Program-made: the position numbers and the translations under genes
Source: Calditrichaceae bacterium
GTDB taxonomy: Bacteria; Calditrichota; Calditrichia; Calditrichales; JBFXGD01
Direction: 5' to 3'
Assembly (NCBI GenBank): GCA_050173015.1
Contig: JBFXLE010000009.1
Span: 103,861 to 167,860 of the forward strand
Length of the DNA stretch: 64,000 nt
Shown: positions 1 through 64,000 of the stretch, one piece after another
Numbering within the stretch: the first letter of the stretch is position 1
Layout of the letters: every line of letters begins with the position of its first letter
Notes under the pieces: model-generated
What the model was told of the DNA's origin: nothing
Databases searched by the model: none
Seen by the model: the letters and a program-made list of their open reading frames with translations, nothing else

Positions 1-167
1 GTTTGACCAAATTTCTGATCAAGGCAGATAAAAAACCCGTAATCATCGGGCAGTAGATTTGTAAGAATGAAAGCGACTAATCGTATAAAATTTATTTTTT
101 CGGCACTAAGCGATAAATGAAAAATTTAATTTATTGTAATCCCGGAGTTTATAAAAGGAACATGTTT

Positions 168-1838
168 ATGAAAAATATTTTATCCTTAATGATGATAACG
201 GTAACCGGATTAACAATTTTCTCGTGCGGCGGGAAACAAGGTGATGAGGTACCTATGCTTCAGCAGAAAATTAACCAGTTCGCGTCAACCGAACTAAAAT
301 ATGATGAATCTCTTCTCGACGACCGCCAAAAAATGGTCGTTGAAAAACTATTCATGGCGGCAAAAATCATGGATGAAATATACCTGGATCAAGTATATTC
401 AAAAAATAATGATCTAAAAGCAACCCTTATGGAGGCTACAGACGAAAACAGCCGGCTCATCCTTGATTATTTTGACATCATGTTTGGTCCCTTTGACCGG
501 CTGGACCATGATAAGCCATTTTACGGAAATGCCTCCAAACCCGCGGGCGCGAATTTTTATCCGGAAGATATGACCAAGGAAGAATTTCAGGAATGGTTAA
601 AAAATCATCCCGAAGATGAGCCGGCCTTTACATCGGAATTCACCGTCATCCGTCGGGATGGGGACAAACTTGTTGCCATTCCCTATTCAGAATATTATAA
701 AGAGCCTTTGAGCAGAGCGGCAAAATATCTTCGCCAGGCCGCGGAATATGCCGATAACGCTTCCCTTAAAAAATATCTGATCACCCGGGCGGATGGATTT
801 GAATCAAATGATTATTTCGAGAGTGACATGGCCTGGATGGATTTAAAAGATCATTCTATCGAGTTCATCATTGGTCCCTATGAAGTTTACGAAGACGAAT
901 TATTTAACTATAAAGCATCCTTTGAGAGCTTTCTGACCTTGAAAGATCCTGCTGAAAGCGCGAAACTGGCTGTTTTTGGCAGTTATCTGAATGATATCGA
1001 AAAGAATTTGCCAATCCCCGATGAATATAAAAATTTTAGCAGAGGCAGTGAGTCACCCATTATGGTGGTCCAGGAAGTTTTTTCAGCAGGCGATACAAAG
1101 GCGGGAGTCCAGACTCTGGCATTCAATCTGCCCAATGATGAGAGAGTGCGTGAAGCCAAAGGGTCAAAAAAAGTGATGCTGAAGAATATGCATGAAGCAA
1201 AATATAATAAATTACTGTTACCGATCGCCGAGCTGATTATCGCTCCGGATCAGCTTCAGTATGTCAGTTTTGATGGTTTTTTCAATCATACTTTGATGCA
1301 TGAGATGTCCCACGGAGTCGGACCGGGCAAAATCACTATTAATGGAAAACAGACTGAGGTCAAAAAAGAACTCAAGGAAACCTATTCCAAGCTGGAAGAA
1401 TGTAAAGCTGATCTCCTTGGTATGTATAACAATATGTTTATGATCAGTAAGGGCGTTTATCCCGAATCATTTGAAAAGGAAACATGGGTCACATTCCTCG
1501 CCGGTACATTTCGCTCAGTACGGTTTGGTATCAATGAAGCGCACGGCGCCGGCAACGCGATTATTTATAATTTCCTTCTGGAAAAAGGCGCGTATGCATA
1601 TGATGAGGCAAGCCAGAAAGTCAGCGTCAATTTTGACCGGATATATGATGTGGTCACCGAGCTTTCTTCTCTTATATTGACAATCCAGGCGGAAGGTGAT
1701 TATGAAGGGGCAAAAAAACTGATCGAAACATACGCGGTTGAGACACCTTCAATGAAAACGCTCAGAGAAAAATTGACCGTGCTTCCGGTTGATATTAAAC
1801 CGGTCTTCCAGATAGAGAAAACCCTGGCGTCGCGATAG
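168..1838 (+). CDS. Peptidase M49 (dipeptidyl peptidase III family) lipoprotein
   Basis: HEMSH zinc motif plus downstream LEECKAD motif; lipobox-like IFSC. Start moved from 117 to ATG 168 after AGGAA. Confidence 0.8.
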   Translation: MKNILSLMMITVTGLTIFSCGGKQGDEVPMLQQKINQFASTELKYDESLLDDRQKMVVEKLFMAAKIMDEIYLDQVYSKNNDLKATLMEATDENSRLILDYFDIMFGPFDRLDHDKPFYGNASKPAGANFYPEDMTKEEFQEWLKNHPEDEPAFTSEFTVIRRDGDKLVAIPYSEYYKEPLSRAAKYLRQAAEYADNASLKKYLITRADGFESNDYFESDMAWMDLKDHSIEFIIGPYEVYEDELFNYKASFESFLTLKDPAESAKLAVFGSYLNDIEKNLPIPDEYKNFSRGSESPIMVVQEVFSAGDTKAGVQTLAFNLPNDERVREAKGSKKVMLKNMHEAKYNKLLLPIAELIIAPDQLQYVSFDGFFNHTLMHEMSHGVGPGKITINGKQTEVKKELKETYSKLEECKADLLGMYNNMFMISKGVYPESFEKETWVTFLAGTFRSVRFGINEAHGAGNAIIYNFLLEKGAYAYDEASQKVSVNFDRIYDVVTELSSLILTIQAEGDYEGAKKLIETYAVETPSMKTLREKLTVLPVDIKPVFQIEKTLASR

Positions 1839-1869
1839 CGGGTTACTTATCTGTTATACGCCGGTATCG

Positions 1870-2182
1870 ACATAAGTATTGTATATAAGTTATAAACCGG
1901 AGGTTTGTCTTTTTGAAGACTCAGGGGTGGAAAGTATTCTGCCACAAGCATAGCAAATATTTTAAAAAAATCAGCTCAAAAAGCAGGAATAACAAAAACG
2001 ATAACGCCGCCTACGCGGCGTTCTTGTTTTGCGACGCGGTTGCTTGCGCAGGGTAGGGATTTAAGGTATATTCAGGAGTAGTTAGGTCAAAATAGTCCCG
2101 GGAAGACTGAACTGCACCCGTTTCGAATAAGTCTATTGATTGAATAAGGAATTCTGTTGATGATATTTTTGAAAAGGATTAG
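1870..2182 (+). pseudogene. Degenerate C-terminal fragment of a tyrosine recombinase (copy 1)
   Basis: Reads YKPEVCLFE..GGKYSATSIANILKKSAQKAGITKTITPPTRRSCFATRLLAQGRDLRYIQE*LGQNSPGKTEL, a decayed TPHxLRHSFATHLLExGxDLRYIQELLGHxSxKTTEIY motif with stop and frameshifts. Confidence 0.85.
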
Positions 2183-2198
2183 TTAATTGTAAAAAAAA

Positions 2199-2265
2199 TA
2201 TATAAACAATGGTTCATACACCGCCAATTTGGGGGGATAAGAACAATGGGATATATACGAACGTT
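2199..2265 (+). other. attI-like recombination site 1
   Basis: 67-bp imperfect palindrome TATATAAACAAT..GTTC...GAACAAT..ATATATACGAAC-GTT. Similarity among the three copies ends at GTT. Confidence 0.7.
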
Positions 2266-2394
2266 ATGGGCAAGGCAATGAAAGAAAACGCAATGGGAGT
2301 AATATTGTCAGGAAATAGAAAGTTGGAGACTAAAAATAGCTAATATAGATGAATGTTTTGAGAAAATAAAAATAGATTCTAAAGAGAAAATATT

Positions 2395-2901
2395 ATGAGT
2401 ATATACACAGATAAAACATATGTTGCTTTTGATGCTGATAATGATATCCACTACTACAGATTGATGCAAGCTTGGAAAAAAAATGATAATTCTTCATTTA
2501 ACTTTTATGATGCTCACGATTTGAATAATTTGATGTCTTGGTCTTCAGAAGAAACAATAAAAGCGAGACTTGCTGAAAGAATGAAAAACTCAAAAGTCTT
2601 TATTTTACTTGTAGGAAATAACACAAAATTTCTATACAAATTTGTTCGATGGGAAATTGATCAAGCTTTAAAAAGAGAAAAACCTATTATAGTTGTTAAC
2701 TTAAATAAAAAGAGAAGCAGGGATACCGAACGATGTCCTGCTATTTTAAATAGTGAATTAGCGGTTCATATAAGTTTTAATCAAAAGATAATTGAATACG
2801 CAATAAATAATTGGCCTAGCTCTGAGGAGTATTACCGTAAGAACAATGAAAAAGGAGATTATTATTACAAAGATTCTGTTTATAAAGAATTAGGAATATG
2901 A
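2395..2901 (+). CDS. thsB: Thoeris ThsB-like TIR-domain protein (cassette 1)
   Basis: YVAFD, NFYDAHD, RLAERMKNSKVFILLVG, FVRWEI (catalytic Glu) typical of DUF1863/ThsB TIR. Confidence 0.85.
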   Translation: MSIYTDKTYVAFDADNDIHYYRLMQAWKKNDNSSFNFYDAHDLNNLMSWSSEETIKARLAERMKNSKVFILLVGNNTKFLYKFVRWEIDQALKREKPIIVVNLNKKRSRDTERCPAILNSELAVHISFNQKIIEYAINNWPSSEEYYRKNNEKGDYYYKDSVYKELGI

Positions 2902-3803
2902 AAATGGGTATTTACAGATGGTTGTCGAAATATAAATCTATCCTTACAGATTTGATGTCTGGTATAGGCCTTTTTTGGCTATTTGTTGAAATAGCAAGTT
3001 ATTCGACAAATGGACAAATTGACAAATACACGAAAAGCATAGCTTTTTTCTTAGTAGGGTTTGTATTAATCATTATTATAGTGCTAATAAAAAATAGGCC
3101 TAGAACATCTTTTTCCTATAAATTACGAGATAAAGATAATTTCATAGAAGTTAAAGTAGGTGATGCTTTTGATAATAATGGAGCTTTAATAATTCCATTC
3201 AATAATTATCTTGATGTATCTCTCGGTGGTAATGTAAAAAAGGCTAATAGTCTGCAAAACAAACTTATAAAACAATATTATTTTGATAAAGAAGAACATT
3301 TAGTTCAAGATATTTTAAAAAAAACAAATCTAACTGCACCATTTGATATTGGTACGACTGTAGAAATTGAACAAAAAGGTAAAAGTTTTTTTCTACTAGT
3401 TAATTCTCATAAAAAAGAAAATAACCGAGTTGTATCGACAGTTGATGACTTCTTATTGAGTTTATCGAAGGTTTGGGATTTCATTGCTTTGGAATCCGGA
3501 AGAAAAAGTATAGTAACAATTCCAATAATAAGTACAAATCACGGCAGAATAACAGACTTAAACAGAATGAATGCGATAAAAGAAATTATTAATAGCTACG
3601 TTGAGGCTTCAAAGTTTCTAAATATTGCAGATAAATTGATAATCAGCATTTTTCCAGACGATATAAATAAAGGAAATATTAAACTTGATGAAGTAGATGA
3701 ATATTTAAAGTTTCAGTGTAATCATTATAGAAAAGTTCATTTTTCACCTAAACTAGAAGGTAAAGAAGTAAGTCCTTCAGTTACAAAGGGTATTAATAAT
3801 TAA
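2898..3803 (+). CDS. thsA: Thoeris type II ThsA-like effector (2 TM helices + Macro-like domain)
   Basis: Two N-terminal hydrophobic helices, then IEVKVGDAF..LIIPFNNYLD and VTIPIIST Macro-like motifs; 4-bp overlap with the TIR gene. Confidence 0.75.
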   Translation: MKMGIYRWLSKYKSILTDLMSGIGLFWLFVEIASYSTNGQIDKYTKSIAFFLVGFVLIIIIVLIKNRPRTSFSYKLRDKDNFIEVKVGDAFDNNGALIIPFNNYLDVSLGGNVKKANSLQNKLIKQYYFDKEEHLVQDILKKTNLTAPFDIGTTVEIEQKGKSFFLLVNSHKKENNRVVSTVDDFLLSLSKVWDFIALESGRKSIVTIPIISTNHGRITDLNRMNAIKEIINSYVEASKFLNIADKLIISIFPDDINKGNIKLDEVDEYLKFQCNHYRKVHFSPKLEGKEVSPSVTKGINN

Positions 3804-3861
3804 TTACAAGAATAATAGGAAATACAATAGGAAATTTTAATTAAGGAAATTAAGAAGCCCA

Positions 3862-3996
3862 GCCCATAACAATGCATATACTTTATGGCGGGTTCCGTTA
3901 TGAAAATGAGTATTTTAGTTTCAAATATAAATCAGTGTGGACAGAAAGATTTGTCTTCCAAAGTCCGCCACAAAGCATATGCTTCCCGTTATGCAC
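3862..3996 (+). repeat. attC-like site 1
   Basis: GCCCATAAC (reverse complement of GTTATGGGC at 2263); arms GCATATACTTTATGGCGG / CCGCCACAAAGCATATGC; GTT at 3988. Confidence 0.85.
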
Positions 3997-4019
3997 AAGC
4001 TAAAAAAAGAATATAGTTA

Positions 4020-4877
4020 ATGATTATAATAAATGACAAGTCAATAGAGAAACTCAGAGACCTGATAAATGAAGAAACTGAATATCGGTCAGGTCCGAAA
4101 CTCATCGAGTTTTTTAAAGACTTGGGCTTCAATGACTCTTATGGTCAAGGATTTCCTTCTCGTTGGAAATATACTGATGATCGCCTTCGCAAAATTAACG
4201 GTAAACCAGAATTAGATAAGTGCATCAGAAAATTATTCAATCCAGTTAATTTCATTGGCAAAACTTCTGAACTTGATAACCACATCAAAAATCTGAATCA
4301 ATATTTAGCTTTTGATAAATGGCAGGTAGTTCGTAATGGTACAGAAATAACTTTCAAAAAGAAAGATAAGGTTGAACTGCATGATGATTATGCAGAACTG
4401 AAAGCAGATGAATTTTTAGATAAAGAATTTGATGATATTTCAATAGATGCTCTAGGTCTTGATTCTATAGTTTCAGAAGTTCTCAAAATTCGTTTTGTAG
4501 AAATAAAGAATTGTTTTGCAGCAAAAGCACATTTGTCGGTCATTTTTCTTTCAGGCAGTAGTCTTGAAGGAATCCTACTAGGAATTGCTTTGAAGTCACC
4601 TACGGAATTCAACCAAGCTAAATCTGCACCTAAAGACAAGGAAGGCAAAGTCAAACAATTTCCTGATTGGACTTTGAGCCAACTAATTGACGTTACGTTT
4701 GAAGTTGGTCTCATCAAGGATGATGTGAAAAAATTTAGTCATGCTCTTCGAGACTTCAGAAACTACATTCACCCATATCAGCAAGTAAGCTCGGGATTTA
4801 ATCCTGATCACCATACAGCAAAAATTTGCTTTCAAGTATTGAAGGCAGGAGTATTTCAACTATCAAAAAACAAATAA
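4020..4877 (+). CDS. Putative abortive-infection protein (AbiJ-like N-terminus, C-terminal HEPN-like RxxxxH) (cassette 2)
   Basis: YRSGPKLIEFF..GFPSRW N-terminal motif; LRDFRNYIHP near the C-terminus. Confidence 0.6.
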   Translation: MIIINDKSIEKLRDLINEETEYRSGPKLIEFFKDLGFNDSYGQGFPSRWKYTDDRLRKINGKPELDKCIRKLFNPVNFIGKTSELDNHIKNLNQYLAFDKWQVVRNGTEITFKKKDKVELHDDYAELKADEFLDKEFDDISIDALGLDSIVSEVLKIRFVEIKNCFAAKAHLSVIFLSGSSLEGILLGIALKSPTEFNQAKSAPKDKEGKVKQFPDWTLSQLIDVTFEVGLIKDDVKKFSHALRDFRNYIHPYQQVSSGFNPDHHTAKICFQVLKAGVFQLSKNK

Positions 4878-5216
4878 ATGGATACTACACAATTTAAAAA
4901 CGGCTATTTCATTGAGAGAGTTTATCAACCAATCTCAGAAACTGAATTCAAGTGTCGACTAATAGTTAAATCAAAGGCGAATAATCAAGAAATTACAGGA
5001 ATAGAGACTAAAATAAATACCGTTGAGATTGGTCAGGGATTAGCAGACTCACAATTTAGCGTTAATCCAATAAGTTGGGAGAGATATTTGAACCAGACAA
5101 TTACAATGTTATTCAACATGTTGATGCTTCGTCTGAATATTACCGACTTGCATAATGTTGACGGAGAAGATAAAATTTCTGAATTCTTTGACGAAAATCC
5201 GTTTCACCAAAATTAA
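4878..5216 (+). CDS. Hypothetical protein (cassette 2)
   Basis: 112-aa ORF abutting the previous stop and ending just before attC-like site 2. Confidence 0.65.
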   Translation: MDTTQFKNGYFIERVYQPISETEFKCRLIVKSKANNQEITGIETKINTVEIGQGLADSQFSVNPISWERYLNQTITMLFNMLMLRLNITDLHNVDGEDKISEFFDENPFHQN

Positions 5217-5224
5217 AAAAGCCA

Positions 5225-5359
5225 GTGCCTAACATCGGCTATAGCAAATGCGGGCTAAAGTGCTATAATGAAAGTAATTACACATAATAAACCAACTGCT
5301 AGTCGGACAAGTAAGTACCTTGAAACCCCGCACTTTCCATAGCCATGACCGTTAGCTGC
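5225..5359 (+). repeat. attC-like site 2
   Basis: GTGCCTAAC (8/9 complementary to GTTATGCAC at 3988); arms GGCTATAGCAAATGCGGG / CCCGCACTTTCCATAGCC; GTT at 5351. Confidence 0.85.
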
Positions 5360-5397
5360 AAGGTTAAGAGCGATACTGCAAAATTGAAAATTAAGAA

Positions 5398-6282
5398 ATG
5401 ATTTTAGACTATTTAAATAAAACATTTAATAACAGAGAAATCGTATTGATTTCCTATTTGACAATTTTCATTATATGGACACTTACACAGAAAAATATTA
5501 GACAGTCCATAGTGTCTGTGATTAAAGCATTTATGGCATGGAAGATACTTGTTTCAATATTTGTGTTGTTACTATATATTGCATTGATTGCTTTTGGATT
5601 ATTTAAAATTGGACTTTGGGATAAATCCATGATTAAAGATACTGTTTATTGGACTTTTGGGGTCGGATTCATTATTATGATGAATTTTGACAAAGCATTG
5701 AAGGAAGAACACTATTTTAAGAACCTTGTCAAAGAAAATTTTAAAGTCCTTATAATCATTGAATTTATAGTTGGAATTTATGTTTTTGGTATCATCACTG
5801 AATTTATTTTAATGCCATTTGTGATTCTATTTTCAATGTTATTAGGATACACTGAAGTTTATAAAGAGCATGGACAAGTTCGCAAATTTTTAAATGGAAT
5901 CTTTGGCATCATAGGTACGATTTATTTAATTTATTCCGGTTATCATATTTACTCTGATTTTACTGGATTTGCAACTCTGGGGAATCTTAAAACATTTTTA
6001 TTCCCTTTAATAATGTTTGTTCTATTTTTACCATTTGCATATTCCTTTGCACTATTGGCTCATTACGAGAGCTTATTCGTTCGATTAGGTTTTTTCCTTA
6101 AAGACAAAAAATTGAGAAGATTCGCTAAGTGGAGAATATTATTGTCAGTAAATTTTAGCATTTTAAGATTAAAACGAATAACACCTGGAATGTTATTTAG
6201 TGACTGTTCTACTAGAGAAGATATAAAAAATGAGATAAAAAATAAAATAAACCCAGCAGCTAACACACAATATAGCCAATAA
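5398..6282 (+). CDS. Polytopic membrane protein of unknown function (cassette 3)
   Basis: About 7 hydrophobic segments; stop codon lies inside attC-like site 3. Confidence 0.75.
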   Translation: MILDYLNKTFNNREIVLISYLTIFIIWTLTQKNIRQSIVSVIKAFMAWKILVSIFVLLLYIALIAFGLFKIGLWDKSMIKDTVYWTFGVGFIIMMNFDKALKEEHYFKNLVKENFKVLIIIEFIVGIYVFGIITEFILMPFVILFSMLLGYTEVYKEHGQVRKFLNGIFGIIGTIYLIYSGYHIYSDFTGFATLGNLKTFLFPLIMFVLFLPFAYSFALLAHYESLFVRLGFFLKDKKLRRFAKWRILLSVNFSILRLKRITPGMLFSDCSTREDIKNEIKNKINPAANTQYSQ

Positions 6283-6394
6283 GGGTTTCAGTGGTATGCA
6301 AAGGGTTGTAGTGTAGCCCGCTCCAACTTTTCGTGTAACTTGATAGGAAATCACCCGCAATCCCTTACTGGCCATATTGTCAAGCGTTAGCTCC
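6256..6394 (+). repeat. attC-like site 3
   Basis: GCAGCTAAC is the reverse complement of GTTAGCTGC at 5351; arms CAATATAGCCAATAAGGG / CCCTTACTGGCCATATTG; GTT at 6386. Confidence 0.85.
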
Positions 6395-6451
6395 AAGGCT
6401 AAAAAATAGAAACAAAAAGAATAAAATATTTGCCAAAAGGATGAAAATAGA

Positions 6452-6630
6452 ACGCCGCCTATGCGGCGTTATTGTTTTGCGACGCGGTTGCTTGCGCAGG
6501 GTACGGATTTAAGATATATTCAGGAGTAGTTATGTCATATTAGTCCCGGGACGACTGAACTGCACACGTCTCAAATAAGTCAATTGATTGAATAAGGAAT
6601 TCTGTTGATGATATTTTTGAAAGGGATTAG
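6452..6630 (+). pseudogene. Tyrosine recombinase C-terminal remnant (copy 2)
   Basis: TPPMRRYCFATRLLAQGTDLRYIQE*LCHISPGTTEL..HVSNKSID*IRNSVDDIFERD*. Confidence 0.85.
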
Positions 6631-6646
6631 TTAATCGTAAAAAAAA

Positions 6647-6713
6647 TATATAAACAATTGTTCATATACCGCTGATTTGGGTGGATAAGAACAATAACAT
6701 ATACACGCACGTT
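6647..6713 (+). other. attI-like site 2
   Basis: Homologous to 2199-2265; GTT at 6711 opens cassette 4. Confidence 0.7.
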
Positions 6714-6735
6714 AGGTTGCATTAAAAAAGAAACC

Positions 6736-7320
6736 ATGAAACTATATCACAGATACAACATAAAGAGAAAACAAGAACATTTATTTTTGGAGTTTATCTT
6801 GAATAATATTCCAGGAATAAATTATTTAAAAGAGAATTATCGTCTTACAGAAAATGAATATGATTCATCAATTGAGATAAAACCCATAATTGATTCATTA
6901 AAAAATGACACTTGGTTACCAAAAAAGCGTAAACAAAATTGCATTGACATTTTACAGGACATTAAACTTAATCATGACAAGGTCGTAGTATTTGAATCGG
7001 TTAATAAAATATCATTTGATTTCACTATTAAAATAGATAGTGACTTGTTTTTCTTTGAATTACACGAAGACCAACACAAGAAGTTAAAAGTAAATAGACA
7101 GTCAAAAATATTTGATATCCAAGGAAATGAAATTTTTGTTCCTCGTTATTTACAAAGATTATTAAAGGATATTTGGCGCTGGGAGAATCTTGACAACTAC
7201 AAGATAATTTGGGCTGACTGGTTTATTTCATCATCAAATAAACTTTCTAACTTGTTGGAAAAAGGAAAAATCGAATACGGAATAGATAATACATTTCAAT
7301 TTAAAAACTTAGGAATATGA
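6736..7320 (+). CDS. Hypothetical protein, possible PD-(D/E)XK / DUF559-like nuclease (cassette 4)
   Basis: SFDF...FFELHEDQH resembles the D..E.xx.xH motif of very-short-patch-type nucleases. Confidence 0.5.
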   Translation: MKLYHRYNIKRKQEHLFLEFILNNIPGINYLKENYRLTENEYDSSIEIKPIIDSLKNDTWLPKKRKQNCIDILQDIKLNHDKVVVFESVNKISFDFTIKIDSDLFFFELHEDQHKKLKVNRQSKIFDIQGNEIFVPRYLQRLLKDIWRWENLDNYKIIWADWFISSSNKLSNLLEKGKIEYGIDNTFQFKNLGI

Positions 7321-7984
7321 ATATTGAAGAATTGGAACAAAAGATTGCGAAACTTAGAAACGAAATAAAAAAGGATACTCTAGAACTTGAGAATGTTCCC
7401 GAAAGATTTATTTCAGTAATCAAAGGAGAACTGAAAACAAAAGAAGGTAGATTAATTGATTTGGAGTTAAAACTGGATGATTTAATTGAAAATGGAATTA
7501 CTGATAGGCTGCAAAAGCCAATTGATGAATTACAAGAGAAAATTAAATCGTTTATTCTTGATTATCAATTTCAATATCCACAGGACAAAGAAATGTTTAT
7601 CTATCAAATTGCATTTGAAGAAAATGATGATGAACTCTTGATAAGCTTAAAACCAAAGGAAAAAACCACAAATCGATTGAACAAATACAACAAGGATTTA
7701 CTAAAAGTTACAATAGAGAACAAAGTAATACAAGAACCAAAAGCTACTGACCTTTTATTAAGACTTTAAAGCACTTTTCAATTAAAAAAGTTAAATCACT
7801 TGACCTTGTATTCTTAGGAGTTCCCTTAATCGCTGAATATAGCCATGACAAATATCAATAGAAACAAATATCAAACAACCTTTTCGTTTTGACTCAGATT
7901 TCCAAAGATAAAAAGAAAGAAATTCTTGAATATATTGCAGAAAAATTCAATCAGAGTATAAAAATCGAATTTGTGAAGAAATAA
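7317..7984 (+). pseudogene. Disrupted gene (coiled-coil N-terminus, broken C-terminal domain) (cassette 4)
   Basis: ORF stops at 7769, but a shifted frame continues KHFSIKKVKSLDLVFLGVPLIAEYSHDKYQ*KQISNNLFVLTQISKDKKKEILEYIAEKFNQSIKIEFVKK* up to the attC-like site. Confidence 0.6.
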
Positions 7985-7985
7985 C

Positions 7986-8122
7986 GCAACCTAGCACGCA
8001 ATAAAAAACATAGGGCAGAAAGTGCAAAAATTGAACGACATAACATTTAATAAACGACTTGGTAACTTGACAGGGAAGTGCTTCGAAATGCCAAACGTTT
8101 CATATACGTAACCGATAGCGTT
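7986..8122 (+). repeat. attC-like site 4 (both cores mutated)
   Basis: GCAACCTAGC vs expected GCAACCTAAC; GATAGCGTT at 8114 vs expected GTTAGCGTT. Confidence 0.75.
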
Positions 8123-8200
8123 CATTGTAAGGAGACAAAACAACCGTCAGAATAATTATGGTATTTTTGCTGCATGAAGAAAAAAGAAAATATGGAAATA

Positions 8201-8290
8201 GCCACCGCACAAATGGCATATTTGGTTTTTGCCGACGCACAGCCAAACGCTGAAAAAACCAAAAGAGCCATTTCTTGCCATCTCACGACT
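8201..8290 (+). repeat. ACA/AGA internal-loop hairpin element E1
   Basis: AAATGGC-ATA-TTTGGTTTTT...AAAAACCAAA-AGA-GCCATTT. Confidence 0.7.
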
Positions 8291-8303
8291 GAAAGATAAT
8301 GAT

Positions 8304-11150
8304 ATGACAACATATAAAAATCAAAATCCTGAACAAATAGCCAGAGACAAAATTGACAAAATGTTAATTGAAGCTGGTTGGATTGTTCAATCTAAAAATG
8401 AAGTTGACTTGGGTGCAGGCAGAGGTGTTGCGTTGAGAGAATACCAAACGGAAACAAAATTTGCGGATTATGTGCTGTTTGTTGACAAAAACCCTGTTGG
8501 AATTATTGAGGCAAAAAAAGAAGACGAAGGACATAAACTAACCGTAGCGGAAGACCAAGCCTCTGAATATGCCAAAGCAAAACTAAAATATTTGGATAAC
8601 GACCCATTGCCTTTTGTTTTTGAGAGTACCGGAACAATAACCCGTTTTAGAGATACACGAGACCCAAAACCAAGAGGGCGACATATTTTTTGGTTTTACC
8701 GTCCCGAAACATTGGCGGAATGGCTACAAAAAGATAAAAGTTTAAGAGGTAGATTATTAGATATTCCGCAATTAAATGAGACTGGGCTTCGCCCTGCTCA
8801 AATTAAGGCGATTAATAACCTTGAACAATCTTTTAAAAAGAACAAGCCAAAAGCTTTAATACAAATGGCTACCGGAGCAGGTAAAACTTTTACTGCCTGT
8901 ACTTTTGTGTATCGCTTATTGGAACACGCCAAAGCCAAACGGATTTTATTTTTGGTTGACACCAAAAACTTAGGAGAACAAGCAGAACAGGAGTTTATGG
9001 CTTTTCAGCCCAACGACAGCAATCGCAAATTCACAGAATTGTATAATGTACAGCGTCTTACTTCAAGCTACATAGCAAGCGATAGTCAGGTTTGTATCTC
9101 TACCATTCAACGGATGTATGCCATTTTAAAAGGTGAAGAACTAGACGAAGGAGCCGAAGATACAAACCCGAACGAATCGACCTGGATGGAACAACAGCGA
9201 AATAAAAAACAGGCAATGCCTGTGGAATATTCTGCCAAAGTACCCATTGAACAATTCGATTTTATTGTAATTGATGAATGCCACCGCTCTATTTACAATC
9301 TTTGGAAACAAGTGTTGGATTATTTCGATGCTTTCCTTATCGGCTTAACTGCCACACCCGATAAGCGAACTTTTGGCTTTTTTGAGGAAAATGTAGTGAG
9401 CGAATATACCTATGAAGAATCTGTGTTGGATGGTGTAAATGTTCCTTACGATGTGTACAATATTGAAACTGAAATTTCGCAAAAAGGCAGTGTGATAAAA
9501 GCAGGTTGGTTTGTGGACAGACGAGATAAGCTCACCCGAAAAACGCGTTGGCAACAAGAAGATGAAGACACCGAATATTTGAAAAACGATTTGGATAAAA
9601 AGGTCGTTAATCCAAGCCAGATACGGAATATTATTCGCCAATACAAAAAAGCATTGGAAACCGAAATTTTCCCGAACAGAAAAGACGAAAATGGAGAATA
9701 CGAAGTTCCTAAAACACTGGTTTTTGCAAAAACTGACAGCCACGCGGATGATATAATCAAAATCATTCGTAAAGAATTTGACGAAGGCGATGATTTCTGC
9801 AAAAAACTGACTTATAAAATAAAAGAAGACCCAAAATCGGTGTTAAACCGTTTTCGGAATTCATATCATCCCCGCATTGCGGTTACGGTAGATATGATTG
9901 CAACGGGAACCGATGTAAAACCTTTGGAAGTGTTGTTGTTTATGCGTGATGTTAAAAGCACCAACTACTTTGAACAAATGAAGGGTAGAGGAACACGCAC
10001 CATTAACAAAGATGCTTTTCAGGCAAACAACACCAATGTAAAAGGGGCTTGCAAAACCCATTTTATTATTGTGGATGCAGTTGGCGTAACAAAGTCGAAG
10101 AAAACCGACAGCCGGCCTTTGGAACGCAAACCAACTGTAGCCTTAAAAGATTTATTGGGAGCGGTAACAATGGGAGTTACCGAAGAAGATTTGTTTCTTT
10201 CGCTTGCAAATCGTTTGATACGATTAGAAAAAGAAATTACCGACAAGGAAAAAGATAAATTACTGGAACATTCCAAAGGCAAAAATCTGAAACAAATCAG
10301 CAAAGAATTATTATCGGCTTTTGATAAAGATGAAATTGAAAACAGAGCACAGGAAAAAATTGAAAAATTCTGTAAAGACGCCCTACAGGGCGTCTCTTCT
10401 GCTGCCGATTTATCTCCGGCACAAATAGAATCTTTCCGACAGGACGCACAGAAAGAATTGATTAATACCGCCGCTTCTACTTTTAACGGAAAGCTGAACG
10501 ATTATATTGAAAAAGTGCGTATGGAACACGAGCAAATTATCGACAGCCACAATATCGACACCGTAACAAAATCGGAATGGGACACCGCTTCGGTGGATAA
10601 AGCCAAAGAAACTGTAAAAGATTTTAACGAATACCTCGAAGCCAATCAGGACGAGATAAAAGCATTGACCATTTTTTACAAACAACCCTACAACCGCCGA
10701 AACATTACCTTTAAAATGATTAAAGATGTGTTTGATAAACTGAAATTGGATAAACCCACCCTTGCCCCCGATTATGTTTGGGCGGCATACAGCCAATTGG
10801 AAGAGGTAAAAAGCAAACAACCGATTGACGAACTCACCGCGTTAATTTCGTTAATTCGCAGGGCTTGCGGAATTGACAGCGAGTTGAAAGCTTTTGATTC
10901 CACCATTGACGAAAATTTCAAAAACTGGATTTTCAAACAAAACGCAGGCAAGCACAACCGCTTTACAACCGAACAAATGGACTGGCTGCGAGAACTGAAA
11001 AATCACGTAGTAAATTCGTATCACATAGAAATTGAAGACCTCGATTATACACCCTTTGATGAAAAAGGAGGACGTGGCAAAATGTACCAACTCTTTGGTG
11101 CCGAAATGAACGATATTATTAATGAACTTAACGAGGTATTAGCAGCATAA
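8304..11150 (+). CDS. hsdR: Type I restriction endonuclease subunit R (EcoEI/EcoAI-like)
   Basis: ADYVL..IIEAK nuclease motif, MATGAGKT Walker A, DECH, TAT, QMKGRGTR; EcoEI-type C-terminus. ATG 8304 preferred over TTG 8229, which lies inside repeat E1. Confidence 0.92.
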   Translation: MTTYKNQNPEQIARDKIDKMLIEAGWIVQSKNEVDLGAGRGVALREYQTETKFADYVLFVDKNPVGIIEAKKEDEGHKLTVAEDQASEYAKAKLKYLDNDPLPFVFESTGTITRFRDTRDPKPRGRHIFWFYRPETLAEWLQKDKSLRGRLLDIPQLNETGLRPAQIKAINNLEQSFKKNKPKALIQMATGAGKTFTACTFVYRLLEHAKAKRILFLVDTKNLGEQAEQEFMAFQPNDSNRKFTELYNVQRLTSSYIASDSQVCISTIQRMYAILKGEELDEGAEDTNPNESTWMEQQRNKKQAMPVEYSAKVPIEQFDFIVIDECHRSIYNLWKQVLDYFDAFLIGLTATPDKRTFGFFEENVVSEYTYEESVLDGVNVPYDVYNIETEISQKGSVIKAGWFVDRRDKLTRKTRWQQEDEDTEYLKNDLDKKVVNPSQIRNIIRQYKKALETEIFPNRKDENGEYEVPKTLVFAKTDSHADDIIKIIRKEFDEGDDFCKKLTYKIKEDPKSVLNRFRNSYHPRIAVTVDMIATGTDVKPLEVLLFMRDVKSTNYFEQMKGRGTRTINKDAFQANNTNVKGACKTHFIIVDAVGVTKSKKTDSRPLERKPTVALKDLLGAVTMGVTEEDLFLSLANRLIRLEKEITDKEKDKLLEHSKGKNLKQISKELLSAFDKDEIENRAQEKIEKFCKDALQGVSSAADLSPAQIESFRQDAQKELINTAASTFNGKLNDYIEKVRMEHEQIIDSHNIDTVTKSEWDTASVDKAKETVKDFNEYLEANQDEIKALTIFYKQPYNRRNITFKMIKDVFDKLKLDKPTLAPDYVWAAYSQLEEVKSKQPIDELTALISLIRRACGIDSELKAFDSTIDENFKNWIFKQNAGKHNRFTTEQMDWLRELKNHVVNSYHIEIEDLDYTPFDEKGGRGKMYQLFGAEMNDIINELNEVLAA
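10372..10399 (+). repeat. REP-like palindrome inside hsdR
   Basis: GTAAAGACGCCCTACAGGGCGTCTCTTC, a variant of the GTAGAGACGCCC-n-GGGCGTCTCTAC palindrome. Confidence 0.65.
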
Positions 11151-12688
11151 TGAGAGAAGATTGGATTGACGTTGAATTAAAAGATGTTTGCCTAAGTTCA
11201 AAGGGAAAGAAACCAAGTGTTTTAGAAAAAAATAATTCTGAAACTGCTAATGTGCCATATATAAATATCAAAGCTTTTGAGAAAGGTATAATAGAAGAAT
11301 ACACTGATGGTGAAAAATGCAATTTATGTGAAGATGGTGACTTGTTAATGGTTTGGGATGGTGCAAGGGCTGGGCTTACAGGTAAAGCTAAAAAAGGTGC
11401 TGTTGGTTCAACACTAATGAGAATTGAAGAAGTAAAAGGTATTGAAAAGGAATATTTATATTATTTTCTTTTATCACTTTTTACAAAGATTAATACAAAT
11501 CCAAGAGGTGTTGGTATTCCACATGTTGAACCACGAATACTATGGTTGTCAAAAGTATTAATTGTTAGCAGTCCCATCCAACGAGCAATAGTATCCAAAA
11601 TCGAAGCCCTGTTTTCCGATTTGGACAACGGCATCGCCAATTTAAAAAAAGCACAGGAGCAATTAAAAATATACCGTCAAGCGGTTTTGAAAAAGGCCTT
11701 TGAGGGCGAACTCACAAAAGAATGGCGTGAAAAGATTGTACAGACGCCCAATTTGGGCGTATCAACGCCCCTGCCAACAGCCGAAGAACTGCTAAAACAA
11801 ATAAAAGAAGAACGCCAAAACCACTACAACCAACAAATTGAAGACTGGAAAAAAGCGGTTAAGGAATGGGAGAAAAATGGGAAAGTTGGGAAGAAGCCAA
11901 GTAAGCCTAAGCAGCAAAAAGAATTGCCACCTTTAAATGAGGAAGAATTGAATGAGCTGCCGAAATTGCCAAAGTCAATGGTATGGACACAACTTGGAAA
12001 TGTGGTTTGGTCTGTAAAAGATGGACCTCATTTTAGCCCTAAATATTCAAAAACTGGTATACCCTTTATCTCAGGTGGGAATATTAGACCAGAAAAAATT
12101 GACTTTGAAAAAGTAAAATATATTTCAGAAGAGCTTCATAAGGAACTAAGTCGAAGATGTAAACCACAATTAGATGACATTCTATACACCAAAGGCGGAA
12201 CAACTGGAATTGCAAAAGTTAATACATATAAATTTGATTTTAATGTTTGGGTGCATGTAGCAGTATTAAGACCAATCCAAATGATTTTACCATTATATTT
12301 ACAACATGTTTTAAATTCTTCTCATTGTTATAAACAATCGCAAGAATATACACATGGGGTTGGTAATCAAGATTTAGGTTTAACAAGAATGATTTTAATC
12401 ACACTGCCTATTTGTTGTAAAGAAGAACAAACCCAAATCGTCCAAGAAATAGAAAGCCGTTTATCGGTTTGCGACAAAGTAGAGCAAAGCATAACCGAAA
12501 GCCTTGAAAAAGCCGAAGCCCTTCGCCAAAGCATTCTTAAAAAAGCATTTGAGGGCAAATTATTAAGCGAAGCTGAAATAGAACAATGCAAAAAGGCAGC
12601 CGATTACGAACCTGCGGCAAAATTGTTGGAACGAATAAAACAGGAAAAAATAAATAAGGATAATAATAAAAAAACAAAATCAAAATAA
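11150..12688 (+). CDS. hsdS: Type I R-M specificity subunit
   Basis: Two TRDs with conserved PIQRAIVSKIEALF / EEQTQIVQEIES and SILKKAFEGKL regions. Confidence 0.92.
   Translation: MREDWIDVELKDVCLSSKGKKPSVLEKNNSETANVPYINIKAFEKGIIEEYTDGEKCNLCEDGDLLMVWDGARAGLTGKAKKGAVGSTLMRIEEVKGIEKEYLYYFLLSLFTKINTNPRGVGIPHVEPRILWLSKVLIVSSPIQRAIVSKIEALFSDLDNGIANLKKAQEQLKIYRQAVLKKAFEGELTKEWREKIVQTPNLGVSTPLPTAEELLKQIKEERQNHYNQQIEDWKKAVKEWEKNGKVGKKPSKPKQQKELPPLNEEELNELPKLPKSMVWTQLGNVVWSVKDGPHFSPKYSKTGIPFISGGNIRPEKIDFEKVKYISEELHKELSRRCKPQLDDILYTKGGTTGIAKVNTYKFDFNVWVHVAVLRPIQMILPLYLQHVLNSSHCYKQSQEYTHGVGNQDLGLTRMILITLPICCKEEQTQIVQEIESRLSVCDKVEQSITESLEKAEALRQSILKKAFEGKLLSEAEIEQCKKAADYEPAAKLLERIKQEKINKDNNKKTKSK
11738..11766 (+). 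repeat. REP-like palindrome inside hsdS
   Basis: GTACAGACGCCCAATTTGGGCGTATCAAC. Confidence 0.7.
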
Positions 12689-12739
12689 TTGTGAAACGCG
12701 TTGGACGTATTTGTCGCATTTGACGCGTTGGACGCATTG

Positions 12740-12768
12740 GTAGAGACGCCCAATTTGGGCGTCTCTAC
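12740..12768 (+). repeat. GTAG-family REP palindrome upstream of the transposase
   Basis: GTAGAGACGCCCAATTTGGGCGTCTCTAC, flanked by 9-bp and short tandem repeats. Confidence 0.85.
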
Positions 12769-12840
12769 GACGACGATCCCTACGATCCCGATCCCGACGA
12801 CGACAATATCGTTCACGTTCACAATAACGAAAACAAAAAT

Positions 12841-13452
12841 ATGCCCGATAAATTTCAAAACAAATACCGCATACCATCGGCACGATTGCAAACATGGGAT
12901 TATGGAAGCAATGGAACCTATTTTATAACCATTTGCACCCAAAACCGTGAACATTATTTTGGTGAAATTACAGACGGTAATATGATATTATCCGAAATAG
13001 GAATTTTGGCGAACAAATATTGGAATGAAATACCAGAACATTTTCCATTTGTCAATTTGGATGAATTTGTGGTAATGCCCAACCACGTGCATGGGATTAT
13101 TATCATTGATAAACCCGATGATGGACGGGATGATGGGCGGGACGTTGGACGGGACGTTGGACGGGACGTAGAGACGCCCAAATTGGGCGTCTCTACCAAT
13201 ACCAATACCAATACCAATACCAATCATCAAACCGCCACGGCATCCGAAAAATGGAAACCGGCATCATTGGGGGTAATTATCAACCAATATAAACGAATGG
13301 CAACCATTAAATCGCGTAAAATCCACGCTGATTTTGGTTGGCAATCCCGTTTTTACGACCAGATCATACGAAACAACGAATCGTATGAAAAAATCAGAAA
13401 TTATATTGTCAACAACCCATTGAAATGGGAAGAAGATAAATTTTACAATTAA
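12841..13452 (+). CDS. REP-associated tyrosine (HUH/Y1) transposase, RAYT-like
   Basis: YFITICT, VVMPNHVHGII (HUH), WQSRFYDQIIR, YIVNNP (catalytic Tyr). Confidence 0.9.
   Translation: MPDKFQNKYRIPSARLQTWDYGSNGTYFITICTQNREHYFGEITDGNMILSEIGILANKYWNEIPEHFPFVNLDEFVVMPNHVHGIIIIDKPDDGRDDGRDVGRDVGRDVETPKLGVSTNTNTNTNTNHQTATASEKWKPASLGVIINQYKRMATIKSRKIHADFGWQSRFYDQIIRNNESYEKIRNYIVNNPLKWEEDKFYN
13117..13224 (+). repeat. 12-bp tandem repeat x4 + REP palindrome (13168-13196) + ACCAAT x5, in frame within the transposase
   Basis: Encodes DDGRDDGRDVGRDVGRD-VETPKLGVST-NTNTNTNTN. Confidence 0.85.
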
Positions 13453-13467
13453 ATTGAAAGAAATAAT

Positions 13468-14988
13468 ATGTCAGAAAGTGCAATAGTATCAAAAGTGTGG
13501 AATTTCGCCAATGTTCTTAGAGACGATGGAGTGGGTTATGGTGATTATTTAGAGCAAATCACCTATTTGCTTTTCCTAAAAATGGCAGACGAACTTAACA
13601 AACCGCCCTACAATAAAGGTTTAAAATTTCCGAAACTCAAAAATGCTGAGGGTGTTGAATTGCCCGATGCCGAAACCTGCGACTGGCAAACGCTGTCGCA
13701 AAAACGTGGTTTGGAATTGGAAAATTTTTACAACCAAATGCTACGAAGTTTGGGAAGCGAAAAAGGAACGTTGGGGCAAATTTTCGTAAAAAGTCAAAAC
13801 AAAATACAAGACCCATCAAAACTCTTAAAAATCATTGATATGATTGATAAAGAGCAATGGAGCTTAATGGGAACCGATGTAAAAGGGAAAATTTACGAAG
13901 GTCTTTTAGAGAAAAATGCCGAAGACACCAAAAGCGGTGCAGGGCAATATTTTACGCCTCGTTCGCTCATCAAAACAATGGTGGCTTGTGTTCGTCCCAA
14001 ACCCATGAAAACCATTATAGACCCTGCTTGTGGCACTGGCGGTTTCTTTTTGGCAGCTTACGATTATATCAAAAGTCAGAATTTAGACCAGGAAGAAAAG
14101 GAGTTTTTGAAAAACAAAACTTTCTACGGAAACGAAATTGTAGCCAATACACGCAGAATGTGTTTGATGAACATGTTTTTGCACAACATTGGCGAAATTG
14201 ATGGCGAAACACTCATTTCTTCAGCTGATGCTTTGGTTTCGGACAATGGCATACGCTACGATTATGTGCTGGCAAATCCGCCTTTTGGTAAAAAAAGCAG
14301 TATGACCATTACCAACGAAGAGGGCAAACTGGAAAAGCAGGATTATACTATCAATCGTCAGGATTTTGTGGCTACCACAGCCAACAAGCAACTAAACTTT
14401 TTGCAACACATAAAAACGCTTTTAAAACTCACAGGCGAAGCAGCCGTTGTACTTCCCGATAATGTTTTGTTTGAGGGCGGAGCAGGCGAAACGGTTCGGA
14501 AAGAATTGATGAAAACAACCGAATTGCATACAATTTTAAGACTTCCAACAGGTATATTTTACGCACAAGGTGTAAAAGCAAATGTTTTGTTTTTCGACAA
14601 CAAACCAGCTTCAAAAGAGGCTTGGACAAAAGATGTTTGGATTTATGATTATCGAAGTAACATAAGCCACACATTAAAGAAAAACCCAATGCGATTTGAG
14701 CATCTACAGGAATTCGTAAAACTCTACAATCCCGAAAACCGAAATAAAAGAACAGAAACGTGGAGCGAAACAAATCCCGAAGGCAGATGGAGAAAGTATA
14801 GTTATGCTGAAATCATTGAACGAGATAAAACCAACTTGGATATATTTTGGATTAAAGACAAAAGCTTAACCGACTTAGATAATTTACCCGACCCCGATAT
14901 TTTGGCAAACGAAATCATTGAAAACATTGAAGCCGGATTAAATAGTTTTAAAGAAATAATGGAAACAATAAACGGAGATGAAAGCTAA
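13468..14988 (+). CDS. hsdM: Type I R-M N6-adenine methyltransferase subunit M
   Basis: GQYFTPR, DPACGTGGF and NPPF motifs. Confidence 0.95.
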   Translation: MSESAIVSKVWNFANVLRDDGVGYGDYLEQITYLLFLKMADELNKPPYNKGLKFPKLKNAEGVELPDAETCDWQTLSQKRGLELENFYNQMLRSLGSEKGTLGQIFVKSQNKIQDPSKLLKIIDMIDKEQWSLMGTDVKGKIYEGLLEKNAEDTKSGAGQYFTPRSLIKTMVACVRPKPMKTIIDPACGTGGFFLAAYDYIKSQNLDQEEKEFLKNKTFYGNEIVANTRRMCLMNMFLHNIGEIDGETLISSADALVSDNGIRYDYVLANPPFGKKSSMTITNEEGKLEKQDYTINRQDFVATTANKQLNFLQHIKTLLKLTGEAAVVLPDNVLFEGGAGETVRKELMKTTELHTILRLPTGIFYAQGVKANVLFFDNKPASKEAWTKDVWIYDYRSNISHTLKKNPMRFEHLQEFVKLYNPENRNKRTETWSETNPEGRWRKYSYAEIIERDKTNLDIFWIKDKSLTDLDNLPDPDILANEIIENIEAGLNSFKEIMETINGDES

Positions 14989-14989
14989 G

Positions 14990-15080
14990 CCCAGCCCAAA
15001 AACCATACACATTTGCAATTCGCGCGAGCCAACGCTTGACCAAAAATTGCAAAAGAGTATGTCTTGCCAACGCACGGACA
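14990..15080 (+). repeat. ACA/AGA hairpin element E2
   Basis: CATAC-ACA-TTTGCAATT...AATTGCAAA-AGA-GTATG. Confidence 0.7.
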
Positions 15081-15130
15081 GAGAATGCAGCAAAAATGAA
15101 AGATAAATTGGCTGGAAAAATAAACAACGA

Positions 15131-15263
15131 AACGCTAACACGCGGTATAAAACATTGGGGTTTAAGTATTTATTCGAGCGTTCTACCCCGCATCAAGTTC
15201 GGTGTAACTCGACAGGATAGTAGCCCGCAATCCCTTACGAGTCATACACTCAAAGTTAGTTCC
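15131..15263 (+). repeat. attC-like site 5
   Basis: AACGCTAAC is complementary to G(A)TAGCGTT at 8114; right arm resembles sites 3 and 7; GTT at 15255. Confidence 0.8.
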
Positions 15264-15320
15264 AAGCCTAAAAAATAGAAACAACAAGAATAAAATATTT
15301 GCCAAAAGGATGAAAATAGA

Positions 15321-15501
15321 ACGCCGCCTATGCGGCGTTATTGTTTTGCAACGCGGTTGCTTGCACAGGATAGGGATTTAAGGTATATTCAGGAGTAGTT
15401 AGGTCATAATCGTTCCGGGACTACTGAAATTTGCGCACATCTCAAAAAAGTCTATTGATAAAAACAGTAATCCTACGGATGATATCTTTGAAAGGGATTA
15501 G
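15321..15501 (+). pseudogene. Tyrosine recombinase C-terminal remnant (copy 3)
   Basis: TPPMRRYCFATRLLAQDRDLRYIQE*LGHNRSGTTEICAH...DDIFERD*. Confidence 0.85.
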
Positions 15502-15517
15502 ATAATTGTAAAAGAAA

Positions 15518-15584
15518 TATATAAACAATTGTTCATACACCGCCAATTTGGGCGGATAAGAACAATAGAATATATACGAACGTT
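15518..15584 (+). other. attI-like site 3
   Basis: TATATAAACAATTGTTCATACACCGCCAATTTGGGCGGATAAGAACAATAGAATATATACGAACGTT; GTT at 15582. Confidence 0.7.
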
Positions 15585-15624
15585 GTGTGGCATTAGAAGT
15601 AACTTACATAAAAAAGGGTGACTT

Positions 15625-16212
15625 ATGGAAATAAAATTTGATGTGGAAATACAAGATGAAGAGAAAGAACTTCTGAAAACGATATTACATTGTGATAATG
15701 ATGAAGACTTAAATAATCTCTTGAATAAATTAGGCCGTTCTTCATTTGAAGATATTAGAAGAATGACAATTGGACAAAAAGTATTTACTCGTGGAAGAGA
15801 TATTTTAGAATATCGGTTATTTAATTTAATAAAGTTTTTCTTCGATGGGAAAATACCAGACGAACAAAAAATATGTGATTTATTCCAAATAACGGCAACT
15901 GAAAGTCGAGCATTTATTCGCTCAATAATGTCAAAGTATCAATATGACTTAAAAGAAACAATATCTTCAACATTAAAAGAACAAGTAGAAAATATTCAAA
16001 AAGAAGAAAATGAAGAAGTTTATAAACTTTCCATTCAAAACCAGTATTTCAAAGATGAATTAAATAGAATATTAGGAACAATAGACACAAGTTTACCGAT
16101 TATTGAAAAAGAGCGGGGAACTATTTCTACTTATGTAATTCAAACATCATCTTACCAGAAGTTATGTGAACATTTTGGCATTGAACTAGAAGAAGAAAAC
16201 AATGAAAACTGA
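15625..16212 (+). CDS. Hypothetical soluble protein (cassette 6)
   Basis: 195-aa ORF; possible HTH-like segment IPDEQKICDLFQITATESRAFI. Confidence 0.7.
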   Translation: MEIKFDVEIQDEEKELLKTILHCDNDEDLNNLLNKLGRSSFEDIRRMTIGQKVFTRGRDILEYRLFNLIKFFFDGKIPDEQKICDLFQITATESRAFIRSIMSKYQYDLKETISSTLKEQVENIQKEENEEVYKLSIQNQYFKDELNRILGTIDTSLPIIEKERGTISTYVIQTSSYQKLCEHFGIELEEENNEN

Positions 16213-16621
16213 TTTACCTAATTTATTAACTGCATCAAGTATTCTATTGGGAATTATTACTGCATTATATGGTTTATTTTTTCCTGCGATTAATTCAATT
16301 TTAGTAATAAAATCTAAGCCCCATAAGGTTGATAATAAGAAGGCCTACAGTGAAAGCAAGGATATTATAAAAGCAAAATATATTCCATTATTAATTGGTT
16401 CGTTAGTAATTACATTGATAAACATACCAGAGCTGTTTTCTCAATTAAGAAATAGTTTTGTTGCAATAAAAACTAGTGGAATAGAGAACACAACATATGA
16501 TACGTTAACAGCATCATTTATTGTCGTTTGCCTTTTTATGATTTTCATTACGATAATGATGATAGCAACTGGTTTTAAGTTAAGAAAGAAAATAAAAGAA
16601 CTTAATCCAAATGAACAATAA
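16202..16621 (+). CDS. Three-TM membrane protein (cassette 6)
   Basis: Three hydrophobic helices; overlaps the upstream gene; stop lies immediately before the attC-like core. Confidence 0.7.
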   Translation: MKTDLPNLLTASSILLGIITALYGLFFPAINSILVIKSKPHKVDNKKAYSESKDIIKAKYIPLLIGSLVITLINIPELFSQLRNSFVAIKTSGIENTTYDTLTASFIVVCLFMIFITIMMIATGFKLRKKIKELNPNEQ

Positions 16622-16622
16622 C

Positions 16623-16759
16623 GCCACACAACAAAAAATATAGTGCATTTGGCAGATGGTGCTAAAAATGAAAATGATTGCAATAAATGAACATAGTAGT
16701 AAATTGAAAGCTTGGAGCGTTGAAATGCCAAACGCACCATATTCAAACCGTTGTATGCC
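16623..16759 (+). repeat. attC-like site 6
   Basis: GCCACACAAC is the reverse complement of GTTGTGTGGC at 15582; arms AATATAGTGCATTTGGCA / TGCCAAACGCACCATATT; GTT at 16750. Confidence 0.85.
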
Positions 16760-16777
16760 ATGCTGGAAACGAGCTAA

Positions 16778-16865
16778 CCGCACAAATAGCACATTTGGTT
16801 ATTGCTGACACAAAAGCAAAGGCTGAAAAACTAAAAGAGCTATTTTATTGTCAAACGCACATAGA
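16778..16865 (+). repeat. ACA/AGA hairpin element E3
   Basis: AAATAGC-ACA-TTTGGTT...AACTAAA-AGA-GCTATTT. Confidence 0.7.
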
Positions 16866-16877
16866 CTAAAACTAAAA

Positions 16878-19800
16878 ATGAATGAAGAAATAGTATCAGC
16901 AAGTGGAGAAAGAGCAGCAATGGGAGGCTATTTGCCTCAATTTGATGAGTTCGCTTGGTTTGTCTATTTGAATCTAATAAATAAAAAGCTTGAATGGATA
17001 CGAATAGCAGACTCCAAGGCTGAAAAACTAGATGATATACAGTATTCTACTCATTCAGAAATTCATGCATACCAAGTAAAATGGACTATCGCTGATGCAA
17101 ATATATCATTTGCAAATTTTACGGATTTGTTTCCTCTTATCACCTCTAGTTGGAAGAGTTTAAAAACAGCTAATCCTAGCAAAAAAATAATTCCTCATTT
17201 AATCACTAACAAACCTATTTCCTCCCACGACAGCTTAAAGGTAGGCGATACAAAAATCGGTTCATTTCAAGACTTCGTCTCAGAAGTTTGGGTAAAGCTA
17301 AAATCAAATCAATCAATTGATGATAAGTGGAAACAAGTTCTTGAGGAACTCAAAAAGAGTTCAAAACTCAATGATTCTGAATTTGGAGAATTTATCATCT
17401 CTTTTGATTTTCAACCAGACTATAAACAAAAACAGTTTAGTATAGGAAATATTAAATACTCTAAAGAAGACGAAGACCTTCAACAGATCAGTCGATATAT
17501 AGTACAAAAAGTTGCTAGCCCGAAAAGAGTCGTTGAATTTACTCGCCAAGAAATTATTAAAGAATTAGGTTGGTCTGATAGATTTAAAACAATTTTTAAT
17601 CACGAGTTAATAGTCGATAGACAAAGATACCAGCCGATTCAATCGACAATTGACCTGTTAAATTCAAAGTTAGAGGAGCATAAAAATGGATACCTGTTTT
17701 TGCTAGGTGGCCCAGGTTCTGGAAAATCTACCTTATTGAATCAATGGTCAAAAGGCCTTAAAACACGAATAATACGATACTACGCCTTTGATTTCGTTAA
17801 TCCATCTTCACACTTAAACTTTTATGAAAGAGGAAATGCTACCCATCTTTTTTTCGATTTAGTTTTTCAATTAAAGGAAGCTGGAATATATAAAAGAGAC
17901 ATTCTTCCATATAAAGACTTACTTTTTCTAAAAGATGTATTCAATGAGCAATTAAGTGCAATTGGAGAGGACTTTGTGACAAATGGTCAATCGACCATAA
18001 TATTGATTGATGGTCTAGATCATGTTCCTAGGGAATACAAATCAACAACTAATAGTTTCCTACGAGAACTTCCTTTACCATCTTCTCTCCCAAACGGGGT
18101 CTTCATCATTTTAGGTAGTCAATCTTATGAACTTGAAGACATTCAACAGGAAATTAAAACTGAATTTCAGAAAGGAAATAGAACCATTCAAATTGATCCA
18201 CTTAAAAAGGAGGAAGTATACAAGTACATTGATAATCTTGATACTTCAATTCAACTTAATGGTTCTCAAAAGCTGCAAATATTTGAGAAATCAGAAGGAC
18301 ACCCGTTATACCTGTCATACTTAATTGAAAAAATCAATAACGCAGATTCTATTAACGATACAATCGAATCTTTTGAAGTTATTGATGGTAGTATTGATAA
18401 TTATTACAAAAAAATATGGGAGCCTATCCAGAAAGAAGATAGCCAAATTCAATTCTTAGGTTTAATTGCGAGAATTAATGGTTTGATCAAACTTCAGTTC
18501 ATTCAGGAATGGGACTTCCAACCGAGTGTTTTAAAGTCCTTTCGTGAAAAGGCCAGATTTCTGTTTAATGAAACCGAAAAAACTTTGTCTTTCTTTCATA
18601 ATTCGTTCAAGCAATTCCTTCTTCATCATACCTCTTTAAATTACTTAACAGATGAGTTTGATCCGACAATTAACGTCAATTATCATAGTCAACTTACTGA
18701 TTATTATGTAAAATCAGAGATTGAAAAATCCTGGAAACAGAATCATCACCTATTTCAGGCTAAACAATATGATAAGTTTATTTCAGAAGTTACCCCAAAT
18801 AGTATTACTGAACAGTTACTTAACTTCAGACCAGCAGAAGAAATTAAGCAGGATGCAAAATTGGGAGTTGAAATAGCAAGACAGAATAAGGACATTAATA
18901 CTCTGGTAAGATATCTGTTTTCATTAGCAGAAATTGAAAGAAGATTATTCAATATTGATCCCACATCCTTTATAGAAGAACTTTTGTACCTAAATAAATA
19001 CGACTTAGCAAGGGATTATCTAAGAACTGGCAACACCCTCCATTGTAGCGAATCGTACGCATTTAAAGCATGTCGATTGTTTATTGAATCTGGGCACAAA
19101 TCAGAAGGAGCAACTTTATACAATTTGGCTTATCCAGAAATCATTACAGATTCCGGGATACATATTGATGATTCTCACAGATATGAAGAAATAAGAGATT
19201 CTTTAGAAGAATGGATTTATACTTCTCCCTATTTTGAAGCAACCGAGAATATTTTCTCAATAATTGAGAAAATTCAATTCTCAGGTAGCATACGGAAAAA
19301 CAGGTTTGAAGAAGAAGAATCTGATTTACTTTTAAGGTTACTCTCTAATCTTGGTTATAGTTTAGTGGATCAAAACAAGTGGGATGATTTTAATAAAGTC
19401 ATAGAAAAAATAGATTCGAGGTCTTCAAGAGGAAGGAATTCTCTTTTCCAACTTATAAAGTACGCTATCGAGCAATGCCTTGACTTAAAAGATAGTAGTC
19501 GAGTGAATGAATATCTGTCATTTTTAACCACTCATTTCACAAAAGAGAAGACAAAATCCATTGGCAAAATATTCATTGCAGATTTAGTCTATAAAGTCAC
19601 TAGAGACCTAAATGAAACATATAGTTGGATTAAGGAAGTTGAGCAACCATCTAATGTGGGTAAAGACCAGCTAGGATATGATGATTCGTTAGACGCCTTT
19701 CTTCCATTAATCAAACTTAACAAGTTACTTAACCTATGTGGAAAAGGAGTTTCGATTACGTCTGCAATTCCATCTGTTGCGAAAGGTACTGATGAAGAAG

Positions 19801-22800
19801 TTTTAGTGGAGTTTGAACGAATGTTATGTATTACCACTCAAATTCTAGCCGAGGGCATTCTTCAAACACCAATGCCAGGTGATCCTATTAAAAGAGTATT
19901 TCCAATTGTTCGGTTTTATTACAAAGAAATATCCCACCGAAACAGCTATTGGTATAAGCTGACACAAGCAAAAGGCCAATATTATGATTTTTTGATTTCG
20001 GCGGTGTCTGAATTGGGTACTGAAAAATTAGAATTATTAGGAGATTATTTGTTCAGTGAGTTTAAGAATATTCCAAAATATTGGAGTACAAGTGTCCAGC
20101 GGAAAATCATTAAATCCCTCTTGAATAAAGGGTTTAATGCTAAAAAAGCAGTAATAAAGTTGAGATCCATAGAGGATTCCATGTTGGAAGGTCACGATAT
20201 AGATGGCCGTATAACCGAATGCTTGGCCCACTCAAAAGTATGGTTCATTTTAGGCAAGCTAGATGAAGGTGAAATATGGCTCAAACAGGCTATTCAAGAA
20301 TCTATTGGAGTAGGATATAGAAAAGATTATCAATTTAGTACATGGATTGAATGGTTAAGAAAAATAAACCATAAAGACCCATCAAAAGCTACTGAAAGAA
20401 TAAAGTGGTTCTTATCTCATTTAAAACATATTAAAGAAACCACGGAGGGAAGGGCTTATTGGAATGCTTCTGAAGAATTATTAGAAGTCGCATATGAACA
20501 CAATCTGGAAGATGGCTTAGAGCAGGCTATTTGGCAATTAAAGAACGATCTAATAGACTTTAAAGATTCAATTGCTCTTTTCATAAAATATTTTATGATA
20601 AAAACAAAAAGTAAAGAAGAGTTCAAAAGTATTGTTCAACTATATAGTGATTTATATCTGCTTCTTGCTGAATCTGCCAATTCTTCCCTGCTCAAATCTA
20701 TCTTAGAAAAAGGGCATGAAATTTTAAAAGAAGATTTTTTAGTAGAACATGCTCAAGCCATTATTTCGGCAATAGAAATTAAAGCTTACGAAGAAACCAG
20801 ACATTACTTACTATCTGAAATTGATAACTTCTATACATCAAAAGGGCTAAAAGCAGAAGACTATTATTCACGGTTTAATATACCGGCAAAAAGCGAAAGA
20901 AATAGTTCATCAACATCTTCTAACACATTGACTTTAAAGACAGATCATGAAAAGATTGATGAAAGTGAAGTACTAAAACGAGTTACAAATTTTGAAGATT
21001 TCAAAAAAATCATTCAAGAAGAAGATCAGGCAAATTCATTTTTTAATTGGTCAAAGGTTATAGATAAAATAGCTCCATTATTGTCTTCAAGTCAAATTGA
21101 AGAAATCACCAAACTGGCTAGAATAGGAAGGAGAGAGTCAGATTTCTATGCTAAATTAAGTGAGGCTGCCTTGGAGCTAGAAAACACAGAACTCGCAACT
21201 AGTTTAGCCAATAAAAGTATTGAGTTATCGAGCGAATCGGGGTGGGTAAAATATTATGATGGAGGAACAAGAATCAATGCATTTAATGCACTAAAACGAA
21301 TCAATCCTGCAATATCATCTAATAAGGCATTTGAAGTATTTGCTCATGATATAGTAACCAGTAATTATCCAAGTTCATATATCGAACATCTTGAAGACAT
21401 CGTTCCACTTTTAACAGAAAATTATGTTGAGGAAGAGCTTTGGCATGAAATATATGGTTACCTGCAAAGACTGATGTCGAATAGTAAACCGGTTGAGGAT
21501 TTACCTGTTCTTCCATCATTAAATCGTCCAATCATAGAAACCTTAGTCGATTATATGGTGTATTTATCACAGAGTCCCGTCTCAATAATAAAGGAGCAAT
21601 CTTTACAGCTATTGGCAAAATATATAAATCAAGATAATGACTATGCTTTGACTCAATTACTGAATGGACGTTTAGATGATTACTCAAGTATGAACGTGAT
21701 GATGAAATTAACTGCGTTCAACTCCCCCAAAGTCCATTTGCTTAAATCAAAGATCAATAGTTTAGCTATATCAAATGACTATCAATTAAGAGAAAGCTCA
21801 AAACAAATACTTTCCTCAATTCAAGAAGAAATTCCAACTCCCAAAAACATCGAATTATCTAAAGTATACTCTTTCCATATTCCAGAAACTGAAAAACCAG
21901 ATTTTAGAAAAGAGATTGACCCTTATTTCCCAGAAGTTGATACTAATGACCCCCGTGATCTGATACGACCATTTGAATTTTTAATCAAAATCTTATCTGA
22001 GGAGTCTGGGATTAATGAATCTAACCTTATATATAGAGCCTACTCGATCATGAAAGAAATTGGTCGAGAGGAGGAATGGTCCGTTGAGTATGAAAAAAAG
22101 CTTAGAAATCATTTAGAAGAAATTTACCTAAGATACTCTTACCCTAGACCAAGGGTAATTGCGGCTCGAAGAGCCATAATGCATGTCACCAATGAATTAA
22201 TAGATTCTGGAACAATTGATGATGAGCGAATTCAGAAACCTTTTATATCACATGATTATGCGGTTCTGTTTTTTAATGAAATAGCAAAACCTGAATTCAT
22301 TCAAACTATTAAAGAGAGAGATTTTGGAGGAGTTGGCAATGATTGGTTAGATCGAATAGGTGAATCAGAAAGATTAAACGAATCAATATTAGACTATAAT
22401 GATAACTTCAAGATTATTGCAGAATATAATCAAGTTAAAAATTTAGATTGGGGTTCTCCTACTGAAGAATACATGTACCAAATTGCGGTTAATGAGGAGT
22501 TGGATGAAGAAGATAATTACATTTTTGGCTCTGTTTTTCACCAATTAAGCAGTAACTATCATGATTTGAGAAGTGGTGGACATTTTATTGTTGTAGTCAG
22601 GGATCATAGATTTGACCAATTTGATCTGAAATCTAAGTGGATTGCAATTAACCCTGTTTTGGCTAGATACTTAGGATGGGAGCCTGAAACAACCAAATTA
22701 TTTGCTTGGAAAAACTCGCAAGGTGAATTGATGGCGGAATCAATTTATTGGTCAAATGGAAATATTAACATGACACCTCGTAAGGATGGAGAAGTCGGGG

Positions 22801-22949
22801 AAGGGTGGTTTGTTATTGTTTCCAAAGATGGATTAGAGAAGATAAAATCTATCGAGAAGAAATTGTTTCTGCAAAAGAAATTAACAAGATCTAAATTTGA
22901 AGATTCAGTTCTAATGAATAATCAAGCAATTAGTGTGACAAAAATTTGA
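16878..22949 (+). CDS. Large nuclease-STAND NTPase, Avs (AVAST)-like anti-phage protein (cassette 7)
   Basis: N-terminal GERAAMGGYxxQ..LDD..YQVK (Cap4/PD-(D/E)XK-like); GGPGSGKST Walker A; ILIDGLDH Walker B; long helical C-terminal region. ATG 16878 preferred. Confidence 0.75.
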   Translation: MNEEIVSASGERAAMGGYLPQFDEFAWFVYLNLINKKLEWIRIADSKAEKLDDIQYSTHSEIHAYQVKWTIADANISFANFTDLFPLITSSWKSLKTANPSKKIIPHLITNKPISSHDSLKVGDTKIGSFQDFVSEVWVKLKSNQSIDDKWKQVLEELKKSSKLNDSEFGEFIISFDFQPDYKQKQFSIGNIKYSKEDEDLQQISRYIVQKVASPKRVVEFTRQEIIKELGWSDRFKTIFNHELIVDRQRYQPIQSTIDLLNSKLEEHKNGYLFLLGGPGSGKSTLLNQWSKGLKTRIIRYYAFDFVNPSSHLNFYERGNATHLFFDLVFQLKEAGIYKRDILPYKDLLFLKDVFNEQLSAIGEDFVTNGQSTIILIDGLDHVPREYKSTTNSFLRELPLPSSLPNGVFIILGSQSYELEDIQQEIKTEFQKGNRTIQIDPLKKEEVYKYIDNLDTSIQLNGSQKLQIFEKSEGHPLYLSYLIEKINNADSINDTIESFEVIDGSIDNYYKKIWEPIQKEDSQIQFLGLIARINGLIKLQFIQEWDFQPSVLKSFREKARFLFNETEKTLSFFHNSFKQFLLHHTSLNYLTDEFDPTINVNYHSQLTDYYVKSEIEKSWKQNHHLFQAKQYDKFISEVTPNSITEQLLNFRPAEEIKQDAKLGVEIARQNKDINTLVRYLFSLAEIERRLFNIDPTSFIEELLYLNKYDLARDYLRTGNTLHCSESYAFKACRLFIESGHKSEGATLYNLAYPEIITDSGIHIDDSHRYEEIRDSLEEWIYTSPYFEATENIFSIIEKIQFSGSIRKNRFEEEESDLLLRLLSNLGYSLVDQNKWDDFNKVIEKIDSRSSRGRNSLFQLIKYAIEQCLDLKDSSRVNEYLSFLTTHFTKEKTKSIGKIFIADLVYKVTRDLNETYSWIKEVEQPSNVGKDQLGYDDSLDAFLPLIKLNKLLNLCGKGVSITSAIPSVAKGTDEEVLVEFERMLCITTQILAEGILQTPMPGDPIKRVFPIVRFYYKEISHRNSYWYKLTQAKGQYYDFLISAVSELGTEKLELLGDYLFSEFKNIPKYWSTSVQRKIIKSLLNKGFNAKKAVIKLRSIEDSMLEGHDIDGRITECLAHSKVWFILGKLDEGEIWLKQAIQESIGVGYRKDYQFSTWIEWLRKINHKDPSKATERIKWFLSHLKHIKETTEGRAYWNASEELLEVAYEHNLEDGLEQAIWQLKNDLIDFKDSIALFIKYFMIKTKSKEEFKSIVQLYSDLYLLLAESANSSLLKSILEKGHEILKEDFLVEHAQAIISAIEIKAYEETRHYLLSEIDNFYTSKGLKAEDYYSRFNIPAKSERNSSSTSSNTLTLKTDHEKIDESEVLKRVTNFEDFKKIIQEEDQANSFFNWSKVIDKIAPLLSSSQIEEITKLARIGRRESDFYAKLSEAALELENTELATSLANKSIELSSESGWVKYYDGGTRINAFNALKRINPAISSNKAFEVFAHDIVTSNYPSSYIEHLEDIVPLLTENYVEEELWHEIYGYLQRLMSNSKPVEDLPVLPSLNRPIIETLVDYMVYLSQSPVSIIKEQSLQLLAKYINQDNDYALTQLLNGRLDDYSSMNVMMKLTAFNSPKVHLLKSKINSLAISNDYQLRESSKQILSSIQEEIPTPKNIELSKVYSFHIPETEKPDFRKEIDPYFPEVDTNDPRDLIRPFEFLIKILSEESGINESNLIYRAYSIMKEIGREEEWSVEYEKKLRNHLEEIYLRYSYPRPRVIAARRAIMHVTNELIDSGTIDDERIQKPFISHDYAVLFFNEIAKPEFIQTIKERDFGGVGNDWLDRIGESERLNESILDYNDNFKIIAEYNQVKNLDWGSPTEEYMYQIAVNEELDEEDNYIFGSVFHQLSSNYHDLRSGGHFIVVVRDHRFDQFDLKSKWIAINPVLARYLGWEPETTKLFAWKNSQGELMAESIYWSNGNINMTPRKDGEVGEGWFVIVSKDGLEKIKSIEKKLFLQKKLTRSKFEDSVLMNNQAISVTKI

Positions 22950-22964
22950 CCATGAATCCAAACG

Positions 22965-23050
22965 CTCGCATCCATACACATTGGCAAATCGCACAGGACA
23001 GCCACACCAGCCAAAATTTGCCAAAGAGTATGGCTGCACCAACGCCGCCA
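22965..23050 (+). repeat. ACA/AGA hairpin element E4
   Basis: CCATAC-ACA-TTGGCAAAT...ATTTGCCAA-AGA-GTATGG. Confidence 0.7.
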
Positions 23051-23072
23051 GAAAAGAAAATGAAAAAGCACG

Positions 23073-23199
23073 GGCATACAACAATGTGTATAATTCATAA
23101 GGGTTTCAGCGGATTGCAAGCCGTATCACCCGCATCAAATTCGGGTGGTAACTTGATAAGTAAAAAGTTCGCAATCCCTTACGAATCATAGTTAGCTCC
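23073..23199 (+). repeat. attC-like site 7 (right spacer deleted)
   Basis: GGCATACAAC is the reverse complement of GTTGTATGCC at 16750; CATA directly abuts GTT at 23191 (8-9 nt spacer in the other sites). Confidence 0.8.
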
Positions 23200-23257
23200 A
23201 AGGCTAAAAAATAGAAACAAAAAGAATAAAATGTTTGCCAAAAGAATAGAAATAAAA

Positions 23258-23345
23258 GCCACCGCACAGTAAGCACATTTGCAATTCGCGCGAGCCGGCG
23301 CGAAAACCAAAAATTGCAAAAGATTGCAATCTTGCCGGCGCGTGA
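23258..23345 (+). repeat. ACA/AGA hairpin element E5 in the terminal, gene-less cassette stub
   Basis: GC-ACA-TTTGCAATTCGCGCGAGCC...AATTGCAAA-AGA, close to E2. Confidence 0.65.
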
Positions 23346-23711
23346 CTGAATACGAATAGAAAACTATATAATTTGGAATTGAACTAATGAAATTATCACC
23401 CGCGCGATTAGAGAACTTGATCCCGGAATTTATCGGATATCTTATCCGTTAAGTATAAATAATATCGAAATTATAACTGTACGACATAACACTTTTATCA
23501 GAAACAGATCCTAAAAAATAAATCAAAGGCGATACAACAACACAATCAAGGTAACAAAAAAGCGGTTACTGTAGATTGTCTCCCTATTATTACACACCGT
23601 GGTAGATCATCAGAAACCCGACAAGCGCCGGACGCCGGTTTTTTGCGCCAAAACGTGGAGGTGATACCTTATGCAAAAAACGATTTTAAAAAATAGTACA
23701 GGATTTAAACT

Positions 23712-25109
23712 ATGATAAAAACGATCATTTTTCTCATCGCCATAAGTATTGCATCGCAACTCAATGCTCAAAGCAAAGAATCTCTTTCTCCAATAATATT
23801 TATTTATGATGCCAGTGGCTCTATGTGGGGTCGGATACAAGGCGAAACAAAAATGGAGATTGGCGCTGATGTCTTATCTGCCGCTGTAAATAGCCTTCCC
23901 GATAATCAAAAAACAGGATTTGTCGTCTACGGTCACCGTAAGGAGGGTGATTGCGCCGATGTGGAGTTTCTGGTTGATGTTGAAAGTGGAACAAAAGCTG
24001 ATGTTATTCAAGCGGTTAAGGGGATAAAGCCGCTCGGAAAAACGCCTTTGGCATATTCCGCTTTACAGGTGATGAATAGAATGCGTCAAACCAAATTTAA
24101 AGCAACCATTATATTAATTACTGATGGAATAGAATCTTGTGACGGAGATATTTGTGATGTGATACAAGCTGCTAAAAAAGAAGGTATTGATTTTAAACTT
24201 CATATAGTTGGGTTTGGTTTAAAAGACGCAGATACCCGGCAATTAAAATGCGCTGCCGACGCGGGAGGCGGAAATTATTATAACGCGGAAGATGCCGGTG
24301 GTTTAGGTGATGTTTTAGGTGAAGCGTCTAGTATGACTGTTGACGAGCCGAAAGGAAATTTTTCGGTATTTGCCGGAAAAAATGGTGTGGCTATAGATGC
24401 CTGGGTAAAAGCCTTTGATATTGTAAGCAAACGAAAGCCGGTCATGGTTCGAACCTACCAGGATACCGCCTATTTTTATTTACCTCCCGGTACATACAAT
24501 TTTGAAGTGGTCCCTTTGGAGGGGAGTGATATGGATATGATAACCGTTTCTAACATTGAAAGTTTTGAAAATAAAATGACGCATCAAACCATTTCTTTCG
24601 ATGGAGGAAAACTTGGTATTACCACAACCAACAATGGAAAAAACTGGGATTGTATCGTGAAATTAATCGACCAAAAAGGAAAGGTCGCCGCGTCAGTTCG
24701 AACCTACTCCGCGCCAAAAGAAGTGGAAGTAAATCCAGGCTCTTATAAAGTTTCCATTCAGGCATTAGCTATGGAAGGAATAAATACCTATACAGAATTA
24801 GAAAATAATGTTATCCGGGCTGGCGGTATGACACCGGTTTCGTATGATTTCAAAACCGGTAATTTTGAAATATTTACAAAAGCAGGTAATGAAAATATAG
24901 ACGCTGCTGTCTCCTTAAAAGAAATGATTTCCGGTAAAAGCGTCGCCGGGTCACGTACCTACACGAAAGGGGCAAAATTTCTGCTCAATCCCGGCACATA
25001 TGAAGTAAAAGTTGTGCCGCTGGGATCTCATAAGGGTAAAGACGCTCAAATATTTACTATACAGGTAAAACAAGGTGAACTTACCACTAAAGAAGTGAAA
25101 TTTTTCTGA
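23712..25109 (+). CDS. Secreted von Willebrand factor A domain protein
   Basis: Signal peptide; DASGSM MIDAS, TPL, ITDGIESC; repeated beta-rich C-terminal modules. Confidence 0.85.
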   Translation: MIKTIIFLIAISIASQLNAQSKESLSPIIFIYDASGSMWGRIQGETKMEIGADVLSAAVNSLPDNQKTGFVVYGHRKEGDCADVEFLVDVESGTKADVIQAVKGIKPLGKTPLAYSALQVMNRMRQTKFKATIILITDGIESCDGDICDVIQAAKKEGIDFKLHIVGFGLKDADTRQLKCAADAGGGNYYNAEDAGGLGDVLGEASSMTVDEPKGNFSVFAGKNGVAIDAWVKAFDIVSKRKPVMVRTYQDTAYFYLPPGTYNFEVVPLEGSDMDMITVSNIESFENKMTHQTISFDGGKLGITTTNNGKNWDCIVKLIDQKGKVAASVRTYSAPKEVEVNPGSYKVSIQALAMEGINTYTELENNVIRAGGMTPVSYDFKTGNFEIFTKAGNENIDAAVSLKEMISGKSVAGSRTYTKGAKFLLNPGTYEVKVVPLGSHKGKDAQIFTIQVKQGELTTKEVKFF

Positions 25110-25531
25110 TGAAAAAAGGATTTAAACCAGCCGGTATTGCCTTTTATTTTTTAACGCTTATTGTATTTTTTATTATTGGGATTTACATAGCGGGATTTGT
25201 CGGAGCAGGAAAGAATCAAATGTTAGCCGGGGGAGCCATCGTTGTAGGATGGGGAGTTTTATTTGCCGCTATTGCCTTTTTTGCTTCTTTCTTTATCGCT
25301 TATTATGCGCAGCACAGGAACATCGTACGCCTTAATTGGATATTATTAGTGTTGTTAGTGATTCTCTACGGAATTACTCAGTATCGTTATATCGAACGTC
25401 AAAAAGAAAAGAAAAATGAGGAGATCAGGAAAGAACAGCCCCAAAAGAAAACGACAAAGTCTGTTCCTGTGGAGCCATCTTCAATGACCTATGAAAAAAT
25501 TGCATTGAAAAAGAGTCCCATTGAAATATAG
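25109..25531 (+). CDS. Small membrane protein
   Basis: Three TM helices and a charged tail; overlaps the vWA stop. Confidence 0.65.
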   Translation: MKKGFKPAGIAFYFLTLIVFFIIGIYIAGFVGAGKNQMLAGGAIVVGWGVLFAAIAFFASFFIAYYAQHRNIVRLNWILLVLLVILYGITQYRYIERQKEKKNEEIRKEQPQKKTTKSVPVEPSSMTYEKIALKKSPIEI

Positions 25532-25607
25532 CCCGAAGCATTTCAGGTTTGAGATTCAATAATGGGAATTGGTTTCTTTAGCCAACAATTATTTGAACAT
25601 TCCAGTT

Positions 25608-27470
25608 TTATTGTCGTTCCATTGTTTTTTTTCCGAATTCCGAATCAAGTGGTATCAAAGTCAGCAAAATAAATCCGGGAATCGTGGCCAGCAGAATCCA
25701 TATAAAAAAGTGCTGGTAACCAATAAGTTCCTGCAGCCAGCCGCTAAACATGCCCGGTATCATCATGCCAAGAGCCATAAATCCTGTTGTAATGGCAAAA
25801 TGAGCCGTTTTATGAGTCCCTTCCGAAACATAGATCATATATAACATAAAGGCTGTAAATCCAAAACCGTAACCGAATTGTTCGATCGCGACACATAGAT
25901 TGATTATCAGGAAATTATCCGGTTGGGCATAAGCGAGATAGATATAAACAACATTTGGCAGATTCATGGCGATTGCCATAGGCCACAACCAGAATTTTAA
26001 TCCGTGCCGGGCGGCGACAAATCCACCCAGTAATCCCCCGGCAACAAGCATAATTAATCCGGCGGTTCCATATACAACCCCCACCTGACCTGTTGTCAGA
26101 GCCAGACCTCCCGCTTCCTGGCTATCCAGCAGAAACGGCGCGGCGAGTTTCACAAGCTGTGCTTCCGCAAAACGGTACAATAAAAGAAAACTGATAATTA
26201 TGATAATTTTATCTTTTTTGAAAAATACCAGAAAAGTTTGAAAAAAATCCCGGATAAAGTCATCAGCTTTTCCTCTTTTTGCCGCGCGATCAGAATCAGG
26301 AAAGGGCAGCATATATTTATGATATATAAAAAAGATAACAAAAAGTACGGTGAGTATTGTGAAAGTCAGCGACCAGGCCAGCGGGATATTTCCCGACTGC
26401 GCTTTAAAATAAGCGCCGGCGGAGTGCTTTAGCCTGTGATCCGCCTGTATGACCGCCACGGCAGGCCGGTTCCAGTTTGATTGATTAAAGACAAACCGGT
26501 TTTCGCCCGGGAGTGAAATACTTTTATCGCCTGATTCCCTTCCGAAATTAACAACCACTTCCTTACCCGGTTCCGGAGGAGCGGAAAGTTTTAAAAAAAT
26601 CAATCCGGCATTATCCGCCAGATCAGCATTTTTTTTAGGTTTTGTCTTGCCAAAATATTTTTTCAGAAAGGTCTCGATCCGGGATGATTTATCGGTTTTT
26701 GCGGCTTCCGGGGGATCTGAACCAGATATTTCGGGATTCTGTAGAACCTCGATCTTTGCATGTCCGTTCAAGCTGTTTTGTAATTTGGCAAAATGAATCA
26801 GGGAGTCGATTACTTCTTTTGGACGCGGGATCGAACTGATCGTCAACACTTTAGGAGTTATGATAATTCCGTTTTGATCCTCCACGGTCAAATCCGGTAT
26901 TTTATCCGGTGTCTGCTCCCGGGCAAGTTCCTGATTGACGGTTTTGACAACAACTCCGGTATCAGGGAATCCGCTGTGGCTTTCAATGAATCCGGCAAAA
27001 ATGATTAAAACACCCTGACCGGTAATCATCGCCAGGCGGTAAAATGTACTGCGCACTCCCACAAACCAGGCTTGCTGATGTTTGGTGAGACCGAGCATAT
27101 AAAATCCATCGGCTGCGATGTCATGCGTTGCCGAACTAAACGCCAGTAACCAGAGAAATCCCAGTGTAAATTTAAAAAATCCGGGTAAAGGAAGAGTAAG
27201 GGCAACTCCTCCGAGTCCGGCGCCGATGATCAGCTGCATGGAAATAATCCATAATCGCCTTGTTTTCAGAAGATCGACTACAGGGCTCCATAACGGTTTG
27301 ATTACCCAGGGGAGATACAGCCAGCTGGTATATAGCGCGATATCAGTATTTGAAATACCCATCCTTTTGTACATAACCACCGATACCATCATCACAACGA
27401 CATAGGGCATACCTTCGGCATAATAAAGAGATGGCAGCCACCACCAGGGTGACCGTTTGTCTGAAGCCAT
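25608..27470 (-). CDS. AmpG-family MFS permease with a large inserted soluble domain
   Basis: SLYYAEGMP, LPWVIKPLWSPVVD and SATHDIAADG AmpG motifs. Confidence 0.85.
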   Translation of the reverse strand: MASDKRSPWWWLPSLYYAEGMPYVVVMMVSVVMYKRMGISNTDIALYTSWLYLPWVIKPLWSPVVDLLKTRRLWIISMQLIIGAGLGGVALTLPLPGFFKFTLGFLWLLAFSSATHDIAADGFYMLGLTKHQQAWFVGVRSTFYRLAMITGQGVLIIFAGFIESHSGFPDTGVVVKTVNQELAREQTPDKIPDLTVEDQNGIIITPKVLTISSIPRPKEVIDSLIHFAKLQNSLNGHAKIEVLQNPEISGSDPPEAAKTDKSSRIETFLKKYFGKTKPKKNADLADNAGLIFLKLSAPPEPGKEVVVNFGRESGDKSISLPGENRFVFNQSNWNRPAVAVIQADHRLKHSAGAYFKAQSGNIPLAWSLTFTILTVLFVIFFIYHKYMLPFPDSDRAAKRGKADDFIRDFFQTFLVFFKKDKIIIIISFLLLYRFAEAQLVKLAAPFLLDSQEAGGLALTTGQVGVVYGTAGLIMLVAGGLLGGFVAARHGLKFWLWPMAIAMNLPNVVYIYLAYAQPDNFLIINLCVAIEQFGYGFGFTAFMLYMIYVSEGTHKTAHFAITTGFMALGMMIPGMFSGWLQELIGYQHFFIWILLATIPGFILLTLIPLDSEFGKKTMERQ

Positions 27471-27511
27471 GGTTTCTCCTGAATTAATCGTTAAGCAACA
27501 GCGGGGAAAAT

Positions 27512-28870
27512 TTATTCATAAATCCTTTTAAGATGGGCGCCGGGGTAGTAGTGAGAGAGAATCTGTTCTGTAGAATGGTTGCTTAGCGCCATTCCCAGAG
27601 CGCCGATTTGACATAATCCTACCCCATGGCCCCAACCGGCACCCTGTAAGGAAAAACTGACAGGAATCCCGGTCTGTCCCTCAATAGCGGTGACATTGAA
27701 AGCGGAACTATATAAAAACTTCCTGTATAATGACTGCCGGATTAAATATTCGCTATTCAGGACCAGATCTTTTTTTACGCGGTTTTGATCCAGATATTTG
27801 ATTGCTAATTGTGTTATCCGGCCTGAATGTCCCCGTTTAAGGGGCTTTATAGACAAAATGTATTTGGCGGAGATTTGATTAAATCGGTTAATTACAGAAG
27901 TGATTTCAACCTGCGGAATGGTAATGTTCCATCTGAAATATTGTCCCGATTCATCCACTGTCCCAAGGAACTCTCCAAGCCGGTTTTCAGGTATGGTTAA
28001 TGAACTGCAAAACGTTTCCGGTGTGTTCTCTACCCATTTCTGAAAAAAACGATCATCGGTCAGCGGTCCTTCTAACTGAGGCGGTTTCGTTTCCGCGTCA
28101 ATGATAGAAGTAAGATAGGGGACAGCCTCACCATTCCACAAGGATTCAAATGACTCGGTAATGCCCCCACAGCTTTTTGAGTAACGGGCATCGCAAATAT
28201 AGTCCTTAAACATCAGAACCAGTCCGGCGGTATTTTTGGCGCCATCAACGGATTGATTTGTGAGTTGACCGGTGCCCTGGTAGCGTTGACAGCAGTCATC
28301 GTTACATACATCCATGTCCAGACTTCTGTGTTTCTGTTCGATATTGGCCAGTAGCCAGGAACGCGCGGCGATTGTTTGCGATTCAATCAGCGCGGAAGGG
28401 CAGGATGCTCCCATTTCCGATGTGGCCACGCACATAAGATACTCTTCAAGTCTCAGTTCATTTATCAATATTAAACGATCTTTATACGGTCTTATCTTTA
28501 GGCTGCCGGGCAAAAACACATCAATGTATTTATTCCAGTGAAAACCGCGTCCGGCAATGATGTTTTTAATGCGGATACCGTCTCCGGATTTTATTTTAGG
28601 GTCAGTTTTGGCGGGAAAAATGAAAACTTCTTGCTCGAATTTGTATTCTTTGCCCTGAAGCCGGAAATGGATCGATCCTTTTTCCAGGCGAAAATATATA
28701 TCTTCTTCCGGGGGAATGGGGATACTACGCTCATAAAACTTTACAAGATAAGCCTTATCGGCCGGTGTCCTTATCGCGACCGAGGTAAAATCATCTTCAG
28801 GCAGAATAATGCCGACATTGATAATCGGTTCTGTTGAGGGTATAACATCCGGTGTAAGCATCTCCATCAA
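27512..28870 (-). CDS. SpoIID/LytB domain protein
   Basis: LEEYLMCVATSEM, AARSW, CQRYQG, GWGHGVGLCQIGA. Confidence 0.9.
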   Translation of the reverse strand: MMEMLTPDVIPSTEPIINVGIILPEDDFTSVAIRTPADKAYLVKFYERSIPIPPEEDIYFRLEKGSIHFRLQGKEYKFEQEVFIFPAKTDPKIKSGDGIRIKNIIAGRGFHWNKYIDVFLPGSLKIRPYKDRLILINELRLEEYLMCVATSEMGASCPSALIESQTIAARSWLLANIEQKHRSLDMDVCNDDCCQRYQGTGQLTNQSVDGAKNTAGLVLMFKDYICDARYSKSCGGITESFESLWNGEAVPYLTSIIDAETKPPQLEGPLTDDRFFQKWVENTPETFCSSLTIPENRLGEFLGTVDESGQYFRWNITIPQVEITSVINRFNQISAKYILSIKPLKRGHSGRITQLAIKYLDQNRVKKDLVLNSEYLIRQSLYRKFLYSSAFNVTAIEGQTGIPVSFSLQGAGWGHGVGLCQIGALGMALSNHSTEQILSHYYPGAHLKRIYE

Positions 28871-30063
28871 TCCTTCTTTTGTTGTTTCCAGTTCAGAAAA
28901 GCGTCAATTCCCGCTCCAATAGCCGGCGCGTCGCGCAATTCGGAAATTTGAATAAGCCTGCCGGGAGATTTGTAATATTCCTTCGCCGAGGAGTCGAGCG
29001 CGGGTTCTTTTTGGATTAAATCCTCCAGTGTCTTTTCAACCGGAACCCGGATCAGCTTTTCTCCGGCCGGAGAATTCCACAATTCACCAAGCCGTTGACC
29101 GATGACAATCCGGTCAAGAATTTTCCCGCGGTACGGATGATTTTTTTTCGGCATCTGCCGTCCCGGATTCAAAAAGGTGAACTTTGAGAGCCATCCGACA
29201 TAGAGGGTAGTGATACGCTCAAATAAAAGCATGGCAAGATTTTCTGATATCTGACTAAACGTTTCCTGTGCCGCGGAATCTCCATTGATGGCGCGTATAG
29301 CTATCTCACTCGGGAATATATTCTTTTCTGTTATTTCAGCCGGTTCAATCCCCAGGTTGGCAGCGTATAATTTTTGAATACCCCCTGCGGAAGCAAATTG
29401 CTCCATCGAAATATTTTTGGAGTTTTTCATTTCCCAGGATTTCGCCATCCAGTCTTTAATTCCGTCAAAAGGGAAAAGCTCATTGTCTATTTTTAAGGCA
29501 TCGGCGGCACCCGTGCCCCCTCCAAGATAATATGCGGTGGATACGTCCCTGAAAAGTCCGTCCTGAGAAAAATTCTCACCGATTCCGCAATAATCAGCAT
29601 CACTCCCCAATTGATGAACAGGAGTAATAAAATTAATTGATCTCATCTTCAACCGTTTTTCGAGCAACTCCGAAAAATGTACCATTCTCGGTCCGTTGGC
29701 CATTGCTTCTATGCCTCGTTTATCGCCGGTTTTCAGACCGGGAAAGCCGATACCGGCAATGATATTCTTATGACCGCTTTTTTGAGTGATTGCCTCGATT
29801 GCCTGAGCACAGGCCTCGACGATTACCGCGCCTTGCTGCTCTTCTTCGGGAGTTGGTTTGACGGAATGATTCTCCCGTTCAAATAATTGTGCGCGTATGT
29901 CTACGGGAGTAAAATTACTAAGATAGCCTGGTATTTCCGAATACGCTAATTCAACAGAAAAATTTCCGCGTGAAAATAGTTTTGATTGATTTACATTGAT
30001 AACACAGGCATTGATTTTCGTAGCTCCCCCGTCAACACCGATAAGTAAATAATGATCAGGCAT
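28867..30063 (-). CDS. ROK-family sugar kinase-like protein
   Basis: IGVDGGATK, GIGFPG, SDADYCGIGE, LGGGTGAA, APAIGAG. Confidence 0.7.
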   Translation of the reverse strand: MPDHYLLIGVDGGATKINACVINVNQSKLFSRGNFSVELAYSEIPGYLSNFTPVDIRAQLFERENHSVKPTPEEEQQGAVIVEACAQAIEAITQKSGHKNIIAGIGFPGLKTGDKRGIEAMANGPRMVHFSELLEKRLKMRSINFITPVHQLGSDADYCGIGENFSQDGLFRDVSTAYYLGGGTGAADALKIDNELFPFDGIKDWMAKSWEMKNSKNISMEQFASAGGIQKLYAANLGIEPAEITEKNIFPSEIAIRAINGDSAAQETFSQISENLAMLLFERITTLYVGWLSKFTFLNPGRQMPKKNHPYRGKILDRIVIGQRLGELWNSPAGEKLIRVPVEKTLEDLIQKEPALDSSAKEYYKSPGRLIQISELRDAPAIGAGIDAFLNWKQQKKD

Positions 30064-30093
30064 ATATTTTACCTTTACTCAATTTGCAGAGAT

Positions 30094-31656
30094 TTAATCC
30101 TGATTTTCGTTGCGTTCAGCTCTGCGCAGCATCGCCTCAAATCGCATGAAATCTTTTGCTTCGTCATTTCGGTCAATTGTAATCTGATCTATGCTGTGAT
30201 CGGTCCCACCGGAGTGCCTGATGACTTCATAGATAGGTTCCCATACGCGGCCGATGCGGTGTGTTTCGCTTATTTTTAGCACCATGGCATAATCTTCACC
30301 GTAATTACGCGCGAAGGGTTCCTCGTTTAAACCAAAACCGATTTGACGAATAAGGCTTATAGGTATTGATCGCGGCGCGCCGGCGCCGTTTATCCTTAAA
30401 AGATTGTTTCTGCCGTTTTCTTCGGTCCACTCATCATGCGTTACCACCGGTATGTCACTCAGTCGTTTAATGCTGTCATCAGCTTGTTTCTCCCAGACTT
30501 CGTACGAACCGATTACCATTCCGATCAATGGATCGGATTCATAGACCTTGAGTATTTTTTCCACCGCATCCGGCTTCAAACGGTCATCCGAGTCAAGCTG
30601 GACGTAATATTCACCGCGCGCCGCCTTGGCGCCCATATTCAGACACAGACCGATATTATTGATGTCGTAAACCAGAAGTACCACTTCAGGTAGAGATTCA
30701 TCATAGCAATCTCCGCCCGGCATATGGCGCCTGACCTGCGCGGTTGTGGGATCCGAAACGCCTCCATTGACCACGACAATGACTTCAATCTCCTTCACCG
30801 TTTGATTTTGTACACTTTCAATAGCGGCGCTGATAAATTCAGGACGATTGTTCACCGGGATGATAACCGATGCCTTTAGTGTCGCTTCTGCCGATGGGGA
30901 GGGGCGGGGGACAAAGTGTTTTCCCGGAGCAAGGTATGAACCTATCCGCTTCAGATGTTCCGTTAGCACCATTTCAGCTTCAAGCTGACTTTCTTTGCTT
31001 GCCATTAGATAATCAAAGACGTTATGTCTTTGGCCTTTTGCAACAACACGATAGGCCGAACCCGCGTATCGGCTGGCAATATGGATTAATTCATAATTTT
31101 CAGAAATTTTTAAACGCAAATCATAAAGGGTCGCGTACTTGAGTGATTTATCAATATATCCGATATCCTGAAGAATACGTTTCCTAAAAAAATAAACTTT
31201 TCCAAAATCCTGATTATCCCGAACACGTCCAAAGTGGTGTTTGAGCAAGTGAATATCTCTTGTCTGCCCATTTTCTTCAAGCTCGTAATCTGAATAAATC
31301 ATACCTGCATTTCTATTACGCTTCGCGGCCGATAAAAACAAATCAATTGCCCCGTATTTCAGAAAAATCGGGATTTTCCTGTTATCCATATACAAGATAA
31401 AGGGAGTCTCGGCTTGTTTGAAGACCTGATAGAGAGAATCGCTATAGGAATTTTTCCCTGAAAAGAAGAACTTGACAGAGAACGATTCAGTGTTGATTTC
31501 GGAAACACTTCGTTTGAGTCTCTCATCCGGTTCCGCACCAATGATCAACACTTCAAAGTTGTTATTCGTTTGACCGAAAACGGTTTGAAGCAATTTAAGA
31601 AAAATGTCCTGTGGCTCTGAATAGTGCAAAACAATTGCAACACCTTTATCTGACAT
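30094..31656 (-). CDS. Family 2 glycosyltransferase with tandem GT-A domains
   Basis: SVIIPVNNR, QLDSDD, YGEDY; degenerate N-terminal GT-A domain (YSDY). Confidence 0.85.
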   Translation of the reverse strand: MSDKGVAIVLHYSEPQDIFLKLLQTVFGQTNNNFEVLIIGAEPDERLKRSVSEINTESFSVKFFFSGKNSYSDSLYQVFKQAETPFILYMDNRKIPIFLKYGAIDLFLSAAKRNRNAGMIYSDYELEENGQTRDIHLLKHHFGRVRDNQDFGKVYFFRKRILQDIGYIDKSLKYATLYDLRLKISENYELIHIASRYAGSAYRVVAKGQRHNVFDYLMASKESQLEAEMVLTEHLKRIGSYLAPGKHFVPRPSPSAEATLKASVIIPVNNRPEFISAAIESVQNQTVKEIEVIVVVNGGVSDPTTAQVRRHMPGGDCYDESLPEVVLLVYDINNIGLCLNMGAKAARGEYYVQLDSDDRLKPDAVEKILKVYESDPLIGMVIGSYEVWEKQADDSIKRLSDIPVVTHDEWTEENGRNNLLRINGAGAPRSIPISLIRQIGFGLNEEPFARNYGEDYAMVLKISETHRIGRVWEPIYEVIRHSGGTDHSIDQITIDRNDEAKDFMRFEAMLRRAERNENQD

Positions 31657-31878
31657 TGGATTCTCCTAAAATTCATCTTTGTAAGTTATAACTATGAATG
31701 CTGTGAATTTGAATTGCCGGTATCAGTCGTCATGATTTAAATCTGAATGTAATCGGTCTATTCCTGAAATGATGATCAATGCTAAATAAAACAAATTAAA
31801 TACCAATCCAATATTAATAATAACTTGGCTAAAATTCAAAAAGAATCATACACAAACGATACTTCAAGTAAATAAATA

Positions 31879-33060
31879 TTAAAACACTCTGATACAATAT
31901 CCCTTCAAATAAGCGGATTCAGGAAAGCTGGCGCTTACCGGATGATCCAGTCCCGCCCCAAATCCTTTAACATAGTGCAGATTGCGTCCTGATTCGACGC
32001 CTGCCGAGTGCAGCACCTGGCGGAATAGTTTTTCATCCATAAAATGAGAGCAGGAGAAAGTGAATAGCAATCCATCTTTCTTTAGCAGCTTCATCGCCAA
32101 ACGGTTAAGATTTTGATAACCGCGGGCGCCGGCCTGAATTTGTGTCCTTTTCTTTATAAATGCCGGAGGATCAAGAATAATAATATCAAATTCACCGTCC
32201 TGCTTCCCGTTCAGATACTGGAAAACATCCCGAACGATAAGTTCATGTTTAGAAGGATCCTGCTCATTGCTCTCAATATTTGCCTTTGCCAGTTCGATAG
32301 CCTGAGAGGATGAATCTACTGAAATGACATTTCGGGCGCCGCCTGCGACAGCGTAAATAGAGAATCCGGCGCTGTAACTGAAACAGTTCAATATTTGAGT
32401 ATCGTCGCAAAACTGACGAAGTATTTGCCGGTTTTCCCTCTGGTCCAAAAAAAATCCTGTTTTTTGACCTGCGGAAACATCGACTATAAAGTTCAGATCA
32501 TTTTCTTTTATCGTAATCAGGGGAGTGTGCAATGTACCGCTGAGCAGGCCCTGAAATGGTTTAAATCCTTCGAGAAGGGCGGCTTTTTCATCCGCGTGCT
32601 CTAAAATAGCCGTTGGATGGAACATATCATTCAGGATTTGGATGACAACGGGTTTAATACGCTGCGCGCCCGCCGATAAAAACTGGCATGACAAAACATC
32701 GTTATACTTATCAATGATGACACCCGGAATTCCATCACTTTCGGAGAAAAATAATCTGAATGAATCCGTTTTTGTCGGATCAATGTGACGATTCCTGAAC
32801 GAATAGGCTGAATGGATTTGTTCTTTAAAATAATTTTCATCCGGTTCACCGGTTCCGAAGGTGACGATACGAGCGCGGATTTGAGAATTCGGGCTGTAGA
32901 ATCCCGTCCCGAGCAGTTCTCCGGAAGAGCTTGTTATCCTAATATAGTCTCCGTTATCCGGTGTCCCTTTGAGCGAATGTATCGCGCCTGAAAAGATCCA
33001 TGGATGCCTGTTTATGACAGATTTTTCCCGGCCTTTTTTCAATATCAGTGTAGGAGACAT
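31879..33060 (-). CDS. rlmI: RlmI-like 23S rRNA m5C methyltransferase
   Basis: HPWIFSG PUA start, ESDGIPG, GQKTGFFLDQR, ILDPPAF, TFSCS. Confidence 0.85.
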   Translation of the reverse strand: MSPTLILKKGREKSVINRHPWIFSGAIHSLKGTPDNGDYIRITSSSGELLGTGFYSPNSQIRARIVTFGTGEPDENYFKEQIHSAYSFRNRHIDPTKTDSFRLFFSESDGIPGVIIDKYNDVLSCQFLSAGAQRIKPVVIQILNDMFHPTAILEHADEKAALLEGFKPFQGLLSGTLHTPLITIKENDLNFIVDVSAGQKTGFFLDQRENRQILRQFCDDTQILNCFSYSAGFSIYAVAGGARNVISVDSSSQAIELAKANIESNEQDPSKHELIVRDVFQYLNGKQDGEFDIIILDPPAFIKKRTQIQAGARGYQNLNRLAMKLLKKDGLLFTFSCSHFMDEKLFRQVLHSAGVESGRNLHYVKGFGAGLDHPVSASFPESAYLKGYCIRVF

Positions 33061-33266
33061 ATAATCCCTTTCTTCAAAAATCACTTTTCTTTGCGAATAA
33101 GTTACAAAATTAAAAAAGCATAGATAATTAAACCATTATTTATTATATTTTTGTAGGCGCACTTTAATATATGCAAGAAAAAAATCAGACAAAATATCTT
33201 TATAAGCAGAATTGAACGGAAATGGTTAATTCCCGAATTTTTATTTAATTAGAATCGGAAAATGTT

Positions 33267-36200
33267 GTGAATTTTAAAATATTGGTTATAACACACAAAT
33301 CTGCCATCGATGAAAATATCATAGAAGATCTTATTAAAAATAGTAGTGATATCGAATATCTCTCTTATGAATCAATTGAAGAGTTACCATTAAGATACGA
33401 CAACAAGTTATATGCCGGTATCATTTTTTTACGCAAAGAAATTGATAAAGATATCGTGAGGTACATTGATCTACTTAGAGCTGAGCACAATAAACACACT
33501 ATATACGTTGTCGGAAAACCAATTGGAAAAGCAGTTTATCTGTCATTTGCCAAGTTCACAGATACGTTCCTGTTCGAAGCATCTGAATTTTTGTATGAGC
33601 AACTAAAATATATTGTTCAGCATCTGAAAAATATTTTTGACACAAAAATAAAATATCAAAACAGGTATGATAAGTATTTAGGATTAATTCAGGAAAGTCC
33701 CATGCCTGTTCTCGCCGTTAAAAGGTCCGGAAAAATTGAATATACAAATAAAGCCTTTTTGAAATTATTTAAGTATGAGCCGAAGCTTTTATCTGAAGTC
33801 AATCTTGAAAATTGCGTACCCGCGAACATTTATGAAGAAATATCAGCCGGTTTTTTAAGCTCATCCGATCACAATTCGATCTATCTGCGGGAAACGACCT
33901 TCCTTGACGGTAAACAAAGCCTGATTCCATGCGGCATTTATGCAGTTTTTGAAAAGTTTTTAGATGAACCGCTTTGTTTTCTTTTCCTTTCTGATCACCG
34001 GCAATCTGATTCGGGACGTCAGGAACTGAAAAACCGGGTTGAGACTTTTAAAGAAGTTGCGGAGATTATAAAGATTATTTCTTTGACCCATGAACTGCAG
34101 TTTCCTCTGAAATCCCTTGCTGAACGTATAAAAAAAGTATTCAAAAGTGATTTTCTGCTCGTAAATATGGTAAATGATGATGAAACATCCCTTATGCGGA
34201 ATCAGGAAGACAAAAATAATAATCATTTGCTTGATGATTTTGAAGAAATCATTCTGAGCGGAGCAAAAACGATTGATGTCTGTTTGATCCATAAAAACAG
34301 GTTTCCTGCAGAAAAGGTAAATAAATCAAACATAAGCAGTATTATGATTTTGCCGCTTTCAGCAGGTGATAAGTTATATGGCGTCATTACTCTGTTTTTT
34401 GTCAATCCATATGAGGATCAAAAAAGCTGGTATGAGCCGGCGACAATCATAGGTAGAATAATTTCACTTGGAATAGCAAAATCACGTCTTATTTCTGAGC
34501 TCAGTATTTCAAGACAAAATTATAGGGAAATAGTGGAAAACGCTCTGGACGGAATATATAGAAGCAGCCCGGACGGAAAAATTCTCTATGCCAATCCCGC
34601 ACTGCTCAAAATGCTTGAATATGATTCATTGGAAGACCTTCAGCAGTTACCCATTGAAGACGCGCTGTACAGGGATGCCGTACAGAGGGAACAATTCACA
34701 ACCGAAATTGAAAAAAATCAGAAAGTCCGGAATTATGTGCTCAATTTAAAAACAAAAAATAATAGAGAACTGAAAGTTATTGAGCATGCCCATGTGATCA
34801 CCGGAGCAAACGGCGCAAAGTTTTATGAGGGGATTATACGTGACATCACCGAATATGCAGAACTCGAAAAGTCGTTAAAAAACACACAGAATTTCGCGGA
34901 TGAACTTATTGAAAAAGCCAGTATCATTATGAATGCGTTCGATTCGGAAGGCAATATCATCATCTGGAATAAAAAAGCAGAAGAAATTACCGGTTATAAA
35001 AAAGAGGAAGTTCTGGGCCGGAAAGATTTTTTAAAAAAAATATATCGGGATCAATCATATTATCGCTATGTGATGGAATCTTCTGAAATTTCTAATAAGG
35101 ATAATCTTAACGATCCTATTGAATATACGCTTACCGCGAAAAATGGTGAAGAAAAAAAGATTCGCTGGACAGGTATGCGGATCAAATCGGAACCTTACGG
35201 GGAAGTGGATGTCAGCTTCGGAGTGGACATGACGGAGACCCGTCGGTTAGAAAAAAGACTGCTCGACGCGCAAAAAATTGAAACTTACAGCTCTATATCG
35301 GCAAGTATCGCTGAAGATTTTAACCAGGTGCTCCGGTCAATAATTGAAAATGTCTCGAACGCCAAAGTCAATCTTGGCAGCGAAAATACTCTTTTAAAAC
35401 ATTTGGAACTCATAGACGAATCGGTTCACACCGGCGGCCAATTGACCGGTCAGCTTCTCAGCCTGACTCAAAAATCAGAGCCAAGGCTTATAATCGTTGA
35501 TCCCAATCAGATAATTGAGCAGTCCGTAAATGTAATTGAACATACCATTCCGGAAGGAATTGAGATGGAGGCGGAACTGCAGACCAGGGATTATATTATG
35601 GTGGATCCGGCACAATTAAATCAGGTTATATTAAATCTGGCATTAAATTCTGTTGAGGCCATGCCTGAGGGCGGCAAGATTGTGATTCGGTCTGAATCGG
35701 TTAAAACCGCTCAGGAGGCGCGACTTACGGAAAATCATGCAGCCGGTGATCAATATGTGAAGATTTCGGTTTCGGATACCGGTACAGGTATGAGCGATGA
35801 TGTCAAAAATCGTCTTTTCGAACCGTTTTTCTCGACAAAAAAGGGTACTAGTTCAAAAGGTCTCGGATTATCATTGATTTACCGCGTCGTCAGCAGTCAT
35901 AAAGGATTTATCTTTTTTGACTCGACAATAGGGAAGGGGACCGAATTTTCTCTCTACTTTCCCACCGCCTGGAAAAACCATGAAGAGGAACCAAAAAAAC
36001 AGGTAAAATATACAATCCTGGTGGTTGACGATGAATCCATTATACGTGACTTAATACGTGATGTTCTTGTCACTAATGATTTCGATGTACTGTTAGCGGA
36101 TGACGGATTGACGGGACTCGAATTGTTTGAGAAAAATATGGAAAAAATTGATCTCGTGATATTGGATATCATCATGCCGAATATGGACGGACTTGCTCTT

Positions 36201-36368
36201 TATAACAAAATTAAAAAGATAAAACCTTCTGCCAGGGTACTTATTACATCGGGATACAGCAAATCTGATGTTAAAAATGAACTCGTGACAAGGGGAATAG
36301 ACGGTTTTTTGCCAAAACCGTTTAATATTCGGAGTCTTATGGATATGATATCCAATATTTTGAAATAA
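33267..36368 (+). CDS. Hybrid PAS/GAF sensor kinase-receiver protein (H-box His replaced by Glu)
   Basis: PAS repeats, GAF, N/G1/F/G2 boxes and C-terminal REC; H-box reads IAEDFNQ. Confidence 0.85.
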   Translation: MNFKILVITHKSAIDENIIEDLIKNSSDIEYLSYESIEELPLRYDNKLYAGIIFLRKEIDKDIVRYIDLLRAEHNKHTIYVVGKPIGKAVYLSFAKFTDTFLFEASEFLYEQLKYIVQHLKNIFDTKIKYQNRYDKYLGLIQESPMPVLAVKRSGKIEYTNKAFLKLFKYEPKLLSEVNLENCVPANIYEEISAGFLSSSDHNSIYLRETTFLDGKQSLIPCGIYAVFEKFLDEPLCFLFLSDHRQSDSGRQELKNRVETFKEVAEIIKIISLTHELQFPLKSLAERIKKVFKSDFLLVNMVNDDETSLMRNQEDKNNNHLLDDFEEIILSGAKTIDVCLIHKNRFPAEKVNKSNISSIMILPLSAGDKLYGVITLFFVNPYEDQKSWYEPATIIGRIISLGIAKSRLISELSISRQNYREIVENALDGIYRSSPDGKILYANPALLKMLEYDSLEDLQQLPIEDALYRDAVQREQFTTEIEKNQKVRNYVLNLKTKNNRELKVIEHAHVITGANGAKFYEGIIRDITEYAELEKSLKNTQNFADELIEKASIIMNAFDSEGNIIIWNKKAEEITGYKKEEVLGRKDFLKKIYRDQSYYRYVMESSEISNKDNLNDPIEYTLTAKNGEEKKIRWTGMRIKSEPYGEVDVSFGVDMTETRRLEKRLLDAQKIETYSSISASIAEDFNQVLRSIIENVSNAKVNLGSENTLLKHLELIDESVHTGGQLTGQLLSLTQKSEPRLIIVDPNQIIEQSVNVIEHTIPEGIEMEAELQTRDYIMVDPAQLNQVILNLALNSVEAMPEGGKIVIRSESVKTAQEARLTENHAAGDQYVKISVSDTGTGMSDDVKNRLFEPFFSTKKGTSSKGLGLSLIYRVVSSHKGFIFFDSTIGKGTEFSLYFPTAWKNHEEEPKKQVKYTILVVDDESIIRDLIRDVLVTNDFDVLLADDGLTGLELFEKNMEKIDLVILDIIMPNMDGLALYNKIKKIKPSARVLITSGYSKSDVKNELVTRGIDGFLPKPFNIRSLMDMISNILK

Positions 36369-36479
36369 ATAAAAATTAATGGAAAAAATTGATTTTCCTT
36401 GGTATCTTTATTGATAGTTTACGTATTGTATTGTTTGGTACTTTTGAAGCGACAGATCTGTAAGACGGAGAATCTATAA

Positions 36480-36899
36480 ATGAAAAGGGTGTTGGTGCTT
36501 GGAACGGATAATGCCTGCATCAGCCAGATGATGGCCGCACTTCTGAAACATATTACTTTTAATCGTGTAGAAGTTGCTAGCGCAGGTGTAACACCAAAAA
36601 AAATTGACAAGACTTTGATTAAGGTATTGCAGGAAATAGGAATAGATCTTTCAAAAGAAAAATCAAAAATGTTTAATGAATTTGTGCATAACCGATTTGA
36701 GATAATAATTTCTACATCCGAAGAATCACGACCGCTTGTAGATCATTTTGTGGGCAGCATCACCAAAATTCATAAAGAGTTTGATGATCCGAGATATTTT
36801 AAGGGGAACTCACTTGAAAAAACCAATGAGTTTAGGAGACTTCGGGATGAAATGAATGAATGGTTAAACGATTTTGTTTCGAGACACCGGTTGGTTTAA
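36480..36899 (+). CDS. LMW-PTP/ArsC-fold protein with a degenerate active site
   Basis: VLVLGTDNACISQM, VASAG, DDP. Confidence 0.75.
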   Translation: MKRVLVLGTDNACISQMMAALLKHITFNRVEVASAGVTPKKIDKTLIKVLQEIGIDLSKEKSKMFNEFVHNRFEIIISTSEESRPLVDHFVGSITKIHKEFDDPRYFKGNSLEKTNEFRRLRDEMNEWLNDFVSRHRLV

Positions 36900-37039
36900 C
36901 CCATTAATAATTTAAAATTAATTGGAATATTATCTGAACTTTTGATAAAATTTGTAGTTTAGAACAGAATTGTTTTTGGTTATCTCGAACTTCAAAAAAC
37001 TTCTGAGATTGAATTTCCTGTAATTTTCTGGAGGCGACA

Positions 37040-38566
37040 ATGAGTTTTCGTTTTGGTAGCGGATTGCGGACCGCGATAATTTATACTTTTCTATTCATTT
37101 TACCAGTTTTGGCAAATAATCCCGATAACGTCGCCGCATCGGCGGAAGGTGACACCGTTCAAGCGAATGCAGTGATAGAACATTCCACGGATGGACATTC
37201 GGAAGGCCCCGCATTAGGTGAACAATTGGCTTTATGGACAACGATACCATTTATTGGGATTCTGCTCTCAATCGCCTTGTTTCCATTAATCGCGCCGCAT
37301 TTTTGGCATAAACATTTCCCAAAAGTCTCAGCATTTTGGGCGCTGCTGTTTGCAATCCCATTTTTGATCGCGTATAAGGATCAAGCCATCTATCAAATCC
37401 TGCACATATATTTACTGGATTACATTCCTTTTATCATATTGCTGTGGGGATTATTTACCGTCTCGGGTGGCATTCTTGTCAAAGGTACCCTTAAAGGCAC
37501 GCCCGTTGTCAATGTATTATTGATTCTCATAGGCACACTTCTCTCATCCTGGATCGGAACAACAGGATCGGCAATGGTCATGATCAGACCTCTGATACGC
37601 GCGAACGAGCATAGAAAACACAAGGTTCACCTTATCGTGTTTTTTATCTTTCTTGTCGCCAATATTGGTGGATCGTTAACACCTCTTGGTGATCCGCCGC
37701 TCTTTCTGGGATTTTTGCATGGAGTCAGTTTCTTCTGGACGTTCAATCTCTTCCCGGATATGATGGTCGCGTCGGGTATCTTGTTAATTCTTCTGTACGC
37801 GTTTGACACCTACTATTACCGGAAAGAAAAGAATTTACCCACAGATCCGGAAGAAAAATCTCCGATTCGAATCGAAGGAGCATATAATTTTCTGATGCTT
37901 GGGGGAATTATTGCCGGTGTTTTGTTCAGCGGATTTGTCCACCTGCCACATGTAAATGTATTTGGCGTTCATATGGCGCTTCAGGGTATTGTAAGAGATG
38001 TCTGGATTATTTTTATGGGACTGCTTTCCCTTAAATTGACTTCAAAAGATATCCGTGAAGGTAACGGATTCAGTTGGTTTCCCATTCAGGAAGTCGCTTA
38101 TCTCTTTGCCGGTATTTTTATGACGATCATTCCGGCGCTGGCTATTCTGCAGGCCGGAGATAAGGGAGCGTTTGCTGCTTTGGTAAATGCTGTAAAAGAG
38201 CCGTCTCATTATTTCTGGGTCACAGGCGGCCTTTCGAGTTTTCTCGATAACGCACCGACATATCTCACGTTTTTTAATAGCGCCCTGGGAAAACTTGGCC
38301 TTACTGAGATGCAGATAAGGGAAGCCTTTATTGCCGGAGACGTGACCGCCAAATTCCCGGAATTTATTTCCTATCTTAAAGCAATTTCTGTTGGCGCCGT
38401 ATTTATGGGAGCCAATACATATATAGGAAACGCTCCGAATTTTATGGTGAAATCCATTGCGGAAGAATCCGGCATATCAATGCCGAGCTTCTTTGGATAT
38501 ATTCTCAAATATTCCCTACCTATCCTGATTCCGGTATTTATTATCATTACGATAATATTCTTCTAG
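37040..38566 (+). CDS. Ion-transporter superfamily (NhaD/ArsB-like) Na+/H+ antiporter
   Basis: ANIGGSLTPLGDPP, SSFLDNAPT, TYIGNAPN; many TM helices. Confidence 0.85.
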   Translation: MSFRFGSGLRTAIIYTFLFILPVLANNPDNVAASAEGDTVQANAVIEHSTDGHSEGPALGEQLALWTTIPFIGILLSIALFPLIAPHFWHKHFPKVSAFWALLFAIPFLIAYKDQAIYQILHIYLLDYIPFIILLWGLFTVSGGILVKGTLKGTPVVNVLLILIGTLLSSWIGTTGSAMVMIRPLIRANEHRKHKVHLIVFFIFLVANIGGSLTPLGDPPLFLGFLHGVSFFWTFNLFPDMMVASGILLILLYAFDTYYYRKEKNLPTDPEEKSPIRIEGAYNFLMLGGIIAGVLFSGFVHLPHVNVFGVHMALQGIVRDVWIIFMGLLSLKLTSKDIREGNGFSWFPIQEVAYLFAGIFMTIIPALAILQAGDKGAFAALVNAVKEPSHYFWVTGGLSSFLDNAPTYLTFFNSALGKLGLTEMQIREAFIAGDVTAKFPEFISYLKAISVGAVFMGANTYIGNAPNFMVKSIAEESGISMPSFFGYILKYSLPILIPVFIIITIIFF

Positions 38567-38695
38567 ATTTATTAAGGCGGATTGATGAAAATCAATCCGC
38601 TTTTTCCTACTTTCGATTTTCATTGCATTGCTATTTTATTTATATTTCACGTGGTTTCGAAAAGCGAATCCCGCAAACACAATTTTATTACAGGC

Positions 38696-40525
38696 ATGGA
38701 TATGATTTCAGATCAGAAAGAAGTCAGAAATAAAATAAAAATTCTCCCGCAGAATTTAGCAAATAAAATAGCTGCCGGCGAAGTCGTTGAGCGTCCCGCC
38801 TCAGTCGTGAAAGAACTTGTCGAGAACGCCATTGATGCCGGTGCGACAAAGATATCAGTTGTCATTGAAACGGGTGGAAAAAAGCTCATTCAGATTATTG
38901 ATAACGGCAGCGGTATGAGCGTATCCGATTTAACACTGGCATTTGAGCGCCATGCAACCAGTAAAATTCAGGATGAATCGGATCTTGGCCATATATTGAC
39001 TCTTGGCTTTCGCGGAGAAGCTCTTCCCAGTATCGCCTCTGTTTCTCAGATTGAGATAAAAACACGCCGCAAAGAAGACAATATGGGAAGCGTTTTTACA
39101 CTGAACGGCGGGAGAGATGGACAGATGAAAAAAATTGCAGCGAATGTCGGCACCGGCATCTCTGTAAAAAATCTGTTTTTCAATACGCCGGCCAGAAGAA
39201 ATTTTCTTCGCGCCGACAGTACGGAGAATCAGCAGATATTGATTGTCTTAAAAAGGTTTTTTTTAGCTTATCCTGACATCGCGTTTGATGTAGTTATTGA
39301 TGACAAGCAGTTGTTTGATCTGAAAAGCGGCATGATTGATCAGCGGGTCAGGGATATTTTCGGCGATCAGATTTTTCCCGGATTGATTCCTTTGTCTGCA
39401 AGTGTCGGCGGCATCGAATTGACGGGATTTATAAGCCGTCCGGATGTGGTGAGGCGGTCAAGAGGAAACCAGCATCTGTATCTGAATGGCAGGCCCATTC
39501 AGGATAAAAGCCTTAACCATGCTGTTTTTCAGGGATACGCTAACCTGATTTCACCGGGAGAGTACCCCATTTATGTGCTTTTTCTTGAAATAGACCCGGG
39601 CATGGTGGATGTAAATGTCCATCCCACGAAAATGGAAGTCCGTTTTTCCAATGACAGAAGTTTGTACTATTTCTTTATGAGTACGGTAAAGAACGCTCTG
39701 AATAAAGAGGGGGTCATTCCCGAACTGAATGAAGGATTGACGGGGAGCGCTATTCAAAAATCTCTGCAGGATTCGTCTTTCCCGACTGAAAACAAGCCCA
39801 GGGATATCATTGATGAATTAAAGACAAAAAACCGTTCCATGGCCAGGTATTCAGGCGATCAATTGAGCCTGACATACTTCAAACCGGATGTTAAAAAAGA
39901 CGAGAATGAACAAAAGAATAACTGGGCGCCGGACAAGATTACTTTAGACAATGTCGATGTTACCTTCTGGCAAATACACAGACGATATATTGTTTCTGAG
40001 ATTAAAAGCGGTCTCGTAATAATAGATCAGCATGTGGCGCACGAGAGAATTCTTTTTGAACGTATCATGCATGTATTGAGGGAAGGCGGTCAGTCATTTG
40101 GACAAAAATTGCTCTTTCCACAAAAAATAACACTGGCGTATGATGATTTTATGGTATTTAAAGACATATATCAGGTGTTGAATAAAATAGGTTTTAGTAT
40201 AAAAGTCTTTAGCGGCACGACTATTGTAATCGAAGCAATGCCGGCTGACGTTAAAGTGGGTAGAGAATCTCAGATATTATTGGATATCATCGATTATTAC
40301 CGGAATGAGCCTCTCCGGGATTTTGATCAGTATGAAAAAATCGGCGCTGCTTTTGCCTGTAAAAATGCCATAAAATCAGGCGAAGTTTTGTCTAAAGTTG
40401 AAATGCATAATATGGTGGATCAATTGTTTGCCTGCGAAACCCCGTTTTTTTGCCCGCATGGCCGGCCGGTGATCATTACGATAGACACCGAAGAACTGGA
40501 TCGCAAATTTAAGCGGATTCCTTAG
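38696..40525 (+). CDS. mutL: DNA mismatch repair protein MutL
   Basis: IAAGEVVERP, GFRGEAL, DVNVHP, DQHVAHERILFE, CPHGRP. Confidence 0.97.
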   Translation: MDMISDQKEVRNKIKILPQNLANKIAAGEVVERPASVVKELVENAIDAGATKISVVIETGGKKLIQIIDNGSGMSVSDLTLAFERHATSKIQDESDLGHILTLGFRGEALPSIASVSQIEIKTRRKEDNMGSVFTLNGGRDGQMKKIAANVGTGISVKNLFFNTPARRNFLRADSTENQQILIVLKRFFLAYPDIAFDVVIDDKQLFDLKSGMIDQRVRDIFGDQIFPGLIPLSASVGGIELTGFISRPDVVRRSRGNQHLYLNGRPIQDKSLNHAVFQGYANLISPGEYPIYVLFLEIDPGMVDVNVHPTKMEVRFSNDRSLYYFFMSTVKNALNKEGVIPELNEGLTGSAIQKSLQDSSFPTENKPRDIIDELKTKNRSMARYSGDQLSLTYFKPDVKKDENEQKNNWAPDKITLDNVDVTFWQIHRRYIVSEIKSGLVIIDQHVAHERILFERIMHVLREGGQSFGQKLLFPQKITLAYDDFMVFKDIYQVLNKIGFSIKVFSGTTIVIEAMPADVKVGRESQILLDIIDYYRNEPLRDFDQYEKIGAAFACKNAIKSGEVLSKVEMHNMVDQLFACETPFFCPHGRPVIITIDTEELDRKFKRIP

Positions 40526-40527
40526 CG

Positions 40528-41475
40528 ATGGAAAAAATTGTTCCGTTTATAGTTGGTCCGACAGGAGTGGGGAAAACCGGACTTTCAGTATTGCTTGCGG
40601 ATCGTTTGCCAGTCGAGATCGTTTCGGCCGATTCGCGTCAAATTTACAGATATATGAATATTGGTACCGCAAAACCGGGCGAAGATATATTAAAAAGAAT
40701 TCCGCATCATTTTATTGACACACTGGATCCTGAAGACTATTATAGCTCCGGCATGTATTCTGATGAAGCCAGAAAAGTCATCGATGAGATTTTTGACCGG
40801 GGAAAACTGCCGGTAGTGGTGGGAGGGTCCGGTTTTTACATTAATTCGCTTATGGACGGCATCTGCAAACTGGACGCGCGGGATGAAAAAGTGCGCGTAT
40901 CACTCAGGCATCGGATCATGCAGGAAGGCGTTCATGCCTTATATGAAGAACTGGCGGGAATAGACCCTGATTTTGCGCGATCCATCACTCCATCAGACCG
41001 GCAAAGAATTATCCGAGGATTGGAAGTTTTCATTGTTACCGGAAAAAAACTTTCGGAATGGCATGAAGACGATGGCGAGGCGGCCGGTTTCAAGCCGATG
41101 ATCATTGGTCTCCATACAGACAGAAAACTTTTATACGAAAGAATAAACAATCGGGTGGATCAAATGATGGAGGATGGTCTGATTGTTGAAGTTACGCGCC
41201 TTGAAAAAATGGGATACGGTCCGGAATTAAATTCATTGAATACGGTTGGCTACAAAGAAGTATTTCAATATTTTCAGAATGAGATTACCTTAGAGGAAAT
41301 GATAGAATTAATTAAGCGCAATACGAGACACTATTCCAAGCGGCAAATGACCTGGTTTAAAAAAGATGATCGGATTTCCTGGAAAGAAATATGGGATGAG
41401 AATTCTGTCAAAAGCCTTTCTGAAGAGCTGATACCGATACTGGAATCGATCTTAGAACAAAATAATAAAGAATAA
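40528..41475 (+). CDS. miaA: tRNA dimethylallyltransferase
   Basis: GPTGVGKT, DSRQIY, IGTAKP, KRQMTWF; follows mutL. Confidence 0.97.
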   Translation: MEKIVPFIVGPTGVGKTGLSVLLADRLPVEIVSADSRQIYRYMNIGTAKPGEDILKRIPHHFIDTLDPEDYYSSGMYSDEARKVIDEIFDRGKLPVVVGGSGFYINSLMDGICKLDARDEKVRVSLRHRIMQEGVHALYEELAGIDPDFARSITPSDRQRIIRGLEVFIVTGKKLSEWHEDDGEAAGFKPMIIGLHTDRKLLYERINNRVDQMMEDGLIVEVTRLEKMGYGPELNSLNTVGYKEVFQYFQNEITLEEMIELIKRNTRHYSKRQMTWFKKDDRISWKEIWDENSVKSLSEELIPILESILEQNNKE

Positions 41476-41548
41476 TTACAGAAAATAGCAAACACAATAA
41501 ATCAATCCCGATCATAATAACGTGATCGTAAAAATACGAGAAATAGAT

Positions 41549-42958
41549 ATGAAATTAAATAATTTAATCCGCATATCCATCGGCTTGATGGCAGCCCTTT
41601 CGTTTGGACACGCGAATGAACCGCTCAGTTCCGGAATGCGAGGAAATGTATTTAACAGCGCTTATCTCTCTGCTGACAGCCTGGAACAGATCGCTCTGCC
41701 GGAGAACAGCGATGACTACGGCCAAAGTGAAACAAAAAAATCAAAAATGAGCATTACCGCTCTTCCGTTTGGTGTTTACAGTGAAATATTTAAATGGGGG
41801 GTTGGAGCTTTTGTTGGGATTCAGGGACTCTCACAGGAAAATATGTCTCTTTATATGGGGGGACTGATCAGCACCAATGATACCCGCTATGGTTTTATAC
41901 AATTCAGGGAATTTTATCTGCCGTTTTTTCCGAGACTGTATTTTGAACCGGATATCCTTGGAGGCTATTTTGGTATTCTGAAAATGTACAGAGACATGCC
42001 CGGCATGTTTCCGGATGCTGAGGCCAGGCCCGGAAGTAATGAATCAGATGAAGATGACTATATGGAAGTCAGCGGATCTGATCAATGGTATGAATTCAAT
42101 ATTCGCTATCTTCTTCCCATCGGGCATGGTAAAGAGAAAGCGCGTTTTCATCCTATCTTGAAAAACGGTATTTTGGTGTCAGGTGAAACCGGAGGAACGC
42201 ACTGGAATCCGCTGAAAAGCGGACGCACTTTTATCGATTTGATGCCCTTTTACAGAAAACGGATTTCATTCGCCACAACCGGTCTTGAATTCGCTTTGAC
42301 ACATGAGAATATGGATTTTTTCAATAATCCTACCAGGGGTAGTTACAAAAAGTTCGCGCTCCGGAGGGACTGGGGAGCGTTTGATAGCTCAGCGCCATGG
42401 ACAGTGGTAGAAACCGACTGGAGATGGTATCTTCCGTTGAATGAGATCCTTTTCGGTTACAGCCAGGACGACCCCTCTAAGCCTTTACCGCGTGTGCTTG
42501 CCCTGAACTTCTGGACTATTCAGACATTAACCTGGGATGCCTGGCATATAGACGGCACTAATCCGGATGGATCGCCAAAAGTAGTATATCACCGTCCGCC
42601 ATCATATACGGGCGCCTATCTCGGTGGCCGTTACCGTATGCGGGCATTTTATGAAGGACGATTTAATGACCGGGCGGCAATTTACTACGGAGCGGAATAC
42701 CGGCAAATTATTAAATGGAATCCATTCAATTCATGGTCATTAACGAGAAAATTAAAGATACAGTGGGTCCAGCTTGCCGCGTTCGGAGAGCTGGGGAGAG
42801 TCGCGCCGGAATGGAAACCATCTACTCTGCATGAGGATATGAAATGGAGCGCCGGCGGCGGTTTCCGGATAATGATGAACAATCTTGTGCTTAGAGTTGA
42901 CGCCGGGATAAGCAGGGAAGGTCTTCTGACACAGATGTATGTGGATCATGCATTCTAA
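41549..42958 (+). CDS. Omp85/BamA-TamA-like outer-membrane beta-barrel protein
   Basis: Signal peptide, LGGRYRMRAFYEGRF (VRGF-like loop), C-terminal Phe. Confidence 0.7.
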   Translation: MKLNNLIRISIGLMAALSFGHANEPLSSGMRGNVFNSAYLSADSLEQIALPENSDDYGQSETKKSKMSITALPFGVYSEIFKWGVGAFVGIQGLSQENMSLYMGGLISTNDTRYGFIQFREFYLPFFPRLYFEPDILGGYFGILKMYRDMPGMFPDAEARPGSNESDEDDYMEVSGSDQWYEFNIRYLLPIGHGKEKARFHPILKNGILVSGETGGTHWNPLKSGRTFIDLMPFYRKRISFATTGLEFALTHENMDFFNNPTRGSYKKFALRRDWGAFDSSAPWTVVETDWRWYLPLNEILFGYSQDDPSKPLPRVLALNFWTIQTLTWDAWHIDGTNPDGSPKVVYHRPPSYTGAYLGGRYRMRAFYEGRFNDRAAIYYGAEYRQIIKWNPFNSWSLTRKLKIQWVQLAAFGELGRVAPEWKPSTLHEDMKWSAGGGFRIMMNNLVLRVDAGISREGLLTQMYVDHAF

Positions 42959-42978
42959 AATAAGGATATGGTATTGAG

Positions 42979-44406
42979 ATGAATAAATCACACTTTATGG
43001 AAAAAAGAGCCAAAATGGTCTGTACCATTGGACCGGCGAGTCAGTCAGAGGAAATAATGACACAACTGATTATGGCCGGTATGGATGTGGCGCGTTTAAA
43101 TTTTTCGCACGGAACTCACGATGAACACCTGAAAAGTATTGAAATGATCCGTCGGGTATCCGATAAACTCAATAAACCAATTGCCATTTTACAGGACCTT
43201 CAGGGGCCTAAAATAAGAATCGGGAAATTTAGCGATGGACCGGTTACTATCCAGCAGGGTGATGAATTCACTATATCTACCAAGGATCGGCCGGGTGATT
43301 CAAAAGGTGTCAGTACAACCTACAAAAATCTCTCCAATGATGTGTCCGCGGGTGACACTATTCTTATCAATGATGGATTGATAAAGCTCAATGTTAAAGA
43401 AAAAAACGAAACCGATGTAATATGTATCGTAGTTAACGGCGGTGTCTTGTATGATCATAAGGGTATCAATCTTCCCGGTGTTAAGATATCGGAACCATCT
43501 TTGACGAAGAAAGATGAGAAGGATCTGAAATTTGGGCTTGAACACGGTATTGATTATGTGGCGTTATCCTTTGTGCGGAATGCGGAAATTCTTCGGGAAA
43601 TCAAAAGGAAAATGGGAAATAATGTCATTCCCGTAGTCGCGAAGCTGGAAAAACCGGAAGCTCTCGAAAATCTGGATGAAATTATTGAAGAAGCAGATGT
43701 GATAATGGTCGCGAGGGGTGATCTTGGGGTTGAGATTTTACCTGAGAAAGTACCTGTCGTCCAGAAACAAATCATCGAAAAGTGCAGATCAGCGGGAGTA
43801 CCGGTGATCACGGCGACACAAATGCTCGATTCCATGATGGTAAATCCGGTTCCTACACGCGCTGAGGCATCAGATGTGGCAAATGCCATATTTGATGGTT
43901 CGGATGCAGTGATGCTGTCCGGTGAAACCGCATTCGGAAAATATCCTGTTGAATCAGTGCAGATGATGCACCGCATTATCTGTGAAGCGGAGAAGGGGAA
44001 ATACTTTCGTCTGAATAGTGATATTCTTCAGCGAGAGAAGCCGGATTCATTTTCGGAATCGATCTGCCATTCCGCGGCGGTCAGCGCCCGCGATATTAAT
44101 GCCCGATACATTGTGGTTTTTACCGAGAGCGGATATACGGCAAAAATCATGTCAAAATTCCGGCCGTGCGTTCCTGTCCTGGCCTTAACGCGTCATTCGA
44201 AAACCTTGAGACGTCTGGCTTTATATTGGGGAACGGTACCGCTGCATATGGACAAAAAGGTGGAAGTGAAACAGGGGCTTGAAAATCTGGAAAACCGTCT
44301 TTCTCAGGATAATTTAATAAGTAGTGATGACACACTGGTAATTATCGCGGGTTCTATGATGGAAGAGGGTGGCACAAATATGATGCGTCTCCATCGAGTG
44401 AAATAA
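42979..44406 (+). CDS. pyk: Pyruvate kinase
   Basis: CTIGPAS, RLNFSHG, DLQGPKIR, MVARGDLGVE, MLSGETA. Confidence 0.97.
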   Translation: MNKSHFMEKRAKMVCTIGPASQSEEIMTQLIMAGMDVARLNFSHGTHDEHLKSIEMIRRVSDKLNKPIAILQDLQGPKIRIGKFSDGPVTIQQGDEFTISTKDRPGDSKGVSTTYKNLSNDVSAGDTILINDGLIKLNVKEKNETDVICIVVNGGVLYDHKGINLPGVKISEPSLTKKDEKDLKFGLEHGIDYVALSFVRNAEILREIKRKMGNNVIPVVAKLEKPEALENLDEIIEEADVIMVARGDLGVEILPEKVPVVQKQIIEKCRSAGVPVITATQMLDSMMVNPVPTRAEASDVANAIFDGSDAVMLSGETAFGKYPVESVQMMHRIICEAEKGKYFRLNSDILQREKPDSFSESICHSAAVSARDINARYIVVFTESGYTAKIMSKFRPCVPVLALTRHSKTLRRLALYWGTVPLHMDKKVEVKQGLENLENRLSQDNLISSDDTLVIIAGSMMEEGGTNMMRLHRVK

Positions 44407-44420
44407 ATGATTTGTACATC

Positions 44421-45431
44421 ATGAGCAATAAATTTAAGAAACTGTTTTTTATTGATAATATGGATCAAATGGATCCTGCGGTTAATCTTGCCATCGAGGA
44501 ATTTTCTGTCAGGAACCTGAGTATTGAAAATGATTACTTTTTTGTTTATCGAAATAACCCTTCCGTTATTGTAGGCAGACATCAGAATATTTTTGAGGAA
44601 GTCGATCAAAAGTATGCCCGGTTGACTAAAACTCCTGTATTTAGAAGAATTTCAGGCGGAGGCACGGTCTATCACGACCCGGGAAATATTAATTTCACAT
44701 ATATAACCCGCCACACTTTCGAAAAATTTAATAATTATCGTATGTTTATAACGCCGGTGATCCGCTCATTGAAAGAGATGTCCGTCCCGGCCGTTTTAAA
44801 CAACAGAAACGATATTATGGTTGAAAATAAAAAGGTATCAGGAAACGCGCAGTTTACCAGCAGGGACCGCATGATGAGTCATGGGACTCTATTGTTCGAT
44901 ACGGATTTAGCGCGTCTTCGGAAAGCGTTAAAAAAAACTGACGGCGAAATAGAATCAAAGAGTACAAAATCCGTTCGAAGCTCGGTTACTAATATTCGGG
45001 AATATTTTAGTCAAAAAATCGATATAAATACATTTACGCGACTATTGATAAATAATGTCTCAAGCGAATGGCATGACTTTTCAATATATAAGTTTGATGA
45101 CGCGCAATGGGATGAGATTTACCGACTGGCCAGGAATAAATATGATTCCTGGGACTGGAATTACGGTCAATCTCCAAAATTTAAAATAAAGAAATGTGAT
45201 TACATCTCGGGAACACAGATTAAAGCAGAACTTGAGATACTGAACGGAATAATTCATAGTTGTTTGTTAATATCTTCCGCTGACCAAATGGCTGATATGA
45301 ATGAACTGGGACAACTTTTTAACGGTCACAGATATTATTATGACGATATCTGGCATCTGTTAAGCGGTGTCGATTTAAAGCACTACTTTAAGAATGTGAC
45401 AAATATTGAATTTATCAATTTGCTATGTTAG
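44421..45431 (+). CDS. lplA: Lipoate-protein ligase A
   Basis: RRISGGGTVYHD, KVSGNAQ, HGTLL. Confidence 0.92.
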   Translation: MSNKFKKLFFIDNMDQMDPAVNLAIEEFSVRNLSIENDYFFVYRNNPSVIVGRHQNIFEEVDQKYARLTKTPVFRRISGGGTVYHDPGNINFTYITRHTFEKFNNYRMFITPVIRSLKEMSVPAVLNNRNDIMVENKKVSGNAQFTSRDRMMSHGTLLFDTDLARLRKALKKTDGEIESKSTKSVRSSVTNIREYFSQKIDINTFTRLLINNVSSEWHDFSIYKFDDAQWDEIYRLARNKYDSWDWNYGQSPKFKIKKCDYISGTQIKAELEILNGIIHSCLLISSADQMADMNELGQLFNGHRYYYDDIWHLLSGVDLKHYFKNVTNIEFINLLC

Positions 45432-45455
45432 GATCCATAATACAGAAGGTGTGGA

Positions 45456-46208
45456 ATGAGACCATTGGCAATCATTACAGGCGCGGGCTCCGGCATAGGA
45501 AAAGCGCTCACTCTTCGTCTTGCGGAAAAAAATGTGGATGTGATCGCGGTGGGCAGGAGAATATCAAAACTTGAGTCAACTCAAAAGGAAAATCCGGCGC
45601 GAATAAAAATTGTACAGGCGGATGTGGGTAACGATGATGGCCGTGAAAAAATTGTCAAAGCCATTCCTTCAGGTCAGACGTTAAAATATCTTGTCCATAA
45701 CGCGGCGGTGTTGGATCCGGTCATTCCTCTTAGCAGAATCAATATTAATGACTGGAGAATTCATCAGGCGATTAATGTGGAGGGGCCGCTATTTCTCACA
45801 CAAAAACTATTACCATCCATTAACGGCGGAAGAATCTTACATATATCATCAGGGGCGGCGCATCATCCTTACTCCGGCTGGGGAGCATACAGTACGTCCA
45901 AAGCGGCTCTTTATATGTTGTATCTTGTATTACGCGAGGAACTTAAGGACTCTGATATTCGAATAGGCAGTATTCGCCCCGGTGTGGTTGATACGCCGAT
46001 GCAGGATAAAATCAGGGAAGTTCCTGAATCCGATTTCCCGGCATTACAAAAATTTATCAATCTCAAAGAGCAAAATAAGTTGAGCGCGCCATCGATTGTC
46101 GCCAAATTCATATCATGGATTCTTTTGGAAACAGCGGATGACGAATTTTCAGCGCGGGAATGGGATATCCGGGATGAATCGCATCAGGAATTCTGGATGG
46201 AAGATTAG
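45456..46208 (+). CDS. Short-chain dehydrogenase (sepiapterin/benzil reductase-like)
   Basis: TGAGSGIG, YSTSK, PGVVDTPMQ. Confidence 0.88.
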   Translation: MRPLAIITGAGSGIGKALTLRLAEKNVDVIAVGRRISKLESTQKENPARIKIVQADVGNDDGREKIVKAIPSGQTLKYLVHNAAVLDPVIPLSRININDWRIHQAINVEGPLFLTQKLLPSINGGRILHISSGAAHHPYSGWGAYSTSKAALYMLYLVLREELKDSDIRIGSIRPGVVDTPMQDKIREVPESDFPALQKFINLKEQNKLSAPSIVAKFISWILLETADDEFSAREWDIRDESHQEFWMED

Positions 46209-46240
46209 AAATCTTATTCATTAAAACAACCGGGAGAGAA

Positions 46241-46714
46241 ATGAAATACTGGCTGCTTAAAACGGAACCTAACGCGTTTTCATGGTCTGATTTAAGAAAC
46301 GAAACAGACTTGTCAACATCCTGGGAGGGTGTTCGTAATTATCAGGCGCGGAATTATATCCGCGATGATATGAAAAAGGGTGATTTGGCATTTATTTATC
46401 ATAGTGTTGTTAAACCAATGGCCATTATGGGGATTTCTAAAATAATTAAAGAAGCGTATCCTGACCATTTTGCTTTTGATCCGGGGCATAAGTATTTCGA
46501 TCCAAAAAGCAAACCGGAAAATCCGGCCTGGATGATGGTTGACATCCGGGCATACAAGGAATTTGAGTCACCCGTTACACTGGATGAATTAAAAACCATC
46601 CCGGGTTTGGAAGACATGGTATTGCTGCAAAAAGGCAGCCGGTTATCCGTACAGCCCGTCTCCGAAAAGGAATGGAATATAATCATTTCCATCAGAAAAT
46701 TACTTGATCTCTGA
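46241..46714 (+). CDS. EVE domain protein
   Basis: YWLLKTEP, WEGVRNYQARN, SRLSVQPV. Confidence 0.92.
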   Translation: MKYWLLKTEPNAFSWSDLRNETDLSTSWEGVRNYQARNYIRDDMKKGDLAFIYHSVVKPMAIMGISKIIKEAYPDHFAFDPGHKYFDPKSKPENPAWMMVDIRAYKEFESPVTLDELKTIPGLEDMVLLQKGSRLSVQPVSEKEWNIIISIRKLLDL

Positions 46715-46785
46715 GAATTATTTTTAGGATCAGGTTTTGATATTAAATGAGACAATCAATTTTATCTGTGATCTGAAAGGTTTTT

Positions 46786-47313
46786 ATGGGGGAAGAGTTT
46801 CGTAAGGTTGAAGCATCGTCAAAAAAAGACATATACGATTTACTGGTAAGGCAAGTAAAAAGTCTGCTGGAAAGCGAAAGGGATTTAATCGCCAATATGG
46901 CGAATATTTCCTCTGTCCTTTATCATACTTTATCAGATATAAACTGGGCCGGATTTTATCTGCTGAAAGATAATCAGCTTGTTCTCGGACCATTTCAGGG
47001 GCTGCCCGCCTGTGTCCGGCTGCCGATGGGCGGGGGAGTGTGCGGTAAAAGCGCGGAAAGCGGGAAGACGGTTATTGTACCGAATGTGCATGAATTTGAA
47101 GGCCATATAGCCTGTGACAGCGCGTCAAATTCGGAAATTGTCGTGCCCGTCATCTCGGAAAAGGGATTGTTCGGGGTACTGGATTTGGATAGCCCGAAGA
47201 TTGCCACCTTTGATGAAACAGATAAAACGGGTCTTGAGGAAATTATATCTGTTTTTATACGTCATACGGATTTTGGAGGAAGAAAAAATCTTACTACCCG
47301 GAAGTCTAAATGA
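46786..47313 (+). CDS. msrC: GAF-domain free methionine-R-sulfoxide reductase
   Basis: NWAGFY, LGPFQG, GVCG, HIACD, SEIVVP, LDLDS. Confidence 0.88.
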   Translation: MGEEFRKVEASSKKDIYDLLVRQVKSLLESERDLIANMANISSVLYHTLSDINWAGFYLLKDNQLVLGPFQGLPACVRLPMGGGVCGKSAESGKTVIVPNVHEFEGHIACDSASNSEIVVPVISEKGLFGVLDLDSPKIATFDETDKTGLEEIISVFIRHTDFGGRKNLTTRKSK

Positions 47314-47855
47314 ATTACTGCAGTAATTGCGGAGAAAAAGTTGCTCTCATGATTCCGGCCGGAGACACCATTCCAAGATTTGTCTGTGAATCCTGCGGCG
47401 CCATCCATTACATTAATCCCAGGATGATTGTTGGGTGCATTCCTGTACTCAATGATCAAATTATGCTTTGCAGGAGATCCATTGAACCGTGCATGGGGTT
47501 GTGGACTATTCCAGCGGGATTTATGGAGAATGATGAAACCGTTGAGGAAGGGGCTGTCAGGGAGACCATTGAAGAAACAAATTCACTGATAGAAATTGAG
47601 CGATTACACACGGTTTACAGTATCCCTCAGATAAATCAGGTTTATTTATTGTTTTTGGCAAAAATAAATAATTTTATTGAAAAACCAGGGCATGAATGTT
47701 CCGAGGTAAAATTATTTCATATTACAGAAATCCCCTGGGATCATATTGCTTTTAGCGCGGTAAAATACGCGCTTAGAAAATATATCGAGGACAATGACTC
47801 AAATAGCAAATCCATGGGAAACCAAGCGGTTCATCTTGGTGTACATGAAGACTGA
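47310..47855 (+). CDS. Zinc-ribbon Nudix hydrolase
   Basis: CSNCG..CESCG, then GFMENDETVEEGAVRETIEE Nudix box. Confidence 0.9.
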   Translation: MNYCSNCGEKVALMIPAGDTIPRFVCESCGAIHYINPRMIVGCIPVLNDQIMLCRRSIEPCMGLWTIPAGFMENDETVEEGAVRETIEETNSLIEIERLHTVYSIPQINQVYLLFLAKINNFIEKPGHECSEVKLFHITEIPWDHIAFSAVKYALRKYIEDNDSNSKSMGNQAVHLGVHED

Positions 47856-47872
47856 ATGGAGATTATAACGGG

Positions 47873-48904
47873 ATGATGTCTGAAAAAAGTTTCGCCAGTG
47901 ATAATAATTCCGGTGTTCATAAAAACATCATGAACGCTATCTTAAAATGTAATTCCGGACATACGATTGGTTATGGGGAGGATCCATATACTGAATCAGC
48001 GATCAAAAAATTCAAGACTGTTTTTGGCGAAGACGCGGATATTTATTTCGTGTATGGAGGTACCGGCGCCAATGTGCTGGGTTTGACGGCGGCGACTCAA
48101 ACATATAATTCAATCATTTGCGCGGAAACCGCTCATATTAATGTTGATGAATGCGGGGCGCCGGAAAAATTCAGCGGATGTAAGCTGTTGTCTATTCCTA
48201 CCGAAGACGGGAAAATCCGGATCGGCCAGATAAAACCCCATATGCATGGATTCGGCTTTCCGCACCATTCGCAGCCCGGAGTGATCTCCATAACTCAGCC
48301 AACTGAAATGGGAACCCTGTATACCATCGATGAAATCAGAGAAATTGCGGAATTTGCGCACCACTATGGTCTTTTTCTTCATATGGACGGAGCCAGAATA
48401 TCAAATGCCGCTGCTGCGATGAACACCGGATTTAGAGAGATGACGCGGGATGCAGGTGTGGATTTACTGTCATTTGGCGGAACAAAAAATGGTCTCATGT
48501 TTGGTGAAGCAGTTATTTTTTTTCACAAAAACATGTCCGAAAATTTCAAATATATCAGAAAGCAGGGAATGCAGCTGCACTCAAAAATGAGGTATATAGC
48601 CGTTCAGTTTGAAGCATTTTTGTCGGAGGATCTCTGGCTAAAAAATGCCCGGCATGCTAACAGCATGGCCGCGTTGCTGGCCATGAAACTTAAGGGTTTT
48701 GATCAAATCATTTTGACCCAACCGGTTCAGACAAACGCCGTTTTTGCAGTAATCCCTAAAAATATTATAAAACCGTTGCAAAACGAGTATTTCTTTTATG
48801 TCTGGAATGAGAATACCAATGAAGTAAGATGGATGACTTCGTATGATACGGAAGAACAAGACGTGGACCGTTTTGTGATGTCCATAAAACACCATTTAAA
48901 ATAA
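47873..48904 (+). CDS. ltaE: Low-specificity L-threonine aldolase
   Basis: FASDN, GTGAN, HMDGARI, FGGTKNG. Confidence 0.9.
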   Translation: MMSEKSFASDNNSGVHKNIMNAILKCNSGHTIGYGEDPYTESAIKKFKTVFGEDADIYFVYGGTGANVLGLTAATQTYNSIICAETAHINVDECGAPEKFSGCKLLSIPTEDGKIRIGQIKPHMHGFGFPHHSQPGVISITQPTEMGTLYTIDEIREIAEFAHHYGLFLHMDGARISNAAAAMNTGFREMTRDAGVDLLSFGGTKNGLMFGEAVIFFHKNMSENFKYIRKQGMQLHSKMRYIAVQFEAFLSEDLWLKNARHANSMAALLAMKLKGFDQIILTQPVQTNAVFAVIPKNIIKPLQNEYFFYVWNENTNEVRWMTSYDTEEQDVDRFVMSIKHHLK

Positions 48905-48934
48905 AAAAAGCCGCTGAAACTATCAACGGCTTTG
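48904..48934. terminator. Probable bidirectional intrinsic terminator
   Basis: AAAAAAAGCCG..CGGCTTT between convergent ltaE and tRNA. Confidence 0.6.
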
Positions 48935-48937
48935 ATG

Positions 48938-49010
<73 letters not shown>

Positions 49011-49072
49011 AAAAGAGATGCCAAATATAAAGAAGGAATAAATTTGAGTCAAGAATATTTTTGTTGATTTTA

Positions 49073-49408
49073 CTATTTATAAATTTTGGTCTTTGCGCGC
49101 GCATTGTTGATGTAAATGATTTGATCCACACTCTCCCGAAGTCGCGCGAAAGATTTTTTGCTTGAAAAAACAATTTCTTCCCTGTATTTCATCCCGTGTC
49201 GCTGTACATCAGACGCGTCGGCATAAAACAAAATTTTAGCATGATAAATTTGCTCCCAATACGCGTCAGACAAAAAATATACTCCATTATCTTCAAAATA
49301 TATGTGAAGCAATTTTTTAGAACCGAGGTTCTCCTGAATAATTTTTAGTACTGATTTAACGCCGGAGTTGGTAGGTTGGGCATTTATAATAAATAAAATC
49401 TGTTTCAT
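49073..49408 (-). CDS. DsrE/TusD-fold-like small protein, no cysteine
   Basis: ILFII..P, IYFEDNGVY and ..QRHG pattern. Confidence 0.5.
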   Translation of the reverse strand: MKQILFIINAQPTNSGVKSVLKIIQENLGSKKLLHIYFEDNGVYFLSDAYWEQIYHAKILFYADASDVQRHGMKYREEIVFSSKKSFARLRESVDQIIYINNARAKTKIYK

Positions 49409-49636
49409 TGTCCTAATTTTCCAATTAATTGAAAGTGACAGAAAAATAATTTGACTGGTCAGTTTGTATATTTGTTTTACATATAAAATTTCTCAAACAA
49501 TTCAGTTCCATTTATACCTTGCTTCTGTTTTTTATTGAGTAGAAGTGGCAAGAAGTGTACCAAAAAAACAGGAAATAGATGATCGCTGATTAGAGTTTAA
49601 TGAACATCGAATTGTTAAAAATAACCTAAAAAAATC

Positions 49637-49665
49637 TTGACAGATTTAGTTAATCACTTTATATT
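49637..49665 (+). promoter_or_regulatory. Sigma70 promoter of the Rrf2-suf operon
   Basis: TTGACA-17 bp-TATATT. Confidence 0.7.
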
Positions 49666-49668
49666 TAG

Positions 49669-49740
49669 AAATGCGACAAAATTAGTCGGGTATCTGTCCC
49701 GATATTTTTTGGGAGCTAAATGCGACAAATTTGGTCGGAT
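49669..49740. promoter_or_regulatory. Two IscR/Rrf2-type operator palindromes
   Basis: CGACAAAATTAGTCG (49674-49688) and CGACAAATTTGGTCG (49723-49737), both preceded by AAATG. Confidence 0.7.
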
Positions 49741-49756
49741 ATGGAGTGATTAAAAA

Positions 49757-50221
49757 ATGTTGAAATTGAGCAAAAAAATTGAATATGCGTTAATTGCAAT
49801 GCTGGATCTGGCAAATCGTAATAAATACGACCTTGTGACCACAAAATTTCTGGCTAACAATTATCATATTCCTCAGGAAATTTTGGGAAAAGTATTGCAG
49901 TCATTGTCAAAAAAAGGACTGCTTGAATCAGTGCAGGGTGTTAAAGGCGGATATCTGCTATCCGGATCGATCGATGAAATTAATATTCGCGATGTCATCG
50001 AAGCCGTGGAAGGGCCGATTTCACTGATTTCGTGCAGTACGGGAAACATATGTGATTGTGAGCAAATAGCGAGGTGTAATATCAAAACACCCATGGAAAT
50101 AATTCAGTATGAACTGGCCGAATTTTTTGGGGAAATTTCTTTAAGGGATGTAAAAGATCGGTATAAAAATATATTTCCGGTTAAATATTACGGTGTTGAA
50201 GGATCAACAAGTACTAACTAG
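49757..50221 (+). CDS. Rrf2-family (IscR-like) Fe-S regulator
   Basis: YALIAM, SVQGVKGGY, EAVEGP, Cys cluster CSTGNICDCEQIARC. Confidence 0.9.
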   Translation: MLKLSKKIEYALIAMLDLANRNKYDLVTTKFLANNYHIPQEILGKVLQSLSKKGLLESVQGVKGGYLLSGSIDEINIRDVIEAVEGPISLISCSTGNICDCEQIARCNIKTPMEIIQYELAEFFGEISLRDVKDRYKNIFPVKYYGVEGSTSTN

Positions 50222-50249
50222 ACAGACTATATGCAGGAGATGATTTAGT

Positions 50250-50561
50250 ATGACTACTGAACAAGAAATATTAGAATCCATGATGGTTGTTTATGACCCT
50301 GAAATTCGTGTGAATATTGTGGATCTCGGGTTGATATACAGTGTTGATTTAGCAGAAAACGGCCATGTTAAAATACGAATGACGCTCACATCGCCGGGGT
50401 GTCCGGTAAGCGGGCAAATTGAACGGGATATAAAAAAAGTAGTCAAACAGCAGGATGGTGTGCAGGATGTTGAAATTGAATTTGTCTGGGATCCGCCATG
50501 GGGTCCGGCAATGATGAGTGATGAAGCCAAATTGATGCTCGGCTATGATGTTGATATGTAA
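50250..50561 (+). CDS. SufT/DUF59 Fe-S assembly protein
   Basis: DPEIRVNIVDLGLIY, TSPGCP, WDPPW. Confidence 0.9.
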   Translation: MTTEQEILESMMVVYDPEIRVNIVDLGLIYSVDLAENGHVKIRMTLTSPGCPVSGQIERDIKKVVKQQDGVQDVEIEFVWDPPWGPAMMSDEAKLMLGYDVDM

Positions 50562-50588
50562 TCATTTAAACAAAAAGGCCATCATTAT

Positions 50589-52034
50589 ATGAGTAGTGAA
50601 GTAGAAAAATTAGAATCCCTGGCTAACAGGGAGTATAAATACGGTTTTATAACCGATATTGAAACGGATTCCTTGCCACCCGGCTTAAACGAAGATGTAA
50701 TTCGGGCCATTTCCGCAAAGAAAAATGAGCCGGAATTTATGCTTGAATGGCGGTTAAAAGGCTATCGTAACTGGCTTAATATGAATGAACCCAATTGGGC
50801 GAAGGTGAAATATCCAAAAATTGATTATCAGGATATGGTTTATTATTCAGCGCCCAGGAAGAAACCGAAATATGAGAGCCTTGATGAGGTTGATCCTGAG
50901 TTGCTTAAAACCTATGAAAAACTCGGAATTCCCCTAAAAGAACAGGAAATGCTCGCCGGTGTTGCCGTGGACGCGGTTTTTGACAGTGTCTCTGTCGCGA
51001 CAACCTTTAAGGGGAAATTGTCCGAAATGGGCATCATCTTTTGCTCAATGAGCGATGCGATTCAGAATCACCCGGATTTGGTGAAGGAATATCTTGGTTC
51101 AGTGGTTCCCACGACAGATAATTTTTTTGCGGCCCTGAATTCAGCGGTTTTTAGCGACGGATCGTTTATATATATCCCGAAGGGCGTTCATTGTCCGATG
51201 GAGCTTTCAACTTATTTCAGAATAAACGCCGCGGATACGGGACAGTTTGAAAGAACGCTTATCATCGCGGATGAAGGAAGTTATGTAAGTTATCTCGAGG
51301 GATGTACCGCTCCCATGCGTGATGAGAATCAGCTTCATGCCGCGGTTGTTGAGCTTGTCGCCTTAAAGGACGCTAAAATTAAATATTCGACCGTACAAAA
51401 CTGGTATCCCGGTGATAAGGACGGGAAAGGCGGAATTTATAATTTTGTAACTAAGCGCGGTATCTGTAAAGGTGACAATTCAAAGATCTCCTGGACGCAG
51501 GTTGAAACCGGTTCGGCAATTACATGGAAATACCCGAGTGTCATTCTGAAGGGTAATAATTCGGTTGGAGAATTTTATTCCGTTGCTCTGACGAACAACT
51601 ATCAGCAGGCGGATACGGGTACAAAAATGATTCATTTAGGTAAAAATACAAAAAGCACGATTGTATCAAAGGGAATTTCCGCCGGGAAGAGCAATAATTC
51701 CTATCGCGGTTTGGTAAAAGTGACAAAAAACGCAACCAACGCGCGAAATTACTCACAGTGCGATTCACTTCTGATAGGTGACAAATGCGGGGCGCATACT
51801 TTCCCTTATATCGAAGTCAAAAATACGAGTTCACAGATTGAGCATGAAGCAACGACTTCAAAAATCAGCGAAGATCAGGTTTTCTACTGCAATCAGAGAG
51901 GAATATCCACTGAAGATGCCGTTTCAATGATTGTAAACGGTTATTGTAAAGAAGTATTTCGAGAATTACCAATGGAGTTTGCGGTCGAAGCTCAAAATCT
52001 GCTTAGCGTAAGCCTTGAGGGCAGTGTCGGTTAA
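50589..52034 (+). CDS. sufB: Fe-S assembly scaffold SufB
   Basis: [26 protein letters not shown]. Confidence 0.97.
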
Positions 52035-52068
52035 GTTGTTATGAAAATTTGAATTGGAGAAAAATCGA

Positions 52069-52806
52069 ATGTTAGAAATAAAGAATTTGCATGCTTCAGT
52101 AGAAGGCAATGAGATACTGAAAGGTATCGATCTGAAGGTAAACGCGGGCGAAATACATGCCATAATGGGGCCGAACGGATCCGGAAAAAGCACTTTGGCT
52201 AATGTGCTGGCCGGGAAGGAAGAGTATGAAGTAACAGCGGGAGAAGTGATCTATAATAACACGGACCTGCTGGATTTGGCGGCGGAAGACCGCGCAAAGA
52301 GTGGAATATTTCTCGCGTTCCAATATCCGGTCGAAATACCCGGAGTCAGTAATATCTATTTTTTGAAAACAGCGTTAAACGAGGTTAGAAAATTCAAAGG
52401 TATGGAAGAAATTGATGCCGCTGACTTTCTCGCGCTCGTCAAAGAAAAATCCGCTTTTGTGGAAATGGATCGCAGCCTGCTTAACCGATCAGTCAATGAG
52501 GGATTTTCAGGCGGCGAAAAGAAAAGAAATGAAATTTTTCAAATGGCTATACTTGAACCAAAACTGGCTATTCTTGACGAAACGGATTCGGGTCTGGATA
52601 TTGACGCGCTTAAAATTGTCGCAAACGGTGTAAATAAATTAAAAAGCAAGGAAAACGCGACGGTGGTCGTGACCCATTACCAGCGTTTGCTTGATTACAT
52701 CATTCCTGATTTTGTGCATGTTCTTTATAAAGGGCGCATCATTAAATCAGGCGGCAAAGAACTCGCGCTTGAACTGGAAGAAAAAGGATACGATTGGTTA
52801 AAATAA
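52069..52806 (+). CDS. sufC: Fe-S assembly ATPase SufC
   Basis: GPNGSGKST, FSGGEKKRNE, LDETDSGLD. Confidence 0.97.
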   Translation: MLEIKNLHASVEGNEILKGIDLKVNAGEIHAIMGPNGSGKSTLANVLAGKEEYEVTAGEVIYNNTDLLDLAAEDRAKSGIFLAFQYPVEIPGVSNIYFLKTALNEVRKFKGMEEIDAADFLALVKEKSAFVEMDRSLLNRSVNEGFSGGEKKRNEIFQMAILEPKLAILDETDSGLDIDALKIVANGVNKLKSKENATVVVTHYQRLLDYIIPDFVHVLYKGRIIKSGGKELALELEEKGYDWLK

Positions 52807-52834
52807 CTCAAATCCCTTGAATTGAGGATCTAAG

Positions 52835-54157
52835 ATGTCGAAAGAAATAAAAGAAACAGAAACATATATAAGAAATTTTGCAGAATTTGAGAAGGATCTG
52901 GACGAACAGGCGACCGGAGAAATTCACAATATGCGAAGAAATGCCATAAACCTGTTCAGTAAAGTCGGTTTTCCCGGTACGCGGGAAGAAGAATGGCGCT
53001 ACACCAATGTGGCTCCGATCGCCAAAACCGAATTTATGCTTTTTAATGATTATGACCGCCACGATCTTGATGTTGCCAGTATGGATAAGCTATATTTTAA
53101 GAACTGGCAGGGCTGGGTCCTGGTTTTTATAAACGGATTTTTCTCTGAAGAATTTTCAAAATTGGAAAACATTCCGGATGGAATTAAGATCCTGAACATG
53201 GCGGAAGCTCTTCGGTCGGATTCTGAGATCGTCAGGGAAAACCTGAACAAAAGCGCGGGATATGAAAATGATCCATTTTTTGCTCTCAATACGGCATTCA
53301 TGCGTGATGGGGCATTCATTACAGTCGCCGATAATACAGTTATTGAAAAAGACATACATTTGATGTTTGTCTCCACGGAATCGAAAACAAAAGCTCATAT
53401 GGCTTATCCAAGGAATCTTATCTCTGTGGGCCGGAACAGCCGTTTACAGGTGGTGGAAACGTACGTCGGAATTTCGGATAATATCTATTTTAATAATCAT
53501 GCCACTGAAATTTTTCTTGACGAGAACGCGCAATTAGAATATAACAGAATTCAAAACGAGAGCCGGAATGCGTTTCATATCGAAAATATCAACATTCATC
53601 AGAAACGTTCAAGCGTGTTCCATTCAAATTCAATCGATTTTGGCGGGGCGCTTGTAAGGAATAACATATATAACACGCTCGACGCTGAAGGGGCCGAGAC
53701 GACTTTGAACGGAATATATGTGGGAAGCGGTCAACAGCATATTGACAATCACACTTTTATTGATCATGCAAAACCCTATTGCAACAGTAAGGAATTATAT
53801 CGGGGTATTCTGGATGACAAATCCGGAGGCGTGTTCAGCGGAAAGATTATGGTGCGTCAGGACGCGCAAAAAACAGACGCGAATCAATCAAATAACTGCC
53901 TGCTGCTTTCTGAAGACGCCACGATAGATTCTAAACCACAGCTTGAGATTTATGCGGATGACGTGCGTTGTACGCACGGGGCAACGGTTGGGCAACTGGA
54001 CAAGGATGCCATATTCTATCTTAAATCGCGCGGCATTTCCGAGAAACAGGCGCACAGCATCCTGACTTATGCCTTTGTGAAGGAAGTAATCGACCATATA
54101 AAAATTGATTCTGTCAGAGAATCGATTGATGAGATTCTACGTGATCGGCTGGCGTAA
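52835..54157 (+). CDS. sufD: Fe-S assembly protein SufD
   Basis: EEWRYT, PQLEIYADDVRCTHGA. Confidence 0.95.
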   Translation: MSKEIKETETYIRNFAEFEKDLDEQATGEIHNMRRNAINLFSKVGFPGTREEEWRYTNVAPIAKTEFMLFNDYDRHDLDVASMDKLYFKNWQGWVLVFINGFFSEEFSKLENIPDGIKILNMAEALRSDSEIVRENLNKSAGYENDPFFALNTAFMRDGAFITVADNTVIEKDIHLMFVSTESKTKAHMAYPRNLISVGRNSRLQVVETYVGISDNIYFNNHATEIFLDENAQLEYNRIQNESRNAFHIENINIHQKRSSVFHSNSIDFGGALVRNNIYNTLDAEGAETTLNGIYVGSGQQHIDNHTFIDHAKPYCNSKELYRGILDDKSGGVFSGKIMVRQDAQKTDANQSNNCLLLSEDATIDSKPQLEIYADDVRCTHGATVGQLDKDAIFYLKSRGISEKQAHSILTYAFVKEVIDHIKIDSVRESIDEILRDRLA

Positions 54158-54276
54158 AAAGCTTTTTTGAGTGTGTTCAATAAATGTCATTGATAATTTC
54201 CATAATTGGAATTTATTATTTACATTTGTCGAATCATAAATTATGAAAAACTAAATATAGCAAAGGCATTTATCTG

Positions 54277-54729
54277 ATGGATGAGTTTCGGGAATTATAT
54301 CAGGAAATCATCATGGATCACAACCGGTCGCCAAAAAATTTTCGAAAAATCGAGAACGCGGGCCGGGTGATTGATGGTACCAATCCGCTTTGCGGAGATC
54401 ATTATACAATCTACCTTGTTTTGGAGAACGGTGTCATAAAGGATATTAGTTTTCAGGGCGCGGGGTGCGCTATATCCAAGGCGTCTGCATCGGTTATGAG
54501 CGAAACGCTAAAGGGCAAAACGGTCCGGGAAGCTGAACATTTGTTCGAACTGTTTCATGGTATTATAACCGGGGAAAAGGAAGCGGCGGAATTTGCAGAT
54601 GAACTCGGTAAATTAATCGCGTTCGCCGGGGTCGCTGAATTTCCGGTGCGTGTAAAATGCGCAACTCTTCCCTGGCATACAATGCATACCGCGCTTAATA
54701 GTGAGGCCGGTACAATATCAACGGAATAG
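54277..54729 (+). CDS. sufU: SufU (NifU-like) sulfur-transfer protein
   Basis: LYQEIIMDH, NPLCGD, GCAIS, RVKCATL. Confidence 0.93.
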   Translation: MDEFRELYQEIIMDHNRSPKNFRKIENAGRVIDGTNPLCGDHYTIYLVLENGVIKDISFQGAGCAISKASASVMSETLKGKTVREAEHLFELFHGIITGEKEAAEFADELGKLIAFAGVAEFPVRVKCATLPWHTMHTALNSEAGTISTE

Positions 54730-54740
54730 CAGTGAAGCGC

Positions 54741-55055
54741 ATGAGTGCAAAAACGATGATCAAGACAGATGATATCATTGGTGTTTTGAAAAGTATATTC
54801 GATCCGGAGATCCCTGTTAACATTTACGAACTCGGACTAATCTACGATATCAAAATTGAAGCATCTGATATCAAAATCCAGATGACATTAACTTCTCCGA
54901 ACTGTCCGGCAGCGCAGTCGTTGCCTGTTGAGGTTAAGAATAAAGTTGCTGAATTGTCCGGAGTAAGTGACGTAAAAGTTGATATTGTCTGGGAACCCGG
55001 ATGGGGGCCCGAAATGATGTCGGATGCCGCGAAACTGCAATTAGGATTTATGTAA
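54741..55055 (+). CDS. Second SufT/DUF59 protein
   Basis: DPEIPVNIYELGLIY, TSPNCP. Confidence 0.9.
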   Translation: MSAKTMIKTDDIIGVLKSIFDPEIPVNIYELGLIYDIKIEASDIKIQMTLTSPNCPAAQSLPVEVKNKVAELSGVSDVKVDIVWEPGWGPEMMSDAAKLQLGFM

Positions 55056-55102
55056 TTTATTTTGATACCATCAAGTTTATTCAATAATTAAAGGCGATTA
55101 TC

Positions 55103-56368
55103 ATGGAAGTTATGAGACGCATAGAGGATAAATCAAATATCAGTGAAAAATTTGAAACGAATCAAATAAGAGCGGATTTTCCCATTCTAAATGAGCTGAT
55201 TCACGGTAAGCCTCTGGTTTATTTTGATAACGCAGCGACAACTCATAAACCCAAAAGTGTGATTGACCGAATAGTTAATTACTATGAACATGAAAATGCC
55301 AATGTACATCGCGCTATTCATCAATTGGGCGAGCGCGCCACTTTGGGATATGAAAATGCAAGACAAATAGTCGCCCGCTTTATCGGGGCAAAGTCGGGAA
55401 AACAGATTGTCTTTACAAAGGGAACAACTGACGCCATTAATCTTGTCGCCACCGCGTGGGGGAGAAAATTTATCGGCCAGGGCGACGAAATCATACTCAG
55501 CGAAATGGAACATCACAGCAACCTGATACCCTGGCAGCTCCTGGCAAAAGATGTCGGAGCCACTCTCAGATTTATTCCCTTCAGGGAAGACGGTTCGCTT
55601 GAATTTCCTGTATTTGAACAGATATTATCAAATAAAACGAAGATCATCTCTATCACTCACATGTCCAATGTCTTTGGCACCATAAATCCCGTTAAAAAAA
55701 TCATCCGGATGGCTCATGACAGAGGTATCCCTGTGATGTTGGATGCGGCTCAAAGTGTGCCCCATTTACCCATCAATGTTGAACATCTGGATTGTGATTT
55801 TCTGGCGTTTTCCGGGCATAAGATGCTTGGTCCCACCGGAATCGGAGTGCTGTATGCAAAGGCCAGGATTTTAGAAAACATGAATCCCTACCAGGGTGGG
55901 GGAGAGATGATAAATTCCGTCTGGCTTGAAAATGCCACATGGAATGAAATTCCACATAAATTTGAAGCCGGAACACCCAATATCGCCGGCGCGATAGGCT
56001 TTTCGGCGGCGGTTGAATACCTCGAAAATATTGGCATGAACGCGATAACCATGTACGAACAGGATATCACTACCTATGCTCTTGATAAGATGAGAGAACT
56101 TGAGAACATCAAAATTTACGGATCTGCCCCGGAACGCGGCGGCGTGATCTCGTTTAATCTCGGAAACATTCATCCTCACGATCTTTCTCATTTTCTGGAC
56201 CAACAGGGAATTGCGGTCAGAGCCGGTCACCATTGCGCTCAGCCGATTATGCGCAAACTGGATATAGCCGCTACGACGAGAGCCAGTTTTTATTTTTATA
56301 ATACCTTTGAGGAAGTTGATTATTTTATCGATCAATTACAAAAGGCCCAGAAATTTTTCAAATTTTAA
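55103..56368 (+). CDS. sufS: Cysteine desulfurase SufS
   Basis: YFDNAAT, SGHKM, RAGHHCAQP. Confidence 0.96.
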   Translation: MEVMRRIEDKSNISEKFETNQIRADFPILNELIHGKPLVYFDNAATTHKPKSVIDRIVNYYEHENANVHRAIHQLGERATLGYENARQIVARFIGAKSGKQIVFTKGTTDAINLVATAWGRKFIGQGDEIILSEMEHHSNLIPWQLLAKDVGATLRFIPFREDGSLEFPVFEQILSNKTKIISITHMSNVFGTINPVKKIIRMAHDRGIPVMLDAAQSVPHLPINVEHLDCDFLAFSGHKMLGPTGIGVLYAKARILENMNPYQGGGEMINSVWLENATWNEIPHKFEAGTPNIAGAIGFSAAVEYLENIGMNAITMYEQDITTYALDKMRELENIKIYGSAPERGGVISFNLGNIHPHDLSHFLDQQGIAVRAGHHCAQPIMRKLDIAATTRASFYFYNTFEEVDYFIDQLQKAQKFFKF

Positions 56369-56567
56369 TGTTAAATTTTAACCATATTTATGAAATGCGC
56401 AGGTATTGCGCATTTCTTTTAAGTTTGTTGCTTCTCCGACCGAAAATTAGCTTTATGATACTATCCCCCGATTATATTTTAAATAAAGTGACTCCGGGAA
56501 CTTTAGTGTTGATTGAGTAATTCCACTTTACTATATTACATTGCTGAAATCTGGCTGGAGGTTTGGT

Positions 56568-57722
56568 TTGGATTCAAAGCGAAAACTGAGTCATAGTGAG
56601 CAGAAAAAGTATATCTCATTAAGAAGAGCATTTAACAAACCCGTCATTGGGATCACCGGTTATCTTGGAAAATCCACAACGCTGGAGATGCTGAGTACGA
56701 TACTGGAATCAAGGGGAAAAGTACTCAAAAACGCTCACGGATTCGGCAACTGGCAGAATAATATTGCCACTCTCGAAAAATTAAATTCCGAATATGATTA
56801 TGCCTTATTTGAGTTTGATTATCAACGCGGAAATCATTTTAGTGAGATTCTACGGCTGATCAAGCCTACAATTGGTATTGTCACAAACATCGGTGATGCG
56901 CATTTGAATTACCTCGGGAATATGATGGAAATAGCGCTTGAAAAATCCGCTGTGGTAAAATATCTCGCAAGGGACGGAGTTGCCATTCTTAATAAGGATG
57001 ATGAATTAAGCTCATCACTTGCAAATTATATTACAAAGGCAAAAGTTGTAAAATACGGACTTAGCCCAAACTCCGATTACTTTGCGACGGATATCAGACA
57101 AGTGGGGCCGGAAGGTATAAATTTCCGTCTGAACGGCCACTATGAAATAACTTTACCCTTGTTTAGCGTACCTGATGTTTATAATTTCCTCGGAGCGGCT
57201 GCATCCGCTGTAAATCTTGGCTTCTCATTGCAGGAAATCGTCAATATTTTTAAGTCCGGTTACCAGATGTCAAGAGGGCGCGGCCGACTGATAAAAATAA
57301 ACAATTTTTATGTCCTTGATGAAAGTTACGTCGGGACTCCCCGTTCCGTAAGCAAAGCGGCACGATCTTTGATAGCTTTTAAACCATATTCTAAAAAATT
57401 GATATATATTGTTGGCGACATGACGGAATCTGGGCCAAATATTGAGGAGCAGCATTTGAATATGGGTTATTTTTTATCCGCGCTGCCTATTGATTATCTG
57501 ATTACTGTAGGTGAGTATGCCGGGTACATCGCCAAAGGAGCATCTCTCATCATGACAAATCACAAAAAGATATTTTCATTAAATACAATTGATGAAATTT
57601 TATCGGTTCTTGATGATATCGTGGATGATAACGCGGCCATCTCCGTAAAAGGCATCGGATCGGTCGCCATGCACAGAATTGAAAAATATTTACAAACCCG
57701 TTTAGAAAGTGTTCATTTATAG
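56568..57722 (+). CDS. Divergent MurF-like Mur ligase lacking the N-terminal domain
   Basis: GITGYLGKSTT, TNIGDAH, GRG, GDMTESG; likely TTG start after GGAGG (ORF open from 56541). Confidence 0.7.
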   Translation: MDSKRKLSHSEQKKYISLRRAFNKPVIGITGYLGKSTTLEMLSTILESRGKVLKNAHGFGNWQNNIATLEKLNSEYDYALFEFDYQRGNHFSEILRLIKPTIGIVTNIGDAHLNYLGNMMEIALEKSAVVKYLARDGVAILNKDDELSSSLANYITKAKVVKYGLSPNSDYFATDIRQVGPEGINFRLNGHYEITLPLFSVPDVYNFLGAAASAVNLGFSLQEIVNIFKSGYQMSRGRGRLIKINNFYVLDESYVGTPRSVSKAARSLIAFKPYSKKLIYIVGDMTESGPNIEEQHLNMGYFLSALPIDYLITVGEYAGYIAKGASLIMTNHKKIFSLNTIDEILSVLDDIVDDNAAISVKGIGSVAMHRIEKYLQTRLESVHL

Positions 57723-57748
57723 ATCGGATACAAGTGAGAGAGGAATGT

Positions 57749-59161
57749 ATGAGGAAATTTAATAAAAACTGGCTGTTTTCAATACTGATTCTGATTTCTA
57801 CAGGTAATATCGCATTCGCGCAAATGTCACCTAAAGATAAGTTTTTTCAGGATTATGAGAAACTGATCGAGGAAGTGCGCGCGCAGAACGGTGAGATACT
57901 TTCTCCAAAAAATTTTAAAAAAGCAATTGAGAAATATGAAGAGGCGAGTCGGGATTATGATTCCAAGAAGAGTATTAAAACCGTCAGGGAGAGTCTCGAT
58001 GAAGCGTCCAAATATGCAAACAGAACTCTGGAAGTGATTAATCTGGCGAAGGTATCCCTCGCTTCGGCTATAGAAGCCCGCGATGCCGCGTTGTCAGCTG
58101 AAGCGCCTTTATATTCGGAAAAAAACTGGGAGGAAGCTGAGAAAAAATTCAGTGACGCTGCGCGGGAGCTTGAAGATGATGATATGAACGGAGCCCGAAA
58201 AAAGGGAAACGAATCTATCACCCTATACAAAAAAGCTGAACTGCTGGCTATTAAGAACGGAATATTGGGAGAAGCGAGGGAGCAGATCGCTCTTGCGGAA
58301 GAGGCAAATGCTAAAGAGTATTGTTTCCATACACTGAGCAATGCGCAAAATCTTCTCGCACAGGCTGAGCAGACTTTAAACAGAGACCGTTACGCCAGAG
58401 ATGAAGCGATCAAAAAAGCTCAGGAAGCGGCCTATCAGGGACGTCATGCGCAATATCTTGCAAAAACCATCAGCGTTTTGACAAAAAAACAACAAAACTG
58501 GGAAAATGTGATTCTTAAATTTGAAGAAATACTAACCAATCTAAGTTCTCTTTTTAATTATCAGCCGTCTTTTGAAGCAGGCATGGATAACGGGGTTAAA
58601 TCCTTAACCGCCTACATTCAAAGTTTAAAAGAAGAGAAAAAAAGGCTGGTGGAGGAAAATTCAGAACTTGAAGAAGAACTCAATGCCGTGAGAGAGAGAG
58701 AAGCCAATTATTCTGCAGAGCTTCAGAAAAAGCTTAACCGCGAGAAGAAAATTGAGAAAGTAAAATCTCTGTTTACTCCTGAAGAAGCAAAAGTGATTTA
58801 TGAAGGAGATAATCTGATTATTCGTCTCGCCGGTTTTAATTTTCCGTCAGGGCAGGCTATTATTCAACCGGAATATTTTTCTCTACTCACAAAGATTCAG
58901 CGCGCGATAAATGAATTTCCGGGGAGTCACATACTTATTGAAGGGCATACCGACTCGGTAGGAGATGCATACAAAAACAAAGTTTTGTCTGAACAGCGCG
59001 CGGGGGCTGTAAGAGAATATCTATTGGCGAATATGGATGTTCAGCCTGAGCAAATTTCACATCTCGGCTTTGGAGAAGAACGACCAATCGCTTCAAATGA
59101 AACTCGAGAAGGAAAGGCAAATAACCGCAGAATCGATGTGGTCATTTCTCTGGATTATTAA
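57749..59161 (+). CDS. Secreted coiled-coil protein with C-terminal OmpA-like peptidoglycan-binding domain
   Basis: Signal peptide, long helical region, IEGHTDSVG..LSEQRA..NRRID. Confidence 0.88.
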   Translation: MRKFNKNWLFSILILISTGNIAFAQMSPKDKFFQDYEKLIEEVRAQNGEILSPKNFKKAIEKYEEASRDYDSKKSIKTVRESLDEASKYANRTLEVINLAKVSLASAIEARDAALSAEAPLYSEKNWEEAEKKFSDAARELEDDDMNGARKKGNESITLYKKAELLAIKNGILGEAREQIALAEEANAKEYCFHTLSNAQNLLAQAEQTLNRDRYARDEAIKKAQEAAYQGRHAQYLAKTISVLTKKQQNWENVILKFEEILTNLSSLFNYQPSFEAGMDNGVKSLTAYIQSLKEEKKRLVEENSELEEELNAVREREANYSAELQKKLNREKKIEKVKSLFTPEEAKVIYEGDNLIIRLAGFNFPSGQAIIQPEYFSLLTKIQRAINEFPGSHILIEGHTDSVGDAYKNKVLSEQRAGAVREYLLANMDVQPEQISHLGFGEERPIASNETREGKANNRRIDVVISLDY

Positions 59162-59198
59162 ATCGCTGAGTTCCTTTCCGGACGATATTGAGATCATT

Positions 59199-59247
59199 TT
59201 CCCGCCGGGGAAAAGTCCTGATGACTCCCCGGCGGGATTTTATTTCT
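59199..59247 (+). terminator. Intrinsic terminator
   Basis: TCCCGCCGGGG...CCCCGGCGGGA followed by TTTTATTT. Confidence 0.7.
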
Positions 59248-59477
59248 ATTCCCACTTTTAAGAATTCATAAAATATCCCTTTTATTTATGGGAAGTCTTT
59301 GATATCTAAGAATTTTGAAAGATATTTTTATCGGTTTAAAATCTTGCCGGTGATGGGCGCGTTCTGCAATGCTAAATCAGCCTAAACATATAAGAAATAA
59401 TAGATTGTAATCGTGGATTTTCTAAAATTTATCAGATAGAAATACCACACGGTGAAATATTATCATAAATACTACGT

Positions 59478-59493
59478 TGGCATTCCATTTGCT
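59478..59493 (+). promoter_or_regulatory. Putative sigma54 (-24/-12) promoter
   Basis: TGGCATTCCATTTGCT = GG-N10-GC; sigma54 activator gene lies downstream. Confidence 0.55.
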
Positions 59494-59505
59494 CTAACCG
59501 TAACC

Positions 59506-59916
59506 ATGGAAAGCAATTCTTCAATACAACGTAATAATATACTTGTGATTGACCCCGACAAAGAATTTTGTAAGGATGTCAGACTTTTTCTGGAAGAAAA
59601 TTATAATGTCTTCACACGTCAGGGGATGGAGTATATTGATTACAGCATTCTATTGAATAAAATTAATCTGATAATCCTTGAAGCGGATAATGCTGACTAT
59701 AACCTGGTGCACTTGATTGATAAACTGAGAGAAAATCATTCAAATATCAAAATTATTATCATGTATACCTATTTTACTGCCGATAAAACAACTGAAAGAG
59801 CCCTTGCGAGAGACGCGGATGATATGATTGCGAAGCCTTTTGATGTCTGCTTGCTAAAAAATAAAGTGGATCGGCTACTCTCAGGAAAATTAGATTTTGA
59901 TTCAAAAAAACATTAA
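59506..59916 (+). CDS. Single-domain atypical receiver protein
   Basis: ILVIDPD, LIILEAD (Glu at the phospho-Asp position), IAKPF. Confidence 0.75.
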   Translation: MESNSSIQRNNILVIDPDKEFCKDVRLFLEENYNVFTRQGMEYIDYSILLNKINLIILEADNADYNLVHLIDKLRENHSNIKIIIMYTYFTADKTTERALARDADDMIAKPFDVCLLKNKVDRLLSGKLDFDSKKH

Positions 59917-60044
59917 ATTACTAACCAGTTATATTTCTCACCGTAAAATATGTTATTGATTTTGATTCGCGTCCATTTAAATAATTGAAAAAAAAGGTTC
60001 GTTATACTATATTCTTACTATTACCAGTTGTGAAGGAGTGATTT

Positions 60045-61193
60045 TTGAAGGGAATAGGGTATCAAGAAAAGATAAAAATCGGATCCAGAGAATTCCAGAT
60101 TCACACAGGTAACAACCCCAACAAAAATGTTATTTCGACCGAAGTATTTGAAAGCGGAAAGTTTATTTTCACTGCGTTTGAGTATTATGATGTTCGGATT
60201 GCGGAAAGTGATATATCTGAAGATGAATACCTGAAATCAGTTACATATGAAACCCACCAAACGATGATTGAGGATATCAGACTCCTGTTCATCATAAACG
60301 AAAAACTCAAGGGGATCAAACAATATCTTCCTCACTACCGTCTCGGTAAAATTTTCTACGCAAAAGGATTTTACGAAGAAGCCATAGAAAATTTTAACGA
60401 AGCTATTGCCCAAAAACCGGACTTCATACGAGGTATGAAGAGACTCGGACTGGCCTATCTTGGCGCCGGACACCCGAATGACGCGGTTGAAATTTTTCAA
60501 AAGGCGCATGAATTAAAGAATAAATATCCTGATATTCTTAATTGCCTCGGAGTCGCGCTCACCCAGGTTGGTCAGTATGAAAACGCCACAAAATATCTCC
60601 AAAAAGCAATCGATATAAAAAATGATTATATGGAAGCCAACTTTAATCTTGGTATCGTGCTTTTTCTTTCGACGGTCAGGGACAGTTCTGAAAAAGGAAA
60701 TGTCGTCATACCCGCGAGAGTTCTTCGTTTTTTTAAAGCGATGAAAGATCATCAAAGGTACCAGAGCGACCTGTGGAAAATGAAATTCGAACAAGCTCTT
60801 GAATCCATACAGTCCGGCAGAAAAAATAAAATCATTCAGGCTCTCGCAAAAATTCAGCTCGATATCGCGACCATTGAAGAAAGCAGCGAGATGATGGATT
60901 TCTTTCTTCTGAAATTTATGTATGGCGGCAAAGAATTAACAAATGATGAGCTTGAGTATTTTGAAAAACTGGTCCGGGACGAGGTCGAAGCGCATCCGAT
61001 GTATGCCGATTACTGGAATGAACTTGGCGTTATTCATTTAATTCAATGCCGGGACTATTTTTTAAAATCGATTAATGAATTTGAAAATGCGATTAAGATA
61101 AATCCCCAATTAGAAATCGCTAAAGAAAATCACGATCTGCTCAAAAAAAACAAAAATGGCTTTTTAATCCTTTTAAGAGCAATTCTTAGATAA
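60045..61193 (+). CDS. TPR-repeat protein
   Basis: Several TPR consensus repeats (LG..Y..G.YEEAI..F..AI). Confidence 0.85.
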   Translation: MKGIGYQEKIKIGSREFQIHTGNNPNKNVISTEVFESGKFIFTAFEYYDVRIAESDISEDEYLKSVTYETHQTMIEDIRLLFIINEKLKGIKQYLPHYRLGKIFYAKGFYEEAIENFNEAIAQKPDFIRGMKRLGLAYLGAGHPNDAVEIFQKAHELKNKYPDILNCLGVALTQVGQYENATKYLQKAIDIKNDYMEANFNLGIVLFLSTVRDSSEKGNVVIPARVLRFFKAMKDHQRYQSDLWKMKFEQALESIQSGRKNKIIQALAKIQLDIATIEESSEMMDFFLLKFMYGGKELTNDELEYFEKLVRDEVEAHPMYADYWNELGVIHLIQCRDYFLKSINEFENAIKINPQLEIAKENHDLLKKNKNGFLILLRAILR

Positions 61194-61198
61194 TAACC

Positions 61199-62536
61199 AT
61201 GGCAAAAGTACTCGCGGTTGACAACGAAGAACGAATGTGTAAGCTGATTAAGGCTGAGTTCGAGTTGAACAACCATGATGTTGATATGGCGTTCTCAGGT
61301 AAAGAAGCCGTTCAGCTGCTTCAGCAGAAACCATATGACATTGTGGTGACCGATCTGAGAATGAATGATATTGACGGTATGGAGGTGTTGAAGTTTACAA
61401 AAAAACACAGCCCCGGGACTGAAGTTATTCTGATCACCGCCTTCGCGACTCAGGAAACCGCGCTCGACGCGATGAAAAAAGGCGCCTATGATTATCTGAT
61501 AAAACCGTTTAAGATGGATGAACTCAGTCTGCGTGTGAACAGAATTCTTAAACAAAAGTACCTTGAAGATGAAAACAGAAGATTAAAAGATATAGCTACC
61601 CTGCCGGATTCATTTCCCGGAATTATCGGTAAAAGCAAAAAAATGCGGGAGGTTTTCCGATTAATCGAACAAGTTGGGGAAAGTGAAACTGCTGTACTGA
61701 TTAGGGGAGAAAGCGGCACCGGTAAAGAATTGGTCGCTCAGGCGATCCATGCAAAAAGTGGCAGAGGCAGTGGCACTTTTGTGGCTTTAAATTGCGCCGC
61801 TTTGCCCGAAACCCTGCTTGAAAGTGAATTGTTCGGCTATGAAAAAGGAGCCTTCACGGGGGCAGATCAACGCAAGCCCGGACAAATCGAGCTGGCAAAC
61901 GGAGGAACACTTTTTCTGGATGAAATTGGTGATCTTGCCATCGGGCTTCAGGCAAAAATATTACGTGTGTTGCAGAACAGGGAAGTCACCCGTCTTGGTG
62001 GACGGGAAAAAATCAATATTGACATACGGCTGATTACGGCAACGCACCGGAATTTGGAAGAAATGATCGCAAATAAGCAGTTTCGGTCGGATCTTTATTA
62101 CAGAATTAACATTTTCCCTATAAATTTACCGGCGTTACGAAACAGAAAAGAAGATATCCCCGAACTCCTTGAGTATTTCCTCACGGGGTATCCTGACAAA
62201 TCGATATCGCAGGAAGCAAAACGCAAGCTTATAGAATATGACTATCCTGGGAATGTGCGTGAACTCGAAAACATCATTACACGCGCCGCGCTGATTTCAG
62301 ATTCAGTGATCACCATTGAGGATCTGCCCGACATTTCAAATGACAGCACAAATCCGCAAACGCAAATGTTAAACATCCCCGATGAAGGATTTAGTCTGGA
62401 TGAATTCGAAAAGAAATTAATCTACGGGGTTTTGGAAAAATGCGACGGCAATAAAAGTCATGCCGCCAGAATGCTGGGCATTACCCGAAGAAGATTGTAC
62501 TCGATGATGGAAAGATTCGGGATTAAAAAATACTAG
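61199..62536 (+). CDS. Sigma54-dependent NtrC/AtoC-family response regulator
   Basis: REC, GESGTGKE, GAFTGA, FLDEIG, Fis-type HTH. Confidence 0.95.
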   Translation: MAKVLAVDNEERMCKLIKAEFELNNHDVDMAFSGKEAVQLLQQKPYDIVVTDLRMNDIDGMEVLKFTKKHSPGTEVILITAFATQETALDAMKKGAYDYLIKPFKMDELSLRVNRILKQKYLEDENRRLKDIATLPDSFPGIIGKSKKMREVFRLIEQVGESETAVLIRGESGTGKELVAQAIHAKSGRGSGTFVALNCAALPETLLESELFGYEKGAFTGADQRKPGQIELANGGTLFLDEIGDLAIGLQAKILRVLQNREVTRLGGREKINIDIRLITATHRNLEEMIANKQFRSDLYYRINIFPINLPALRNRKEDIPELLEYFLTGYPDKSISQEAKRKLIEYDYPGNVRELENIITRAALISDSVITIEDLPDISNDSTNPQTQMLNIPDEGFSLDEFEKKLIYGVLEKCDGNKSHAARMLGITRRRLYSMMERFGIKKY

Positions 62537-62560
62537 TATTATTTCAGCCATAAATTGATA

Positions 62561-62602
62561 TAAAAAAGCCGGAACATATAATTGTCCCGGCTTTTTGTTT
62601 TT
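62561..62602. terminator. Bidirectional intrinsic terminator
   Basis: AAAAAAGCCGGAACA..TGTCCCGGCTTTTTGTTTT between convergent genes. Confidence 0.75.
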
Positions 62603-62622
62603 AATAATAGTCGTGCCGGCTG

Positions 62623-63867
62623 TTAATCCAGCTCGTGGATTAACAATCCGCTTCGTAGTTTTGGTTCAAACCAGGTTGATTTAGGCGGCATTGTTTTACC
62701 CGCGTCAGCAATGGCCATGAGATCTTCGATTGATGTGGGAAATAGCGCGAATGCGACCTTCATTTCACCTGAATCCACCCGCTTCTTTAGCTCGTTTAAT
62801 CCTCTTATACCGCCGACAAAATCGATCCGGTCATCCTTACGGGGATCGCCTATCCCCAGAATTGGACTAAGCAGGTTGGTTTGAAGTATGGAGACATCAA
62901 GCCGGGCGACAGGGTCTTGCTCATTAAAAGAATTTTCCCGCGCGTATAGCAGATACCAGGCTCCATCCAGATACATCACAAATGAGTGCTTTTCCATGGG
63001 TTTAAATCCGTCTTTACCCAATTTCTTTACATCAAATTTTTTCTGTATCTTCAGAAGAAATTCATCCCCGCTCAGACCATTCAAATCGGTAACCACCCGG
63101 TTGTAATCCATTATATACATCTGATTATCAGGAAAAATGACCGAAAGGAAAAAATTATATTCCTCCTCCCCGGTATGTTGATGATTTGCGGCTTTCCGCA
63201 AATCTGCCACACGGGAAGCCGCTGCTGAACGGTGATGACCGTCCGCGACATAAAGATAATCTATTTTACTGAAATAGGTTTTAATCAATTCGATATCTTC
63301 ATCCTTATCGACAATCCATACCGTATGCCTGATATCATCATCGGATTTAAAATTATAGACGGGTTCCGTTGATATGATTTTTTCGATCAATTTATCTATT
63401 TCCGGTCTGGATTTGTAAGTCAGAAAAACCGGTCCGGTTTGGGCGTTTAAATGCCGGACGTGATTAATCCGGTCTTCTTCCTTCACAGCGCGCGTTAATT
63501 CGTGTTTTTTTATTAAATCTTTTTGATATTCATCCACGGACGCGCCGGCGACAAGGCCCACTTGTGAGTGTGTTCCCATTATCTGGCGATAAATATAGAA
63601 ACACGCTTTGTCATCCTGTATAAAAGTGCCCTCTTTTCTAAAGCGTTTAAGATTCTCAGCGCCTTTCTTATAAACTTTTTCATCATACAAATTTGTCTCG
63701 GATGGTAAGTCTATTTCGGGCTTATTGATATGCAGGAATGAATAAGGGTTGTTTTTTGCCATCTCCCTGGCTTCATCACTGTTGAGTACGTCATATGGGG
63801 GTGAGGCCACCTTATCCGCTAATTCAGGATTTGGACGTATTCCTTTAAATGGTTTAAGCACTGCCAT
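62623..63867 (-). CDS. DUF1015 family protein
   Basis: SPPYDV, KKHELT, YVADGHHR, MPPKSTWFEPK. Confidence 0.9.
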   Translation of the reverse strand: MAVLKPFKGIRPNPELADKVASPPYDVLNSDEAREMAKNNPYSFLHINKPEIDLPSETNLYDEKVYKKGAENLKRFRKEGTFIQDDKACFYIYRQIMGTHSQVGLVAGASVDEYQKDLIKKHELTRAVKEEDRINHVRHLNAQTGPVFLTYKSRPEIDKLIEKIISTEPVYNFKSDDDIRHTVWIVDKDEDIELIKTYFSKIDYLYVADGHHRSAAASRVADLRKAANHQHTGEEEYNFFLSVIFPDNQMYIMDYNRVVTDLNGLSGDEFLLKIQKKFDVKKLGKDGFKPMEKHSFVMYLDGAWYLLYARENSFNEQDPVARLDVSILQTNLLSPILGIGDPRKDDRIDFVGGIRGLNELKKRVDSGEMKVAFALFPTSIEDLMAIADAGKTMPPKSTWFEPKLRSGLLIHELD

Positions 63868-64000
63868 TATCTGCTCCTATGATAAAATCTTTAGTGTTAA
63901 GAAGATTTCACTACAAAATTTGGGAAATCTTCAAAGATTAATTTTTCCTTTAACGTCATATATATGATATCCAAAAGTTTGCGGGAAGTGGCAATAATAG

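Follow-up and report, generated by a model that had tools for sequence, protein, structure and literature searches.

A probable integron-type cassette array associated with a short Xer-like recombinase in a Calditrichaceae bacterium

Described integrons and related systems

Sedentary chromosomal integrons, of which the Vibrio superintegron is an example, and CALINs consist of tandem, co-oriented cassettes that each end in an imperfect AAC...GTT hairpin (attC), and they feature homogeneous sites, a crossover at G|TT, an attI beside the recombinase gene and diverse cargo that includes anti-phage genes; CALINs are arrays without an intact integrase. Defence cassettes have been described in Vibrio-type sedentary integrons in a preprint (Darracq et al. 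2024, 10.1101/2024.07.02.601686). Two further sources treat a domain specific to IntI as the hallmark of integron integrases and as a requirement for the recombination of attC (10.1101/2022.02.06.479319, PMC8138268). In addition, integrons have been proposed to have evolved from a Xer-like ancestor (PMC4792948), and they are held to be rare in phyla of the FCB group, for which standard searches report few (10.1101/2022.02.28.482270).

The window analyzed here, to which all coordinates refer, comprises 64,000 nt from a Calditrichaceae bacterium (assembly GCA_050173015.1, contig JBFXLE010000009.1, 103,861-167,860 of the forward strand). Its 1.9-23.3 kb region is very probably (at roughly 0.85) a chromosomal integron-type cassette array belonging to a distinct lineage with a short Xer/IntI-like recombinase. 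The features listed above for sedentary integrons recur in this array, which resembles CALINs in having no intact integrase. Unlike in sedentary integrons, however, the recombinase is without the IntI insertion, falls below the TIGR02249 cut-off and is encoded in the same orientation as the cassettes; conserved extrahelical bases are missing from the sites, which instead show three conserved G·T wobbles and an L stem of 18 bp; and two 6-7-kb cassettes holding multigene systems are bracketed by extra hairpins, in an array with three internal attI copies.

IMEX use the host dif site and host XerCD; the cassette array, the attI beside a dedicated recombinase and the AAC/GTT cores of the system described here are not known from them. 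The enzymes of the "reverse" or "inverted" integrons of Spirochaetota are IntI proteins with the additional domain, which is missing from the recombinase here. The likeness to the Spirochaetota systems lies in an integrase gene on the cassette strand (Ghaly et al. 2022, 10.1101/2022.02.06.479319), and that to XerCD/CTX-type IMEX, which are alluded to in Escudero et al. 2016 (PMC4792948), in a Xer-type enzyme without the I2 helix and a hairpin-folded single strand; as for IMEX, single-strand exchange with replicative resolution would be a plausible mechanism. Sequence derived from attI also occurs within cassette arrays in the ΔattI-type cassettes of mobile integrons (PMC12901181). Unlike those cassettes, each internal copy in the present array holds a piece of the recombinase gene together with the old right flank, F65, as would be expected if the entire platform had been duplicated and not if the copies were attI x attC hybrids. 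In the literature outside subscription journals and supplementary files, our search turned up no account of an integron system lacking the insertion.

Cassette boundaries and the map of the island

The array is part of a 23.8-kb accessory island (1841-25605, no strand assigned) that also contains a VWA gene (23712-25109) and a gene for a 140-aa membrane protein. This island is missing from a genome of the same genus (G001), in which the homologues of window positions 1-1840 and 25606-26563 lie ~130 bp apart.

An earlier note on this DNA had delimited seven segments, each starting with a GTT-initiated word whose reverse complement follows the last gene. In a direct check all 14 words were present at the exact coordinates given, and the reverse complement is positioned past the final ORF of its own segment throughout. 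Complementarity in pairs 1-7 is 9/9, 8/9, 9/9, 9/10, 8/9, 10/10 and 10/10, respectively, that is, perfect in four pairs and with a single mismatch in three. Two of the mismatches hit the GTT triplet itself (GAT at 8114; ...TAGC and not ...TAAC at 7986), while the third, between GTGCCTAAC at 5225 and GTTATGCAC at 3988, lies just beyond it. All seven cassettes of the window thus begin with the complement of their own inverse core, with the crossover at G|TT. The note had mentioned neither the hairpins of ~130 nt by which every inverse core is connected with the core that follows nor two additional GTT-bounded units (6387-6711 and 15256-15582), each with a recombinase-gene remnant and an attI-like element.

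The same rule was examined in consecutive sites by comparing the GTT of site n-1 plus 7 nt with the 7 nt preceding the AAC of site n. For arrays located elsewhere than in the window, complementarity reaches 6/7 or better in 47 of 65 pairs of neighbouring sites, and the mean complementarity out of 7 is 5.57 for neighbouring pairs versus 2.64 for same-site and 2.32 for random pairs. The near-perfect word pairs of the window likewise compare with control means of 2.3/7 (random R'') and 2.6/7 (same-site R''), obtained by setting the 7 nt behind GTT in 107 sites against a random or their own R''. Seven metagenome contigs carry homologues of cassette 3, and their DNA similarity to the window is confined to 5349-6388, from cassette start to attC; they have R1 sites (see below) on their flanks and different neighbours, and the homology stops at the cassette boundaries, within ~2 nt of G|TT. 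Circular permutation, G|TT joints and attC-like hairpins together support the proposal that the units were inserted as circles by a tyrosine recombinase.

All features of the array lie on the plus strand. Recombinase-gene remnant 1 (1917-2147) translates into the last ~77 codons with an internal TAG; it has a PF00589 match that includes two stops (C9:105768-105962), and it aligns to the C-terminus of an intact 278-aa relative. It is followed by attI-like element 1 (2183-2265, crossover G|TT at 2263), which is conserved in 12 of 60 relatives and in which the words past GTT are complementary to the R'' belonging to cassette 1. Cassette 1 (2264-3988) carries the Thoeris genes thsB (2395-2901) and thsA-Macro (2898-3803) and ends in attC1 (3862-3996); cassette 2 (3989-5351) has ORFs of 285 and 112 aa and attC2 (5225-5359); and cassette 3 (5352-6386) has a 294-aa ORF and attC3 (6256-6394). 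Linker A (6387-6711), delineated from repeat families D1-D4, translation and alignment, is composed of F65 (6387-6452), recombinase remnant 2 (6449-6595) and attI-like element 2 with G|TT at 6711. Next come cassette 4 (6712-8114), with ORFs of 194 and 150 aa and a degenerate attC4 (7986-8122; AGC / GAT), and the 7.1-kb type I R-M cassette 5 (8115-15255), which contains hsdR (8229-11150), hsdS (11150-12688), a RAYT-like gene (12841-13452) and hsdM (13468-14988), is bracketed by IR-B hairpins at 8204-8285 and 14994-15074 (R2 matches) and ends in attC5 (15131-15263).

Linker B (15256-15582) repeats the arrangement of linker A with F65 (15256-15321), recombinase remnant 3 (15318-15458) and attI-like element 3, whose G|TT lies at 15582. 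Cassette 6 (15583-16750) has ORFs of 195 and 139 aa and attC6 (16623-16759), and the 6.4-kb cassette 7 (16751-23191) encodes a 2033-aa NACHT/STAND Avs-like protein (16848-22949) between IR-B hairpins at 16777-16855 and 22964-23046 (R2 matches), followed by a shortened attC7 (23073-23199). IR-B hairpins, the family bracketing the large multigene defence systems, could be an adapter that turns big operons into cassettes. The array closes with element F (23192-23342), made up of F65 (23192-23257), presumably the original right half of attI, and behind it a single IR-B hairpin without a partner (23261-23342).

An insertion point beside the recombinase gene is thus present in triplicate: all three attI copies of the window carry a cassette at G|TT, and each is joined to a remnant of the short recombinase gene. 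Among the 34 loci analyzed, the crossover lies 77-132 nt behind the recombinase gene in 18 of the 27 that score at least 6/7. An attI palindrome as a universal hairpin was dropped, since it was significant in only 12 of 24 loci with modest covariation. Tandem triplication seems to account for the map, in that an ancestral unit (remnant, left half of attI, cassettes, and the right half "F65") would have been triplicated and the attI copies would then have gained different cassettes. An identical map would also be expected if a circle with this junction had integrated. Diverged duplication of the same cassettes in blocks 2 and 3 was ruled out, as their small gene pairs are unrelated.

Sites, recombinase and competing explanations

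The junction sites are attC-like hairpins of ~128-140 nt with the crossover at G|TT, and the fold of their bottom strand comprises an R stem of 6 bp, an asymmetric loop of 4-5/2 nt and an L stem of 18 bp. Across the eight sites in this genome, compensatory changes occur at 13 of the 24 pairs. In a larger set of 96 distinct sites (34 loci), the paired fraction of cells is 93.4% and compensatory changes affect 19 of the 24 pairs (0/500 shuffles as high) in an alignment, A4, that was fitted to the model and favours pairing counts. Conserved extrahelical bases of the integron type are not found, the L stem being free of bulges in 67 of 98 sites and containing one T bulge in 22 of 98. The three G·T wobbles, in contrast, are present in 92, 87 and 94 of the 96 sites and make the bottom strand the better folder; the sites are accordingly imperfect hairpins with AAC / GTT cores in which bottom-strand folding is favoured. 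The wobbles may act as a strand-choice signal that replaces the extrahelical bases and the IntI insertion.

A covariance-model scan, which had been suggested at the outset, was performed with model R1, adopted because a hand-written hairpin scanner gave ~3 false matches per 64 kb of shuffled sequence. R1 scores attC1, attC2, attC4, attC5, attC6 and attC7 at 116.7, 125.6, 111, 113, 121.5 and 97.9 bits, respectively. It matches 116 times in 79 recombinase loci, always on the predicted strand; where 1.5 kb or more of sequence is available downstream, 31 of 41 loci have a site, and 96 of 100 exactly placeable sites lie downstream of the recombinase gene. In this genome its matches are confined to two arrays, both behind recombinase remnants. 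The link between recombinase and site is one of adjacency and orientation, not of activity.

The array might also be an ordinary CALIN, made of orphan cassettes of a canonical IntI-dependent integron in which the Xer-like remnants are incidental. Its AAC/GTT cores and crossover rule are those of integrons, and canonical IntI exceeds the TIGR02249 cut-off in 41 of 81 genomes of the class, so that its action in trans on these sites is conceivable. However, R1 yields just one clear match in 23 canonical-intI loci (249 kb in total), where the arrays carry classical attC sites of 75-100 nt with two bulged bases, whereas its 116 matches behind the short recombinase are all co-oriented. The fusion of all three attI copies to remnants of the short gene also speaks against a CALIN, as does the failure to find canonical IntI in this genome, and such an origin is improbable.

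The cognate enzyme, intact in relatives, is a 278-aa Xer-like tyrosine recombinase whose gene is co-oriented with the cassettes. It scores 214.3 bits in two stretches against TIGR02249 (cut-off 265) and 238.7 against the Xer / XerA profile NF040815, above the cut-off of 220. In alignment with VchIntIA (PDB 2a3v), the chain advances from 181 to 245 while the query advances from 180 to 201, with ~44 residues missing, and the IntI-specific insertion (the additional domain / I2 helix near patch III) is not present; among solved structures, 4a8e and 5hxy are its best relatives. The initial description of the array as non-canonical is borne out both by this enzyme and by sites unlike the classical attC beside canonical IntI of the same class. 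In a quick, preliminary tree the short recombinases form a separate clade, which is patchy and crosses phyla, and some Bacteroidota have several copies per genome (L077, L078 and L093 come from one assembly). Cultured carriers among the recombinase loci include Maribellus sediminis, Maribacter huludaoensis and Marinilabilia salmonicolor, and the Maribacter chromosome of locus L099 is a complete genome with an intact system. A HARP domain on the Bacteroidota enzymes was rejected, with one sub-threshold match in five.

XerCD recombines a folded single-stranded phage site, and host XerC/XerD-like enzymes could in principle move the cassettes, as in IMEX and pdif modules, with the short recombinase being dispensable. 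This genome retains two intact Xer-like genes (302 aa and 315 aa), and the short enzyme itself is Xer-like by profile. Nevertheless, instead of 28-bp dif-like sequences the sites are hairpins of ~128 nt whose cores are GTT/AAC; the short-recombinase gene is not a single housekeeping copy at a dif site but heads the cassette arrays, as the 31 of 41 suitable loci attest; and host Xer-like proteins fall outside its clade in the quick tree, making host enzymes a distinctly improbable agent. Least credible of all, the hairpins would be intergenic repeats (REP/MITE, terminators or RNA elements) in an island built by homologous recombination, for which blocks 2 and 3 with their common non-coding scaffolds, the tandem repeats of the array and the true REP-like palindromes and RAYT-like gene within cassette 5 could be cited, but which predicts neither the circular-permutation rule, nor the end of cassette 3 homology at G|TT in other contigs, nor the strict strand and position relation to the recombinase gene with conserved AAC/GTT cores, and Rfam gave zero matches in window 1-26000.

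Under the integron-type interpretation, a cassette would enter as a circle, a resident GTT (of attI or attC) being joined to the ~130-nt hairpin of the cassette by a crossover between G and TT. The lineage would be laid out with a ~278-aa recombinase gene on the cassette strand and attI ~90 nt behind its stop codon, and cassette expression is presumably driven from the attI-proximal region. We infer that the bottom strand folds as single-stranded DNA, as well as the cleavage chemistry and the replicative resolution. On balance, the data lean toward a second integron lineage without the IntI insertion, in which a Xer-like recombinase uses attC sites with G·T wobbles that mark the active strand.

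Cargo, decay and significance

The earlier note had regarded the recognizable cargo as defence-related, and this holds for three of the seven cassettes (Thoeris, type I R-M and Avs-like STAND). Cassette 1 encodes both ThsB (TIR) and ThsA (Pfam ThsB_TIR 2.3e-21, ThsA_Macro 8.2e-28; PADLOC ThsB 1e-73, ThsA (Macro) 1.7e-39), and cassette 5 combines HsdR (ResIII + EcoEI_R_C), HsdS (Methylase_S) and HsdM (N6_Mtase + HsdM_N) by Pfam. Its RAYT-like gene reaches 59.9 bits with NCBIfam REP_Tyr_transpos, under the cut-off of 80. The cassette 7 protein matches Pfam NACHT (2.7e-6) and PADLOC Avs1b (2.4e-39), the latter over residues 269-597 of 2033, that is, in the NTPase region only. The HEPN motif that was also claimed found no confirmation, with just a weak lead to AbiJ_NTD5/DUF4145 in cassette 2, a cassette with no Pfam or NCBIfam family and a weak PADLOC match (Stk2-N, 5e-10). 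No family was found for cassette 4 by Pfam, PADLOC or NCBIfam searches, the cassette 3 protein has no homologue among 85 other genomes of the class, and no function was recognized in four of the seven cassettes.

The array had further been described as a shufflable immune library, which does not apply to its present state. In this genome the recombinase occurs as stop-riddled 3' remnants only, three of them in the array, each with its own attI, and no intact cognate recombinase was found in the 97.5%-complete assembly; as the latter consists of 54 contigs, one could sit in a gap. Three of the seven sites are degenerate: attC4 has GAT/AGC for GTT/AAC, attC5 is a poor folder and attC7 has lost ~9 nt. 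What is left is thus a fossil rather than a demonstrably active library, and the array looks immobile in cis at present.

Neither clean excision nor a circle junction was found in assembled contigs of the sequencing-run data. A candidate joint at 6449→15008 is explained by the end of the array itself (F65 plus trailer), which maps to paralogous copies, and joints 8114→15145 and 8142→15123 (run X3) are unreliable, with sides of merely 21-27 nt. In run X5, positions 17341-21999 are uncovered and a loose end occurs at 15082; no contig crosses the gap, and hence this is no evidence.

Bacteria of the FCB group carry this lineage widely, and in Calditrichia it occurs alongside canonical integrons. 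What the window itself adds is the fossil state, an array with three attI copies, and defence cassettes of 6-7 kb that are repeatedly bracketed by hairpins. If this interpretation is true, the IntI domain would not be required for cassette capture, and a large cassette pool (defence, beta-lactamase-family and toxin-antitoxin) would exist in phyla with few reported integrons. Furthermore, the lineage may correspond to the Xer-like precursor state that has long been postulated for integrons, and their origin from a Xer-like ancestor would become directly testable.

Cassette boundaries and attC-type sites

The earlier note had read the row of seven cassettes at 1.9-23.3 kb as integron-like, and this reading proved right: the boundary rule G|TT holds, and the junctions are attC-type hairpins. 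The GTT words and reverse complements claimed for the cassette ends all lie where they had been placed (14/14), forming four perfect pairs and three pairs with one mismatch; two of these mismatches alter the GTT/AAC triplet (8114, GAT; 7986, ...TAGC in place of ...TAAC). Each inverse core in the window is connected to the next core by an imperfect inverted repeat of ~128-140 nt, giving attC1 (3862-3996), attC2 (5225-5359), attC3 (6256-6394), attC4 (7986-8122), attC5 (15131-15263), attC6 (16623-16759) and attC7 (23073-23199). Six of the seven fold better on the bottom strand. When they are aligned with one site from contig C5 of the same genome, the consensus bottom-strand fold comprises a 6-bp R stem, an asymmetric internal loop and an 18-bp L stem, with compensatory changes in 13 of 24 pairs.

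A covariance model trained on these eight sites of the window's genome (R1) detects in that genome only the seven window sites and five on C5 directly behind another recombinase remnant, four of which were absent from the training set. The second array on C5 (153649-163464), behind a remnant and attI, holds these five R1 sites and ORFs of 248, 421, 594, 481 and 271 aa. In a large alignment of 98 R1-type sites (96 distinct), 93.4% of cells are paired and compensatory change is seen at 19 of the 24 pairs, a level reached in 0 of 500 shuffles; fitting the alignment to the model tends to raise pairing counts, and slid-partner controls were nonetheless far lower. Three G·T wobbles are near-invariant (92, 87 and 94 of 96 sites), while the L stem carries no bulge in 67/98 sites and one T in 22/98. 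A subclass of ~200-nt sites, whose terminal region measures 120-140 nt, occurs in L086 and L099 (both Maribacter) and in other loci; it accounts for 19/98 and dominates the Maribacter arrays.

The boundary rule extends beyond the window: the 7 nt behind the GTT of one site complement the 7 nt ahead of the AAC of the following site, with 5.57 of 7 matching on average and at least 6 in 47 of 65 pairs, against a same-site mean of 2.64 and a random mean of 2.32. Nine low-scoring pairs are mostly widely spaced and may reflect sites overlooked between them. By the same rule, attI could be placed at ≥6/7 in 27 of 34 loci analysed, and in 18 of these 27 the crossover lies 77-132 nt behind the gene. 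The sequence ATATA...TATAC(N4-6)G|TT leads into this crossover, and the preceding stretch contains a palindrome that reaches significance in 12 of 24 loci, with only modest covariation.

A short recombinase without the IntI-specific segment

An intact recombinase gene of 278 aa is present in a Calditrichaceae relative, where it stops ~90 nt ahead of the conserved element and GTT. The protein scores 238.7 bits against the XerA-type model NF040815 (cut-off 220) and 214.3 bits, in two separate stretches, against the integron-integrase model TIGR02249 (cut-off 265). Compared with the solved VchIntIA, it is missing ~44 residues at the IntI-specific segment, and its closest solved relatives are XerA-type enzymes. 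The family numbers 7996 proteins at E <= 1e-20; the best 120 of these are 74-100% identical, and the few named ones among them belong to Hippea, Desulfothermus, Deferribacteraceae and FCB bacteria. Scanning one genome per species yielded 79 retained loci, which span Calditrichota, Ignavibacteriota, many Bacteroidota families, Neomarinimicrobiota, Spirochaetaceae, Campylobacteraceae and others. A quick, unfinished tree whose deeper order lacks resolution groups the short enzymes in a single clade (SH-aLRT 88) and canonical IntI from the same class in a second (99), with the host's two Xer-like proteins outside both. Some Bacteroidota recombinases (L053, L073, L086, L087, L099) carry an N-terminal extension of ~100 aa or more ahead of the SAM-like domain, and one of these five gives a sub-threshold match to Pfam HARP (24.7 bits, cut-off 25).

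The sites track this short recombinase. Across the 79 loci (1.03 Mb), R1 gives 116 hits, each on the strand that the gene's orientation predicts; 96 of the 100 that could be placed exactly lie downstream of it, and a site is present in 31 of the 41 loci whose downstream sequence extends for 1.5 kb or more. The 249 kb surrounding 23 canonical IntI genes contain a single clear R1 site. Among 81 genomes of the class searched, 41 encode a canonical IntI far over the cut-off, and none was found in the window's own genome or in G001, a same-genus genome without the island. The arrays of canonical IntI in the class, delimited by the boundary rule alone, run divergently from intI and have 75-100-nt sites of classical design, whose L stem carries two single-base bulges. 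Two integron types, each with its own site design, thus coexist in the lineage (canonical loci L106-L131).

The IntI-specific domain has been described as defining integron integrases and as needed for their reaction (10.1101/2022.02.06.479319). The present enzyme lacks that insertion and its sites lack conserved extrahelical bases, so that the two absences go together; in this precise sense the array is indeed non-canonical, as had been claimed. Integrons have been proposed to descend from a Xer-like ancestor (PMC4792948), and few integrons in Bacteroidetes are reported from IntegronFinder (10.1101/2022.02.28.482270). In literature outside subscription journals and supplementary files, no published description of an insertion-less integron system was found.

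attI copies and cassette mobility

A unit of ~325 bp, overlooked by the earlier note, occurs three times in the window, with ends at 2263, 6711 and 15582. Each copy consists of a tyrosine-recombinase gene's 3' end, interrupted by in-frame stops (...CFATRLLAQG(R/T)DLRYIQE*), an ~85-bp conserved element and the GTT where a cassette starts. A 65-bp element (F65, beginning TTAGCTCC) precedes copies 2 and 3 and recurs at 23192 behind the last attC, where it is best explained as attI's original right half. Most simply, a unit made of remnant, attI-left, cassettes and attI-right would have been triplicated in tandem, with the junction within a short microhomology (GCCNCCGC), after which each attI copy would have taken up different cassettes; the small gene pairs of the blocks behind the second and third copies are unrelated. 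Insertion of a circle bearing the same junction would be expected to leave the same map as tandem triplication. Further copies of remnant plus attI lie on C5 and, as an orphan, on contig C43 (2469-2688).

Mobility of single cassettes is indicated by cassette 3, whose protein has homologues of 77-91% identity in seven metagenome contigs. The earlier note had named homologous cargo lacking the same ends as a possible refutation, and the comparison favoured its reading: DNA similarity to the window is limited to 5349-6388 in all seven. It starts within 2 nt of G|TT at 5351 in five contigs, 6 nt inside the cassette in the sixth and mid-gene in the seventh, and ends at the inverse-core side of the site or, in one contig, at G|TT at 6386. 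R1 sites flank the homologues, and their neighbours have no similarity to the window. The 47 verified cassettes in relatives are 404-3387 bp long (median 937 bp), and 33 of them have a single forward ORF. In a Melioribacteraceae locus (L032, 11870-16470), two site pairs with identical scores lie 3630 bp apart (11870/15500 and 12633/16263), which suggests a recent tandem duplication inside that array.

In G001, homologues of window 1-1840 (86.6% identical) and 25606-26563 (85.6%) are only ~130 bp apart; the intervening 23.8-kb segment, to which the VWA and membrane genes at 23.7-25.5 kb belong, is therefore accessory. Behind F65 and a solitary IR-B hairpin, the stretch 23345-25605 holds two genes without an attC, one with a VWA domain (23712-25109) and one for a 140-aa membrane protein; they may be an ancient cassette or a piece of the flank that originally adjoined the platform.

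Defence cargo, IR-B hairpins and present state

Cassettes 5 and 7 are unusually large (7.1 and 6.4 kb) and share IR-B, a hairpin of ~75 nt just within each cargo end (8204-8285 and 14994-15074; 16777-16855 and 22964-23046); a fifth copy lies behind F65 (23261-23342). Across the five copies, 11 of 20 pairs are compensatory, and no Rfam match was found. A model of the hairpin (R2) detects it in 10 of 80 relatives and at 10 positions within the recombinase loci from other phyla, always on the cassette strand and mostly close behind the recombinase gene or adjoining an R1 site. The first cassette of locus L052 has the same layout: attI G|TTAGCTGC, IR-B (11069-11149), three large ORFs, IR-B (17009-17092) and the inverse-core side GCAGCTAAC, its cargo being PbeC/DndD-like and DndE/HerA-like. 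All three bracketed cargos examined are multigene defence systems, and solitary copies exist too; IR-B could serve as transcript leader and trailer or as a nested site.

The claim that recognisable cargo is defence-related stood for Thoeris (ThsB-TIR, ThsA-Macro), a complete type I R-M system and an Avs-like NACHT/STAND protein of 2033 aa, which matches Avs1b in its NTPase region; the HEPN motif was not confirmed. The 285-aa protein of cassette 2 gives weak leads only (Stk2-N and AbiJ_NTD5/DUF4145), and no protein family was found for cassettes 3, 4 and 6. Between hsdS and hsdM, the R-M cassette contains REP-like palindromes (11738-11767, 12740-12769 and 13168-13197), one of them inside the 512-aa hsdS ORF, and a RAYT-like gene (12841-13452; NF047646, 59.9 bits, under the cut-off of 80). 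Chromosomal integrons are already known to carry defence cassettes (10.1101/2024.07.02.601686). Related arrays carry varied cargo, among it three beta-lactamase-family genes, toxin-antitoxin parts, methyltransferases and 'Integron Cassette Protein Hfx_Cass5'. Its defence share comprises NsnA/B, PDC-S01/S15, GmrSD, AbiZ and AriA, in a scan of 48 of 53 cassette ORFs that tallies families, not proteins, and hence gives no exact defence fraction.

The window's genome (97.5% complete, 54 contigs) has three intact PF00589 genes and, of the array's recombinase type, remnants only. These remnants with stops, the GAT/AGC changes in attC4, the loss of ~9 nt from attC7 and the poorly folding attC5 together point to an inactive array. 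The array in the window is a fossil, notable for its three copies of attI, its giant defence cassettes and the IR-B hairpins that bracket their cargo.

Follow-up and report, generated by a model that had tools for sequence, protein, structure and literature searches.

attC-like hairpin sites with two fixed A.C positions separate anti-phage defence gene cassettes in a Calditrichaceae genome

The locus and its cassettes

The stretch of DNA analyzed here, termed the window, comprises 64,000 nucleotides of contig JBFXLE010000009.1 from a Calditrichaceae bacterium (assembly GCA_050173015.1). Between positions 3864 and 23197 it carries seven sites of one common design, each about 130 nt long, which separate cassettes of anti-phage defence genes (Table 1). 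The cargo includes a Thoeris pair, a type I restriction-modification system and a large NACHT-domain protein. The restriction-modification cassette also harbours a Y1_Tnp-like ORF with palindromes at 12841-13452, and these palindromes form a separate 29-nt family, unlike the sites. An Rfam scan of the window returned a single tRNA and no family matching the sites.

The window also contains three modules, each composed of the decayed 3' end of an integrase gene and an attI-like junction. Nowhere in the genome of the window was an intact short integrase found, and a search for the integrase/attI module in two genomes of the family gave matches in the window's genome alone. Since the integrase survives in this genome only as decayed copies, the array is a fossil: it holds three decayed integrase/attI modules and one dead site.

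Table 1. Positions of the decayed modules, cargo genes and sites in the window
Feature	Position	Strand	Details
Decayed integrase 3' end, copy 1	1915..2199	+	Stop codons; catalytic H/R replaced; TIGR02249 match at 1941-2093 with 1 stop
attI-like junction 1	2200..2269	+	Inverted repeat, then ...ATATACGAAC GTT/ATGG; GTTATGG complementary to site 1 R'' at 7/7
Thoeris ThsB (TIR) and ThsA (Macro)	2395..3803	+	Cassette cargo
Site 1 (attC-like)	3864..3994	+	R'' CCATAAC, core CTTT/AAAG, R' GTTATGC; closes Thoeris cassette; pattern, fold, 108.4 bits
Site 2	5227..5357	+	R'' GCCTAAC, core GCAA/TTTC, R' GTTAGCT; pattern, 104.3 bits
Site 3	6258..6392	+	R'' AGCTAAC, core GCCA/TGGC, R' GTTAGCT; decayed integrase/attI module 2 comes next; pattern, 102.6 bits
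Decayed integrase 3' end, copy 2	6393..6646	+	Starts right after site 3 GTT
attI-like junction 2	6647..6717	+	...ACACGCAC GTT/AGGT; outer 4 nt match site 4 R'' (ACCT) at 4/4
Site 4, decayed	7989..8120	+	R'' ACCTAGC (AAC to AGC), core AAAC/GTTT, R' GATAGCG (GTT to GAT); both A.C retained; 72.7 bits
Type I restriction-modification hsdR, hsdS, hsdM	8229..14988	+	Cassette cargo; Y1-transposase-like ORF and palindromes within
Site 5	15133..15261	+	R'' CGCTAAC, core AAAC/GAGT, R' GTTAGTT; closes type I restriction-modification cassette; pattern, 104.8 bits
Decayed integrase 3' end, copy 3	15262..15516	+	Starts right after site 5 GTT
attI-like junction 3	15517..15588	+	...ATATACGAAC GTT/GTGT; complementary to site 6 R'' (ACACAAC) at 7/7
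Site 6	16626..16756	+	R'' ACACAAC, core GTGC/GCAC, R' GTTGTAT; pattern, 109.9 bits
NACHT-domain protein, 2033 aa	16848..22949	+	Cassette cargo
Site 7	23076..23197	+	R'' ATACAAC, core ATTC/GAAT, R' GTTAGCT; closes NACHT cassette; pattern, 90.8 bits

Design and conservation of the sites

Each site is an imperfect palindrome which runs through an R'' box (NNNYAAC), 3 nt, a stem arm of 18 positions, a loop some 70 nt long, the return arm, 5-6 nt and an R' box (GTTNNNN). Sixteen of the stem positions are Watson-Crick, and most of these covary. At positions 7 and 12, an A in the left arm lies opposite a C in the right arm of the top strand, corresponding to G.T on the bottom strand. The pattern TATA-N4-AT...AC-N4-CATA was found six times in the window, always on the + strand, against a chance expectation of 0.31, and none of 100 shuffles reached six matches; the seventh site (site 4) was recovered by the covariance model.

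Much of this layout had been described in a first-pass annotation of the window, and the description holds in the main. A lies opposite C at both positions flanking the four-base core in all seven sites, complementarity of the core is complete in sites 1, 3, 4, 6 and 7 (three of four bases in site 2, two of four in site 5), and AAC and GTT lie 115-121 nt apart in six sites but 108 nt apart in site 7. Some details need amendment. The N6 and N8/9 stretches that had been read as spacers each include three bases which in fact belong to the stem, as shown by their pairing and covariation; this brings the stem to 18 positions and leaves only 3 and 5-6 nt unpaired. Site 4 is degenerate, as claimed, but its decay lies chiefly in the R boxes. 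Site 7 lacks the spacer, as noted, and three outer stem bases as well, so that its CATA abuts GTTAGCT.

Of the 39 genomes of the order, 27 show the same code, in 106 unique sites altogether, and other phyla contribute 94 unique sites that follow it, the loci examined being those retrieved by site-model or integrase matches. In the order set, A.C occupies position 7 in 92 sites and position 12 in 104, and the cross-phylum counts are 83/94 and 90/94, respectively. A model-free regular expression that left both positions free gave A.C in 89/94 and 92/94, while its reversed control produced no candidates. The exceptions at position 7 in the order set include six G-C and three A-T pairs, position 12 is G-C in just one site, and the two sites of one lineage (L201) are Watson-Crick at both positions; the mismatches are thus not indispensable everywhere. 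Their neighbours are nearly invariant, positions 4, 5, 6 and 13 being T-A in 102, A-T in 102, T-A in 87 and T-A in 100 of the 106 sites. AAC and GTT are each kept in 99-102 of 106, and site length is almost constant (129-133 nt in 90/108). The asymmetry of the unpaired spacers, 3 nt on the left versus 5-6 nt on the right, is likewise conserved. Consensus folding of the loop region on either strand revealed no conserved helix.

The proposal that selection acts on a folded strand was borne out by these larger sets. Paired cells amount to 91.6% and 94.1%, versus 64.6% and 62.8% in shuffles (0/500 as high), and fall to 21-42% when the partner is slid. Covariation, which might have vanished in a larger alignment, persists there, with scores of 0.59 and 0.685 versus 0.13 and 0.14 in shuffles (again 0/500 as high), and was found for 15 of the 16 stem pairs tested. 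The annotation had also suggested fixed mismatches in place of the classical extrahelical bases, and no conserved bulged bases are indeed seen: the stem is free of indels in 86/108 sites, and the 22 indels are scattered.

The two strands differ modestly in their folding. The bottom strand is the more stable in 73/108 sites and the top strand in 32/108, with a mean difference of 1.28 kcal/mol towards the bottom (-1.28), and the alifold consensus energy is -8.96 for the bottom versus -5.16 for the top. At variable positions other than position 1, the excess of bottom-strand wobbles is weak (43 vs 26, p=0.05; 18 vs 11, p=0.26), and these counts are not independent because the sites are related. 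The earlier claim that the bottom strand gains G.T wobbles stands at the two fixed positions. The further proposal, that the mismatches serve as a signal for strand choice, fares less well, since the energy bias is small (about 1.3 kcal/mol) and the spacer, left aside in the annotation, is a second asymmetric feature and a rival signal. It is plausible that the fixed mismatches set strand choice.

Cassette phase and the cognate integrase

The designation of the sites as attC-like is upheld by a rule of cassette phase, which applies to the order and cross-phylum sets alike. In the order set, 18 of 40 consecutive pairs show a 4/4 match between the four nucleotides that follow GTT and the R'' of the next site, versus 2/40 for the site's own R''; across phyla the corresponding figures are 41/64 and 3/64, and random pairs match at a rate of 2.4-3.4%. 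Within the window, six of the seven cassettes are in phase, the attI junctions counted. At the level of sequence, the cassettes are thereby shown to be circular permutations cut at or beside GTT, as in integrons.

Intact platforms of integrase, attI and array occur in relatives and in several phyla. In two of them (G025 and G031), the GTT+4 junction, downstream of the integrase or divergent from it, matches the R'' of the first site at 7/7, and the same full match is retained behind decayed remnants of the window's genome, on another contig (C5) as well as in modules 1 and 3 of the window. Across phyla, attI keeps one conserved architecture. One intact platform, with a 278-aa integrase, is co-oriented with its cassettes, and one belongs to a divergent subtype. 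Sites are present at 29 of the 39 integrase loci having at least 2 kb of downstream sequence. Site matches fall on the integrase strand in 96 of 99 cases, the other three being reverse-strand echoes of counted sites, and 94 of the 96 integrase-strand cross-phylum matches lie downstream of the integrase. The flanks of eight further short-integrase loci yielded one truncated site only; four of these loci (G030:C340, G004:C168, G025:C89 and G002:C37) are uninformative, as their contigs break off 28-123 bp upstream of the integrase gene, on the side where a divergent array would lie.

The cognate integrase is a tyrosine recombinase of 278-298 aa, a close relative of IntI without the IntI-specific insertion (I2). 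Five short integrases score 198-222 bits on TIGR02249 (cut-off 265), in two stretches, and a canonical IntI from that order reaches 466.6 bits in a single stretch. When aligned to IntI4 (PDB 2a3v), the query has 20 residues (181-200) at the insertion, where the chain has 63 (182-244). The short integrases remain below the cut-offs of the XerC/XerD models (186-209 bits; cut-offs 330-335) and pass NF040815 (XerA) with 222-240 bits, a model that does not discriminate because the host XerD passes it too (236 bits); their best scores are those on the IntI and XerA models. In a tree they group with canonical IntI, and a single Xer-like row sits on a very long branch, so that no direction of evolution is drawn from it.

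Canonical IntI (380-479 bits on TIGR02249) is encoded in 20 of the 39 genomes of the order, and its loci carry classical attC with two to three single-base bulges and spacers of 5 and 5. Canonical IntI and bulged attC occur in the same order at separate loci. The model search found no hairpin-code sites at eight canonical IntI loci (104,425 bases), and on this result the idea that canonical IntI arrays use them was rejected. Twelve genomes have sites and no canonical IntI, among them one closed in a single contig, whose short-integrase platform is intact.

Interpretation

It is judged probable, though by no means certain, that the sites serve an integron-like cassette system as its recombination sites of attC type, with an integrase that is close to IntI but devoid of I2 and for which the two wobbles provide landmarks. 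By homology with attC, the bottom strand would be the one that folds, and integrase monomers would bind the R box, where strands would be exchanged, and an L box of conserved sequence (bottom strand 5'-GTATATG / TATATAC-3'). Most likely, the G.T wobbles, which lie in and just beyond this L box, have been selected as non-Watson-Crick landmarks. They would take over from the classical extrahelical bases, for which this enzyme, devoid of I2, has no binding helix, would favour reaction of the bottom strand in concert with the asymmetric spacer, and may hold the stability of the hairpin some 6-7 kcal/mol below that of a perfect stem.

The near-invariance of positions 4-6 and 13 implies that the A and the C themselves could be base-specific contacts, as opposed to the mismatch as such. 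The system may then be the same one, with the fixed A and C contacted in the L box, non-pairing a by-product and strand choice left to the asymmetric spacer. We regard this as somewhat unlikely, although it accords with the conserved asymmetry of the spacers, with the small energy bias from the two positions and with the ability of the classical attC spacer to impose polarity once the extrahelical bases are deleted, as stated in the accessible text of PMC2727003. What speaks against it is that position 13 changes in covarying fashion (T-A to G-C, 12/94) while the adjoining A.C stays, and that position 6 flips from T-A to A-T in 11/106 and 19/94; paired changes are therefore accepted in the L box, and yet the single transition by which position 12 would become paired almost never occurs.

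Were the array an ordinary CALIN, with cassettes moved by canonical IntI and the short integrase unrelated to them, the presence of canonical IntI in about half of the order would be in keeping, as would the IntegronFinder CALIN listed for a cultured member of the group in Table 1 of PMC10295459, as far as that table shows. The canonical loci, however, carry bulged classical attC and none of the sites described here, twelve genomes possess the sites without canonical IntI, and the attI junction is in phase with the first cassette in both intact platforms and in four decayed remnants, all four (contig C5 and the three window modules) belonging to the window's genome; this explanation is accordingly considered very improbable. 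Still harder to credit is a role of the hairpins as RNA (terminators, mRNA stabilizers or antisense RNAs) or as REP-type elements moved by the Y1 transposase-like gene. Every site does follow a gene or operon, and the Y1_Tnp-like ORF and its palindromes lie within the array, but the sense strand contains the A.C mismatches and folds worse, the phase rule and the linkage to a tyrosine recombinase would not be expected of RNA elements, the palindromes beside the Y1 gene belong to a different family, and the sites match no Rfam family.

Returning to the reading of the sites as attC-type with wobble landmarks, a wider version of it may be put forward tentatively. The Calditrichota, Bacteroidota, Ignavibacteriota, Campylobacterota, Spirochaetota and other phyla might share a large integron sister lineage that captures genes through a folded single strand without I2, the two fixed G.T pairs of the reactive strand standing in for the extrahelical bases, positioning the integrase and choosing the strand. 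If so, hairpin recombination would pre-date the gain of I2, regarded as the innovation that founded the integrons, or be independent of it, and the lineage would supply the "missing intermediates". In the current view, integron integrases gained the recombination of attC hairpins by acquiring the I2 helix, the reader of the extrahelical bases, and current accounts know of no natural intermediates of that gain (accessible text of PMC7790495 and PMC4792948). The system described here is a widespread natural pairing of an I2-less integrase with attC-like hairpins that have no extrahelical bases and a strict two-mismatch code, and it thus permits a direct test of how I2, extrahelical bases and strand choice are linked. 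Integron finders detect few or no complete integrons in Bacteroidota, according to the excerpted text of PMC9024848, a scarcity that an I2-less system would explain. Since the arrays carry Thoeris, type I restriction-modification and NACHT genes, cassette-borne defence may reach phyla thought to be nearly free of integrons. No description of the site code or of the system was found in the literature outside subscription journals.

Relation to other recombination systems

The sites share with classical attC (VCR, attCaadA7) the inverse cores R''..AAC and GTT..R', the imperfect palindrome with R box, unpaired spacer, L box and terminal loop, and a cassette boundary at GTT, whereby the distal R' belongs to the next cassette. 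As in classical integrons, attI lies beside the integrase gene, and each site has its cargo upstream, defence genes included. They differ in having two fixed A.C positions, 7 and 12, in place of conserved extrahelical bases, in spacers of 3 versus 5-6 nt where the classical attC of the same order has 5 and 5, and in an L box that is conserved in sequence within a site of near-constant length. The integrase, in turn, differs from IntI by the absence of I2. A canonical IntI with the additional domain is characteristic of co-oriented ("reverse" or "inverted") chromosomal integrons, of which Treponema denticola carries an example. Their integrase runs in the same direction as the cassettes and attI lies 3' of it, an arrangement also present in the intact co-oriented relative and at 94 of 96 cross-phylum sites; here, however, the additional domain is absent, and a second short-integrase subtype is divergent from its cassettes.

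Among recombinases without the insertion, the "integron-like" subgroup of simple tyrosine recombinases outlined by Smyshlyaev et al. 2021 (PMC8138268) is comparable, in that the short integrases score best on IntI and XerA and group with IntI; the accessible portions of that article describe no sites, attI or cassette arrays for members lacking the insertion. Identity with the Xer/dif system of dimer resolution was rejected, as that system employs XerC/XerD or XerA on one short double-stranded dif, while the present sites are arrayed 130-nt hairpins, the XerC/XerD scores are below cut-off, and the host XerD (367 bits) and an XerC-like gene are encoded separately in the window's genome. An ss-IMEX of the CTX-phi type also relies on a tyrosine recombinase without I2 acting on a folded single-stranded hairpin, as the sites described here would by analogy. 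Such an element, in the accessible account of PMC7790495, exploits the host's XerC/XerD at dif to insert a single phage genome, whereas in the system described here the integrase is a dedicated one, accompanied by an attI and by cassette arrays.

Hairpin sites and their covariation

A search of the window for TATA-N4-AT...AC-N4-CATA yielded six matches, all on the + strand, against 0.31 expected by chance, and none of 100 shuffles reached six. With their flanks, these sites read ..YAAC-N6-TATA-N4-AT on the left and AC-N4-CATA-N8/9-GTT on the right; a seventh, decayed site (site 4) has lost both AAC and GTT. The details given in the first-pass annotation were all recovered: the core pairs, the A facing C in each of the seven sites, and the spacing, 115-121 nt or 108 nt.

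Attachment sites, cassette cargo and classical integrons, with coordinates (window positions unless a fetched locus, L, is named)
Feature	Position	Strand
Site 1, pattern match	3877-3979	+
Site 2, pattern match	5240-5341	+
Site 3, pattern match	6271-6376	+
Site 4, seventh site, decayed	7989-8120	
Site 5, pattern match	15146-15246	+
Site 6, pattern match	16639-16741	+
Site 7, pattern match	23089-23190	+
Cassette cargo: Thoeris ThsB/ThsA		
Cassette cargo: type I restriction-modification with inserted Y1-transposase-like ORF		
Cassette cargo: 2033-aa NACHT protein		
Canonical IntI beside classical attC arrays	L109:11290-12800, 15228-19991; L113:394-8152	

A covariance model (R1) was built from a seed alignment of the six intact window sites, a further site on contig C5 of this genome and a site of a relative. 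Its matches number 11 in the window's own genome and occur in 27 of the 39 genomes of the order Calditrichales; the 110 matches of the order, less two reverse-strand echoes, left 108 sites with 106 unique arm pairs. Three bases in each apparent spacer pair and covary, so that the design becomes R'' (7 nt), 3 nt, an 18-position stem, the loop, the return stem, 5-6 nt and R' (7 nt). Stem positions 2, 3, 8-11 and 14-18 each show three to four Watson-Crick pair types, and positions 4-6 and 13 are nearly fixed as T-A, A-T, T-A and T-A. The top-strand mispair A.C (G.T on the bottom strand) occupies position 7 in 92 of the 106 unique sites (G-C in 6, A-T in 3) and position 12 in 104.

The proposal that selection acts on a folded strand was borne out in this larger alignment: 91.6% of paired cells were complementary, compared to 64.6% in shuffles (0/500 as high) and 27-40% with the partner slid, and the covariation score was 0.59 versus 0.13 in shuffles, in a test that left the two A.C positions outside the tested structure and included the two echo rows. 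The suggested absence of the classical extrahelical bases likewise stood, since 86 of the 108 stems carry no insertion or deletion and the other 22 carry them at scattered places. The A.C code is not an artefact of the model. A model-free regular expression, which left positions 7 and 12 free, fixed the constant neighbours and called for Watson-Crick pairing at 10 or more of 12 other positions, found 94 distinct candidates in 5.71 Mb (the genome and all fetched loci) and none in the reversed control; A.C stood at position 7 in 89 of them and at position 12 in 92.

Site length is nearly constant (129-133 nt in 90/108), with minor classes near 60, 93 and 195 nt. A ..CGMAAT motif is conserved just ahead of the right arm, and consensus folding of the loop revealed no conserved helix. 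Two chimeric sites (L073:2898-3029 and, on contig C5 of the window's genome, L066:7682-7812) have arms from different sequence types, and their stems thus no longer pair.

Cassette phase and cargo

In integrons the crossover falls at G|TT, so that the nucleotides following GTT come from the next cassette and are complementary to its R''. Of 40 consecutive site pairs within the order, 18 showed full complementarity of the four nucleotides after GTT to the next R'' and 2 to the R'' of the same site, with a full match in 2.4% of random site pairs; the same rule held across phyla in 41 of 64 pairs, versus 3 of 64 for the own R''. In the window, attI-1 to site 1, site 2 to 3, attI-2 to 4, site 4 to 5, attI-3 to 6 and site 6 to 7 are in phase at 4/4 (attI-1 to attI-3 being the junctions behind decayed integrase modules 1-3), and site 1 to 2 at 3/4. 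The hairpins are cassette sites of the integron kind, an identity that is well supported.

The cargo between the window sites comprises defence systems and unknowns, among the latter four small operons without a Pfam match. Within the restriction-modification cassette, perfect 29-nt palindromes (11738-11766, 12740-12768 and 13168-13196) flank the Y1-transposase-like ORF (12841-13452), and their core (CGCCCAATTTGGGCG) is similar to the loop of the attI inverted repeat (CCGCCAATTTGGGCGG). The two largest cassettes have a common leader, a 54-nt repeat (8204-8257 and 16777-16830, 83% identical) directly upstream of the TTG starts of hsdR and the NACHT gene.

A short integrase and its attI

Repeats of ~340 nt (1938-2279, 6386-6727 and 15255-15598) represent decayed 3' ends of tyrosine recombinase genes, followed by a conserved junction ending in GTT. 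An intact 278-aa gene in a relative shows 82% identity over the remnant and is co-directional with its cassettes; downstream of it lie the same junction, a cassette starting TTAGGG and a site with R'' CCCTAAC. A second subtype, found in a closed one-contig genome and elsewhere, is divergent from the cassettes (281-303 aa as open frames, or ~280-295 aa counted from the first Met), and its junction is again in phase. The attI region is kept across phyla as an inverted repeat followed by TACACAWWCGTT.

Against the integron integrase model TIGR02249 (cut-off 265), the short integrases score 198-222 bits in two stretches, versus 466.6 bits in one stretch for a canonical IntI of the order. Residues 9-180 and 201-274 align with 10-181 and 245-318 of IntI4 (2a3v), so that ~43 residues are missing at the IntI-specific insertion (I2). 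The recombinases of the window's genome are limited to XerD, a XerC-like gene and five decayed short-integrase copies; neither an intact short integrase nor a canonical IntI was found there, and the window array is a fossil.

Three modules of decayed integrase 3' end and attI (1915-2269, 6386-6717 and 15255-15588) and a 72-nt stub of a fourth (23191-23257) were delimited; an attC R' (GTTAGCT or GTTAGTT) opens modules 2 and 3 and the stub alike, as though the module had turned cassette-like. Elsewhere in this genome (C43:3100-3500, minus strand), tandem ~90-nt repeats (GGAGGGGAAGGTCAC...) lie upstream of a further decayed integrase/attI remnant.

Distribution across phyla

Of 7,999 candidates scored, 7,952 were relatives of the 278-aa protein at E<=1e-40, and the best 120 relatives, at 74-90% identity, span several phyla. 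Taking one genome per species gave 531 stretches encoding a relative, from which 80 loci were kept; R1 was run on 79, the query's own record being omitted, and produced 99 matches in 32 loci. All but three, which are reverse-strand echoes of counted sites, lie on the integrase strand, and 94 of these 96 are downstream of the integrase. Where 2 kb or more of sequence is available downstream, 29 of 39 loci have sites; where <500 bp is available, 0 of 23 do. A.C was present at position 7 in 83 and at position 12 in 90 of 94 unique sites, with 94.1% paired cells and a covariation score of 0.685. Changes at position 13 covary (T-A to G-C, 12 sites) and the adjacent A.C is kept. Two sites in one Paludibacter record (L201:10203-10335 and 11264-11396) are Watson-Crick at both positions (G-C at 7, T-A at 12), and this lineage may have lost the code.

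A group II intron resides inside a site of the short-integrase family in a Maribellus record (L169:10850-12729; Rfam RF01999 at 10903-11024 and RF00029 at 12654-12729), and a Prolixibacteraceae record has the same junction (L160:2445-2543). The insertion, on the cassette strand directly after the right-arm CTTA, is reminiscent of the group II introns that target attC in classical integrons. At the same position, after CATA (23190/23191), window site 7 has lost both its spacer and the three outer bases of the stem.

Strand bias and the role of the mismatches

The first-pass annotation proposed that the fixed mismatches, which give the bottom strand G.T wobbles, may signal strand choice. With DNA parameters, the bottom strand is the more stable fold in each of the six intact window sites and in 73 of 108 sites overall (mean -14.77 versus -13.49 kcal/mol for the top; Wilcoxon p 2e-7); the top strand is better in 32. 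The consensus fold of 154 unique sites gave -8.96 for the bottom and -5.16 for the top. When both positions were paired in silico, either strand folded at ~-20.5 kcal/mol; the two positions thus cost 6-7 kcal/mol and account for the modest asymmetry. Wobbles at variable positions are also in excess on the bottom strand (59 versus 27 in the order, 43 versus 26 without position 1; 26 versus 11 across phyla, 18 versus 11 without position 1), which is suggestive only, given the relatedness of the sites.

The one transition that could turn position 12 into a Watson-Crick pair is nearly absent, which argues strongly for selection, either of a non-Watson-Crick pair or of the two bases as such. The mismatches could plausibly serve as a strand-choice signal. 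The spacer, 3 nt on one side versus 5-6 nt on the other, is a second strand-asymmetric feature; for classical attC, an extrahelical G sets strand choice, and the spacer can do so once the extrahelical bases are deleted (PMC2727003).

Comparison with known integrons

Searches of the openly accessible literature yielded no description of the A.C site code or of this short-integrase system. According to the IntegronFinder 2.0 paper, Bacteroidetes have almost no complete integrons (PMC9024848), and Table 1 of PMC10295459, from an IntegronFinder run, lists only a CALIN for a cultured member of the group. Smyshlyaev et al. describe the IntI insertion as 'not fully conserved' within the integron-like subgroup (PMC8138268), and Escudero et al. 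credit I2 with having conferred single-strand recombination and regret that intermediates are lacking (PMC7790495; PMC4792948). A 31-row integrase tree joins the divergent short subtype to canonical IntI (support 91/96) and places both inside the co-oriented short type; as it is rooted on a single long Xer-like branch, no evolutionary direction is drawn from it.

Canonical IntI is encoded in 20 of the 39 genomes of the order, and twelve genomes have R1 sites without it. Eight canonical IntI loci (104,425 bases) held no R1 sites, and two of them carry classical attC arrays in which the spacers are 5/5 and one arm has single-base bulges. A single bacterial order thus houses two types of integron, and site design goes with that of the integrase: enzymes with I2 accompany bulged sites, and those without it accompany fixed A.C/G.T pairs and no bulges.

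Follow-up and report, generated by a model that had tools for sequence, protein, structure and literature searches.

A textbook integron has one attI and one integrase per array, and an array with a dead integrase is expected to freeze. The window (the whole stretch of DNA analysed here, 64,000 nucleotides) holds an array in which a dead integrase end and an attI-like site occur three times, each time followed by other genes, which raises the question of how a platform came to be multiplied within its own array and how its cassettes came to differ.

Anatomy of the array

Defence-gene cassettes (Thoeris, type I RM, Avs-like NACHT) are lined up here in an integron-like array, on an island for which a genome of the same genus, G001, is the empty site: sequence matching window 1-1840 (86.6%) is followed there by 131 nt and then by sequence matching window 25606-26563 (85.6%). 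The features are given below, where own-start is the match of the attC inverse core to the 5' start of its own cassette, fold z refers to the bottom strand of the attC and the slash in G/TT marks the crossover.

1841..25605, no strand: island with the array, 23.8 kb, missing from G001
about 1905..2158, + strand: head remnant c1, dead 3' part of a XerA-like integrase beginning near codon 188, by alignment to the intact G025 integrase and tblastn/HMM matches with internal stops
2003..2022, + strand (copies 6451-6470 and 15320-15339): derived 8-bp GC-rich hairpin with T tract, terminator-like, the top terminator-like matches
2159..2265, + strand: attI-like site 1, crossover ACG/TT, G at 2263
2263..3988, + strand: cassette 1, type II Thoeris (ThsB TIR, ThsA Macro; Pfam, PADLOC); attC1 about 3849-4000; own-start 10/12; fold z -3.6
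3988..5351, + strand: cassette 2, ORFs 4020-4877 and 4878-5216, weak Stk2 match; attC2 about 5218-5355; own-start 9/12; fold z -2.7
5351..6386, + strand: cassette 3, ORF 5398-6282; attC3 6253-6390; own-start 10/12; fold z -3.8
6386..6451, + strand: stub of module c2, truncated 5' leader of a cassette family
6452..6606, + strand: remnant c2, joint between 6451 and 6452, last 65 nt of type A
6607..6713, + strand: attI-like site 2, G at 6711
6711..8114, + strand: cassette 4, ORFs 6736-7320 and 7317-7769, no match in Pfam or PADLOC; inverse core at 7995 AGC, not AAC; own-start 10/12
8114..15255, + strand: cassette 5, type I RM (hsdR, hsdS, RAYT-like ORF, hsdM; Pfam) between two IR-B elements; core GAT, not GTT; own-start 8/12
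15255..15320, + strand: stub of module c3
15321..15477, + strand: remnant c3, joint as in c2, last 65 nt of type B
15478..15584, + strand: attI-like site 3, G at 15582
15582..16750, + strand: cassette 6, ORFs 15625-16212 and 16202-16621; attC homologous to one in genome G012; own-start 11/12
16750..23191, + strand: cassette 7, 2033-aa NACHT/Avs1b-like protein (Pfam, PADLOC) between two IR-B elements; own-start 10/12
23191..23341, + strand: terminal stub (23191-23256) continuing into an IR-B element, an uninterrupted cassette leader (compare the G012 leader)

The mid-array module measures 328-330 nt and consists of a 66-nt stub, the 3' remnant of a dead tyrosine recombinase and an attI-like site of ~107 nt. 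A sequence-only reading of the window had placed a module of ~325 bp at two mid-array sites, with the remnant and attI-like site also heading the array; a repeat search and a whole-genome search bear this out, with complete modules at 6386-6713 and 15255-15584 and a third platform copy at about 1905-2265, and the description of the array as three tandem platforms holds. These repeats are real and far above chance expectation. In the repeat search of the window, 6386-6559 matches 15255-15428 at 93%, 1996-2266 matches 6444-6714 at 90%, and a 72-nt stub repeat family recurs at 6381, 15250 and 23186 with 88-90% identity; in the whole-genome search with 6300-6730 as query, copies were returned at E values from 1e-225 to 2e-22. 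Identities among copies are 92.3% (copies 1-2), 82.2% (1-3) and 83.4% (2-3) for the remnants, 88.8-92.5% for attI and 89.7-94.8% for the stubs, and upstream of each stub the homology extends ~180 nt leftward into the preceding attC. The junction of stub and remnant, said to be the same in both modules, is identical over the 46 nt compared and lies within a 64-nt exact run. The genome-wide search for more copies that the same reading had called for yielded two extra loci with remnant and attI, C5:153649-153897 and C43:2469-2688, at which the whole-genome search found neither stub nor joint.

The attI adjoins the integrase gene, and the cassettes are joined to it at G/TT, as in a strict integron; its conservation ends at GTT in an alignment of 21 copies, and its inverted repeat is 80.3% paired as against 32-51% when slid, with compensatory changes in 7 of 16 pairs. 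Cassettes are bounded at G/TT and end in a folded attC, an inverted repeat of the form R''-L''...L'-R', one per cassette. In all seven of these sites, which were identified by hand, the inverse core best matches the start of its own cassette (8-11/12 on the diagonal, compared with 3-9 in the 42 cells that pair a cassette with another attC). At attC1-3 the fold z lies between -2.7 and -3.8, and the last attC reaches -3.4, whereas the attC that ends unit 2 folds weakly (z -0.4 to -2.0). The core is altered in the attC of cassette 4 (AGC for AAC) and in that of cassette 5 (GAT for GTT), the GAT start of cassette 5 being present in the sister strain as well. The array may be frozen in part. The genes behind the three attI-like sites are unrelated, in agreement with the statement that each site is followed by different cassettes. 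A cluster of attC sites lacking an integrase, in which a cassette array outlasts its recombinase, is called a CALIN (reportedly described by Cury et al. in 2016); by the usual measure of at least two attC sites with no intact integron integrase nearby, the present array is also of this kind, with seven attC sites and only integrase remnants in the window.

The dead integrase and its joint to a cassette leader

The integrase belongs to a family of short XerA-like tyrosine recombinases in which attI lies directly behind the stop codon. Genome G025 carries an intact 278-aa member with a matching attI directly behind it, and the remnants are 55-61% identical to the C-terminal 47-70 residues of this relative. 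It scores 238.7 bits on NF040815 ('site-specific tyrosine recombinase/integron integrase', XerA-like; cut-off 220). An IntI identity was considered for the family and rejected, as the G025 relative reaches 214.3 bits on TIGR02249 (cut-off 265) in two stretches that skip the IntI insertion (the window copies are remnants without that part of the gene). Its alignment to VchIntIA (2a3v) is likewise split into two stretches and scores lower than those to archaeal XerA structures. Integrons with a co-oriented ('inverted') integrase, such as that of Treponema denticola, share with this family the common direction of integrase and cassettes and the position of attI behind the 3' end of the integrase; their integrase carries the IntI-specific insertion, which the present family lacks. 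Members of this very large family are 75-90% identical even across phyla, and some lie on Bacteroidota plasmids.

In the compared region the intact relative reads TPHMLRHSFATHLLEQG...QELLGH..SSKTTEIYTHV. When the remnants are read in the integrase frame, all three have TPP for TPH, RR for LRH, ATR for ATH, a TAG in QE*L and PG for SK, and the region of the catalytic Tyr is destroyed by indels, which confirms that the copies share lesions (His to Pro, the same TAG) and have nevertheless diverged. The mid-array joint deletes about 220 of the 278 integrase codons. An intact integrase, for which a genome search had also been proposed, was not found for this family in the host genome (completeness 97.5%), where the best full-length matches are Xer-like genes with 34-36% identity.

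Sequence comparison revealed no significant similarity between the stub and the integrase. The stub is instead the 5' leader of a cassette family: genome G012 has the order attI, one cassette, attC, stub, GCCACCGCAC, hsdM, in which a leader 84% identical to the stub continues into the cassette, and in the sister strain a homologous leader stands directly at an attI. The sequence-only reading had the stub close the array at 23191; its recurrence at 23191-23256 stands, while the closing role does not, the terminal copy being, by comparison with G012 and the sister strain, another leader of the cassette family. The mid-array modules are one chimeric joint between a cassette 5' leader and an already dead integrase end. 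This joint is located at the foot of the hairpin, with microhomology (ATAA-GCC-CC). At the hairpin position, the longest stem in intact relatives is 2-6 bp, and a stem of at least 7 bp occurs in 0 of the 30 in which the motif could be located. As regards a Pc promoter to drive the cassettes, a consensus scan for sigma-70-like sites, a class that does not include the promoter type of this phylum, found none common to the three modules.

Probable multiplication of the platform and exchange of cassettes

We consider it rather probable that the platform multiplied after the death of its integrase, by illegitimate and then by unequal homologous recombination, and that cassettes were swapped later, probably by an integrase in trans. 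The order of events agrees with what had been proposed from the letters alone: c2 and c3 share a unique joint, and all copies, including the longer head, share the point lesions. A platform that died and then multiplied would leave an array with three entry points, as is now seen. The joint would have arisen once, by illegitimate recombination at the microhomology by the hairpin foot, and further copies would have followed by unequal homologous recombination between platform copies.

The remnants themselves are not uniform along their length. Their first 90 nt are 91-97% identical among five copies, but over the last 65 nt the identity of type A to type B falls to 67-73% (Fisher p 3e-5 versus the first 90 nt); the remnants are therefore of two old types in these last 65 nt, and their history includes recombination between copies. 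Remnant c2 looks like a hybrid, which would combine the joint and first 90 nt of the mid-array line with the type-A end of the head copy. The gap of about 30% between A and B over 65 nt could also reflect two separately acquired integrase alleles whose lesion-bearing 5' parts were later homogenised by gene conversion, in which case the first duplication would not have come 'after death'. In addition, c1 and c2 differ by 8-11%, the two strains by only about 3%, and c2 was not seen on the sister-strain contigs, so a simple timeline needs loss or uneven rates.

The sister strain is represented by two metagenome contigs, L064 and L065 (overlap 4623/4624), and is 97.2% identical to the window over the flank, the head remnant and attI1. 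Behind this attI1 lies a different 5.2-kb cassette (PRTase-CE, NADAR, Sacsin/NOV_C). The mid-array module of the sister is 95.2% identical, its joint differing by 1 nt, and is mosaic, with a stub 98.5% like c2 and a remnant 97.5% like c3; downstream come type III RM and Mrr cassettes, followed by the hsd leader and hsdR at 97.5%. The neighbours of the module differ on both sides between the two strains, with limits exactly at G/TT. Strain differences in cassettes could stem from homologous exchange of whole units flanked by conserved modules.

The proposed later divergence of cassette content is upheld by the fit of every cassette to its own attC, by three different first cassettes and by the other cassettes at both attI sites of the sister. 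Because the first cassettes abut attI exactly at G/TT and fit their own attC, site-specific insertion at dead-headed sites must have taken place in some genome. The most economical explanation would be a recombinase acting in trans, the alternative being the import of ready-made units by homologous recombination, and it is consistent with the absence of an intact family member from the nearly complete host genome. A mobile element or another strain would supply an integrase of this family, which would add cassettes at each attI and remove them again, and selection may maintain the attI and the initial 90 nt of each remnant with their terminator-like hairpin; as a candidate role, each module would insulate and re-open the array. 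More tentatively, and with the balance of probability against it, the mid-array modules may be, rather than debris, selected 'relay stations' of an integrase-less integron-like system. In such a system the terminator-like hairpin of the dead gene and a full attI would divide the defence array into units that are entered and expressed separately and insulated from one another, a XerA-like integrase that circulates horizontally would act on them, and dead-platform multiplication would be a regular route of growth.

Rival histories and related systems

Mis-joining of three loci or strains through the repeat is extremely improbable. Short-read contigs of the probable source run do break at each module, where depth rises because other organisms share the repeats, and the joins around modules 3 and E therefore rest on the deposited assembly and on the divergence of the copies. 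However, divergence among the copies amounts to 5-17%, no exact repeat between modules exceeds 64 nt, and depth in the probable source run is even over the three units (32-38 in bins away from the shared repeats); moreover, head, cassette, module and the cassette after it stand together on an independent contig of 28 kb, and a contig from a second study covers 6263-6612 (attC3, stub, joint and remnant 2) without mismatch. Travel of the module from GTT to GTT is mechanistically possible. A module that is itself mobile, bounded by G/TT, excised by attC x attI as an attI-bearing circle and re-inserted at another attC so as to spread entry points, would account for ends that lie exactly at crossover points on both sides and for the exact G/TT limits at which the neighbours change between strains, and attI-derived sites recombined by IntI1 within arrays of mobile integrons are described in parts of PMC12901181. 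We nonetheless judge this distinctly unlikely, since no joint-bearing copy was found outside the window array and the sister strain, in the host genome, the 85 other genomes of the phylum or the genome and metagenome contigs, and since ordinary attI insertion with attC x attC deletion would also change the neighbours. A query over the joint (6300-6520) had no spanning match in those 85 genomes, the best match being to the stub only, and the hairpin pattern had 0 matches in genome contigs and, in metagenome contigs, matched the sister strain alone.

Two further histories concern where the copies and the cassettes came from. Two platforms with different integrase alleles (A and B) might have become neighbours in a cointegrate, for instance if a platform-bearing element had fused with the array (attI x attI or attI x attC), with a deletion from a cassette leader into the second integrase making the joint and gene conversion spreading the lesion-bearing first 90 nt. 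The divergent last 65 nt, with different frameshifting indels between flanking segments that are 87-97% identical, would fit such accretion, as would the two intact co-oriented integrases 10.5 kb apart in a Prolixibacteraceae genome and the absence of the island from the same-genus genome. Yet in an alignment with four less decayed copies A and B share derived states in or near the divergent stretch (GTCT, GATGATAT), gene conversion would have had to reach the sequence to the left and to the right of the 65 nt and yet spare these, and c2 would still require a duplication or hybrid event; we regard accretion as unlikely, though with an appreciable chance. We give a similarly small chance to a lineage without an integrase in trans, which would have received units built in other genomes by homologous recombination through the similar modules, attC sites and IR-B elements at their flanks. 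In favour of this, modules are mosaic when the strains are compared, the present genome has no integrase of the family, and crossovers between platform repeats yield the In104 variants of Salmonella genomic island 1 in the portions of PMC3285670 that treat them. Against import stand the exact G/TT at which first cassettes meet attI, each fitting its own attC, and a dead head that is 97% identical in both strains and followed by a different first cassette.

With multiplication after death as the preferred reading, the new elements of this analysis are the stub as a cassette leader, the joint at the hairpin foot, the sister-strain cassettes, the lack of an intact integrase, the XerA-like relative and the empty site. 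A dead platform has been copied within its own array with a complete attI kept in every copy, and a 97%-identical sister strain has other defence systems behind the same dead heads. The locus is a clean natural experiment on what a platform requires in cis: the attI and the initial 90 nt of the remnant are conserved, and the 65 nt between them are free to drift. If the integrase does act in trans, any passing member of a very large family, which spans phyla and is missed by standard integron finders, could work on such arrays, and cassettes would be the form in which defence systems that are both large and complete (type I and III RM, Thoeris, Avs-like) are exchanged.

Several known systems resemble the array in part. 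In104, the complex class 1 integron of Salmonella genomic island 1, is described in parts of PMC3285670 as having two attI sites, each with its own cassette, the second beside a truncated integrase (a groEL-intI1 fusion), and as varying by crossovers between repeated platform parts. According to the same parts, it differs in its intact IntI1 in cis, its class 1 mobility, its divergent integrase and the non-cassette DNA between its platforms, whereas in the window all copies are dead, co-oriented, three in a row, of a non-IntI family and joined to the preceding attC via a cassette leader. An In104-type complex integron was accordingly rejected, since truncated integrases are present beside attI 2 and 3 but no intact one in the element or the genome. 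Xanthomonas chromosomal integrons with inactivated intI also have an array that outlives its integrase at a fixed chromosomal place, inactivation accompanying more stable arrays with one platform as far as the relevant parts of 10.1101/2025.06.18.660453 report; here, in contrast, there are three copies of the dead platform, and strains that are 97% identical have different first cassettes. The Delta-attI-type cassettes of mobile integrons have a short attI fragment in place of the cassette attC, an attI-derived sequence inside an array that the integrase can use there (PMC12901181, in part). This type was rejected for the modules, as cassettes 3 and 5 retain their own attC before the module and a full attI and 155 nt of integrase remnant follow. 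Finally, anti-phage systems are carried as cassettes in Vibrio-type sedentary integrons, where parts of 10.1101/2024.07.02.601686 call them 'streamlined variants'; the cassettes of the window reach 6.4-7.1 kb and hold complete type I RM and Avs-like systems.

Three dead platforms in an integron-like array

Repeat finding and a whole-genome search located the integrase remnant with its attI-like site, and a 66-nt stub, in three copies each:

about 1905-2265: remnant c1 and attI-like site, at the head of the array
6386: start of a stub
6452-6713: remnant c2 and attI-like site
15255: start of a stub
15321-15584: remnant c3 and attI-like site
23191: start of the terminal stub

The two complete modules (stub, remnant and attI-like site) are 328 and 330 nt long. 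They have an identical stub/remnant joint, and the exact match that contains it extends over 64 nt; no two modules share a longer exact stretch. Identities between copies are 82-92% for the remnant, 89-93% for the attI-like site and 90-95% for the stub. When read in the integrase frame against an intact relative, all three remnants share five lesions (TPP for TPH, RR for LRH, ATR for ATH, TAG in QE*L, and PG for SK), and indels have destroyed the region of the catalytic Tyr, where c1 and c2 have lost 4 nt and c3 has lost 2 nt. Behind each attI-like site a different cassette has been inserted at G|TT. The sequence-only reading, which had given these repeat positions, an identical junction, diverged remnants with common lesions and different cassettes behind each site, is therefore confirmed as an observation; its interpretation, that the platform was amplified after the integrase had died, is supported with refinements.

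The genes behind the attI sites are all on the + strand, and the spacers are long imperfect hairpins that start with ...AAC and end with GTT...; the bottom strands of attC1-3, the sites closing cassettes 1-3, fold with z of -2.7 to -3.8. Because the inverse core of an attC and the 5' start of its cassette derive from one circular cassette, the two are expected to be complementary. The own-start match was the best in 7/7 cassettes, with diagonal values of 10, 9, 10, 10, 8, 11 and 10 of 12, each the highest of its row, and values of 3-9 in the 42 off-diagonal cells, where the attC belongs to another cassette. The array is accordingly integron-like and the three sites are attI sites, each with its own inserted cassette. 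When 21 copies of the attI-like site from 15 genomes are aligned, ~75 nt are conserved, ending at ACGTT; an inverted repeat within the site is 80.3% paired, as opposed to 32-51% when slid, with compensatory changes in 7/16 pairs. No Rfam family reached its gathering score in 1-26000.

The cargo is defensive, comprising a type II Thoeris system, a type I RM system (hsd, cassette 5) and a 2033-aa NACHT protein of the Avs1b type (cassette 7), besides several unknowns. The first cassettes of units 2 and 3 encode proteins of similar size; kinship was considered and rejected, as they are unrelated.

The stub, the joint and the large cassettes

In G012, a genome from a different genus, one cassette and an attC come after a solo attI, and next is the same stub (84% identity), which continues unbroken into GCCACCGCAC... 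and hsdM. The terminal stub at 23191 likewise continues into IR-B, a repeat element of large-cassette leaders and trailers, and in a sister strain (metagenome contigs L064 and L065) the homologous leader opens a cassette directly at an attI. These contexts identify the stub as the leader with which the large cassettes of one family begin at their 5' end. The sequence-only reading had correctly placed a stub at 23191, but the role in closing the array that it assigned to this copy does not hold. We also considered the stub as more integrase sequence, which was rejected on local alignment with three integrase regions (p 0.04-0.75, 500 shuffles), and a conserved small protein in the ~180 nt before the stubs, which was rejected as the 80- and 81-aa ORFs there (15036-15278 and 22946-23191) share no frame-consistent similarity; the latter result leads us to read the stretch preceding each stub as probable attC DNA.

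The mid-array module is a chimera, in which this cassette leader was cut after 66 nt and fused to the dead integrase at the TPP codon. Around the breakpoint, ATAA-GCC-CC is common to both joint partners, and the breakpoint itself is situated at the base of a GC-rich 8-bp hairpin, which has a T tract behind it and gives the strongest terminator-like matches of the region. The hairpin is derived, with 11 substitutions in 17 nt relative to the intact gene and no change in length (counted by eye); at the same place in intact relatives, which a motif search located in 30/80, the longest stem is 2-6 bp. The hairpin pattern was found in two metagenome contigs and in no species representative among the genome contigs searched. 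The simplest origin of the joint would be a single illegitimate event at the hairpin, assisted by microhomology. With each module, a terminator-like hairpin and a full attI come to stand between cassette blocks; the former would stop read-through from the preceding block and the latter would offer a new insertion point. A sigma-70 scan gave 54 sites compared with 56.6 in shuffles, which is no excess, and none was common to the modules.

IR-B copies form one repeat family in direct orientation:

8197-8273: IR-B copy
15003-15075: IR-B copy
16764-16845: IR-B copy
22972-23050: IR-B copy
23254-23341: IR-B copy

The two large cassettes, hsd and NACHT, have copies in the 5' leader as well as the 3' trailer, and a copy also lies behind the terminal stub; every copy has an internal inverted repeat, TTTGCAAT...ATTGCAAA. 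The element's start, GCCACCGCAC, is the one found ahead of hsdM in G012. In both strains the type I RM cassette starts with GATAGCGTTCATTG instead of GTT... (at 8114, and at about 8058 of L065), and the homologous leader at the attI of the sister strain begins GTTAGCGTTCATTG; the core of this 7-kb cassette may have mutated and the cassette may be fixed. Perfect 29-nt palindromes (GTAGAGACGCCCAATTTGGGCGTCTCTAC) occur in and around hsdS (11738-13224), adjoining a 203-aa ORF with a weak IS200/Y1 transposase match (REP/RAYT-like), and in the sister strain hsdR is joined to the hsdS-palindrome region at about 9271.

Sister strain, assembly and history of the copies

The two sister-strain contigs overlap at 4623/4624 positions and so form one array.

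Features of the sister-strain array, in order
1: peptidase flank, head remnant and attI1; 97.2% identity to the window
2: one 5.2-kb cassette with PRTase-CE, NADAR and Sacsin/NOV_C proteins; inverse core and own start match
3: module of stub, joint, remnant and attI; 95.2% identity, joint differing by 1 nt
4: type III RM cassette
5: Mrr cassette
6: hsd leader and hsdR; 97.5% identity

An independent assembly therefore has a platform module inside the array, on the same contig as the head. The sister strain and the window have nearly identical dead heads, yet different cassettes follow at each of the two attI sites. In a genome of the same genus, the M49 peptidase gene is followed by 131 nt and then an MFS gene, which shows that 1841-25605 is a 23.8-kb island; besides the whole array it holds genes for a VWA-domain protein (23712-25109) and a small membrane protein (25109-25531). 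The VWA genes were rejected as a normal cassette, there being no attC or inverted repeat at the right end of the island (25531-25606).

A mis-join of separate loci through the modules has to be weighed, as contigs of the probable source run (X1) break at every module and none of those listed bridges one. The depth of this run is even (32-38 in bins off shared repeats), and a contig from a second study matches 6263-6612 with no mismatch, running across the end of attC3, the stub, the joint and remnant 2. Because exact identity between modules does not exceed 64 nt, a mis-join appears unlikely. Run X2, from a different study, contains units 1 and 2 as well as the terminal stub; it leaves 17340-22675 uncovered, and its terminal-stub contig begins at 23191. 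These short contigs hint at a strain that may lack the NACHT cassette or have a different last unit.

Over its first 90 nt the remnant shows 91-97% identity across five copies, three from the window and two from the sister strain. The 65 nt that follow separate into two types, A in c1, c2 and the sister head, B in c3 and the sister module; identities are 92-100% within and 67-73% between types (Fisher p 3e-5 for the segment contrast). The attI copies, 86-97% identical, show no comparable division. The sister module is moreover a mosaic, its stub c2-like (98.5%) and its remnant c3-like (97.5%). This discord between segments, together with the mosaic, shows that the platform copies have recombined with one another. 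If the head copy and a mid-array module had crossed over unequally within the conserved 90 nt, a whole unit would have been duplicated, and this one event would yield c1 (A), c2 (joint and A), c3 (joint and B) and the end stub. For the contrast between the 65 nt and their flanks, one possibility is an old A/B split with selection acting on the flanks; the other is that two distinct alleles met and conversion homogenised their flanks. Under either reading the joint-bearing copies were already dead when they multiplied, because the joint removes about 220 of the 278 codons.

The integrase family and comparable systems

A genome of the same order (G025) encodes an intact 278-aa integrase ending ...DDFFE, with the same attI-like site directly behind it. 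This protein passes NCBIfam NF040815 ('site-specific tyrosine recombinase/integron integrase', XerA-like; 238.7 bits, cut-off 220) and fails the integron-integrase model TIGR02249 (214.3 bits, cut-off 265), two matching stretches of which skip the IntI insertion; among PDB chains, archaeal XerA outscores VchIntIA. When the source genome was searched for more copies and an intact integrase, as the sequence-only reading had proposed, two further remnant-plus-attI copies were found, truncated near HLLEQ and without the TAG (contigs C5 and C43), but no intact family member was present in this 97.5%-complete genome. Its best full-length matches are two Xer-like genes (34-36% identical), and nothing in it passes the IntI model.

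The family is very large (7952/7999 scored candidates at E <= 1e-40, the best 120 being 74-100% identical) and extends over Bacteroidota, Ignavibacteriales, Calditrichaceae, Spirochaetaceae, Desulfurellales, Neomarinimicrobiota, Chlorobiota and others; it also occurs on Bacteroidota plasmids, and only five phage records matched, at 32-41% identity. Its size, range and carriage on plasmids make a transient source of integrase acting in trans plausible. Most attI copies in relatives of the phylum are orphaned: the 20 loci tested comprised one with an intact gene, one with an N-terminal part at a contig end, five with remnants of 20-85 residues and 13 without a hit. Within 6 kb of an intact integrase, none of 80 loci had another integrase or remnant on the same strand, and five had an opposite-strand gene of another family.

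In104 of Salmonella genomic island 1 carries a pair of attI1 sites, of which the second adjoins a truncated intI1 fusion, and its variants come from crossovers between repeated platform parts (PMC3285670). In104 is the nearest described case; it retains an intact IntI1 (PMC3285670). Dead chromosomal integrases are associated with stable arrays in Xanthomonas (10.1101/2025.06.18.660453), Delta-attI cassettes are attI fragments within arrays (PMC12901181), and Smyshlyaev et al. describe the IntI insertion as 'not fully conserved' in an integron-like subgroup (PMC8138268). The literature searched contained no description of this XerA-like cassette system or of tandem dead platforms.

A Prolixibacteraceae chromosome record (L091/L131, ~14.7-26.3 kb of the merged stretch) has two intact co-oriented family integrases 10.5 kb apart, each with ...ACG|TT and same-strand genes behind it; this pair would be a live counterpart of the tandem platforms. 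A Chryseobacterium plasmid record (L147, 8773-18759) has co-oriented unrelated small genes behind a family integrase that is annotated 'site-specific tyrosine recombinase/integron integrase'; an IS110 transposase and a group II intron interrupt this row of genes. In L027 (G008:C86:1-1547) the contig stops at residue 209 of an otherwise intact integrase, near the start point of the remnants in the window, and the 3' end and attI may be repeated in that genome too. Within the source genome, the C5 locus (G000:C5:153649-154775) is a further orphan platform, where an integrase end of 45 residues, free of stop codons, precedes an attI and a first cassette; the start of this cassette, GTTAGCAGCAAC, fits the inverse core CATGCTGCTAAC located 891 nt downstream.
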